A DNA stretch of 64,000 nt from Eledone cirrhosa (GCA_964016885.1 OZ024741.1:312046001-312110000), one strand, 5' to 3'. Shown: positions 1 through 64,000, counted from the stretch's first letter. Made by a program: numbers and translations. Notes: generated by a model from the sequence alone, not told the origin.

Positions 1-270
1 GCTTGTTTGTTTATCTTATTTTATTTTGTCTTCTTTGCGCATGCGTTTGCGTGTGTGTATAGTGTTATGTGTGATGTGTGACTAGTGTGTATAGTGTTGT
101 GTCTGCTGGGTGACTAGTGTGTGTTTATGTGCTTGTTGTTATTGTGCTTGTGTATGTATTTATTTATCTTATTTTATTTTATTTTATTTACTTATTTATA
201 CTTCTCTTAGGTCAGTGTTGTTTGTTTGGGTGTTGTTGTTGTTCCACTCATTCTTTCTGTTTAGCTGTGA
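1..270 (-). mobile_element. 3' fragment of PLE family A (C-terminus and 3' UTR)
   Basis: Minus strand encodes QLNRKNEWNN, like KLNRKYEWNS in ORF 42372-42641. The UTR closely matches 24250-24497. Confidence 0.7.
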
Positions 271-274
271 GTGT

Positions 275-3200
275 GACAATAGGAAACGATGAAACATTTC
301 CAATCGGAGGAGACCTCTGAGGGTTGCTCGTGGAGAAAGCCCATAAGAAAAGCCACAGGCAGCCTGACCGCTAGGGCAAATGCCCTCTTCCAGTTTTTCT
401 CCCACGATGCTACAGGCACATGCTCAGGGTAGACCCATTCACACGGGCCATTCTTGCCTCTCTCACTCACCTTTATACAAACTGGCTCGAAGTCAGCACT
501 TCTCTCTCTACCTTGATTTTCATCTTCAGGTGAAACTTGAAAAAAGTTAATAAGGGCATCACCGAAAGTATCCGTCTTCAACACTTTCAGACGTGCCACC
601 ATACAATCTCATTTACCATGGCCACTAAGCAGATAAAAACTCACTCCCCTTCTCGGCTAAAGGAAGGCGGCGGGGCAATTTTCACGATGGACTCAGCTGA
701 TAGCCGGATCCGTTCTACACGTGACTGCAGGTGCTGGGCATAAACCCACAAAAGTCAGCAATGCTCGGATACTGGTCGAGTGCGTACACGACGGTTTCAT
801 CGCCCTGTACGCAGCTCTAACAAGCCCGGCTGACGGCACTTCCATGCCTGTAGAGTTTATCCCGAACTTGAAAGCTTCTCGGTAGCACTGCCAAACCAGG
901 GATTTCTGGAAGTTGTCCATAGGGCCCGGCCCGAAAGTTCTCCCGAAGAGATTGGCTAGTTGATTTTCGTCGACACCTAGTGTCTTCCCAAGTACGTCGT
1001 CACTCTTCCACTCCACTAATGCTCTATAGAACGACAAGGTGGTGTTTCCACTGATCGCATTGCCCGATTGGTTGAGCGCTGTGAACGCCTGTGAACGTTG
1101 TGAACGCCTGGAGACACCAAGCGCTCCCTCTCGGTCTACACTTGACCCAGGACTGCAGCTTCGTCAAGGAGACGAGCTGGGGAAACACGCGTCTAGCAAA
1201 CGGCGACCACATCTGATATCCATCGAGGAAAAGGTGGAGATGTCGTAGCCTCCGTGCCTGTCTGCGCATCATCAGCCACGGCATGCCCAGCCCTCCACGT
1301 AGCGGGTGTTGAGAGTATATGAACCGCCTGACCATCGGAGCACGGCCCTTCCACAATGAGCAAACCTTCCAGTGCAGTCAGGCTAGGCTTAGGACAAGGC
1401 ACGACGGTCAAGTGGTAGTAGATGACGGACGCGACCACTCGATCTTTCAGGGATAGCTTCCTCTCCTCCTAATTCTGGCTGAGAGAAGCCACCCTGTTCG
1501 TCACCTTCTCTCAGTTTTTGACCGTCTGGAGGTTGTTCCGAAGCAGACCCCTAGCAATTTAATCGGTCGGCACGTCCAGCGCCCGACGACTGTGTTGGAC
1601 GGCATGGACTTGCCTCTCCACGTACCGAGCTGCAGGCCCACCAACCTTTCCTGGTTGATCATTGCTCTTGTCACCGCCTCGTATTCTCTTAGTGTAGTGC
1701 CTTTCACCTCGATGTGTTTGGCGTTCGACACCACTATGGTGACATCGTTTGCATATGCTGACACGGAACTTCCGCATCCTAGTTCGTGCGGGACGCCCCT
1801 CAACGTCTCCGGTTTGTGCAGTAATAGCCCTAGTGTCAATACGTACAACAGGGACGAGGGGGAACATCCTTGGTGGACCGAGAGCATGATATTGAACGAT
1901 TCACTCTCACCACAGAACAGATGTCACTGTGCATCGCAGCAATCCAGCCTCTGAAGACGGGCCCCAAACCAGCCGCCCTCAGGATTGCCGCCAGATAACT
2001 TTGGTCGACCCTATCGAAAGTTTTCGACTGATCCAAATTGAGTAAGGACCCACCCCTGCCAGGTTCCGTAGCTACCCTCTCCACGATGTATCGCATTAAG
2101 TGAAGATTGTCGTGGAGGGATCAGTCTGCGCCTATCCTACCAGCCCACCAATGACAAGCGCCAACATCTTTGTTAGCACCTTGGCCAAATCTTGAACTTT
2201 GTGTTGATCAGAGTTATGGGCCTGAAATTATCTATGTTATACCCTTGTTCGGATCGTTTCTCAGCAGCGTCACCGCTTCTTGGCTCACAGAACTGGGAAT
2301 TCACCCGTTCTGTTGCAAAATGCAGTAGACCTCTGCCAAGAAGTCTCCGTACATGTCTGGTATGTGTACGTAAAGTAAGTAGGGCAGACCATCGAAACCA
2401 GGGGATTTACCCCTTGTGCAGCCAATCATTGCCTCTGACAACGCAGCCTTATGTTTTGCAGTGAAAAATTGGTCGAAGGCAAATTTCGCCGCAAACACGT
2501 ATGTCGCGATGCCTTCACTAAGGGCCTCGTCTAATTTTCTAACTAGTTCTCACTCTCCTTTATTTTCTCCTATTGTTAACGCCTTACTAAACCTAATGTA
2601 CTCATTCTAATCGCTCTTTTCAGGGCAAACCACCATTTGTTGTTGACGATGGCCCCCGTTATTGCCCACTTAACTAATTCGCTAATCCGGTTTCTGTAGG
2701 CCTCGCGCGCTGTTAACGACGCGTGTAGCTTCCAATAGACGGGTCCCTTTCTATAAAGCCTATCTAATTCAACCACACAGATTACGAATTTGTGGTCAAT
2801 GAAGTCGACTATTTTGAATTGTGGACAGCCTATGTTAGACCTATCTATTCCCTTACAAAATACCCTGTCTAGATATGATCTGGATGACCCGATGCGGTTT
2901 GTCCATGTCCACACTGGCACATTCGGGAAATGTAGTCGGTATCTGTCAGACAGTTCAAAACGTCTGAGCAGGTTTTCGAGGCTTTTACACACTCCTTTCC
3001 TATCCTCTTATCTCACACAGTGCCAGCATACATCTAAGATCCCGTTCCAGTCGCCCACTAACACTAAAGAGCGGGACGTTCCAAGAAAGGTCTCCAGACG
3101 CTGGAAGATATCAGGCCACCCTGCTCCTGTCGGGGCATAGACGGCCACTAGCCTGAAAGCTTGCCCTTCTCCACTGGTCACGTCCTGCACCACCAGCTTA

Positions 3201-5544
3201 CCATATAGGTGCAGGAAGATGGCCCGTATGGCGAGATCCAAGCCTCTCCGAAAAAGCACAACTCCTGCCCCGATCCTGAATTTCTTGCAGATGCAAATAT
3301 ATCGTAGCCGCCGAATATCGGTGCGAAGGCCCGTGCTTCGGAGATTCTGGTCTCACTGATGGCCACCACACCTATGTTTAGTGACCTGAGGTCGTTGAGC
3401 AGGTGGCCGTGTTTCCATGACGACCCCAGGCCACGCGCATTTATGCTGCCTATTCTGAGTAAGGTCAAGAAGTGGAAAAAAATGGGAAAGATCACTTACC
3501 TCACTTCTTGTGGAGGAAGGATGATTTTTCTGTCCTTCTCACTGCTTGTGTCTCCCTCCGGAAGGATTTCTTTATAAAACTTCCTGGAATGTGTTTGTCG
3601 GAAGTCTCCGATGTCCTTGGGGAATTTTAATTTTAGTGTTGTGTATGTTTTCTGTGTGATGCAAGTGATTTGTATGTGTGTGTGTGTTGTGAATTTTTGG
3701 GGTGATGTATAGTCTTATTTCGAGATGTTGGTGTTGTGTTCGTTGTAATGTAACAATTGGTTCTTGTTCAAATTTAATACTGTATAGTGTGTATCGGTTT
3801 GGTTGCTTTGTTTTGTTTGCGTTTCTTGTGGGTTTATTTCTGTTTCGCTTGTTGGTGATTTTTGTGCTGTTGGTGATGGTGGTGTTGCGGTTGATGATGG
3901 TGATGGTGTTGGTGTCCGTGGTCATGGGGCTGGTGGTGCTGGTCTGGATGGTGGCATAGCTGTCTTAATTTTGTGTTAGTTAGTTTGTTTGTTAGTTTGT
4001 CCTGCACTTAGTTTTGGAGGGCGAAGGAAGAGGCTTATTTTCTGGTTTCTTCTTTTTTTTCCAGATACAGTTTCCTATTCCTCCTCGTCTTCACAGTCTC
4101 TCTCCAGTTGTGAGAGGTCGGGGAGTGGAAAATCCTCCACAAGCGTTGGTTGTGGCGTGCTGGATGGTGGAGGAGCTGGTGCTTATTCTGGCGCAGAGGG
4201 TGGTGTCAGTGATGGTCTTGCTACTGCCACTGCTACTGTTGCTGTTGTCCTTGCTGCTACAGTTGTTGCTGCCATTTCTGCTGCTGGTTTTGATGGTTGA
4301 GTCACTGGGGTGGGCAGGTGAGGTGGCCTCAACTTTTTAGGTGATGGCAAAAGGCCTTTATGTAGGTTCCTTCGCCACAAACAACACACCTAGGCCTTCG
4401 ACCCTCAACGATTACGGTGAGGTGGCTGCCGTCATTGAGATCTATCGCCTCTGGAATCTCTAGGATGTTCCTTAAGTCCGCTTGGATCAGGAGCTCTATC
4501 CCATATCCGCACCAGTTCTCCTGTTTTACTTTGATTACCTAGATTACTTTTGTGTCAGCCTCCATATCGGCGAGGACGGCAGACATTAGCCAGGGAATTT
4601 CAATGGCCATGGAGTGCACTCTGGCTTCCTGTGGGGTTTCAAAGAACACGTTCACGGTTCCATATTTTGTCCACGCCTGATGTGGGCTTTGTGAGCCCAA
4701 ACATGTCCCAAAGCCTTTTGGATCAGGGACTCGGCTGCCCGCTCCACTCGGCGTTTTTTATATTTATTGTGCGAAATGATACGGTGCATAGACGCCGATG
4801 CTCCAAGGTATTAGATTGGTTGATCCTGTAACCATATTTTTTAACATTCGTTTGGCTTCATTCAATTCTTCCTGGATACAATTCTTCGGGGATAGCCTTG
4901 ATACACTCCTGGTCAGTTTGTATTGGCATTTGCATGCCTATACCTGACCAGTTCTCTCTTCCTATTGTCTCTACTTGCAACATGGTCGTCCTGTCCTCGA
5001 TATCCAGCAAGGACAGGCGTGGCTAGCAAAGGTATGAGCAAATCGGGTGGGACCGGGTCACTTTGACCCTCACAATTTTCTGCCCACAGTAGGAGGGCAT
5101 CAATACTTACTCCTCACTCTGTAGGGTTACCAAAGTGTGAGACTTCGCCTCCTGCGAAGTGGCAAAGAGTACGTCTACTGTGGCATTTTTTTTCCTCGTG
5201 TGATGTGGATTTTCCGCGCCCAGAAGCCCGCCAAGGCCTTTTGGATTTGAGCCTCCGTGGCTCTCTCCACCCGATGTGACATTTTTATTACAGTGCGGTA
5301 TATCACCATCCGTAACTGCTGGTCTTTGAAATAATCGGGTGGAGGTTTCAGGGAGACTCGATTGGCATTTCTTGTCACCATGGCCCTTGTGACTGCCATC
5401 TCCTCCTCCGTGACTAGCACTGTTTCGATATTTCGGGCCGCACCTGCAAAGGAAGCGGCCCCTGTTTCAGCGGTACCACTATTGCTGTCGGTACTGCTGC
5501 CGCTACTGGTCTTGCTGTTGGTGCTGGGATCGTTGTTACTGGTA
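275..5544 (-). mobile_element. Decayed L1/Tx1-like LINE (ORF1 + APE-RT ORF2), copy 1
   Basis: Frameshifted fragments: APE (IGSINARGL, VAISETR, LVGDWNG, SYLDR), RT (KSPGFDGLP, LDQSKTFDRV, QGCSPS, YAND) and a C-terminal zf-RVT-like region. ORF1 has a degenerate zinc knuckle CVVCGEGTYIKAFC at ~4347-4390. Confidence 0.9.
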
Positions 5545-5884
5545 GTAGCAGAAAAACCACCCTTCTGGTGGTTTTCTGCTAGCATGTGTAGTGTGTATAT
5601 TTATATTATACGCAGGTATATATACATGTAGATACACATCAAATAAAATCGTAATTGACAATATATAATACATAGAATTTGAACGAAGTCTGCATTACAC
5701 TAGTTATTTAATCAATAACGTAATCCATGATACATTAAAAAAGACGATATTATATATAAACTGCATGAGGAGAACATTAGTGACAGAAAATTAGTATGTT
5801 TATTTAAGCGATCGCCAAATGGAAGTGTTGACATTTCAGAAATTTTAAAGAAGTACCGCGCTACTTTCTTCATTATAGTTTAGA
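5545..5884 (-). mobile_element. Non-autonomous Helitron truncating LINE ORF1
   Basis: 5' TCTAAACTATAAT on minus strand. 3' palindrome AGCAGAAAA..TTTTCTGCT. Homologous to 27026-27505 and 14613-15022. Confidence 0.7.
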
Positions 5885-6175
5885 TGAGTTTAAAATAAAA
5901 GATTTAATAAATAAATAGAGTTAATAAATAAATGAAAAGTTATACTTGTTTTACCCTCCCATTTCCAATTAAACCGAACGCTATCATGACTGTATGTGTG
6001 TGTATATGTAAGTGTATATGTGTGAATCTATGTATGTTTGTGTGAAAGTATATGTGTGAATGTATGTATATTTGTGTGAAAGTATGTATGTTTGTGTGAA
6101 AGTATGTGTATTTGAGTGAATTATGTTTGGGAAAGTGTATTTTTATAAATTTGTGTTTGCGCGATTATAGTTATA

Positions 6176-9100
6176 CTAGCAGTTTAGCCCGGCGTTGTTC
6201 GGGTTTGTTCATTTGCTATGAAAAGTTACATACAGGCAAACGTGGCTTGAAAGCGAATAAGCTTATCAATTAAGTGCATAAAGCAGTTGATCCGGTTATT
6301 AAAAGTTACGAACCAATTAACCATTTGGACAAAAATAATGGTGGGTCAATAATCTTCCAATAGCGAATTTAGTAGACCAAATTGCAAGATGCCGCTGGGT
6401 GTCAGATCTGTCCGCCTTGGATGACCCTACCAGGAAATAGTTTTCCAGACGGCATAGCTCCAACACCTCCAACACCTGCATCAACATCCATAGCACCTCT
6501 TTGTAGGCGATATTGCGTATCATCCCTTGAGGAGTGTAAGCAAAAAGTCCATTGCTTCTCCCTACGCGGGAACAGGCAACATAAAGTTGACCATGGGAGA
6601 AGGATGGCTCCCCCAAATGGATTCCCGCCACCGACAATGTTTGTCCTTGTGAATTGTTAATGGACATGGCAAAACATGGTCTCCCCGGGAATTGGGATCG
6701 TCGGAAATCGAACGGGATATCTGACGTCGAGGGGAAAAGGTTCATCCTTGGAATGAAAACATTCTCCCCTCTTCCGCACTCCGTTACAATGGTGGTCTCA
6801 ATCAAGTGGGGCATCAGTGACTTGACGACCATGTGAGTACCGTTGCACTGCTTTGGTGGATGCAAGTTCCTTATTAGCATAATGGGACAGCCAACCCTAA
6901 GCTTAAGAATGTGAGGTGGGAGCCCTGGGGGCTCAAGGGAATTTAATATCTCCACCGGATAATTAACGATATCGTCGGGGTCTGACGTCAGGTCGATAGA
7001 TTTGAAGATGTGCTCTTTACCGGGAATCTTCTCAATGAACTGCTCGTTAATAAAATTAACCATGGTATTTTTCGGAGCAAGGATGGCTCTTTCGCTGAGC
7101 CAATCGAGGTTTTTAAAGTTAGGTGAGACATTAGGAAAAACTGCTTCCCAAAGGTGAGAAGGGCTGCTCACAATGTTGCGCAGGCAGTCGATTGCTATGC
7201 CACCCTTGTCATCAGCAGAGACCTTACCTTAACCAAGTGCTAAAATGTTCTGAGCAAATGCTGCAGACATGTTGTCACCATGCAAATGAGCACGCATATT
7301 TGTGCTCAGGTATAAACTCTTCACCTGGAGCCACAACATGGACGACTACAGGCAGCACGCACTTCATCAGATCTTGTCCCTTTGGGGATCATAGGCAGCG
7401 TTTGCCGAAAATCTCCTGATAGCAGAACGGTTACGCCACCCATAGGAGCTGTAAAATCCCTAATGTCTTTTAGGGTCATGTCCAATGCCTCAAGGGCACA
7501 CTTGTGTGCCATTGTACACTCATCCCAAACAATGAGGCAACATTTTTTGAGAACCAGAGCTTCGTGTGAACTCTTGCTGATATTGGATGATGGTGTCTCA
7601 GTTTTTACTAAATCCAATGGGAGTTTAAAGGTTGAATGTGCTGTCCTGCGTCCCGGCAGCAAAGTAGCAGAGATCACGGACGTTGTAACGGCCAATGCAA
7701 TTTGTTTCTCCTGACGAATCTTAGCGAGAATCAATTTCGTTACAAATGTTTTTCCGGTACCCCCAGGAGCATCGAGAAAGTAAATATCCCCAGTCTGATT
7801 TTGAACCGCGTCAATGATAATTAAATAGGCCAACCTTTGGTCCGACAGAAGTTTTCCTCTAAGCATTGGGAAAGAGATTCGATGTCATATGCTGTTTCAC
7901 GCAACAAATCCGGGGCCAACGTATTAGCTTCCTCTCTGACGGTTGACGGCAAGCCATACGTCGCCAACACACTCCCACCCATGTCGAGGAGGGTGTCCTC
8001 GATATCAATGATTGCCCTGTAGATAATGTCGCTGTAACCAACTTCCACTGAAGGATACTGCAGATAAGCCAGGCGCAGGAAGTCCTCAGACATGAAGTCC
8101 CTGTACTTGACCCATATTGACACTTTTGAAGCAAAATGGCAAAGAGTTCCCGTAGACCTTTAGGTGATTTCAACAAAGCAACCTCTGTTAAAGTGAATCC
8201 CATTGCGAATCATCTTCCAAAAGACCACGCTTAAAGCAGGCTTCCCGGTACGTATCACATATTTCTCCATCAACAGTTTGTGGGCCTACAACTTCATGCA
8301 GAAGAAGGCGGAGATGAAAGCACACATGCTGACTTGGGGGCACAGTGAAAACCCTTCCCAGACAGCTGTCAAAATTTACACCAGGATGTCTTTCAACAGC
8401 CTGACCTGACTTTCTTCGCCCCCAAGTGTTTTTCGACGATATAAAGTAGGATGGAACCTGGGGGTACACAATTGTTTGCGCAAATGTATCGAACTGACAA
8501 AGTTTGAAGAAACCCGTCAGAGTGGTCTTTTTCGGATCGGCGGCCAACTTTGCGGCGGTTTGGTCCGTAAAGTAAACCCTTTGCCCATTTTCCAAATGTA
8601 CCGCACGCTGTACGATGGTGGGGTGCCGTTGGTGTAGGGGTAAACCAAATAAGCACCAAAAAGCTTCATTGCTACTGATGTACCGCCCCGCCAGGTATTC
8701 TGTGACCTCATACCTGCTATTTTCAGCTTGAAATGCGAACATTGCGGCACCAGAGCCCTTATTTACATATTTGCATATGTATTTTATCGACTGCACGGAG
8801 TTGCAAAACTCAAAGTTGATGTGGGTATTGAACATCTTCAAGAGAAGCGGGCAGTAAGGGACGACCCATCTATTATCGAACTGACCTCCCTTTACAGTTG
8901 TGGTGAAGCCACCGTTCTCGGGTCGTCTCCGCCTGTACAAGGGGTACCCGTCACCACCAGTCTGAGTCTGGTCAACAAATTGTTTTGGGTATCCCTTACT
9001 GCACGACCCCCTTTCAGACACGTGTGATCCTTATTAGGACCCGACTCCACACGGACCATGTTAGCTTTGACGATGTCATGTAATTCCTGGTCAGTTGCTG

Positions 9101-10195
9101 GGTTAGGGATTTCAGCCGAAATGAAGCTGTCTATGAATTGATTTTATCAGTTAACCAAATCAAAATGTGAACATTTGGCAACCCTCGTTTTTGCCATTCG
9201 ACGGTGAACATGTCACATTTTACAGCCCAAATACCTGACCTTCTTTGATTAAAGCCATGAGTTTAGCTAGTTTCAGTCTGAACACTCTGGTAATGAGGTC
9301 ATGTCTGTTCGAATAATTTTGCCCAGGAAATAGTTCACGGGTTACATTCCGATTCATATGTCTATAGCATTAATCTGTTATCTGAAGTGTTATTTTGTGG
9401 GTTGTTATTTGCAATAAGCCGATTGAAAATGCCCCAGATAAGCCGTATGTAAATACGGAATGCTCAACATGGAACGCTCAATACGTACGCTCCACTGCAG
9501 TGTTGTCATATAGGGAGTGAAGAGTGACAGAGAGAGAAAAGCATCTAAATTATAGAGGGAGGGAATATACGGAACGCTCCATTTGAATATACACACTGTT
9601 TCTCTCTCTGCAGTGCTGTCATATAGGGAGTGAAGAGCGACAGAGAGAGTAAAGTAGATAAATTATAGAGAGGGGGAATGATCTGATCGATTGTTGCCCT
9701 TATTGTTGATGGATTTGAAATTGTTTTACCTCCTGACCAAATCAATAATTGTCCCGACTTTGAATAAAATCCGTTGTAAATTGTGGACGTGCATACGTTA
9801 CAAACCTTAACAGACACATCCTCAGATTTATATATATAGATACTCATAATAGTTATATACTCGTACATATAGATGTTTGTATGTGCACAATCATACGCGT
9901 TAGGTGTAGAAAATCATAATCTCTCTATCTCTCCCATCACAAACTCTCTCTTTCTATATATATATTGGAGTTTAAATGGGGGTGGTGGCGACGATATACC
10001 GAAAGTGCAACTTTGAAAAGAAGTCAATTTGAAATTATTTATTTTTACGAAATTATTTTTGTTTACGAAATTTAGTAGATAAATTATGTAATATTCATTC
10101 ATTATTTATTCAAAGTAATCCAACTTATTTTACAAACGGGATAAAAAAAATAAACCGTACGCAATCGCGCAGATATTCCTTTATTATAGTTTAGA
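6176..10195 (-). mobile_element. Decayed autonomous Helitron (Rep/PIF1 helicase)
   Basis: Rep motif EWQKRGLPNVH (~9170-9205), KYICKYVNKG and RYISSNEAFW. PIF1 motifs DAPGGTGKTF, IVWDECTM, GDFRQTLP, SQGQTL and HGQLYVACSRV. 3' hairpin CCCG..CGGG (6188-6203) followed by CTAG (6176-6179). The 5' TC at 10195 is tentative. Confidence 0.9.
6317..9340 (-). pseudogene. Helitron RepHel pseudogene (ORFs 8188-9021, 7321-7866, 6317-7171 and others)
   Basis: Colinear Rep and helicase fragments split by frameshifts. The first His of the HUH motif reads as Asn. Confidence 0.85.
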
Positions 10196-10199
10196 TTGA

Positions 10200-10460
10200 T
10201 GTCATTGTTGTTGTTTCCGTTGGTACTGTTGTTGTTATTGTTGTCATTGTTGTTGTTTTCGTTGATACTGTTGCTGCTGTTACTGTTGTTGTAGCTGTTG
10301 TTATTGTTGTTTTTGTTGATACTGTTCCCACTGTTATTGTTGCTATAGCTGTTGTTATTGTCATTGTTATTGTCTTTCTCGACCTTATCGTTCTTATTTT
10401 TGTTGTTGCTGTTGTTATTGATGGTGGTGTTGTTGGTGTTATTTTTGGTGTTGTTTGTGT
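10200..10460. repeat. Degenerate (GTT)n simple repeat
   Basis: Directly visible. Confidence 0.8.
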
Positions 10461-10841
10461 AAGTAATATTTGGTAATTTTAAATCTGAAACAATAACACT
10501 AACAAATATATTGTTCCTCTTTTCCTTCGTAATATTTTATTTTATATTTACCTTCGCTAGAACGCTGTCTTGTTGATATGTTGACAAAGTCTCCCTCTCT
10601 CTGAGTTGTCTGACAACGCTCTCTCACTTTTTTTCACAAATGTTCACAAATTGTTTACATAATACGGCACCTCATAAAGGGGTGCCGTATTATTTACGAG
10701 TGAGCCCCTGTATTAGGTGGGTCACTTCTAATATTTTATTAAGTTTAAAACTTGAATAAAAGGTTAAGAACGGTCGAAGTCGATGAATACTGTTGAAAAA
10801 AAAACTGGAGCCGGTAAGAAGTGTGGCTTCACCGTCCATAA

Positions 10842-11265
10842 TCTATATATCTAAAACAGGAATGTCTGTCTATCTGTCTGTCTGTCTGATTCAAACTTTA
10901 CACATGTAATACCTATGGTCGTGTGAGTGTTTGAGCAAAACATATTTCGAATTTTCAATGTTCTAGGGAACGCATTAGGCGCCGTTTAGCGATCTCTCTA
11001 TAATTCTTAGTCTGTCTTTTTAGATAGATACATAGCTATGACGTCGCGCCCTTATAATATCTGTCTGTATGTCTAGCTGTATCCATTACGACATTATGAC
11101 ACTATCTGTGTGTGTATATATGTATATATATATATATAGTGTGTAACGTTTTTCGAAATATTTACTTCTGCGTTCACAGATTGATTTTTTTAGTTTCAGA
11201 AGATCCCGTTAAGGGTGAAAGCAGCGATTCTTTGCTTAAACTTTAATCTGTTATTTTAATATATA
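10842..11265 (+). mobile_element. Non-autonomous Helitron-like repeat (other copies 22160-22708 minus, 22961-23078 plus)
   Basis: 5' TCTATATATCTAAAACAGGAATGTCTGTC. Shares ~115-bp block ..TTCTGCGTTCACAGATTG..TTTAATCTGTTATTTTAAT with the other copies. Confidence 0.5.
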
Positions 11266-13267
11266 TGTATATATATATAATTATATATTCGTGTACATAT
11301 TTTTTTGCATATACAATAACAAAATATAAACAAACGTATTTATTTCACCAGGCTCGACAGCAGCAAAAACAACAACAAAAAAGAGAGGGAACGAAATTAC
11401 ATGCTTTTGAAAAATCTTAACGGAAAATTATTTTCCTATTCACCGAAGGAGACTTTACTTTTTATTAGGACTTCTGCATCAATTGGGGAACATACGACAA
11501 AACTGTTTCAGAAAAAGAGGGATAAACATGCCAATCTATGTTTAGAATCCCGACCAACGCCAGGCTATTCTGCTAGTATAACTATAATAAAGAAAGGAGT
11601 GCGGGACTGCATCCAGAATATAATTTTTTATCCAGTTTGTAAAATAAGTTGGATTACTTTGAATAATTAATGAATGAATATTAAATAATTTATCTACTAA
11701 ATTTCGTAAGACATGATTAAACATATATTAAAAATATTATTGCATAATTCAAGACTCACTTCTTTTAAAAAATTCAAATTTCAATAAATCCGGTATATCT
11801 ATACTATATATATAGAGATAGAGAGAGAGAGTGAAAGAGAAAGATGAAGCGAATTGGATTTATTTCAACAGGCTGATGTGTGTGCGTGTGTGTGTATGTA
11901 TGTTGTTCTTTGATTTTATAAAATTGGTAGAGCGAGAAAGATTGATTGTACGTGTGAGTATATAAAGAGAGTAGTGACTGTGACAGATCTATATATATAT
12001 ATCCTAAACGGACGGTAGTCCGTTTAGTAATATTGTTGTGGTCGTGTTTTCGTTGGTAATCGTCTGTTTGGACAGTACAGCGCGGCTCTACTTTATTTAA
12101 CTGAGATAAAACTTATATGAGCATGAACAGTAGATCATTACGCATCTTTTGGCTTAAAAATCTAGAAATTTGGTCCAGCGGGAAAAAGTTTATAATCAAA
12201 GTTTGCTGATAAATCTTGTGTTCAAGTGAGTGAGTACTAAGCGTGACGCTAGGGGAGGTAATCCAGAAATGACGACGTTTGGAAAAGTTTAATTACTGCA
12301 TGAAAGAAATGATTCAAAAATTGAACTTGCCCAATCTTCACAACATTGAAAATTGGTCAAAATTTGACAAATCTGACTTCAAACCAGATATGATTCATTT
12401 GAACAATGTTGGAAATCTTAAATTGACACAAATTTTTGCCAATGTTGTTGCCACCTGATCCTTGTTCTATGGCTGACTAATTTTGTGACTTAATAAAATG
12501 TCATCATACTAGTAATGCACAATGGTCATTTTTAAAATTAAATTTTATTAAATAGTTGTTGCTTGCATTGCCTTAAAATAGTAACAAGAATGTACACATA
12601 CTTATTAAAAATATATCATTATCAGTCAAATCAGTCAAATGTCACTAAAAGCCAGGTGGTCGATAACAACTACTATAAGATTAGTTACATGCTCACACAT
12701 TGGATCACGTCTTATCAATGGCATTGGGTGTCTGAGATAATCGTGGAGATAACTGATGAAGTCACAAATGAAGTGATGGTCTTCCAGTGTGAACAACTCC
12801 CTATATCCATTGATATATGTGATGGCTTCCGATTCATAGGTGCATTTTATGAGGAATTCCATGCATCCGATTTGCAGTGATTCAATGGGCATTTTATCAG
12901 AGATGATAAGGTATTTGACCACGTTTTGCTTTGTAAGTAAATTGGAGAGAATCACTGCAGTCAAAGTCATTTCTTTGCATGGGTTTTTGTCCATTCTAAA
13001 AAGTTAAAATGATAAAGTATTACTACTATATAACTTACATCTATTGTTGTAACACCATTGAAATGCACAAGTTTCACCAATTCACTAGTATGCACTAATC
13101 ATCTCAAATGCATTCATGATTTACTAGCTTTGTCATTAAGCCAGTTGCCTCAACTAGATTGCAATTATACTCAAAAGAACTTTAAAATGTCAATCACTTG
13201 TCAGTAATTCACTATGATCATTTAATTATTAGATAGTTGTTGCTTGCATTGCCTTAAAAAATAGTAG

Positions 13268-14320
13268 ACCAGATAGAAAAATGCGTACAGCAAAAAAAGT
13301 AATATTGTTGGAATATAAACCTTTAAAAATACAGGACAAGAAAGTAAAATAAAACTTTAAAAGAATAGGACAAGAAACTAAGATAAAACTTTAAAGAATT
13401 GGAGAAGAAATAAAAAATGTTACAATAATATTAGTGGCAACATTTTTGTATTCGTTTCCTGTGCTATGCCCCAGTATCTTCTTGATTATTGCATAATAAT
13501 TGTCATGCTCTCATTGTGCGTTGCCCCTGAGCGGTTGGTTCTGGTTGGGGTTTGTTGGCTGAGCAGGTCTGCTCCGTCAGAATGACCATTGCAAGAAGAA
13601 TTGGCCGATGCAGCTGCAGGTCTCCTCCAAGAATGCACTTCTGGTCCCGCAACACCAGACGAAGCTGAAGACGACCGGGACAAGATGTCGACTCTGACCA
13701 CCGACTACGGCACCTCCCTCAACCACCGGTCCTCCCTCCCTCTGTCCCGTCATCCCTCCAGTCCTCCTGCTCCCCCTTCCTGTACCAGAAAGCTGTGGCA
13801 CGCATTCATCTGGACTGCCGGACTTGAACTCAAGGACAAGATGCAAGGAGAAGATGGACGGGTTGGTCAAGATCAAGGATAAGCCGGACGACAAGACCGT
13901 CCGCTGCTGCTCAAGATCTGTGCTCATGGGCCCATGGGTCCATTCACATTATGCATGACACATGAGGCGTGTCGCCGAATGATGAAATAGGTGTATGGTT
14001 ATGGCCCAATGGTGTTCAAACCAGGATCAAATGATCCCCCCGGTCTGACGACGACCTCTGAATGTGGAACCCAGAGCCTATGAATGTGGAACTCGATTTT
14101 TTACCAATAAAGATTTTGCCACTAATATTATTGTAAAATTTTTTATTTCTTGTCCAATTCTTTAAAGTTTTATCTTAGTTTCTTGTCCTATTCTTTTAAA
14201 GTTCTATCTTAGTTTCTTGTCCTATTCTTTTAAAGTTTTATTTTAGTTTCTTGTCCTGTATTTTTAAAGGTTTATATTCCAACAATATTACTTTTTTTTG
14301 CTGTACGCATTTTTCTATCT

Positions 14321-14323
<3 letters not shown>
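13268..14323. mobile_element. Foldback/TIR element with ~175-205-bp inverted repeats containing ~35-bp subrepeats
   Basis: 13268-13440 is the reverse complement of 14117-14323. GC-richer interior. Confidence 0.75.
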
Positions 14324-14354
<31 letters not shown>

Positions 14355-14612
14355 AATTATAATCGCGCAAACACAAACTTATAAATATAAACGCTCAAGG
14401 ACATACAATCACACAAATACACATACTTTCAAGCATATGCATTTACACAAACACACATTCACACATATACATTTATACAAACACACACATACAGTCAAGA
14501 TAACAGCGTTCGGTGAATTGGAAATGGGAGGGTAAGGGTAATACAAGTTTTATTTATTTATTAACAACACAGTTAAACTCTTTTTTTTAAACTCATTTGT
14601 ATAAAAAACTGA

Positions 14613-15022
14613 TCTATAATATAGTAAGAAGCGCGGGATTGCGTACGGTTCATAATTGTTTATCCATTTAGTAAAATAAGTTGGATTACTATGAATAAAT
14701 AATGAATGAATATTACATAATTTATCTACTAAATTTCGTGGCTGTTCATTAAATATATTTTATTATTTATTTAATGATTCCCTTGGTTAAAATTTTCAAA
14801 TGTCAACCCTTCCGGTGGCGATCGCTTAAATAAACATACTAATTTTCTGTCAGTAATTTTCTCCTAATGCAGTTTATATAAAATATCTTTTCTTAATGTA
14901 TCATGGATTACGTTACTGATTACATAACAGAGTGTAACACAGTCTTCGTTCAATTTCTATGTATATTGTCTATATGTATATATACTTGCGTATAATATCA
15001 ATATACCCACTACACATGCTAG
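14613..15022 (+). mobile_element. Non-autonomous Helitron
   Basis: TC start and CTAG end. Homologous to 27026-27505. Confidence 0.65.
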
Positions 15023-15189
15023 TTTAATATAAAGGTTACAGAACGAAAACACTAACACATATAATATATACAAAGGAAATGGAAAGGATAACAAGAAAAA
15101 GAAAAAATACACAAGCACGTAATACACACAGCTTAGACCACACAGAACAATATGCAGGCGAAACGGGTGGACAAACGAGGCGCTACGAG

Positions 15190-15600
15190 AGCAAGAGGGA
15201 AACCTCTCTAATAATTTTTGAGGCAAGCTAGCACGCTCGCAGCGTTACCTGGAGTGATGGCGACGCTGAGGTGCTTGAACACCAAGTGCCTTCACGAATA
15301 TCACCTGTGTTTGTCGAGCCACCAGTGAAGATAAGAATCTCGCTATCAGTCGCCCGACTCCCCCAAATGTCTCGAACGCCACAGGCTGGATAATTAGTTA
15401 GCTGACAGAACAAGGTATTTTAGGATGTTTTTCCGTTCAGCTGCAGATGCTGTAGCTCTGCTCTTACCGCTGCATCCAGGATGTGGGAACAAGGAAAAGA
15501 GTCACTAACTATGACGTCTCAGGAAAGGTTTCTGACTCTTGGCCAGGAGCGCAGATGAGGCAGTCAAGTCTTTTCATATCATTTTTGGACAAACCAGACG
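15190..15600 (-). mobile_element. 3' fragment of CRE-like (RLE) non-LTR retrotransposon
   Basis: Across frames it reads DVIVSDSF..AASAAERKNILKY..QPVAFETFG..TGDIREGTW..LSVA..GNAASVLA, typical of the CRE restriction-like endonuclease C-terminus. Confidence 0.65.
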
Positions 15601-15804
15601 GTTCCAAAATTGAAGGGATGTCTGCCCGGTCCAAAGTTCTTAAGTGGTAATAGGACAGTGTATGTGCGCGCGCGTGATTTTGTCGGCGTTCTTAAATTAG
15701 AGACGTGTGTGTGTGTTACTGTTTTTAAGTTAGAGACATATATGTGTGTATCCTTTTCCTTCCTTTTACACACACATACATTCACACAAACATACATACA
15801 CATT

Positions 15805-16482
15805 GTGTGATGGAATGTGGAAAGAAGTCCCTCAAATTTATATACATGCGAATGGAGTTATACTGAAGCAGTTAGAGGAGTTCAAGTATCTTGGAGCCGT
15901 ATTCATCAGTGATGGAATGCAGGAGGCTGAATTAAGTGCAAGAATTGCAAAAGCTGATGCAGTAAAGCGCCAGTCTCAGCATTCAGCAATAAGGAGAAGG
16001 GAGTATGTGTAAAAGCCAAATTCAATGGCTTCCTGTTATTCCTGCCAACTCTTACTGAGGATCATGAATCTTGAGTAATGACCAAAAGAATACAATTGGA
16101 AACAAAAGTGGCAGAAATGGGATTCCTCCGAAGAGACTTTGGAGTAATGTTACTCGATGAAGTGCATAGCTCAGAGACCAGAGAGTCACTCCTGGTAGAG
16201 CCGCTACTTCTCCGAATTGAGAGCTCACAAATCCATATTATGGTTAGAATGTCTCAGTAAAGAATCGCTGGACATATTTTACAGGCAAAACCAAACGGCA
16301 AGGGACCTAGAGGTAGACCCTAAGCAAGATAGTTGCATAACATCCATTAGCTTGGCTGGTCTCGCTTTGGGATCCAACTGGATATGTTAGAGATGTTTGC
16401 TACTGACAGACTCGCTGGAAGGAGTGTTTGAGAAGGACTCTACCCCCACGACCCTCTCAGAAATAAGTGGACCAAGAAGAAG
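15805..16482 (+). mobile_element. 3' fragment of RTE-clade LINE
   Basis: LEEFKYLGAVFISDG..ELSARIAKA, EMGFLRR, LLLRIESSQ and KGPRGRP. Ends in (AAG)n. Confidence 0.75.
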
Positions 16483-17313
16483 ATATTGTCGATTTACTTT
16501 TCAATTTACATATTTATATTTGCATATAATACTAATATGCACACTACATATGCTAGCAGAAAACCGTCCTGGGCGGTTTTTCTTCTAGTAATAATAATAA
16601 TGCTAAGACTAATGTACGTTTGGTGAACAGAGAACCAGGAGGTATGTGTGTGTGTGCGTTATATACGTATTTATGTGTGTATATTTATATAGGTTTATAT
16701 AATTATATGTATACACACACACACATATATATTTTTGTATATGTATTTGGTGTATACGTTCGTATATGTGCAGGTACATGTGTCGCGCGGGTTTACGTAA
16801 GTGTGGGCGTGTTTATGTGTACGTGTTTGTATTTGCAGGCATGGCGTGTGTTTTCGCGTATGTACGTATATAGATGTGAGTACGTATTTTAATTATTACT
16901 AGCAGAATGGCCCGGCGTTGTTCGGGATTTGTTCTCGGGTTCTTATATATTTCATATATATTTATCCTTATCGAGCCTCGTGAAATAAATAAGTTTGTTT
17001 ACATTTTGTTATTGTGTATGCAAACACATCTGTAGACCAATATATAAATATATATATGTAAGTAGTATGTATGTATGTATACGTGCATACATATATGTAT
17101 ACAGACGTACAGCAGCATGTATATATATACATACATGCACACATATATATATGCACGTATCGGTCAACCGAACATTTGTTATAATGCTCGGTTTGTTTGA
17201 TTATAATTTTGTTTATAATTTGTTATTGTGTATGCAAAAATATCTGTAAACGAATATATAATTATATATATATATGAAAGTACGAATATTATCGAAACAG
17301 CGAGCGAGTTTGA

Positions 17314-17711
17314 AATTATAAATATAAGCTATCGCCGTATTTTGACTAAAGAAGTTAAAGAAATTATTTAGCCTAATATTGGGTTTAAAAACCATCGGAG
17401 AAATGGAAAAAGATGAGTATTGCCGTACCTGCTTCGCCTTGATTAGAGCCATTGTTGACAGGCTGCCTCAATTGGCAACAGTGTTGGGGAGATAAGGTGT
17501 GTGGAGCGAAATAGAACAGTCGTTCCCAATCACTGGATCGATCGAAATCCAAGGCTTTCCCAGTTGAAAATGCAAGGGCGTTGGCCACCAGTACCCGGTC
17601 TGCTACTAATCTTTTTTTCCATTTCTCCGAAGGTTCTTAACCCAACTATCAGGCTAAATAATTTCTTTAACTTCTTTAGTCAACATACGGCGATAGCTTA
17701 TATTTATAATT
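17314..17711. mobile_element. MITE-like element with ~105-bp imperfect TIRs
   Basis: 17314-17420 is the reverse complement of ~17603-17711. Confidence 0.7.
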
Positions 17712-17713
17712 AT

Positions 17714-17769
<56 letters not shown>

Positions 17770-17859
17770 GAAGGAAATGTGGGAAGGAACTAGGTGGACC
17801 ATAACGCACCAAAGTACTCAATACTTAGGGTAGTAGAGTGGGTAATAGGAATCAGTAAG

Positions 17860-17953
17860 ACCCCGACGGCTGAGCTCAAGCCGTTTCGACGGCTAATTCT
17901 GGACTAAATGAAAATTTATCCTGGTATTTAAATAGCCGAGCTTCTCAAGGGGT
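17860..17953 (-). ncRNA. Type I hammerhead-like ribozyme, variant core (inverted PLE arm)
   Basis: Reverse complement of 21979-22072. Confidence 0.6.
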
Positions 17954-19392
17954 AATTCCATATATGGTCAAAGTGATTGTGAAAAGTTAGTAGTAATTCT
18001 GTGATGGCAAATTAGTAGGGGAGATGGTGGCTAAACCTGCCAGTAGGAGAAAAAGGGGAGAGGGTGGAGTAGACCCAATCATGCGTTGGTAGTGCTGGCT
18101 ACAGCTGGGCATGAGGTCAAAGAAGATACTGGGGAGGGGGAGGGGGAGGAAGTCGAAACGGTAGGTAGAACAATGAGGGGTAAAAAATATATATGAAAGA
18201 AAAAATACTGAGAGTGATGAAAAGCGAATAAGTGTAAAGAAAAAAAGAATATATAAGCAAGTTCTACGACCTAAGTCTCTAGCTATTGTTAGGCTAGATA
18301 AATAAATAAATAAATAAAGAAAGAAAGAAAGAAAGAAATAAAGAAATGAATAAAGAAATAACGAAATAGGTAGATAAAATAGGAAAGACCCTTTTAAGAG
18401 GTATAAGTACGTTAATCATACGGTGACGGGTCAACAAATGGGGCCAAAATACTAAAGAAACTATCACGAAATAAATCATAAAGGTTTCTACCCCGGGCAC
18501 AAGGCCAGCAACCACCCAGTGCAGAAAAGTAAACTAGTACGAGATAATAATTCTAAGTCCCGAAAAAAATATATTAATGCTAACTCTAAAGGTACCGCCA
18601 CGCTACAAAAGTTCTTATACAAGCTACATGAAAGTTCGTACGAAGTAAAGGTAGAATACGGAAAAATAAATTCAGAATCCACCCCGCCCAAAAGAAAAGA
18701 GAAGAAAGAAATACTGAAACGAGAAATTAAGGCATAAGTGCCACTAAGAAATATAGAAGGCACGGGAAAAGGGGGAGCGGTCCGCAAAGGGGGCAAGTAT
18801 CCCAGGTCTAACACAACTGCTATAAAAAGCGGAGTCCGCCAAATCTATCATAGACTAGGGGAGGGGGTGGGGGTACTGAGGCTACGAGGGGCCAAAGGGC
18901 AGCCTCGGGTGGGCGAGAAAAAGACGCCGACAAAGAAGAAGAACTGGGGTAGAAAGACTAAGGAGGAATGGGGGAAGAAGGAAATAAAGGAAGCGGTGAA
19001 AGAATAAAAAGATCTTACGTCTCCCTTGGCAAGCAGGGGTTACCCATTGCAAAATCGGCAAGTGGGGTGTTATAGCCCGCGTCATTATGGGTTTTGAGGG
19101 CGAGGTAAGTCCTACGAAATCTATGTTTACATGCAGTAACCAGTTCATCTTTCTTGTTTAGGAGTTGGTCCGTCGAAAACAGCATTTGTAAAGTTTCCTC
19201 CGAGCATAAATTGCACGGACGGCGTCCTCCCGTGTAAGAGTTGGCTCTGGACAGTAATCTCCAAGTGAGATCATAGGTGATGTTGTTGTCCTTGAGGTCC
19301 CATATGTGACCCGAATGTGTAGTGGCGTGACGCCGGGCCGGGTTTCGGAACGTATGTCTATGTTGGTATAGCCGGGTCTTGAAGTCAGCAAT

Positions 19393-20850
19393 ATGGAGGA
19401 TAAGTTCAGCAATATGGAGGATAAACGAGACACTATATTCATACAGTTCGACATAGAGAGCTACTATGCTTCAATCACCTTACCGCTACTTACTGCTGCC
19501 TTGGACTTCGCCGAAACACTTGTGCCCATCACCAACCAGGAAAGAAAAATCATCCTCCAAGCCAGGAAGACAGTCTTACCCTTTGACAACTCTAAATGGA
19601 TGAAAAGAGCTCCCGACTCACCCTTCGACGTCAGCATGGGCGCCACGGATTCGGCGGAGGTCACAGATCTTATAGGATTATTCCTAATAGCCAAACTGAC
19701 CGATATGTTTCCTGCATTCGGTGGTGGATTGTACCGTGATGATGGAATCCTTACCCTTAAAGGGTACAACCCCAGTAATACAGATCGGGTCCGGAAACAA
19801 TTAATCAGCTTCTTCCGCGACTGGGGATTTAAAATAACCCTACAAACGTCCCTGACCCGAGTAAACTTCCTGGACGTGACCCTCGACCTCGAAAACGACC
19901 TGTACTACCCATACAGGAAACCTAATGACAACTTGCACTACATCCACCGCCGATCAAACTATCCTAGGAACATCACCAACAACCTGGTCAAAAACATTTC
20001 CCTCCGCATATCCCATTTGTCAGCTAATGAGCGGATATTCGATGAACATGCGCCTTATTACAACCAGGCCCTCAAGCGGAGTCGTTTCCGGGAGGAAATA
20101 TCCTACTGTCCAGCTCTCATTAGCGGAACCAGCAGGAGACACCGCCGCTCACGCAATGTAACATGGTTCAATCCTCCCCACAACGCCTAGGTGACAACTC
20201 CCATCGGGAAAATATTCTTTAGGCTCATTGAAAAACACTTCCCACTACAACACCACTACCACAACATAATTAACAAAAATACCATCAAACTCTCTTACAG
20301 CACTACACCAAACTTTGCACAAAACATCGTCTCCTCTAACAACAAAAAACTCAACCCCGATGGAAGAAATAACCTAAATAGCAGTGGAGAGCCGACCAGG
20401 AGGTGCAACTGTCCGGATAGATCCATTTGCCCACTCGACAATAGATGCAGAGACCTTACTGTGATCTACCTGTGCAACGTGAGGACGGACACCTCCAACA
20501 AAGCTTATATAGGACTAACCGCATGTGACTTCAAGACCCGGCTATACCAACATAGACATACCTTCCGAAACCCGACCCGGCGTCACGCCTCTACACTTTC
20601 GGGCCACATATGGGACCTCAAGGACAACAACATCACCTATGATCTCACTTGGAGATTACTGTCCAGAGCCAACTCTTACACGGGAGGACGCCGTCCGTGC
20701 AATTTATGCTCGGAGGAAACTTTACAAATGCTGTTTTCGACGGACCAACTCCTAAACAAGAAAGATGAACTGGTTACTGCATGTAAACATAGATTGCGTA
20801 GGACTTACCTCGCCCTCAAAACCCACAATGACCCGGGGGGCGGGGGGTAG
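19393..20850 (+). pseudogene. PLE reverse transcriptase + GIY-YIG endonuclease, 5'-truncated, in-frame TAG at 20188
   Basis: FDIESYYASI, LYRDDG, VNFLDVTLDL, VTWFNPP, CNCPDRSICPLDNRC linker, VIY..YIGLT..FKTR..H and CNLC..E..LN..CKH. Confidence 0.9.
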
Positions 20851-21978
20851 ACTAGGGCTATAACACCCCACTTGCCGATTTTGCAATGGGTAACCCCTGC
20901 TTGCCAAGGGAGACGTAAGATCTTCTTTTTATTCTTTTACCGCTTCCTTTATTTCCTTCTTCCCCATCCCTCCTTAGTCCTTCTACCCCAGTTCTTCTTC
21001 TTTGTCGGCGTCTTTTTTCGCCCACCCGAGGCTGCCCTTTGGCCCCTTGTAGCCTCAGTACCCCCACCCCCTCCCCTAGTCTATGATAGATTTGGCGGAC
21101 TCCGCTTTTTATAGCAGTTGTGTTAGACCTCGGATACTTGCCCCCTTTTCCGACCGCTCCCCCTTTTTCCGTGCCTTCTATATTTCTTAGTGGCACTTAT
21201 GCCCTAATTTCTCGTTTCAGTATTTCTTTCTTCTCTTTTCTTTTGGGCGGGGTGGATTCTGAATTTATTTTTCCGTATTCTACCTGTACTTCGTACGAAC
21301 TTTCATGTAGCTTGTATAAGAACTTTTGTAGCGTGGCGGAACCTTTAGAGTTAGCATTAGTATATTCTTTTCGGGACTCAGAATTATTATCTCGTACTAG
21401 TTTACTTTTCTGCACTGGGTGGTTGCTGGACTTGTGCCGGGGGTAGAAACCTTTATTATTTATTTCGTGGTAGTTTCTTTAGTATTTTGACCCCATTTGT
21501 TGACCCGTCACCGTATGATTTACGTGCTTATACCTCTTAAAAGGGTCCTTTTCTATTCCGTCCCACCTAGTTTATCTACTTATTTCGTTATTTCTTTCTT
21601 TCTTTCTTTCTTTATTTATTTATTTATTTATTTATCTAGCCTAACAATAGCTAGAGACTTAGGTCGTAGAACTTGCTTATATATTCTTTTTTCTTTACAC
21701 TTATTCGCTTTTTATCACTCTCAGTATTTTTTCTTTCATATATATATTTTTACCCCTCATTGTCTACCTACCGTTTCGACTTCCTCCCCCTCCCCCTCCC
21801 CAGTATCTTCTTTGACCTCATGCCTAACTGTAGCCGGCACTACCAACGCATGATTGGGTCTACTCCACCCCCGCCCCTTTTTCTCCTACTGGCAGGTTTA
21901 GCCACCATCTCCCCTACTAATTTGCCATCACAGAATTACTACTAACTTTTCACAATCACTTTGACCATATATGGAATT

Positions 21979-22072
21979 ACCCCTTGAGAAGCTCGGCTAT
22001 TTAAATACCAGGATAAATTTTCATTTAGTCCAGAATTAGCCGTCGAAACGGCTTGAGCTCAGCCGTCGGGGT
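21979..22072 (+). ncRNA. Type I hammerhead-like ribozyme with UUGAGAA core in PLE 3' end
   Basis: Stem I ACCCC/GGGGU, core UUGAGAA, stem II CGGCUA/UAGCCG, GAAA, stem III ACGGCU/AGCCGU, GUC triplet. Confidence 0.6.
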
Positions 22073-22082
22073 CTTACTGATT

Positions 22083-22158
<76 letters not shown>

Positions 22159-22439
22159 TTATTAAAATAACAGATTAAAGTTTAAGCAAAGAATCGCTGT
22201 TTTCACGCTTAACGGGGATCTTCTGAAACTAAAATAAAAAAATCAATCTGTGAACGCAGAAGTAAATAACGTTACACACTATATATATATATATATATAC
22301 ACACACTATATATACATATCTACACACACACAGCTACGTCATAATGTCGTAATGCAGAAAGCCAGGCATACAGACATATATTATAAGGGTGCAACGTTAT
22401 ATCTATGTATCTATCTAAAAAGAGAAAGCCTAAGAGAGA

Positions 22440-22516
<77 letters not shown>

Positions 22517-23074
22517 TACACTAAATCGTCTAATGCGGTCCGCAGGGCATTGAACATTTGAATATTTCTTTGGCTCAAAATACTCACACACCATACCTAT
22601 TACATGTGTAAATATTGAAAACAATCGGTTGGTTGGTTCTCGAATTTTAGTGATCGGACAGCCTGACAGACAAAAAGACAGACATTCTCTGTTTTAGATA
22701 TATGGATTACTTTTATAATTTTAATAACCTCTGTCATTTTCGTTCAGCTAATTCATTTACATTATTTTTAATTCCGAAGCCGGAAATCATTCGGCTTCCT
22801 AAATAGAATATTAGCTTAATGACTCCAATTATACCATAAATGCAATTTTGTCTTTGCGTGTATTTGTTCTCATCGCTCCACATACTTCGTTTTCTTCCGT
22901 TCATTGCCAAAGAATGTCTTCACGAACCAAAGTATCGTCTTCCTGTTTTCCTTCGGCTGCAACGGTTTTCGAAATATTTACTTCTGCGTTCACAGATTGA
23001 TCTTTTTAGTTTCAGAAGGTCCCGTTAAGGGGGAAAGCAGCGATTCTTTGCTTAAATTTTAATCTGTTATTTTA

Positions 23075-23181
<107 letters not shown>

Positions 23182-23184
23182 TAT

Positions 23185-23843
23185 AAAACATGTGAAGAAA
23201 GAAGAATACTGCGTGGTTGCACATGGGTTACATATGATAAAATTAGTTCTTCGTCAGTGATTTGCCAACCATCATTGATATTTCATCGCATTGAAAATCA
23301 TATACCTCAGGTTGGTGCGAGCAATAACTAAAAAAAGCTATTGGGACAAGTAAATCGCGTATAGCGAGTGAGACAAGTAAACAACATAGAAGGGTAAAAG
23401 CAACACAAAGATGGGAATAAACAAGCAACATGGTTATCCGGTCAGCGTAAGCTGGGTGGATTTCATGAGCGATCAAGATACAGACTGTCCGACGTGAGTG
23501 AGATGTGAGCAAGAAGAGAACCTACTACTAGCCAAACGGGTGGAAGTGAGAAGGGGAGAAACAGAGAGTGAGTGAGTGGAAGTGCGAGGAAGAGGTCAGT
23601 CGAGAGAAAGTGTAACTGACAGAGGGGGCGAAAGAAGGTGAGAGCAACAGATAGAACGGGGAAGCAGTGAGAGAGAAACAGACAAACGCAGCCGAGGTAA
23701 ATATATATAAAAAACATGAGAAGAAAGAAGAATACTGCGTGGTTGCACATGGGTTACATATGATAAAATTAGTCCTTCGTCAGTGATTTGCCAACCATCA
23801 TTGATATTTCATCGCATTAAAAATCATATACCTCAGGTTGGTG

Positions 23844-23847
<4 letters not shown>
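23185..23847. repeat. Unclassified element with 136-bp direct repeats (period ~527), related copy 44477-44866
   Basis: 23185-23320 approximately equals 23711-23847. Flanked by (TA)n. Confidence 0.7.
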
Positions 23848-23892
<45 letters not shown>

Positions 23893-23895
<3 letters not shown>

Positions 23896-24425
23896 CGGCG
23901 ATGAATTAGTTTTGCGAGGTTTTTGATATGAAATCATGTGTCGAAACAAATATTGTTATACTTGGGGAGGGTCATATTTGTGTAATATATATTGCCAGAA
24001 TTAATAACAACACACTCACTGTTTGGTTGGTTTTCGCTTCTGTGTCCTTTATATCGGTTAATTTAATTTATTCGGTCCTCAATGTTACCATTGACTGACC
24101 AACGGTCAAAAATACAGATACAATATAGACACAAACACAGATATATATAGTCTAACAAAGTTCTTTCGTGCACATCTGCAACATCGTCAGTGGTGCTATT
24201 ATGTTTCCGCCCGTTGTATTGTATGATTACGCCATCGATATTTAGTCTGTTTATTTATTTATTTATTTGTTTAATTTGTTTGTCTTCTCAGCGCATGCGT
24301 TTGCGTGTGTGTATAGTGTTTTGTTTGATGTGTGTTCGTGATTGAGTGTCTGTATTGGTTATTGTATTCTATCTTAGTTTACTAGTGTGTGTTTATATGT
24401 ATTTCTTGTTATTGTGCTTGTGTAT

Positions 24426-24456
<31 letters not shown>

Positions 24457-25406
24457 TACTTCTCTTAGGTCAGTGTTGTTTGTTTGGGTGCTGTTGTTAT
24501 TCTGAACCGTTTTTTCGTCCTTTTAGTTTCCCTTTGTATTGGTCTATTCTTTCACCTATGCTACGAGCTATCTCGGCTATGTATGTTGTTGTCTTGTTTC
24601 TGCAAGTACCCTCTGTACATCTTTTGCTATAGACTACGTTTCTAGTTTGACAGTTTATCCGGGGGTTTACTTTACATATGATATATTTCCTATTAGTACA
24701 GTGGGTTTTCTTAAAAGGGTAGGTTTTGCTGATCAGGGATTTTATGGTTGTTCCTGGTTTTTCTACCACCTTAATCTTTAAGTGGGTCATTCTCAGGGCC
24801 TTTCTACACTGGTTAGCTAATTTCCCTCCAGGGGTAGCGTCCACAAATATGACACTCTGGTATCTCTGGTTGTCGTACCATGAGGTGGTTTTCACTATCT
24901 TATGTCTAGTCCTATCTAAGCTATTCCATGATTTACTCCTGTATATTGGGCAAATTCCTTTCATGTCCAGTTCTATGAGTGTCTTATACTTCTCCGTGGC
25001 TCCTTCGTATACTCTGATTCGGTCTCTTTGGTTGTAGCCAGAGAATTGCATACAGATTATGAAGTGTTGGATGTGTCTTTCCATTTCTGTTGGGTCGCAC
25101 ATGCGGGACACGTTCTTCATCACTCGTACCAAGTCTGCGATCAGAATATTAAACTTAGCACTACTGGACATTGCTGAGTTTTTGAGTATCAGGAATTTGG
25201 AGGCCATGGGTTTAGCATAGTGTGAGTGGAGAATTTGGGCCCTCTCGTCTATAGTGTTAATCCAGAGTTCCGTGTTTAATACAGGTAGTCTATTGTTAGG
25301 GTGTTTGGAATGGTAGTCGATAGTTACAGTTATACTCTGGTGTATGGAATTAGCTATCTGCTGGATGCTTTCCATTGTTCTACGTTCTAAATCAAACTTG
25401 TTAGTG

Positions 25407-25410
<4 letters not shown>
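23893..25410 (-). mobile_element. PLE family A fragment (RT thumb, linker, GIY-YIG, 3' UTR)
   Basis: ORF 24497-25410 has [27 protein letters not shown] and [17 protein letters not shown]. Flanked by (TA)n. Confidence 0.85.
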
Positions 25411-25494
<84 letters not shown>

Positions 25495-25584
25495 TGGTTA
25501 ATGCTGTTGTGTAACCACTTCTACCTAACTCGTCCCATGGACTGAGTGCACTACCACTACGGATATTACCTTCCAGTGTTCCAG

Positions 25585-25673
<89 letters not shown>

Positions 25674-25689
25674 CATATATATATATATG

Positions 25690-26328
25690 TGTCAGGTCAC
25701 CAGTTGGTGCTACTGGTAACATGTATCCCAGTACAACCTGTCTCATGGTCGGGTCGTTGGCGACTAAACTGGCAACCCCACCAAGGTTTCTTGGTGAGGA
25801 GGGTGACTTTGGACATCCTGCAGGACTAAAAACAAAACCTGTCAAAGGGCAAAGGAGCTCTTAAGAGTCAATGGCCATCCAAAATCACCGGGAGAGATGA
25901 CCCCTTTAGCCTTAGTCAAGGCAGAATTCTAGGAGAAGGAAAACTCTGATATAACACCTGCAACCCTGATGGTATCCAATGATGTTGACTTGTTCTTCTT
26001 TTTGGTAAATAGCATCTTGGTTAAGAGAGTGGGACTGGCTTTGTGCAGTGCCTTTGCTCACTATAAAAGCTTCACGGCACAGGCATTGCTTTATATCTGG
26101 AGATCTCTCTGCACTTGTCCTCACATGGGCCCAGCACTATGTGTCAATAATTGTCCTACCATGGGCCTAGCACTATGTGTCAATAATTGTCACAGGTGTA
26201 GTGTTTGTACCAGAGGTTTCAAGTCGCTGGCTGGACTAAAAAGTCACACTCGTTCAGCGCTTCGGTAGGGGTTATCATACATGGATGTAAAGTAGTGGCC
26301 GTACTCGAAAACGAGTTGGCAGCCACCA
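25690..26328 (+). mobile_element. Internally deleted RTE-like LINE (5' UTR joined to 3' end)
   Basis: RTE-type UTR motif CTAGGAGAAGGAAAACTCTGA. C2H2-like CSVCTRGFKSLAGLKSH just before the 3' end. Confidence 0.5.
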
Positions 26329-26395
26329 TATATATATATATATATATATACATATATATATACACACATATATATACACATGCACACACACACAC

Positions 26396-26452
<57 letters not shown>

Positions 26453-26693
26453 GTATTTACGTATCGAGAGAGAGAAAAAAGGGACGATAGGTGATACATA
26501 TAGTTGTTTGCCAAGTAGCGTATGCCAAAGGTGCTCGATACTAATGCCGGCAGTATTAAATATTCGAAGTGTTAATATTAAGTGAGCTAGAGAGTTAGCA
26601 GAGCGCAAGCACGTGGAAAAGTAAGAAATCGGAGAATAGACCGTTAAATAAACATGTTTTAACGGTCTATTCTCCAATTTCTTACTTTTCCAC

Positions 26694-26762
<69 letters not shown>

Positions 26763-26830
26763 AACATACACGTGTGAGTGAACATAGACGCGAAAAGAAA
26801 TATATAAGTAATAAAAAAATAAATGTAAAT

Positions 26831-27017
26831 AATTGTTTCTACTCTTGGCACCAGGCCAGCAATTATACAGTATATTACTGGTACTTTATCTTATCGACCC
26901 CGTAAGGATGAAAGGCAAAGTTAACCTCGGTGGGATTTGAACTCAGAATTGCAAGGGCCGTAACTCTATGCGTTAATTCATGGCATCTGCCCTCTACCGA
27001 TACTGCCAATCCACCGC
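26831..27017 (-). mobile_element. tRNA-derived SINE (Deu/Nin-like core)
   Basis: A box TGGCAGTATCGGT, B box GAGTTCAAATCC, core GCCTTTCATCCTTACGGGGTCGATAA. Homologous to the copies at 28143 and 59805. Confidence 0.8.
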
Positions 27018-27025
27018 ATTGTAAA

Positions 27026-27505
27026 TCTAAACTATAATAAAGGAAGGCCTGCGGGATTGCGAGCGGTTTATTTTTTTTCTATCCCGTTTGTAAAATAAGT
27101 TGGATTATTTTGAATAAATAATGAATGAATATTACATAATTTATCTACTAAATTTCGTGGCTGTTCATTAAATATATTTTGTTTATTTAAAGATTCACTA
27201 CTTTAAAATTTCTGAAATATCAACACTTCCGATGGCGATCGCTTAAATAAACCTTGTAATTTTCCTCACTAATTTTCTCATAATGCAGTTTATATATAAT
27301 ATCGTCTTTTTTAATGTAACATGGATTACGTTAAATGTAACATGGATTACATAAGACAGTGTAACGCAATCTTCGTTCAATTTCTATGTATTATATATTG
27401 TCAATTACGATTTCATTTGATATCTCATATGTACATGTATCTACCTGCGTATCATATCAATATACATGCTAGCAGAAAACCACCCGAAGTTTGTTTTTCT
27501 GCTAG
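27026..27505 (+). mobile_element. Complete non-autonomous Helitron
   Basis: A|TC start, subterminal hairpin CTAGCAGAAAA..TTTTCTGCTAG, CTAG|T end. Confidence 0.75.
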
Positions 27506-27529
27506 TAAGTAAAGAATAGCGCATAACCA

Positions 27530-27980
27530 TACACACATATATATATACATGCATGAAACATTTGTTTACATTCGTATGTAAGCATGTACGCAGACATAGA
27601 GATATGGAAATGCATATATTTAGAAAAGTGTGTATATACACAGCTAAATAAAAGTATATAGATAAATAATTATATACACTATAATATACACGTATACAGC
27701 ACACAATGCGTATACATACGTACATAAACACACAAATATATAAATATATACACGCACACACACACATATACACATATGCATATACATACAAATATACATA
27801 TACATACATACGCACATGCACACATACGTACGTGTAGAATATATACATACACATATATAGACATGAACATACACACACATATATGAATATACATATACAC
27901 ATATAAATATAAGAATACACACACATATATACATAAACACATACATATATACATACATACATAAACAGGCATATATTCAT
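27530..27980. repeat. Compound (CA/TA) low-complexity repeat
   Basis: Directly visible. Confidence 0.85.
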
Positions 27981-28142
27981 TATTATCTATGAATATATTA
28001 TGTCAAAGATAGAATTGGGGTTCCCGTTATTACAATAATGAAATGTTAAGGTGTATGTAGAAAAAAGTATAACTATTAGGTAGAAAGAAAAAGACTTTGA
28101 TTGAGTATTAAAGGTGGATGGAATGAGGGTAGTCGCATATCA

Positions 28143-28324
28143 TTTGGCACTATCGGTAGAGCGTCGGACGCCATACTTTGCAGCACAGAGTTTCGGCCCT
28201 TTATGGTCTGAGTTCAAATCCCGCCGAGGTTAATTTTGCCTTTCATCCTTACGGGGTCGATCAAATAAAGCACCAATATTACACTGGGATAATTGCTGGC
28301 CTTGTGCCAAAAGTAGAAACAATT
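28143..28324 (+). mobile_element. tRNA-derived SINE
   Basis: A and B boxes and core as in the other copies. Confidence 0.8.
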
Positions 28325-29650
28325 CTTTACTCTGAACTAAATTTATTAAATAGGAAATCTGAAATATTTCCACTTGTCCTCATATTAATCTCCTTTCTTT
28401 TCACTATTTTAGACCTATTAACTAATTTATATCAATGTAGATGTATACCTTATTCGTTTCAGTACCATTACTATCACTGTATAATAATTATTTAATTGCA
28501 CTTTCAAGCCTAAAAGTTTATAATATGTTTAACTACTATATACTGTCTACCATTCTTCACACACACCTTCTCTGATCCCTTCTATTGCAAATACAATTTA
28601 TTATAATCACCTCATCACTTTTAGGAAACTTAATAATACATTGTTTCCATACCTTTTCTCACATGCCATACTTATATTTATTTTTGCTAAATATATAACA
28701 ACCATTGTCACACCATATATTTTTTATTTAATATTAACTATTGACTACTAGTATAATTAACTTTTTTTTTTATAATGAATAGCATTTCTAGTATATATAG
28801 ATAATTTCTTTGTAATATTCATTTAAAGTTCTTTAATTTTGCAAACATTAAACCAGAAAACAATTCTTTTAAAAATTCAATACCCCTATATTTTTAGATA
28901 CTAAATTTTTCTGCTTTTTCTTATTAAATATATAGTAACTCTCTAATATATAGAATGTTTTACATAAATTACCTACTCTTTAATTTTATTTTGTTTTAAA
29001 ATTCCATGCTAAGATAGATGAGTTGTACTCTTGATGGCATATGACTTTGGCTCCTCTATTCAACTAAGTGGTTCTTTAGATGATGTGTCTTGAGTGCCTA
29101 ATTGATAATACTTCCATGTATATTGGATTTTTTACTTTAATGATTATACTTATTTTCTCAACATTACATTAGCTCCTTTGGACATTTTGAAAAGTAATTA
29201 TTATTATGACTGAATTATGTAGTCGAACATATAGTCTTGCATCTGTTTGTATGCTACACGTAAACTAAACTTTTTTAAATTTATATTTTAAATATATTTT
29301 TCATTGTACTTTAATTTATCTGTAACAGCATGCTCTTTTGATTTTTTAAACCTTTTATTGGTTTTATCTGATCCTAATTTGTATTGCATTTATCTGCTTC
29401 TATTCTTCATATGATTTTTCTGCCTCTGTTACCTTATATAAATATTTATACTTGTGCTTATCTACCATCCCATATTATGTATCCTCTAATGTTCTTATGA
29501 CAAAGTTTTGATATTATATTTCTGTTTGCCTTTTGCTATCGACTCCGCTGATTCTGGTCTTGTGCTAGGATGAAACGATCGCCAGTGATTAAATGTTTGA
29601 AAGTTTATACACTATTTGATTGCCATTTACATTGTATATATATATATATA

Positions 29651-29759
<109 letters not shown>

Positions 29760-29849
29760 CTGTATTTCTATCTAACTGTCTATGTGTCTGCTCTCTCTCT
29801 AAATTCATGCCACTTAATGTACAATCTCCCTAACACAAAATATTACACA

Positions 29850-30052
29850 CAAGAGTAAGCTGAGAAGTTCATAGGCTAACGATAAAGGAGTGATGCTGCT
29901 AGGTCAGTGAAATCATGCATGCATTAAATTCAAATATTCTTATTAATAAGTGCATTGTTACTTTCCAGGAACTATTTGGAAAAATGAACTTGATTTGGTC
30001 GCTCCCTTAGAGTTTGAAATGTTCAGCCTATGAAATGTTTAGCCGACCCTCG
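29850..30052. mobile_element. Mariner-like MITE
   Basis: ~30-bp imperfect TIRs AAGAGTAAGCTGAGAAGTTCATAGGCT / AGCCTATGAAATGTTTAGCCGACCCTCG. Confidence 0.55.
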
Positions 30053-30602
30053 GACATATTTCCTCCAATATCTGAAAGGTAATACAAACAATTCTCAACA
30101 ATCACTTATTGCATCACATTTTCTCTCCACCAGATATCAGAGACAACGAATATGGTTTCACAGATCTAGATATAACGGAAATATAAGTGACACTTTATCA
30201 AATCTTGTGTTCTTCACATTTTATTAATGTCTCCCGTCCTTACCCATTCTTTAATGCCCTGCATTGTTATTGCCTCTAATGAGGCACCCTGCAACTCAGA
30301 ATTTGATGAAATTATGACTTCCCAACCAAAACAAGCACAAACAGGTTGTCACGTGATCATATATTTTCTTATAAATATTTTAAGTGTGTTAGTTTGTATA
30401 AATGTATATGCCCCCCCCCCACACACCCCCACACACAAATATATACACACACACACACACACACAAATTCTAATACTGGTGGCTTAGGATCTAGCTGTCT
30501 AAACGGGCGGAGCTCAGTCGTCGGGTTACTAACTCTTTTCATATATATATGTATTTAAATACATATATGTATATATATATGTGTGTGCGTGAGAGAGAGA
30601 GT

Positions 30603-30710
<108 letters not shown>

Positions 30711-30879
30711 ATTTAAATTTATACTTCAGACAGTTCACTACGAAATTCCAATTTACTCATGTAAGTTAAAATGTCTGTTCCTTGCTGATCTTCCATATGT
30801 ATTGACGACTTGATTTAAGTCTAGCAATAACACGCCACAGAGTCCTGTTCAAAAGTATATTATATATATATAAATATAT

Positions 30880-31044
<165 letters not shown>

Positions 31045-31164
31045 ACATATATATATATATATAGAAGTGGTTACACAACAGTTAGTTCAGCATACTGAGA
31101 ACAATTGATTCACCTTAGCGGGTACTCAGTGTGTGTGTACATATGTATCTATCTATCTATACAT

Positions 31165-34100
31165 AACAAAAAAATACATAACACGAACAAAAAGGCAACA
31201 AACACACAACCACCAACACTAACAACACAACCGTTACAAACAAAATTCCCTCCTCCTGAAAACAAAACAACGACAACACTCCAACGCAAACACCTACAAC
31301 AAAACGAAAACACACACGAGAACAACAGACAAAAACCAACACAACATAAGAACATTACACATACACATACATAAATACTCAAAACAAAATTCTAATGGAG
31401 GTCATCTTCAAAAACCCTGCGGTGAAAACCAAAGGGAAAACGTTTACAAACTGTTTGGACAAACCAAACCTAAAAGTGCATGGGGTCCCGATGGACACAT
31501 ATAGGTCCGTAAAAGAAAACTTCGATAAAGACGTGATGGAAGTCATGCGTCAAACCCATGAACCGCGTCCTTTTGAAATGTTTCCCCAACCCAAAGATCC
31601 ACCCACCACGACCAAACATCTCCGACCCCACCCCACCTTAAACCACCACCCTACCTAACAACCCCTCCAACACCCCCATCGGCATTGTGCAGCCTGGTCT
31701 CCAGGAAGCGAGGAGGTAAGTGAATTCTTTCCTTTACTTTTCTAACTCTTCCTCACAAACATGGCCAATATAAGAGTCGGATGTGTGAATGTGCGCAGCC
31801 TGGGATGCCCTGAGAACAGGGCAAACTCTTAAACAACCTCAGGTCGCACAGTATGGATGTGGCAGTCATTTGCGAGTCCAGGATCCACAGCAAGCGGCAG
31901 CTGGCCCACATCTTCGACGACTTTGAGATCTACGCATCTCTCTGTCAGCGGGGAGGTGGGGGCGGGGTTGCCATTTTGCTGCTGAAACACCTGGACCTCG
32001 TAACACAGACGGTACATCTGGACTCGGAGGGTCGACTGGTGGTCCTAGACGTCAGACTGGTGGCCGTATATGCCCCATCCGGGACATCGCGGCCAGACTT
32101 CTTCAAACGTCTGGAGACCTTTCTGGGAACGTCCCGCTCCTTGCTTTTAGTGGGGGACTGGAATGGAATCCTAGATGCACGTTGGGATTATGTGGGAGCA
32201 TGTCCCGATAGAGAGGGGTGTAACAGCATCAAACAATTAATCGGCCGATTTCAACTGGCCGATAGATACCGACTATATTTCCCGACTGCGCCACTGTGGT
32301 CGTGGACGAACCGCAGTGGGACATTTCGATCGTACTTAGATAGGTTTCTAATTAGAGATAGGGATAGGGACATATTAAGCTGTCCACACATGTTCATGGT
32401 TGCCTATTCGGAGAACAAACTAGTGACCTGCATAGTCATCCTTGATAGAAGCCATAGGCAGGGACCCGGCTACTGGAAGCTGAACCTGTCGTTACCGACA
32501 CGTAAATCATACAGTAGTCGGATTAGCACTTTAGTTAAGCAGCAGTTGACGCGGGAAATTTTCAACAACTGGTGGTGGTGCTCTTTTAAGAGAGCCATTA
32601 GATTAGAATCGATAGGCTTTAGTAAAGAACTAGCGTTAGATAGGAATAAGACTGAAAAGGAACTGGTAGATAAAGTAGAAGTGGCGATTAGGATGTGCAG
32701 CGTAGCTAACGTGCTAGCAACTAGAACGGCCCTGAGTTTTTCGACGCAAAGCGCGAAGGCTGCGTTGTCAGGAGTAAAACACGTCCTCTAGGAAACGAGG
32801 GAGCCAAAGCTGTTAGCTGGGCCCGAGTGACAGAGGCGAAAAGTGGCAACAAGTCCGCGATTCGGTCTTTGAAGGACCAAGACGGACGCGTGATACTTGA
32901 ACCGGAGCAGATGTGCGCGGCCTTTCAGCGGCAATTTGCACAATTATTCGGGCAGGGTGGCGCGCCAGGAGGGGCTATGGATTTCGGTCCACACCTCGAC
33001 GGCCTGCCGCGACTCTCGGACGGGGAGGCGAAGTTCTGGAATTGCCGATTTCGGCCGCTGAGATAATGGGCGCGCTGAGCCAATGCGGCAAACGCAAATC
33101 GCCATGTATCGACAGTCTACGCTACGCATTTTACGTAGCAATTCCGGACTCGTTCTCTGGTCCCCACGAAGCGGTCTACTGCAACTGGCAGCAGAACGGG
33201 AGAATTCCCAGTTCTGTGAACAAGGGCGCAGTCACGCTGGTCATGAAGGAAGAAAACAAGGGGTACGACATTAGTAACTTCAGACCCATAACTCTGCTAA
33301 ACACAGAGTTAAAGATTTTGGCCAAGGTGCTAGCAAAGAGGCTGCCGCTTGTCGTCGAAAACCTGGTGGGAGACGCGCAGACATGCGCAATCGCGACCAG
33401 GTCTATACACGACAAGATCCAACTCATGCGATACATCGTAGAGAGGGTAGGGTGTGAACCCGGCTTCGGTGGAGCACTGATAAATTTGGATCAATCCATG
33501 GGATTCGATAGAGAGACCATCGTTACCTGGATGCGGTGCTCGTAGCGGCAGGCTTCGGTCCCCTGTTCAGAGGCTGGATTGCTGTCACGCACAGCAGCAA
33601 CATCTGCTCAAAGGTCAAGGTGAATGGCTACATCTCGGAGCCGTTCCAAATCACGCGATCCATCCGACAGGGATGCACTCTCTCCTCCCTTCTGTACGTG
33701 CTGACTCTCGAGCCACTACTGCGGAAGTTGGAGCTACTGCAGTAATGGTGTCAATCACCTTGAAAATCGGGGAGGTCGGCACCTTACTTGAAGGAATACG
33801 AAAGCTTCAGAGGAGCGAAGCTGAACCGGGACAAGTCCGTCGGTTTGCAACTCGGAACGTGGAGAGGCAAACCGATGTCTTCCGACGCTGGACGGAGGGA
33901 TCGGTGGAGCTGCTTGGAGTCTGGTTCGGACCGGACCTCCAGGTGGAGATATACTAGAATGAGGTGACGGTGAAGGTGTTTGACGCTCGCCCAGAAATGG
34001 GCCGAGTGCAAACTATCCTTGAAAGGTCGAGCGGAGGTGGCGAACGCTTTCATAGTGTCCGTCATCTACTACAGCTTGACCGTCGTGCCCTGTCCAAATA

Positions 34101-35345
34101 AAACGCTCACCAAAATGGAGCGCGCGCTCTTCCAGTTCCTTTGGAAGAAGCGGGCTCCTTTGTGGCGAAGATCCATCTGCTGTCAACACCCTTCAAACGG
34201 AGGCCTGGGGATGCCGTGGCTGACGATGCGCAAACACGCACTCAGGCTGCGGCACCTCCACATATTCCTCACCGAACAACCGGTGGGGGCCCCGTTCGAG
34301 AGGCGAGCCTTCCCGCGACTCGACTCAGTGACCGAGCTGCAGTCCTGGATCAAGCAAAGACCGACGTAAATGGGCGACTCGCACATTCAATGTGCTCAGG
34401 CGCTCACAGTCCTCTGGCAAACGGACCCGGCGATCAGTGGAGATTCCACCTCGTCATTCTATAAAGGGTTAGTCCGCAGCAAGTGCGACGAAACTCTCGG
34501 AGAAACTTCGAGGCGCAGAGGAAGACGAACTGGCCAGTCTGTTCTGTAGGACATTCCGCCCAGGACCGATGGACGACTTCCAAAAGTCCCTGGCCTGGCA
34601 GTGCTACCGAGGAGCTCTACCCGTTCGAGACAAGCTCTACAGACATGGACGCCCAGGCAGGAATCCCTCGAAAAAGATCTGTCCGAGATTTTTGAGGGAC
34701 GAGGAAAGCGTCGCGCACGCATTCGTACACTTCCCGGGCCTTACCGACCACTGGAGCTATGCAGAACGACTACTGTCGCGGGTGGGACAAATCCGGTTGA
34801 CCACCGAGTCCATTATTGCGATCAAACCGCCACCTTCCTTCAAAAACGAAGGAGAGGGAGGTTTTCCTCTGTGTAATGGCTATGGTGAAAGAGGCTATAT
34901 GGTGGGCGAGACTGAAAGTTTTGAGGTCAGACACCTTTCTCTCCGGCGAACAACTGGTTCGCTTCTTCAAATATCATTTTAGAAGAAGAATCAGAGTGGA
35001 GAGAGAGGTGCTGCACCCCAGCAAATTTTACGAAAGGTGGGTGAATGTGGCAAGGATGGCCCGAGTGGTTGGACCTTCTCTCTATATAAACCGGTAGGCT
35101 GAGGAAAAAGAGGGAGCGAGGAAAGGAGCGCTACTCTTCATGCTCCTGGAGATGAGGGTTGTACATTTTTTCGGGGTGTGTAACGTCTCCCCTTATTCGG
35201 GATTTCAATTGTTAATTGTTATTTGTTATTTGTTATGTATTTGTTATTTGTTATTTTTATTAATTCTATTTTTTACACGCATGTATGTAAAGTCCCCACT
35301 ATGTATTTGTCCCCATCTTTTTGCGCCTTTGTGGCAAATAAAGAA
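31165..35345 (+). mobile_element. Decayed L1/Tx1-like LINE, copy 2 (end of ORF1, ORF2 from 31761)
   Basis: MANIRVGCVNVR, APE ORF 31853-32791, RT ORFs (NFRPITLLN, RQGCTLS) and C-terminal region. 3' AATAAA near 35337. Confidence 0.9.
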
Positions 35346-35399
35346 ATATATCTATTTATACATATATAGATAGGTAGATAGATACATATATATACACAC

Positions 35400-38162
35400 A
35401 GGGATGTAGCTTTAGGAAAAAATAAAACCTAAAAGGAACCGGTAGCTAAAGTAGAAGAGGTACTTAGGAATAGCAGTACAGCTGACGTGCTAGCGGCGTG
35501 AACGGCACTAGACAAGTTCTTCAACGTGAAACACGAAGGTTGTATTGTCAGAATTAGAACACGTACTCTAAGAAGAATCGAGGGAGCCAAAGCTGTTAGC
35601 TGGCCCGAGTGGCAGAGGCGAAAAGTGGCAACAAATCCACAATTCGGTCCTTGCAAGAAGAAGATGGACGCATTCTACTTGAATCCAAGCAGATGTGCAC
35701 GGCCTTCCAACAGCATTTTAAACAACTGTTCGGGCAAAGCGGTACGTCGAGGGAGGTGATGGACTTCAGCTCCCACCTCGACGGCGTACCACGACTCTGG
35801 AGCACGGATGCGGAGAGCTGCCAAAGCCCGATCCCAGTGGGCGAAATAGAAGATGCCCTAGGCCTCTGTAGGAAAGGCAAATCACCCGGTTTAGATGGTC
35901 TAACCTATAAGTTTTACATAGGCATGACAGACTTGTTCTCTGGCGTCCTCGAAGCGGTCTACTGCAACTGGCAGCAGAACAGGAGGATTCCCAGTTCTGT
36001 AGGCAGAGGCGTAGTAACGCTGATCAGGAAAGATGAGAACAAGAGGGATGAGATAAGCAATTTCAGGCCTATAACTCTGCTCAACACAGAGTTAATGATT
36101 TTGGCAAAGGTCTTAGCAGCGAGGCTAGAGCTTGTCGCCGTGAACCTGGTAGGAGAAGCGCAAACGTGTTCAATCACGACCAGTTCCATACACGACAACT
36201 CCACCTCATGCATCAGATAGAATGTAATGTGTACACCTGGCTTCTGTGGTGCTCTGATCAATTTAGATCAGTCTAAGGCATTTGATAGGGTCGTTCGTCA
36301 ATACATGGAAGCGGTTCTCAAAGCGGCCGGCTTCGGTCCCGCCTTCAGAGGCTGGATCGCTGCTATGCACACCAGCATCTGCTCGGCAGTCAAGGTAAAT
36401 GGCTACCTATCAGAGACATTCAAAATCATGCGTTCCATCCGTCAGGGATGCCCTCTCTCCTCCATTCTGTATGTACTGAGTCTCGGGCCTTTACTGCGGA
36501 AGTTGTAGCTGTTGCAGAGCATCCCGATCGAACCAGGACTGCGGAAAGCAGCGTTGGCCTATGCCGACGACATAACCTTAATGGTATCGAAAACCTCTTA
36601 CATCGCGGTTATCGGCAACCTATTGCAGGAATACGAAACGTTGACAGGAGCAAGACTAAAACCAAACAAATCTGTCGGTTGGCAACTCGGCACATGGAAA
36701 GGCAAACGCATGCCCTCCTGCAGTGTCGTTGGACGCTGGACGGAAGGACCGGTGAAATTGCTCGAGGTCTGGTTTGGTCCAGACCTCCAGGTGGGCAAGA
36801 ACAGGAACGATGTCATAGCGAAGGGGTTTGCTCTCACCCAGAAGTGGGCTAAGTGCAAACTCTCCTTGAAAGGTTGAGCGGAGGTGGCGAACACTTACAT
36901 AGCCTCCGTCATCTACCACCGCTTGACAGTCGTGCCTTATCCCCGCAAATACCTCTCCAAAATATAACCCCTTCTCTTCAAGTTCCTCTAGAAGAAACAG
37001 ACTCCATTGGTGAGGAGATCCATCTGCTGTCAACACCCTTCTAACGTGGCTGATGATGCGCAAACACGCGCTGAGGCTTCGCCATCTCCAGGTGTTCCTG
37101 ACCGGCGAACCTGTGTGGCTATCGTTTGTAAGACGAGCTCTTCCACAACTTGTCTCACTAAAAGAGCTGCAGCCCTGGGTCAAGCGAAGACCGAAAATGG
37201 GCGCCTGCCACCTCGAGTGCCTTCAGGCGCTCACAGCCCTCTATTAAGCGGAAACGGCAATCAGCGGAAACTCCACTTCGACATTCTATAGGGGATTAGT
37301 GGAGGATAAGTGCGACGACGTTCTCGGGGAAATTCTAGGCATCCAGGAAGACGAACTCACCAGTCTGTTCATGAGGACTTTCCGTCCAGGGCCTATGGAT
37401 AACTTCCAGAGGTCTCTACCCTGGCAGTGTTACCGAAGAGCTCTACCAGTTCGAGACAAAATCTACAGCACAGACGCCCTGGCAGAGATCCTGCCAAAAG
37501 GACCTGTCCAAGATGCGAGCAGGACATCGAAACCGTTCTGCACGCAATTGTTCAGTGCCCAGGGGTGACTGACCTGTGGAATTATGTCGAACAGCTACTG
37601 TCACGTGTGGAACGCATCCAGTTGTCAGCCGCGTCCATGGTGAGGATCAACCCGCCGCCCTGATTTAAGAATGAAGGAGTGGCGATCTTCCTCTGCCTAG
37701 TGACTATGGGGAAAGAGGTAACATGGTCGACGAGGTTAAAAGGACTGACGGCCAGCACCTTTCTCTCCGGACAACAACTCATGCCCTTCTTTAAGTACCA
37801 CTTCAGAACGAAGGTGAGAGTGGATAGAAAGGGTGTACACCCGAGTAAATTCGCTGAAAAGTGGGTAAATGTTGCGAAAATGGCCCGGGTGAATTTGGCC
37901 TTCTCTGTATATAAACCTGTAGGCTGAGAAAGATAAACAGAGGGAAGACGGGACCACCTACAAAACGTGTTCCTAGTGTTGAGAGTTGTTCTATCCACGG
38001 GGTGTAAAACAACCCCGGAGTAGCATCCCCCCACCTTAATGGGGATTTAAATTGTTCTATTTTTATGCAGTTTATTGTTAATAATCATTGTTAAAGATTT
38101 TATTAAAAACCCACACCGTTACGTCTTGTAATGTCCCAATTTTGTACGCCCCTGTGGCAAAT
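35400..38162 (+). mobile_element. 5'-truncated L1/Tx1-like LINE, copy 3
   Basis: KSPGLDGL, NFRPITLLN, LDQSKAFDRV, RQGCPLS, YADD and C-terminal CPRC..H..C. Many stops. Confidence 0.9.
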
Positions 38163-38261
38163 ATATATGTATAGGAAAAATTATGACCCCGACGGCAGAG
38201 CTCAAGCCGTTTTGACGGCTATTTATGGACTTTGAGTCCAGAAAAGAAACGCTAACAAAGA

Positions 38262-38925
38262 AACGCTGTACTAGTTTCAAGCTTATTAGTCTGTGCTTAT
38301 TTGTCAGTGTTGAACAAACGAGCAACGATGGTTGCTAGACACTACGGCTTAATACGGGATGTTTGTTTACAAACACACCGAGCATTATAATACATGTTCG
38401 GCGAATCCATACGTACATATATATATATATGCATGTATGTATATATATACATACTACTGTACGTCTGTATACATATATGTATGTACGTATACATACTTAT
38501 ATTTAAGTAACAGCCGTACTAAGAGTGGGAAATGAAATTTCGTTTCATTTTTTCCGTTTATCGTTTCCGGTGCACCCGGCCGATTAACCCAATCGATATG
38601 CAAATTGGGCTATTCAGCCATTAATATGCATAAGGAAAGTATATACTTTCAGACGTTCACTCATCTGGCAGGAAGGTATACGTTGCTGACGATAGCTAAT
38701 AAGCTTGAAACTAGTACAGCTTTCCTTTGTCAGTGTTGAACAAACGAGCAACGATGGTTGCTAGACACTACGGCTTAATACAGGATGTTTGTTTACAAAC
38801 ACACCGAGCATTATAATAAATGTTCGGTGAATCCATACGTACATATATAGATGTGTGAATGTATGTATATATATATATACATACTACTGTACGTCTGTAT
38901 ACATATATGTATGTACGTATACATA

Positions 38926-38927
<2 letters not shown>
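38262..38927 (+). repeat. HHR tandem repeat family B, subfamily B2 (~1.5 units, period ~427)
   Basis: Homologous to 50217-52701. HHR at 38680-38722. Short inverted HHR half at 38262-38290. Confidence 0.85.
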
Positions 38928-39001
<74 letters not shown>

Positions 39002-39027
39002 TATATACATATATATATATATGTATG

Positions 39028-39122
<95 letters not shown>

Positions 39123-39166
39123 ATATACATGTATATATATATGTATGTATATATACATATATATAC

Positions 39167-41745
39167 GTAAGAGAGTATTGAAGTTTGCTTGAAGCATTGT
39201 GGAATAATAAGTAAATATCTTTAAGTCGTTTGGAAGCCTCGACAATGCAAATGGGTAAATCTCCGGGTAACAAGATCCGGTGGTGGAGAGAGAGATGTAG
39301 GTGGGTGTACGTTGAGATGCGTGGTGTGTATAAGATGTGTAAGACGTGTAGAAGAATGAAGGGAAGAGTATAAAGGATAAAATAAAAATAACAACACAAG
39401 AGAGAGTTACCTTGGGCGAGATTTAATAGTCCCTATATATTTCGGATTCACATCCATCAACTGGGGTTTTTTCCGGGGTGGGGGAAAGGTTGTCTGCCGG
39501 ACAGGTGCGAAACGCGTCCTCCGCTGTTTATTGTTTTGTATATCTGAGGTATTCGGCAGAGCGCGCGTGCGCCGTGAAATGAGGTCGGTCGGGCAGAGGT
39601 CAGCGGCCGAATGAGGGAGTGGGGTGGCGCTAGCTGTCAGTCCATTCTCTGCCTGTTTGTGAAATGTTACTGTGTGTGTGTGTGCGTGTGTTGTTGCCTG
39701 GTTCCTCTGTATTGGCAGTGTAGGATGTTGGTATGGTGGAATGCTACTGCGTGTGCGTGTGTGTAGTTGTCTTGTTTGTGTGTGTGTGCGTGTGGTGTGT
39801 GTTGCTGCATCGTTTGTTAACTTAAACCAGCCATCTCATTTCGCTTCTCTCTGATCGGTTGTTTATTTGCGGTTGCAGGCGTTTGATAAAAAGCGCTTCC
39901 TTGATACGTAACGCGCCGACGTTTCTTTCAGTCGCTAGAATTGTGACAATGGGCCTTCCGTCTTTGTTTCCGCATTTTTCTATGTGTTTCCGGAAAGACG
40001 AGGCCCTGGTTTTAGTGTGTTCCTTGATCCGGATGTGCAAATGTCGGATTGTGCTACCTATGTAGTATTGGTTGCACCTGTCACATTCTATCTTATACAC
40101 GACGTATTTGCGTAGGCAACAGTTCGCATGGCGTATCGGGAAGTCTCTGAGGGAGCATGCGTCAGTAGATTTCCCGGGTTTCCTGGAGAGGCATCTTCGC
40201 AGGGAGGGGCCAGAGTGGGCCAGGTGGATGTCGAGGCCCTCCCTCCGTAAAGCCTTGCGGATAGCGTTGGTGGTATTCTCGCCCAGGTGTGGCATTTTAA
40301 GGAATCACTTGCCTTGCGTGCCTCTCTGTCTCTTGTGTCTGGTGTCTCCTATTCTGTCTGTGATCGAGGTGGTGTACCCGTTCGCCTCCAGCACCTAGAG
40401 GAATCGCTTGGTATGAGTCACCACTCGCGGGATTGCTGCATCTGTTTTTGATTCGCGCGATCTCGTTCGTGATGTGTCCTCTTTTGGCACTGTTAGGGAG
40501 GGCAGACTTGTAGTGAACGAACAGGTCCTTGCAGGCTGCCTGTCGGTAGAAGTTGCAGTGGATCCTTCCCTGTTCCGTGATGTTGATTCGGAAGTCGAGG
40601 AGGGCAAGTGACCCGTCTTCGTTGGGGTGTTCAACACCGAAGTCAATGTTCTCGTCCGTGTTGTTGAACCTCTCATAGATTCTGTTCGCCGTGTCTTGGG
40701 AAGATGTGAGGATGAGGATATCGTCCACGTACCTTGAGAAAAGGCTACGGCGTTGGGGTGGCAGGCGTTGAGTGCCTTGCGTTCGAGGTTGTCCATGTAA
40801 GAGATCGCTAGAACACCTGATAGGCTTGATCCCATGGGCAATCCCGAGGTTTGTTGGTATGTTTGGTCAAGGAATCCGAAGTAGGTGTTGTCGACGACGA
40901 TGGATAGGAGTTGGTGGATGTCAGTGGTGGTGAGGCCGCAGCAGTGTAGGTCGGTGGATTGGACGCGTTCCATCAGTATATTGACGGCCGGGAGTGCCGG
41001 GACAGAGGTGTAGAGAGCGACTACATCAAGGCTGAAAGCATATCTGTTATTCCTTCTGGTGTCGAGATCCATTTGATGCAGGTGCTTCAACACCTCCTCA
41101 GAGCTGTTAACGTGTCCCGGCAAGGTGTCTAAGATGGGTTTGAGTATTCTGGCTAGGAGCCATGAAATTTTGTAGAGTGGTCCCTCCACGCTCGATACGA
41201 TGGGCCTGATCTTCAGGTCGGGTCCCTGTTTGTGTGTTTTCACGAGGTGGTAGAAGGCGGTTAGTCTGCTGTTCCTCGTGAGGAGGTTGTATCTCAGCTC
41301 CTTCGGGAGCTTCCGCCGGTCGCAGATGTTGGTCCAGGCGGCGTTGATGTACTCTTCTATCTGCGCGGGAGTGATTCCCGTGACCTTGCAGTAGAGGTTG
41401 TCATCGTCAAGGTGTTGGAGGGCCAGGGTCTTGTAGGCCTCTCTGCTGATGACGCAGAATTCTTTTCCCTTGTCGGAGGGGAGATAGATGAGGTTCTTCG
41501 ATTTTAGGTTGGAGAGAGTGGTGAGTTGAGATTTGATGAGGTTATGTATTGTGCGTGTGTGTGTGTTTGTGAAGTATATCCGAGATGGAGTGTTTTAGCC
41601 TGATGAGTTTAGTGTCGATTTCGTGGTTGGTGGGTGGGTGGTGGAGTGGGTTGTCGGGTGGTAAATGGGGAACTTGGGGTGGGTTGCGTGGGCGCTGTTA
41701 TTTTCTGTGGCGCTATTGATGGCGGTCACCCATTTAAGTTGGTAA
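39167..41745 (-). mobile_element. Penelope/Poseidon-type PLE (RT + GIY-YIG), frameshifted
   Basis: PSDKG, KTHK..RPIVS, SLDVVALYTSVP, GLPMGSSLS, YVDDIL and VVYKIECDRCNQYYIGST..RIKEH. Flanked by (TA)n. Confidence 0.9.
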
Positions 41746-41747
41746 TG

Positions 41748-43288
<1,541 letters not shown>

Positions 43289-43469
43289 CACATATAATTT
43301 AGCAAGACTCGCAACTTCAATAATGTGCAGACAAGTGCTCCATGCATATGAAGATGATAGCAGAGCTATAAACATAAGTTAAAATGGTCATACACGCTGA
43401 GACGATATATATATATATATAATGAAATGACAGGAGGCTGGACTTGTGTAAATCCTTGAAAGGTTTATT

Positions 43470-43527
43470 ATACTATGATCATTTCAATGACCGGGTTCTG
43501 TATGAATCCGGTGATATCATCAGGTAT
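43470..43527 (-). ncRNA. Type I hammerhead ribozyme (solo PLE-like 3' end)
   Basis: AUAC-CUGAUGA-stem II (ACCGG..CCGGU)-GAAA-UGAUCA-UA-GUAU. Palindromic stem III AUGAUCAU. Confidence 0.7.
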
Positions 43528-43930
43528 TTGAAATATAATAAGTGAATGCAATAGATAAAATCCATGGGGCTGAAAATCAAAGACCGGAGGACGACCGCCA
43601 TCCAGCATCTTCCACCTTTGCCGGTCGCCCTCAAGTGACGTGGCTAAAGCTTACAGTGTGCTACTATCGGTCAAATAGTGAGAAAACAGAAAGGGAGAGG
43701 AACATAAGTCAGCGTTAATATCGTGCCACAAGAAGAAAGAAAGAACACACCGAACAATATAATAAATGTTCTCTGAATCCATACGTACATATATATATAT
43801 GTGTGCATGTATGTACATATATATACATACTACTGTACATCTGTATACATATATGTATGTACGTATACATACTTATATTTAAGTAACAGCTGTACTAAGA
43901 GCGAGAAATGAAAATTCGCTTCACTTTTTC

Positions 43931-44052
<122 letters not shown>

Positions 44053-44299
44053 ATATATATATATATATATACCTACATAAATACAAGTTTGCAATGTCAC
44101 CACTGGTATATGGACTTGAAGATTGCGAAAGCATGAAAGTACTTGTTCAATTAACACTTAACATTTAATTTTCTACCATACTATTTCATTATAATATCAT
44201 TAACATTTTTAAAGGATCAAAAATAAAACGAGTAAATCAGACAAAGTTGGAATTCCTTTTAATATAATATATATATAGGTGTATTTCTGATCAAATGTA

Positions 44300-44377
<78 letters not shown>

Positions 44378-44436
44378 TATATATATAGATTATATATATA
44401 TACTATATATATATATATATATAGTATATATATATA

Positions 44437-44479
<43 letters not shown>

Positions 44480-45082
44480 TAATGTGGTCCTTCATCAGTG
44501 ATCTTCCAGCCATCATCGGTATTTGTTTTAAAGACCATATACCTCCGGTTGGTGCGAGCAACGGCTAAAGAAAGTCGTTGGGACATGTAAATAAAGGGTA
44601 CAGCGAGAGTGTAAACAAACAAAGATGGTGAAGCAACGAAAAGTGAGGAAGAAGGAGTCAAGCCCAAATTTCCATGAATATAAGTTCGGTGAAATCGTAA
44701 ACGAGAGAGAATAAAGACCATCAAACCTGGTTGAAATGTGAGCAAGGAAGGAATTTCGTACTGTGTAACGAGAGGAAGAAGGGGTCTAGTCGGTGAATTC
44801 GGTAAACGTAAGTTCTGTGAAATCGTAGACGAGAGAGAGAGAAAAAATGCCAACCGGACTGGCCGTATATATATATATATATAACCCAAGATAAATATAG
44901 TTAATTGATTCCTTAATGAATACACTTTTACAATAGAATAAAAACACTCAACGAGAAATATTTCATGGAGTTTTTAATATTATTCAAAAGGACGTACTGG
45001 ATAAACAACACAGTACCTTCGAAATATATATAGTAAAGCATACATTTTGATTATGTGAATATATTCATTTGTTAATATTTTG

Positions 45083-45177
<95 letters not shown>

Positions 45178-45190
45178 TATATATATATAT

Positions 45191-45939
45191 ATAAATGGAA
45201 TAGAATGAAACGAAATTTCATTTCTCACTCTTAGGACGGCACTTACTTAAATGTAAGTATGTATGTATACGTACATACATATATGTATACAGACGGACAG
45301 TACCATGTATATATATATATATATATACATACAGGCACACATATATATATATGCACATATCAGTTTACCGAACATTTATTATAATGTTCGCTTTGTTCGT
45401 TTTTAAACAAACGAGCAGCATGATTTAGTCCGTACAGTGTATATACGTGCATATACGTGCATATATATATGTGCGCCTGTATGTATATACATATATATAT
45501 ATTTATACATGCTACTGTACGTATGTATACATATATGTATGTACGTATACATACATACTTACATTTAAGTAAGTGCTGTACTAAGAGTGAGAAATGAAAT
45601 TTCGTTTCATTCTATTCCATTTATCGTTTTCAGTGCGCCTGGCCGACTGAACTCACTCTATATGCAAATTAGGCTGCTCAGCCGTTACTTTTCATGAGGA
45701 AAGTATATACTTTCTGACGTTCAACCATCTGGCAGAAAGATATACGGTGCTGACGATAGCTAACAAGCTTGAAACTAGTACATCGTTCCTGTGTCAGTGT
45801 TGAACAAAAAGGTGACGTGGTTGCCTAAACACTGTACGGCGTAAATCAGGCTGTTCGCTTGTTTACACAGGAACAAAGCGAACATTATAATAAATGTTCG
45901 GTAAACTGATACGTGCATGTGTATATGTGTGCCTATATG

Positions 45940-45960
<21 letters not shown>
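45191..45960 (+). repeat. HHR repeat family B: inverted piece (45191-45440) then first plus-strand unit
   Basis: HHR at 45744-45786: ACGGUG-CUGACGA-UAGCUAACAAGCUU-GAAA-CUAG-UA-CAUCGU. Confidence 0.85.
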
Positions 45961-45997
<37 letters not shown>

Positions 45998-45998
<1 letters not shown>

Positions 45999-46889
45999 TG
46001 GTAAATGTGTGTAATCCTTGGTACAGCTAGGTATATTAAGACAGGGGGGAATAAAAAATGGCTTCACTTGTGCTTTCAACAAATTTATTTTCTTCACAAA
46101 ATCCAAAAAGAATTTTTCTTAAAAAAATTATTTTATAAATTAAGTTGTTGGTTGTTGGTTAGGTCTTAGGAGTTCTTGGTTAACGTAGGAGGTATTGTTT
46201 CGTTTTTAGAAAGACCTTTCACGCTGAGGTGCGCTTGTCAAACTGATGTATATGTGGTGTGTTGTTCTATATATAGGGATTTAACATGTCTGTGGTGTGG
46301 TGGGTTTTCTTTTCTCCCCCTTTAATAAGTGGATGGGTATAGGTGTGTTGAAAAAGTGTTCATAGCAGTAATGAGTTGAGACGGTGAGTAGGGTTGGGTG
46401 GGGAGAAATGTAGCAAGTGCGGCCTGCCCCGGTCATTCTTGAAAAATCCTTTATTCAGGGGAAAAAGCTTTTAGTATTGCCTTTGTGTTGAGAATGGTCA
46501 CAGGCAAATCGCACCTGTCAAGTTTGTGAATAATTATTTTTTTCTTTTTTTCTCCTTAAGAATTTTTCTACGTCCATCCCAAAGTTAGTCCTTTGTTCAA
46601 CACAAACATATGTGCGCATATACGTACATACACACACGGGCATATGTAGGAATATATAGGCACACACCATCAATCACACACCCATGTACAAATACATCCA
46701 CATACATACACAAAAACATATAGAGACACATATAAAAACACACCTACACATACGTACACACACGAATATGTACTCATACCTCCACATGGGTATATATATA
46801 TATACATATATACATACATATATATATATATACATATACAAACATATACACATACACACACATATACACACACACATATAAATATATAT

Positions 46890-46922
<33 letters not shown>

Positions 46923-47209
46923 CATATATACATACATATACATACATACATATACATACATATACACACATAAAGATACATAACTAAATATACATATATA
47001 CACATACACGCACACATACACAAACACATACACACACACACACGCACATGTATACACACACACACACACATACACACATACATCTATATATATATATACA
47101 TATATATATACATACATATACACATACATATATGTACACATAAACACATACACACATATACACATACATATACACATACATATATATCCATATACATATA
47201 TATACACAC

Positions 47210-47251
<42 letters not shown>

Positions 47252-47312
47252 ATACACATACACATACACATACAAGTACATACTTACACACATACATACA
47301 TACACATACATG

Positions 47313-47354
<42 letters not shown>

Positions 47355-47657
47355 TACATATATATATACATATATATACACATACACACACATACATACA
47401 CACATACATATATACATATATATATATGTGCGTACACACGAGCACATAAAGACACATATACACATATATATACATATATATACATATATATACACATACA
47501 TCTACATACATACGTACATATACACAAACAGAAACATACACATATGTACACACATATATACATATATGCACATACATACACACACACACACATTTATATA
47601 GGTACATACACATACATACACACACACATAAACATATATATCTATCCATATATATAC

Positions 47658-47704
<47 letters not shown>

Positions 47705-47768
47705 TATATACAAACATACACACACATACATGTACATATACACATATATACACACATACACACATACA

Positions 47769-47818
<50 letters not shown>

Positions 47819-48197
47819 TACATACATACACACATCCATACATATATATATACACACATACACACATACACACACCCACATACATATATACCCACACGTA
47901 CATACATCCATACATCCCTACACACATATATGTGTGTGTCTCACCGTTTACTCAGATATTCATGTGTATACATAAGAAGAGGTGGGGGGGGGGGGTATTG
48001 AAATGGAATTTTACCTCCGAGTGTTAATTCATTTTTTAAATTCCATTTCACTAAATTTTTTAAAATTCCATTTCACTACCCCCCCCCCTCTTCTTATGTA
48101 TACACATGAATATCTGAGTAAACGGTGAGACACACACATATATGTCTGTAGGGATGTATGGATGTATGTACGTGTGGGTATATATGTATGTGGGTGT

Positions 48198-48245
<48 letters not shown>

Positions 48246-48274
48246 GGATGTGTGTATGTTTGTATGTGTGTGTG

Positions 48275-48323
<49 letters not shown>

Positions 48324-48374
48324 ATGTGTGTATATTTGTGTATATGTACATGTATGTTTGTATATATATGTGTG

Positions 48375-48421
<47 letters not shown>

Positions 48422-48818
48422 GGATAGATATGTATGTTTATGTGTGTGTGTATGAATGTGTATATACCTATATATATGTGTGTGTGTGTGTATGTATGTG
48501 CATATATGTATACATGTGTGTACATATGTGTATGTTTCTGTTCGTGTATATGTATGTATGTAGATGTATGTGTATATATATATGTATATATATGTGTATG
48601 TGTATATGTGTCTTTATGTGCTCGTGTGTACGCACATATATATATATGTATATATGTATGTGTGTATGTATGTGTGTGTATGTGTATATATATATGTATA
48701 TATATATGTATGTATATATGTATATATATATATATATGTATGTACATGTATGTGTATGTATGTATGTGTGTATGTATGTACTTGTATGTGTATGTGTATG
48801 TGTATGTGTATGTATGTG

Positions 48819-48849
<31 letters not shown>

Positions 48850-48974
48850 GTTTGTATATATATGTATATGGATATATATATATGTGTATATGTATGTGTA
48901 TATGTGTGTATGTGCCTGTATGTGTTTAAGTGTACATATATGTATGTGTATATGTATGTATATATATGTATATA

Positions 48975-49041
<67 letters not shown>

Positions 49042-49290
49042 ATGCCTCTCTCTTTATATGTGTATATATATATAGATGTGTGTGTGTGTGTGTGTGTATG
49101 CATGTATGTGTGAACGGAGGGGTATATATACGGACATATGTATATGTGTGTGTGTGTGTATACACGTGCGTGTGTGTGTGTGTATGTGTGTGTTTATGTG
49201 TGCGTGTATGTGTATATATGTATATTTAGTTATGTATCTTTATATGTGTATATGTATGTATATGTATGCATGTATATGTATGTATATATG

Positions 49291-49323
<33 letters not shown>

Positions 49324-49364
49324 ATATATATTTATATGTGTGTGTATATATGTGTGTGTATGTG

Positions 49365-49423
<59 letters not shown>

Positions 49424-50200
49424 ATATGTATATATATATATACCCATGTGGAGGTATGAGTACATATTCGTGTGTGTACGTATGTGTATGTGTGTTTTTA
49501 TATGTGTCTCTATATGTTTTTGTGTATGTATGTGGATGTATTTATACATGGGTGTGTGATTGATGGTGTGTGACTATATATTCCTACATATGCCTGTGTG
49601 TGTATGTACGTATATGCGCACATATGTGTGTGTTGAACAAAGGACTAACTTTGGGATGGACGTAGAAAAATTCTTCAGGAGAAAAAAGAAAAAATAATTA
49701 TTCACAAGCTTGACAGGTGCGATTTGCCTGTGACCATTCTCAACACAAAAGCAATACTAAAAGCTTTTTCCCCTGAATAAAGGAATTTTTCGAGAATGAC
49801 CGGGGCAGGCCGCACTTGCTACATTTCTCCCCACCCAACCCTACTCACCGTCTCAACTCATTACTGCTATGAACACTTTTTCAACAGACCTACACCCATG
49901 CACTTATTAAAGGGGGAGAGACGAAAACCCCACCACACCAAAGTCATGTTAAATCCCTATATATAGAACAACACACCACATACACATCAGTTTGACAAGC
50001 GCACCTCAGCGTGAAAGGTCTTTCTAAAAACGAAACAATACCTCCTACGTTAACCAAGAACTCCTAAGACCTAACCAACAACCAACAACTTAATTTATAT
50101 AATAATTTTTTTAAGAAAAATTCTTTTTGGATTTTGTGAAGAAAATAAATTTGGTGAAATCACAAGTGAAGCCATTTTTTCTTCCACCCTGTCTTAATAT
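45998..50200. mobile_element. 4.2-kb palindrome: ~570-bp unique ends plus ~1.4-kb compound microsatellite per arm
   Basis: 46032-48012 is approximately the reverse complement of 48062-50200. Short spacer at 48013-48030. Confidence 0.9.
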
Positions 50201-50216
50201 ATATATATATATATAT

Positions 50217-52701
<2,485 letters not shown>

Positions 52702-52860
52702 ATTGGAATAAATGCTCTGAAATAGCGATATATATGTGAATATAGACACAGAATATTCGAAAATATTCTGTATGTTTATAATAAACATTTTGAAGACCTA
52801 ATCGCTATAGAATAGAATACGTCACGTATTACAATTAGATTCTCGATAAAAGCAAGGGAA

Positions 52861-52904
52861 GTAAGTCTACGCGTTTCATTCTTGTTAGAATTCATCAGGA
52901 CTAC
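52861..52904 (-). ncRNA. Type I hammerhead ribozyme (also 53172, 53483, 53794, 54105)
   Basis: GUAGUC-CUGAUGA-AUUCU(AACA)AGAAU-GAAA-CGCG-UA-GACUUAC. Confidence 0.9.
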
Positions 52905-54503
52905 ATATCCAGTGCTTTCATCGAGAATGACACAGCTAGAGACTTATAGAATACTTAGCTGTGTACAGGAACTGGTTTGAAAGAGCGGTTGCCGGTCCGG
53001 CAGAAATTAGAAATTGGAATAAATGCTCTGAAATAGCGATATATATGTGAATATAGACACAGAATATTCGAAAATATTCTGTATGTTTATAATAAACATT
53101 TTGAAGACCTAATCGCTATAGAATAGAATACGTCACGTATTACAATTAGATTCTCGATAAAAGCAAGGGAAGTAAGTCTACGCGTTTCATTCTTGTTAGA
53201 ATTCATCAGGACTACATATCCAGTGCTTTCATCGAGAATGACACAGCTAGAGACTTATAGAATACTTAGCTGTGTACAGGAACTGGTTTGAAAGAGCGGT
53301 TGCCGGTCCGGCAGAAATTAGAAATTGGAATAAATGCTCTGAAATAGCGATATATATGTGAATATAGACACAGAATATTCGAAAATATTCTGTATGTTTA
53401 TAATAAACATTTTGAAGACCTAATCGCTATAGAATAGAATACGTCACGTATTACAATTAGATTCTCGATAAAAGCAAGGGAAGTAAGTCTACGCGTTTCA
53501 TTCTTGTTAGAATTCATCAGGACTACATATCCAGTGCTTTCATCGAGAATGACACAGCTAGAGACTTATAGAATACTTAGCTGTGTACAGGAACTGGTTT
53601 GAAAGAGCGGTTGCCGGTCCGGCAGAAATTAGAAATTGGAATAAATGCTCTGAAATAGCGATATATATGTGAATATAGACACAGAATATTCGAAAATATT
53701 CTGTATGTTTATAATAAACATTTTGAAGACCTAATCGCTATAGAATAGAATACGTCACGTATTACAATTAGATTCTCGATAAAAGCAAGGGAAGTAAGTC
53801 TACGCGTTTCATTCTTGTTAGAATTCATCAGGACTACATATCCAGTGCTTTCATCGAGAATGACACAGCTAGAGACTTATAGAATACTTAGCTGTGTACA
53901 GGAACTGGTTTGAAAGAGCGGTTGCCGGTCCGGCAGAAATTAGAAATTGGAATAAATGCTCTGAAATAGCGATATATATGTGAATATAGACACAGAATAT
54001 TCGAAAATATTCTGTATGTTTATAATAAACATTTTGAAGACCTAATCGCTATAGAATAGAATACGTCACGTATTACAATTAGATTCTCGATAAAAGCAAG
54101 GGAAGTAAGTCTACGCGTTTCATTCTTGTTAGAATTCATCAGGACTACATATCCAGTGCTTTCATCGAGAATGACACAGCTAGAGACTTATAGAATACTT
54201 AGCTGTGTACAGGAACTGGTTTGAAAGAGCGGTTGCCGGTCCGGCAGAAATTAGAAATTGGAATAAATGCTCTGAAATAGCGATATATATGTGAATATAG
54301 ACACAGAATATTTTCGAATATAGACACAGAATATTTTCGAATATTCTGTGTCTATATTCACATATATATCGCTATTTCAGAGCATTTATTCCAATTTCTA
54401 ATTTCTGCCGGACCGGCAACCGCTCTTTCAAACCAGTTCCTGTACACAGCTAAGTATTCTATAAGTCTCTAGCTGTGTCATTCTCGATGAAAGCACTGGA
54501 TAT

Positions 54504-54547
54504 GTAGTCCTGATGAATTCTAACAAGAATGAAACGCGTAGACTTAC
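54504..54547 (+). ncRNA. Type I hammerhead ribozyme (also 54815, 55126)
   Basis: gtagtcCTGATGAattctaacaagaatGAAAcgcgtagacttac. Canonical core, predicted cleavage after GUA. Confidence 0.9.
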
Positions 54548-55291
54548 TTCCCTTGCTTTTATCGAGAATCTAATTGTAATACGTGACGTATTCTATTCTA
54601 TAGCGATTAGGTCTTCAAAATGTTTATTATAAACATACAGAATATTTTCGAATATTCTGTGTCTATATTCACATATATATCGCTATTTCAGAGCATTTAT
54701 TCCAATTTCTAATTTCTGCCGGACCGGCAACCGCTCTTTCAAACCAGTTCCTGTACACAGCTAAGTATTCTATAAGTCTCTAGCTGTGTCATTCTCGATG
54801 AAAGCACTGGATATGTAGTCCTGATGAATTCTAACAAGAATGAAACGCGTAGACTTACTTCCCTTGCTTTTATCGAGAATCTAATTGTAATACGTGACGT
54901 ATTCTATTCTATAGCGATTAGGTCTTCAAAATGTTTATTATAAACATACAGAATATTTTCGAATATTCTGTGTCTATATTCACATATATATCGCTATTTC
55001 AGAGCATTTATTCCAATTTCTAATTTCTGCCGGACCGGCAACCGCTCTTTCAAACCAGTTCCTGTACACAGCTAAGTATTCTATAAGTCTCTAGCTGTGT
55101 CATTCTCGATGAAAGCACTGGATATGTAGTCCTGATGAATTCTAACAAGAATGAAACGCGTAGACTTACTTCCCTTGCTTTTATCGAGAATCTAATTGTA
55201 ATACGTGACGTATTCTATTCTATAGCGATTAGGTCTTCAAAATGTTTATTATAAACATACAGAATATTTTCGAATATTCTGTGTCTATATT

Positions 55292-55293
<2 letters not shown>

Positions 55294-55328
<35 letters not shown>

Positions 55329-55756
55329 GCTACTGTACGTCTGTATACATATATGTATGTACGTATACATACATACTTACATTTAAGTAAGTGCCGTATT
55401 AAGAGAGAGAAATGAAATTTCGTTTCATTCTATTCCATTTATCGTTTTCGGTGTGCCTGGCCGACTGAACTCACTCGATATGCAAATTGGGCTGCTCAGC
55501 CGTTAATTTTTATAAGGAAAGTATATACTTTCGGACGTTCAACCATCTTGTAGAAAGGTATACGGTGCTGACGATAGCTAACAAGCTTGAAACTAGTACA
55601 TCGTTCCTGTGTCAGTGTTGAACAATATGTTGACGTGGTTGCATAAACACTGTACGCGTAAATCAGGCTGTTCGTCTGTTTACAAACGAACAAAGCGAAC
55701 ATTATAATAAATGTTCGGTAAACTGATACGTTCATATATATATGTCTGCCTGTATG

Positions 55757-55817
<61 letters not shown>

Positions 55818-56323
55818 GCTACTGTACGTCTGTATCCATATATGTATGTACGTATACATACATACTTACATTTAAGTACGTGCTGTACTAAGAGTGAGAA
55901 ATGAAATTTCGTTTCATTCTATTCCATTTATCGTTTTCGGTGCGCCTGGCCGACTGAACTCACTCGATATGCAAATTAGGCTGCTTAGCCGTTAATTTTC
56001 ATAAGGAAAGTATATACTTTCGGACGTTCAACCATCTGGCAGAAAGGTATACGGTGCTGATGATAGCTAACAAGCTTGAAACTAGTACATCGTTCCTGTG
56101 TCATTGTTGAACAAAAAGGCAACGTGGTTGCCTAAACACTGTACGGCATAAATCAGGCTGTTCATTTGTCTACAAACGAACAAAGCGAACATTATAATAA
56201 ATGTTCGGTAAACTGATACGTGCATATATATATGTGTGCCTGTATGTATATATATATATATATATATACATGCTACTGTACGTCTGTATACATATATGTA
56301 TGTACGTATACATACATACTTAC

Positions 56324-56327
<4 letters not shown>
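55294..56327 (+). repeat. HHR repeat family B resumes (2 units)
   Basis: Intact HHRs at 55562-55604 (CUGACGA) and 56051-56093 (CUGAUGA). Confidence 0.9.
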
Positions 56328-56360
<33 letters not shown>

Positions 56361-56441
56361 TATATGTATATATATATACATATCTATATATATACATACA
56401 TACACATATATATATATATATAAATATACATATATATATAT

Positions 56442-58471
56442 GTAAATTAATAAAAACAATGAATAAAAACAAAGAAACAGTTCATTATATAAAAAAAAAT
56501 CATCATTTTACGATCGTTTCTAGGATATGTATGTGTGTGTTGGTATGTATATCATATAGATCTATGTAAACATGTTACAACTATCAGAGGGAATATACAT
56601 ACCTACACATATATATGCTGTCTTCAGAAATAATGATTTTTGTTTATTGAAAAAAACCAACAAAGATTAATATAATAGGTTCGTATGGGAACAGGTCTTG
56701 AATTGACCAATAGAAAAGTAGTAAGTCGTCAAGTTGATAGAATAGTAGTAGTAGAAATTTAATTTAGGGGTAGAGGAATGCAGATTTCAGTTTTGAATGG
56801 GAAGAATAATTTGAATGAAAAGATTACTTTGGGGATGAAAAGAGGTCAAGCCGGTGAAAGGTACACGAAAATGTGATGTTATTAAAGGATAATGCTAATG
56901 TTAAAATCGAAGGAGAATAACATTTTAGGATAAATGTGTTAGTGAGAAATACCAATCTTATTTAAAACATAAGGAATTTAGATCTATAAAAAGAAATTAA
57001 ATTAATTTAATTGATAGTTATACTTATAGGGATACATTTATATCAATTCATATAGATGTGATAAATAAGAGTTAGATGTTATTAAAGAATGTTGTTAAAA
57101 ACGAAGGAAAAATCTTTTGGCGATAAATGTATTAGTGAGAAATAACAAACTTATATAGACTACAAGGAATTTAGATTCATAACAGGAAATTAAAATAGTT
57201 TTTATGTATACTTATAGGTATTAATTTTAGGAAAAGATAGCTGTAAAAGGAAATAAAATTATGAATTTCTCAGTAGTAAAATACTAATTATAGGTTAACT
57301 AAATTTAAAAAAAATAATTATAATAATTTGTAAAATATAAGTGTAAGGTGTATATTAATTAGGTTTATAATATTTGAAAGTTCTTCTAATTCTATGATTG
57401 ACGATATAATTAATTCTTTCAAAAAGTTCCTGGGAACATAATCTATACTCATATCTGTTATTTTGATTAGGGGTGGCCCTTTTGAGCACACTCCAGGTCA
57501 GGTTATAATCGATATTCTTATTTCTATAATTATTAATTATTTCAGCCAAAGATGTATTAGCTAATGCGGAATTTTTAAAACTGTGTTTCTGGGTGTTAAA
57601 TCGTACTTTAAATTGGTTAGAAGTAGCTCCTATATATGAATAAGTCGAGTCCTTAGTGCTAATTTTACATTTATATACTATGTTATTAATAAGGCAATTT
57701 CCTTTTTATGGGCAATTTGATTTGTTTCTACAGTTACAACCATTCGTGAATATTATATCAGGGGAGTTAGTCAAATTAGGTGTGGAATTTACTCGACTTG
57801 TTGTATGTGAAGGAGATGGTACTTTGCTGCGGTTTATTTTAGTATTATGGTTAGTTTGATGTGTTGGTGGCATATTCATGGTTTTTTTTAACATGTATAT
57901 CCATTGTAGGCACTTATATTTTGTTGTATATTGTTGGGAGTGCAGTAGGAAAATTTGACCTATTTAAAATGTGATGGTATTTATGGTTTGGCGGGAAGTT
58001 TTTCTCTGGGATAGTAAACAGTTTTTAGGGATTATCTTTAATTTGTAGATTAAATGGAGCATTATACCAAGTAATTCGTCTATTATGGTTTCGATGCTGT
58101 TTTTTTTATTTGTATACGATGTATAGTGAATTTATTATACATATGTTTAGTTAGATTCAATGATTTAGGTGTTTTAGTCTGATTATTAGGAATTTTGTTT
58201 GTAATGTTATTAACATATATTGGAGTATTAGGATGAATGGTTTTTTGAAAGTTATTATATTGTATGTGAGAAGAGGTAGAGAAATTAAATTTTAAGTTGG
58301 TATTTTGGGGTATAGTGTGAGTGGCATTTAGGTGTGTGTTTTTCATTTGGTGTTTGTTGGTAATATTGGGTTGTATGTTTGTAGTATTATTGGTACAAGG
58401 TATATAGACTAATTTGTTTTTGTGGACGCTTCTAGCTAAAGCTTCGTTATAAAAGGTCGTATTTTTATCGC

Positions 58472-58475
<4 letters not shown>
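56442..58475 (-). mobile_element. Decayed Naiad-type PLE 3' part
   Basis: CNCRNKSNCP, YIGATSNQFKVRFN and YNLTWSVLKRA. Long AT-rich 3' UTR ending in an HHR. (TA)n flanks. Confidence 0.8.
56496..56640 (-). ncRNA. Type I hammerhead ribozyme with long stem II insert
   Basis: 13-bp stem I AAAAUCAUUAUUU/AAAUGAUGAUUUU, CUGAAGA, GAAA-CGAUCG-UA. Confidence 0.75.
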
Positions 58476-58533
<58 letters not shown>

Positions 58534-58539
58534 CTAAAT

Positions 58540-58686
58540 TTATAAATTTATTATAATAAATTGAAGTGAAAGCAACTGGTGCGTGTGTTTCTTATTGGCA
58601 ACATGACGCTCACAAAGTATACCAATATCGGTTTCAACACACGTTTTCAGATAAAGAATCTTGCTAAACAAATTCAGAAGCGATAT
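58540..58686 (+). mobile_element. Solo 3' terminus of PLE family A
   Basis: Matches 41864-41940 (reverse complement) and 43165-43226. Confidence 0.75.
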
Positions 58687-58696
58687 ATATATATCA

Positions 58697-59787
58697 TCTA
58701 TATATATAAAGCTGTGGTTGTCTGTCTGTCTATCGATTTTGGGCACACATCTCCTCTTAGAATCTCTGACGGAATTGCACCGAAATTGCTATACTTGTAC
58801 AGTGAGCCCTAGCGAAGACATCGGAAAAAAAATATTTCAAATTGACCCACCCTATGTGACGAAATCGAATCTAATGTATCGATTTTTGAGCGTAAGTGAC
58901 GAGTTATTTCCCTTTGTTCTTCTATATATCTAAAGCTGTGGTTGTCTGTCTGTCTATCGATTTTTTGGCACACATCTCCTCTTAGAATCTCTGACGGAAT
59001 TGCACCGAAATTGCTATACTTGTACATTGAGCCCTAGCGAAGACATCGGAAAAAAATATTTCAAATTGACCCACCCTATGTGACGAAATCGAATCTAATG
59101 TATCGATTTTTGACCGTAAGTGACGAGTTATTTCCCTTTGTTCTATATATATATATATATATATAAAGCTGTGGTTGTCTGTCTGTCTATCGATTTTTGG
59201 CACACATCTCCTCTTAGAATCTCTGACGGAATTGCACCGAAATTGCTATACTTGTACATTGAGCCCTAGCGAAGACATCGGAAAAAGATATTTCAAATTG
59301 ACCCACCCTATCTGACGAAATCGAATCTAATGTATCGATTTTTGAGCGTAAGTGACGAGTTATTTCCCTTTGTTCTGTTTACATTTTCTGCGTGCAAAAA
59401 TTAAAAAAATTACGCTGGCTTTCTCAGCGTTTAAAATGACATTAACACAATACACGAACAGTTGTCGAGCCAGCAAAATTTTGACCTGCAAAATTCATCA
59501 GTTCGAACACTAAGCTTCCGTTTTGCTTCATTTCCATTTAAAAGCCTTTTAAAACAATATTTTTACTTGAAAACAAGTCTATTTAAAGACTACGTAAAAC
59601 AAGCAAATATTTCGTAAAAAAAAGCAAAAATTATATAAGTTTATTTAAAATATATGTATCTGTAAATTTCGTTAGGCGTGCAAACAGACAGTCGTGCAGA
59701 CAGACTTTAAGCCAAAAAAGAAACTTAACATTGTAACTTTAACACAGCTACTGAGCGACCCCGAGCAACGCCGGGCTTTACTGCTAG
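58697..59787 (+). mobile_element. Non-autonomous Helitron with triplicated ~224-bp 5' end
   Basis: TC starts at 58697, 58921 and 59142. 3' hairpin CCCGAGCAACGCCGGG followed by CTAG, like the end of the autonomous Helitron. Confidence 0.8.
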
Positions 59788-59804
59788 TTATCTATAAAAG
59801 GCCA

Positions 59805-59985
59805 GTGGATTGGCAGTATTAGTAGAGGGTCGGACGCCATGCTTTCCAGCATAGTTACGTCCCTTTACGATCTGAGTTCAAATCCCGCCGAGGTTGACTT
59901 TGCCTTTCATCCTTACGGGGTAGATAAAATAAAGTACCAGTAATGCACTGGGTAATTGCTGGCCTTGTGCCTAAAGTAGAAACAA
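59805..59985 (+). mobile_element. tRNA-derived SINE with 17-bp TSD
   Basis: TSD TTATCTATAAAAGGCCA at 59788-59804 and 59986-60002. A and B boxes present. Confidence 0.88.
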
Positions 59986-59988
59986 TTA

Positions 59989-61081
<1,093 letters not shown>

Positions 61082-61111
61082 ATATAGATATAGATATATA
61101 TATATATATAT

Positions 61112-61915
61112 AAACAGAAAAAATGAAACGAAATTTCATTTTCCAATCTTAGTACGGCTGTTACTTAAATATAAGTATGTACACGTACATACATATATGT
61201 ATACAGACGTACAGTAGTATGTATATATATATATACATACATGAACACATATATATATGTACGTATGGATTCACCGAACATTTATTATAATGCTCGGTTT
61301 GTTTGTAAACAAACATCCCGTATTAAGCCGTAGTGTCTAGCAACCATCGTTGCTCGTTTGTTCAACACTGACAAAGGAACGCTGTACTAGTTTCAAGCTT
61401 ATTAGCTATCGTCAGCAACGTATACCTTCCTGCAGATTGTTGAACGTATATACTTACCTTATGCATATTAACGGCTGAGTAGCCCAATTTGCATATCGAG
61501 TGGGTTAATCGGCCGGGTGCTCCGAAAACGATAAACGGAAAAATGAAACGAATTTTCATTTTCCACTCTTAGTACGGCTGTTACTTAAATATAAGTATGT
61601 AGACGTACATACATATATGTATACAGACGTACAGTAGTATGTATATATATATACATACATACACACACATATATATGTACGTATGGATTCACCGTAAATT
61701 TATTATAATGCTCGGTGTGTTTGTAAACAAACATCCCATATTAAGCCGTAGTGTCTAGCAACCATCGTTGTTCGTTTGTTCAACACTGACAAAGGAACAC
61801 TGTACTAGTTTCAAGCTTATTAGCTATCGTCAGCAACGTATACATTCCTGCCAGATTGTTGAACTATATACTTACCTTATGCATACTAACGGCTGAGTAG
61901 CCCAATTTGCATAAC
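61112..61915 (-). repeat. HHR repeat subfamily B2 (~2 units, period 418)
   Basis: HHRs at 61379-61421 and 61797-61839 on the minus strand, core CUGACGA...GAAA-CUAG-UA. Confidence 0.88.
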
Positions 61916-62554
61916 CAGTTAATTTTTTTAGATAATTATATTGACTGATTAATTGCTTAAGTTTACTTTTAAAACTACCCGGTTGAGAGCTCAAATCGAT
62001 ATGTGGAGTGTTTGAAATTATTGCATTAATTTTACACAGTGAAATCATGGGCCAAAATCTGTGGTTTTCTCCCTTGTAGATTTACACACGTGGTTATATC
62101 ACTATATAACACTGTGATTCTAAACTCTGGCGTAGAACAAAATACCTGTTGACGAAGTGACGGCCTTGTTTGATCATTATACCAAACGCTTATTATTTTA
62201 AGCAGGCAGTATAATTGATTTAGGTGTCGCAGAAACCCTGTACTGGATTATACCATCATTTCCAAGGGGTCCGGTTAAATATTTCATTTATTTTCTTTGA
62301 CCAGTTTAGCTTGCCTCGTCTTTTTTGGCTTAGGTGGTTGATGGCTTCTTAACCGCCATCTCAGATGGTTTGGCCTTTATAACCTATGTTTATTGCTCTG
62401 GTCTCTTTTTGGTCCATAGAGCGCTTGCAAGCATAACTCGGATATTGCGTTTCTCTAGTTTTTTATCATGCCGAAATACGAATCTCGCTGAAATTATATT
62501 TAAATATATATATACATACGTGTATTTCTGTTCAAAGGTACAAAGGTAAAATAT

Positions 62555-62651
<97 letters not shown>

Positions 62652-63489
62652 TTTAACTCGTCGTACTTTCTTTTATTTTTTATTTTAGATGTTAGCTGTA
62701 TATCCCAGACCGCCTATGGTGATAAATCCCCTGGGTATAGATTTTGGAAACATAGCGTTATCTCACTTAACGTTGGGAACTGGAACATATCGATGTGGTT
62801 CGTAGGGTGCGGATATGATAAGGAGAATCGACCTGTTACAATGCGATATAATTGGAGTAAACCATCCACATATGGACTATCATACATGTAAGGCTGCACC
62901 ACTGCTAACCAACTATTCTTTTCACAGACTCATGCTTGCAAACTCTCTTAATCTGCCTGTACACCCTGTTTTTGCACTGCTTTTACTTTGATGTATCTAT
63001 GCTTTGCATTGTCTTATATTTTGGGGGGTTTCCGGGCTTTTTATGTCTTTACTGTTTTGTATTTTTATATTTATCTCTTTTCTTATCCCTGTATTTTTGT
63101 ACTTTTTTATTTTTTTTTTATTATTCTCTTAATGTTTCTGATCATGCTGAGTAATCCCCTCACTCATCCCTTGCTACCCTCTCCCAATCTCTTTATCATC
63201 TATTGCACCATTTAAGTGATAGATTTTTGGTGTAATTTTTAAACTTTTAAGACATTTTATGACATTATGTGCATCATGTATTCTGTCTTTTTCAATATAG
63301 CGCTGGCCAGGTGTCGTAGGACAGGGTTCGCACCTTTCCGACAGACAACATTTAACCCCCACCCGATGGAGCATACAATTACTGATATACTCTTGTTTAT
63401 AGGCTCTGATGATTCCTGCCATGGGGTATGGATGAAACACGGTCAGCTAATAAAACAATGTATTTCTAAGCACTCTTTGGTTATTCCTA

Positions 63490-63576
<87 letters not shown>

Positions 63577-64000
63577 GTGAGGTTTTTTTTACAAAATGAA
63601 TAAATAACCGAGGTGTCCTACACGAGTGAAAGTATAAAGAAAAAGAGATGAAATCGAAAATGCAACTGGAGTCTTATTTTTTTTTTAAATATATATATTT
63701 ATTTGGTTCCTTTACCGGTTTCGCAGTTCTTCTGCTTTTCAAAAGGTGAGTTGAGATGGAGGGTCTGTGGTTTTTCTCACATCTGGTTGGTCTCTGAATG
63801 TTACTTGTTTTATATGGAAAAAGTGACTCGAAATGCCAGGTTTTTCGAGAAGTAATTTGATTGGTTGGTCAAATAAGAGTGGGGTTGGGGGGGGGGGGGG
63901 GCACAGATTGTTTTTTCATATATGAGTGTTTGAATTTCTTTTTACTTGAAAAAAGGAGGCTCACGAAGGCGTTTTTGGGGTTGGTTATAAATGAAATTAT

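Follow-up and report, generated by a model that had tools for sequence, protein, structure and literature searches.

Five fold-back insertions lie within a window of 64,000 nt from Eledone cirrhosa (GCA_964016885.1 OZ024741.1:312046001-312110000), and each carries a short direct duplication at the junction from which its arms diverge. The locus raises the question of how these duplications were made, and whether they connect non-coding hammerhead repeats with the machinery of Penelope-type elements (PLEs). A sequence-only reading had proposed that one PLE RT, slipping and re-priming, made all five.

Fold-back insertions and junction duplications

We located the fold-back arms by self-BLAST with microsatellites masked, the unmasked version being swamped by microsatellites. 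The insertions share a common geometry, as first described: two 5'-truncated copies, head to head, in a (TA)n site. The arms and duplications are as follows.

Junction 1, left arm: 17769–19387, minus strand; 5'-truncated predicted Hydra-type PLE, end of EN and 3' UTR, ending in (TA)n
Junction 1, duplication: 19385–19424, plus strand; 19 nt twice, spacer GT
Junction 1, right arm: 19404–22084, plus strand; predicted Hydra-type PLE, partial RT and C-terminal GIY-YIG-type EN, 3' UTR, (TA)n end
Junction 2, left arm: 41865–42649, minus strand; 3' end of a predicted Neptune-type PLE, type I hammerhead core at 42066
Junction 2, duplication: 42642–42666, plus strand; 10 nt 2.5 times, AT-only
Junction 2, right arm: 42659–43224, plus strand; thumb, linker and GIY-YIG, internal deletion of ~0.6 kb
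Junction 3, left arm: 45191–45440, minus strand; half unit of putative retrozyme family B, its 3' end being the 'long' one (+56 nt)
Junction 3, duplication: 45441–45465, plus strand; 10 nt twice, flanking microhomology 5 nt
Junction 3, right arm: 45443–56328, plus strand; family B array, 8 units of ~470–580 nt and a partial unit
Junction 4, left arm: 46000–48030, minus strand (from the tail); non-coding, ~560 nt unique and 1.3 kb TA/CA-rich
Junction 4, duplication: 48031–48078, plus strand; 23/24 nt twice, one indel, no clear microhomology
Junction 4, right arm: 48061–50197, plus strand; its end lies in a family B unit's (TA)n run
Junction 5, left arm: 52702–54312, minus strand; 5.2 units of a putative 311-bp retrozyme, 35-nt longer 3' end
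Junction 5, duplication: 54293–54344, plus strand; 23 nt twice, spanning the join, 6-nt microhomology
Junction 5, right arm: 54326–55291, plus strand; 3.1 units

All five duplications exist where they had been reported. Tandem Repeats Finder places them at 19385–19424, 42642–42666, 45437–45465, 48031–48078 and 54285–54344, and arm alignments place the left-arm inner ends at 19387, 42649, ~45440, 48013–48039 and ~54312, always inside the duplication or at most 5 bp away. The duplicated units measure 10–25 nt. Strict detection yields 17 duplications across the window (1.0% of non-microsatellite positions) and matches four of the five junctions; junction 4 is missed because a 1-nt indel distinguishes its copies. 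Tolerant detection (unit of at least 10 nt, at most 10% edits, spacer 0–3) yields 56, with 3.4% coverage, and matches all five.

Four further joins, absent from the first list, were recovered, none with an assigned strand.

38171–38930: chimeric fold-back of a Hydra-like 3' end and family B' pieces
43420–43933: heterologous head-to-head join at ~43743, a hammerhead-bearing pLTR-like piece (minus strand) and a family B' piece (plus strand)
17277–17711: fold-back in (TA)n, arms 17314–17419 and 17604–17711
26452–26690: fold-back in (TA)n, near-perfect centre at ~26655

The chimera begins with an antisense Hydra-like 3' end (38171–38231, 87% to element 1), followed by a 6-bp snap-back stem and an 11-nt duplication at 38243–38267. 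Its antisense family B' piece runs to 38289; a 10-nt insert with an imperfect 11-nt duplication (38281–38305) follows, and the sense family B' arm starts 9 nt after the predicted cleavage site. No duplication was detected at the heterologous join near 43743 or at either candidate join of the 17.3-kb fold-back, and the fold-back at 26452–26690 shows a stutter of 3–4 nt only.

Within this window, then, the duplications stand far above local background: six of the nine head-to-head junctions carry one, against a background of 3.4% (binomial 1.3e-7), and local jitter of ±2 kb never reached six matches among the nine in 200,000 trials. Plain 5' ends carry none (0/8; Fisher p = 0.009 against the inverted junctions). 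Among the four previously unlisted inverted junctions only one has a duplication, an imperfect one (p = 0.13); with one chimeric junction added, two of five do (p = 0.011). The TIR element at 13265–14326 and the dispersed SINE-like pairs at 10012–11770 and 26825–28330 were omitted because they are not head-to-head joins in (TA)n. The sample is a single window, picked for showing the pattern, which we count against the explanation preferred below.

Identity of the inserted sequences

The sequence-only reading had labelled element 1 a Naiad. The Naiad clade is defined by a GIY-YIG endonuclease N-terminal to the RT (PMC8557442), and the domain order here, RT (19372–20190) followed by nuclease (20191–20850), rules that assignment out. 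By motif, element 1 fits the Hydra clade: CNCPDRSIC, CNLC and CKH within 20191–20850 correspond to the Hydra CxCX5C, CxxC and CxH, CCHH is lacking as in Hydra, and both ends lie in (TA)n, again as in Hydra. The Hydra motifs RWK and DKT, N-terminal to the RT core, fall in a region truncated in the window; among homologues, RW[KR] and DKT occur in five of six printed sequences. Pfam recognised neither half of the element. The canonical hammerhead core CUGANGA...GAAA, expected in a Hydra pLTR, is absent from both strands of 17769–22084; the copy may have decayed or be a variant. The right arm has a stop codon at 20188.

Element 2, previously 'PLE family A', is assigned by its motifs to the Neptune type, defined by a C-terminal GIY-YIG with a CX2-5CxxC linker and a hammerhead in the 3' repeat: it has the linker CIDNKCITC, a C-terminal GIY-YIG (PF01541, E = 2e-4, below the curated cut-off) and the hammerhead. 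Neptune and Nematis both fit. A homologue search with the junction 2 protein gave no match among 297 candidates. When its relative at 24500–25399 served as query, the YR-to-W spacing was 22 in 27 of the 29 rows in which both were located (41 aligned), versus 16 at junction 2, where either an 18-nt deletion just right of the join or a coincidental LYR would account for the value. The right arm starts between 42659 and 42665, and the duplication either spans a join made on 5-nt microhomology or reflects iterative copying from the left end.

The remaining insertions are non-coding. The type I hammerhead motif has 17 matches in the window and none in each of 20 shuffles; it occurs in tandem units of the 311-bp array (8/8 full units, five in the left arm and three in the right), of family B (intact in 5/8 units of the junction 3 right arm) and of family B' (3 units). 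These repeats match the unit definition of non-LTR retrozymes, with predicted self-cleaving activity. Monomer folds give no significant hammerhead structure (z from −2.0 to +0.2), and an Rfam scan of the window returned no hammerhead family among the 150 of 230 matches listed, which were below-threshold miRNA-like matches on TA repeats. The left arm at junction 3 can be assigned to no single family B unit; the right-arm array, interrupted by insertions 4 and 5, has its end at the 'short' 3' site. At junction 4, whose arms are 96.6–96.7% identical, the unique arm of the 4.2-kb palindrome contains no ORF and no hammerhead core motif, and had no match in a phage collection, an unsuitable and weak comparison. 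Of the marks of a PLE-type insertion, this palindrome lacks both RT/EN homology and a hammerhead, and has (TA)n at both ends and a one-arm tail of 32 nt, within the 30–40 nt range. Because it has neither ORF nor hammerhead, its strand, and with it the claim that sense strands diverge from this junction, is taken from the tail only. We count its lack of both features, and the non-significant folds, against our explanation.

At all five junctions (TA)n lies at both outer ends, and one arm extends 32–76 nt further outside, like a PLE 'tail': 76 (17769–17844, missing from the right arm), 60 (43165–43224), 56, 32 and 35 nt, with 37 nt at the 17.3-kb fold-back. Three tails (56–76 nt) exceed the published 30–40 nt, which also weighs against our explanation. 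The five outer ends of families B and B' fall at two positions, three long and two short. Any target-site duplication is hidden because the targets are (TA)n. The hammerhead repeats thus insert as PLEs do, with the same head-to-head, (TA)n and tail geometry, as the sequence-only reading had it. Its further claim, of a direct link between these repeats and PLE machinery through the duplication, is not supported: host trans SD-MMEJ is described as leaving such a scar too (PMC5728401), and the duplications at junctions 2, 3 and 5 may be later slippage. The link rests better on the tails, the recurrent 3' ends and the two chimeric insertions (38171–38930, 43420–43933), and this shared anatomy suggests that the ribozyme repeats are moved by Penelope enzymes.

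Origin of the duplications

The explanation we favour, with modest confidence, is that these are double-ended Penelope-type insertions whose duplications were made during the joining of two cDNA 3' ends. At a single (TA)n site the PLE nuclease would presumably nick both strands, each of them then priming a cDNA, and the use of two alternative RNA sites for RT starts would yield the one-arm tail. One cDNA end may then anneal on the other by microhomology, extend by 10–25 nt, fall off, re-anneal and extend again, leaving a tandem duplication. The 311-bp and family B hammerhead repeats would be non-autonomous passengers of PLE-type machinery. The head-to-head arms, the outer (TA)n, the one longer 3' end, the duplications at the joins and, at most joins, microhomologies of 2–10 nt are read directly from the sequence. 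In vitro, a purified Poseidon PLE cuts both strands of its target, extends each and starts at two sites, which define the tail (PMC11167929), and trans SD-MMEJ anneals across, synthesises, dissociates and re-anneals (PMC5728401). We regard it as probable that the duplications were formed during joining, whatever the enzyme.

Junction 1 (arms 96–97% identical) supports slip-and-re-prime most clearly. The left arm alone has the 76-nt tail and the right arm has 1.1 kb missing from the left; neither contains the other, and therefore two cDNAs are required. The first join lies on a TCA microhomology, and the second copy starts 1–2 nt further 5' in the element than the first, so that a free template end was apparently still present at that time. 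The GTTC at the start of the second copy agrees with conserved W-F codons: all 15 homologues with a located motif (of 23) have WF or FF, 14 of them WF. The 38243 duplication likewise restarts 2 nt earlier. This timing argument rests on 1–2 nt and a protein motif rather than a DNA consensus, a point we hold against it.

The joining polymerase would, at a little under even chances, be a Pol theta-type enzyme of host alternative end joining; a PLE RT is the less likely candidate. A templated direct repeat with microhomology, the mark of SD-MMEJ, is present at junctions 1, 2, 3 and 5 and at 38243 and 38290, making a role for Pol theta a candidate, and L1 inversion junctions have been ascribed to c-NHEJ or MMEJ (PMC11702581). 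The match to host trans SD-MMEJ means that the scar alone does not implicate the PLE RT. The proposal that one PLE RT made all five is not supported by the two coding elements, which appear to belong to different clades; a scar common to both clades and to non-coding repeats is what a host enzyme would give.

It is nonetheless possible, if rather doubtful, that the PLE RT itself slips back and recopies 10–25 nt, at a template switch or on starting the second strand on the other cDNA, in a telomerase-like realignment, as the sequence-only reading held. The 38243 duplication points to an RT and against a host-enzyme step: two antisense pieces of one cDNA strand flank it, at what looks like a switch of RNA template, and an RNA template jump is its simplest account. 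Six of nine is also a high rate for a host TMEJ scar. PLE RTs are placed as sisters to telomerase (PMC8557442), and R2 insertions have 'extra template' and 'snap-back' 5' junctions (PMC11331408). Besides the sharing of the scar between clades, the plain 5' ends speak against this account, although a duplication made of TA would be invisible there. No feature in the window distinguishes RT from host polymerase, which counts against both this account and ours. The bolder version, that PLE RTs keep a telomerase-like copy, slip-back and recopy step and use it, at a (TA)n site nicked on both strands, to stitch together two cDNAs that may even stem from different RNAs, is unlikely.

Two other accounts are improbable to the same degree. 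Replication slippage or repair after insertion, at hairpin- or cruciform-forming palindrome centres, could have produced duplications 2, 3 and 5, which are bounded by direct microhomology of 5–6 nt, two of them (2 and 3) low-complexity; junctions 4 and 5 are near-perfect palindrome centres. Junctions 1–3 are not, their paired inner ends lying 1138, ~345 and ~390 nt apart, nor is 38243; duplications 1 and 4 have at most 2 nt of bounding microhomology; and the youngest insertion, that at junction 5 with its 8 identical full units, already carries its duplication. Snap-back of a single cDNA or antisense template, the duplication being a failed first priming, is compatible with junctions 2, 4 and 5, where one arm is contained in the other. 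It was proposed for Adineta Penelope from palindromes at inverted junctions (PMC3846280), and junction 5, with identical arms, is joined on a 10-nt internal quasi-palindrome of the 311-bp unit; a mirror-SNP check there had zero variants among 8 units to score. Snap-back cannot yield the mutual non-containment of junction 1 or the heterologous joins at 38290 and 43743, and it leaves the recurrent short and long 3' ends unexplained.

Very improbable explanations are fold-back artefacts of assembly or long reads, and coincidence in AT-rich DNA: such structures do trouble assemblies (PMC8557442), the 311-bp array is 100% homogeneous and duplication 2 AT-only, but arms diverge by 2–7% at junctions 1–4, the tails show asymmetry and differ by family, the two copies differ in register at junctions 1 and 4, and background is 1.0–3.4%.

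Relation to known systems

Several features of the window lend themselves to counting, namely the head-to-head arms, the two 3' start sites, the stutters at junctions and the PLE–retrozyme chimeras. If stitching by PLE RT is true, the 10–25 nt stutter with a one-sided tail would be a genome-readable signature of PLE transposition, and PLE enzymes would insert hammerhead retrozyme arrays, at times together with PLE RNA. Should the stutter be no more than host repair, it would modestly confirm that PLE fold-backs are two cDNAs united by alternative end joining. The formation of inverted PLE insertions is described as open in the field (PMC8557442).

The inverted partial-tandem insertions of EN+ PLEs (Craig et al. 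2021, PMC8557442; PMC3846280) have the same inverted 5'-truncated copy at the 5' end, one-end tail and (TA)n targets. The available portions of these sources do not mention junction duplications, seen here, and give tails of 30–40 nt, shorter than three of ours; here non-coding hammerhead arrays also share the anatomy. The in vitro reaction of Poseidon PAc (Frangieh et al. 2024, PMC11167929) shows the same cutting and extension of both target strands, two RT start sites and an AT-rich target. It supplies the first two steps of our model, although the element belongs to another clade and the joining of two cDNAs is not part of that reconstitution.

Non-LTR retrozymes (Cervera and de la Pena 2020, PMC7229834; Li, Clavereau, Pollet, bioRxiv 10.64898/2026.07.22.740005) have the same tandem non-coding units with one type I hammerhead each, and PLEs have been proposed as their mobilising partner. 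The published evidence consists of shared hammerheads, co-occurrence and pLTR homology, whereas ours is insertion anatomy—head-to-head arms, tails and chimeras—and family B units (~470–580 nt) exceed the 170–400 nt retrozyme RNAs of 2020 (PMC7229834).

L1 twin priming (PMC2912911, PMC11702581, bioRxiv 10.1101/2024.08.27.596794) likewise involves two cDNAs, one cut site, a microhomology join and small deletions or duplications at the inversion point. In L1, however, the inverted segment originates upstream within the same RNA, and what is called a 'duplication' is the overlap of the inverted arms; in the present insertions the 3' end is found in both arms, and the duplicated sequence forms a direct tandem copy. 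Trans and loop-out SD-MMEJ, attributed to Pol theta (PMC5728401), leave the same direct repeat at the join, alongside snap-back inverted copies; they were described at nuclease breaks in Drosophila, whereas the scars reported here lie at retroelement cDNA ends and are known from sequence.

Duplications at head-to-head joins

The window is animal-like in character, AT-rich (38% GC) and crowded with (TA)n runs and retroelement debris. Short tandem duplications had been claimed at the inversion junctions of five fold-back insertions:

Junction 1, ~19385: Penelope-like element (PLE), element 1
Junction 2, ~42642: PLE, element 2
Junction 3, ~45441: family B retrozyme array
Junction 4, ~48031: 4.2-kb palindrome
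Junction 5, ~54293: 311-bp retrozyme array

Sequence reading and a tandem repeat listing located all five at the coordinates claimed, and arm alignment placed each within 5 bp of the orientation switch (5/5). Under a strict detector, short tandem duplications in the window number 17, and 4/5 junctions are matched, junction 4 being missed; 1.0% of non-microsatellite positions lie within 5 bp of such a duplication. A tolerant detector (unit at least 10 nt, up to 10% edits, spacer 0–3) finds 56 and matches 5/5 junctions, with a background of 3.4%. Head-to-head joins were collected by masked self-BLAST and direct reading of the sequence, with bases 6401–9299 and 31901–37899 covered by BLAST and ORF listing alone. 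Nine were found: the five listed, ~17419/17604, 26655, 38290 and 43743. A qualifying duplication is present at 6/9 joins (binomial 1.3e-7; 0/200,000 local jitters gave six matches) versus 0/8 plain 5' ends (Fisher p = 0.009), enrichment values that are optimistic because the window was chosen for showing the pattern. Three 5'-truncated PLEs with no inverted partner, at 23900–25411 (−), 39165–41745 (−) and ~57200–58475 (−), adjoin (TA)n at their 5' ends; as a control set, these ends carry no duplication. Of the four joins outside the original list, 38290 alone qualifies (p = 0.13), its copies differing by one mismatch. The stutter at 26655 is 3–4 nt, below qualifying, and a search at ~17419/17604 and 43743 detected no duplication. 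A tenth junction, the same-strand switch at 38243, carries a perfect 11-nt duplication; with it, the held-out set reaches 2/5 (p = 0.011). The duplications are real and enriched in this window. That part of the sequence-only interpretation stands, whereas its Naiad label does not, and the PLE reverse transcriptase (RT) it invoked is weighted below a host enzyme.

Elsewhere in the window, two decayed LINE copies have an 18-bp duplication between them, at 35220. Tandem duplications of 91 bp (60478–60660) and 36 bp (26115–26191) stand alone, neither with a definable junction.

Identity of the elements

In element 1 the RT precedes the nuclease, and there are CxxC/CxH motifs besides a CxCX5C linker. 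This order excludes Naiad, where the nuclease is N-terminal, and by domain order and motifs the element agrees with the PMC8557442 definition of the Hydra clade; a scan of element 1 for a hammerhead core, a Hydra feature, found none. Element 2, Neptune-type by motif, combines a C-x4-C-x2-C linker with a 3'-repeat hammerhead; its GIY-YIG match scores under the Pfam cut-off. A type I hammerhead pattern with palindromic stem III is found in 8/8 units of the 311-bp array, 5/8 of family B and 3 units of family B', with 17 matches in the window versus 0 in 20 shuffles; the predicted folds of the retrozyme monomers are not significant. As proposed, the sense strands of these arrays run outward from junctions 3 and 5. 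The arms of the 4.2-kb palindrome are 96.6% identical, and a search of it returned no ORF or hammerhead. Both the palindrome and the 311-bp array sit in (TA)n runs within the family B array.

Two family B units, 51825–52175 and 55376–55726, lie on either side of unit 6 and the 311-bp insertion. They share 99.1% identity (remaining pairs, 91.5–94.9%), pointing to recent unit duplication or conversion, perhaps in connection with that insertion. Hammerhead-like cores in pLTR-like sequence at 24190 (−), 43523 (−) and 63406 (+) appear in a relaxed scan only. The window also holds:

440–3500 (−) and 31814–37931 (+): decayed APE-endonuclease/RT LINE copies, 65–75% alike
6317–9030 (−): broken ORFs, presumably resembling a Helitron Rep/PIF1-helicase gene
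13265–14326: element of ~1.06 kb that ends at TA, bounded by terminal inverted repeats of 180 bp in which 34-bp subrepeats lie in tandem; a probable non-autonomous DNA transposon
58686–59376: array of three 232-bp units, no hammerhead core found

Outer ends and junction anatomy

All five fold-backs have (TA)n at both outer ends, and one arm extends further at its outer end, by 76, 60, 56, 32 and 35 nt at junctions 1–5; the fold-back at ~17.3 kb has a 37-nt extension. In a DNA transposon bounded by terminal inverted repeats, the arms should agree right up to their final base. A short Hydra-like 3' end at 30492–30554 (+), 81% to element 1, has its terminus in (TA)n, likewise at the 'short' site. 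Five outer ends of families B and B' share only two positions. Published PLE tails are 30–40 nt long and confined to one end (PMC8557442); they match two RT start sites of a purified Poseidon element, for which cleavage and extension of both strands of the target were shown (PMC11167929).

At junction 1, the tail is on the left arm only and 1.1 kb on the right arm only. Each arm thus has sequence missing from the other, which self-priming on a single cDNA, previously put forward for Adineta elements (PMC3846280), cannot produce; as judged from its arms, junction 1 needs two cDNAs. Self-priming and the two-cDNA route would both be possible for junctions 2, 4 and 5.

The duplications differ in structure. 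At junction 1, the arms are joined via 3-nt microhomology and 16 nt further were copied; in the second copy the right arm restarts 1–2 nt nearer its 5' end, with letters matching the codons for W-F in homologues (motif located in 15/23: WF in 14, FF in 1). This earlier restart implies that the template end was still free and that the duplication would date from joining, an argument that stands on 1–2 nt. The 38243 duplication also restarts 2 nt earlier and is preceded by a 6-bp snap-back stem. Junction 3 duplicates the right arm's first 10 nt, with 5-nt microhomology. The AT-only duplication at junction 2 has two readings, one needing an 18-nt deletion next to the join. At junction 4 the copies differ by one indel, with no clear microhomology at the putative arm ends. 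The join at junction 5 is supplied by a 10-nt internal quasi-palindrome, and its duplication crosses the join, bounded by 6-nt microhomology. Cruciform repair could apply to junctions 4 and 5 only: paired ends at junctions 1–3 lie 345–1138 nt apart, hence these are not palindrome centres.

Probable retrozyme mobilization and a proposed joining step

Movement of animal retrozymes by PLEs is an existing proposal. One study argued it from their co-existence, tandem form and common possession of hammerheads (PMC7229834), another from pLTR homology together with co-occurrence (bioRxiv 10.64898/2026.07.22.740005). Two retrozyme families in the window display the full PLE insertion anatomy, and B' is fused to other sequence without intervening (TA)n in two insertions:

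38171–38930: chimeric fold-back of retrozyme B' and a Hydra-like 3' end that matches element 1 at 87% across 61 nt
43420–43933: retrozyme B' and a hammerhead-bearing pLTR-like piece

In the former, the sense arm starts 9 nt past the predicted hammerhead cleavage site, and the antisense piece covers that site. Such chimeras could also be imitated by separate insertions that landed side by side, or by a subsequent deletion. The 311-bp units are identical across both arms, which fits recent copying of a single RNA, circular or multimeric; assembly collapse would give the same picture. Judging by this anatomy, the 311-bp and family B/B' arrays were probably mobilized by PLEs.

Earlier work had described each component separately: PLE insertions in inverted form, tails, retrozymes, and the scars of synthesis-dependent end joining. 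Among the main texts searched, few of them from subscription journals, we found neither tandem duplications at PLE junctions nor head-to-head tailed retrozyme arrays; the words 'inverted' and 'opposite' are absent from PMC7229834.

We propose that the (TA)n target would be nicked on both strands and two TPRT reactions would begin at two start sites, giving 5'-truncated cDNAs. Their single-stranded 3' ends would then be joined by annealing, extension, dissociation and re-annealing. The joining polymerase is tentatively a host enzyme, although sequence does not separate it from the PLE RT; we weight the host enzyme higher because the scar is common to two PLE clades and non-coding repeats. The PLE RT itself appears a less likely candidate, despite the resemblance of the 38243 case to an RNA template jump and the extra-template and snap-back junctions described for R2 (PMC11331408). 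Inversion junctions of L1 have been attributed to c-NHEJ or MMEJ (PMC11702581). The final joining step proposed here has the same geometry as trans SD-MMEJ, in which annealing, extension, dissociation and re-annealing are ascribed to Pol theta (PMC5728401).
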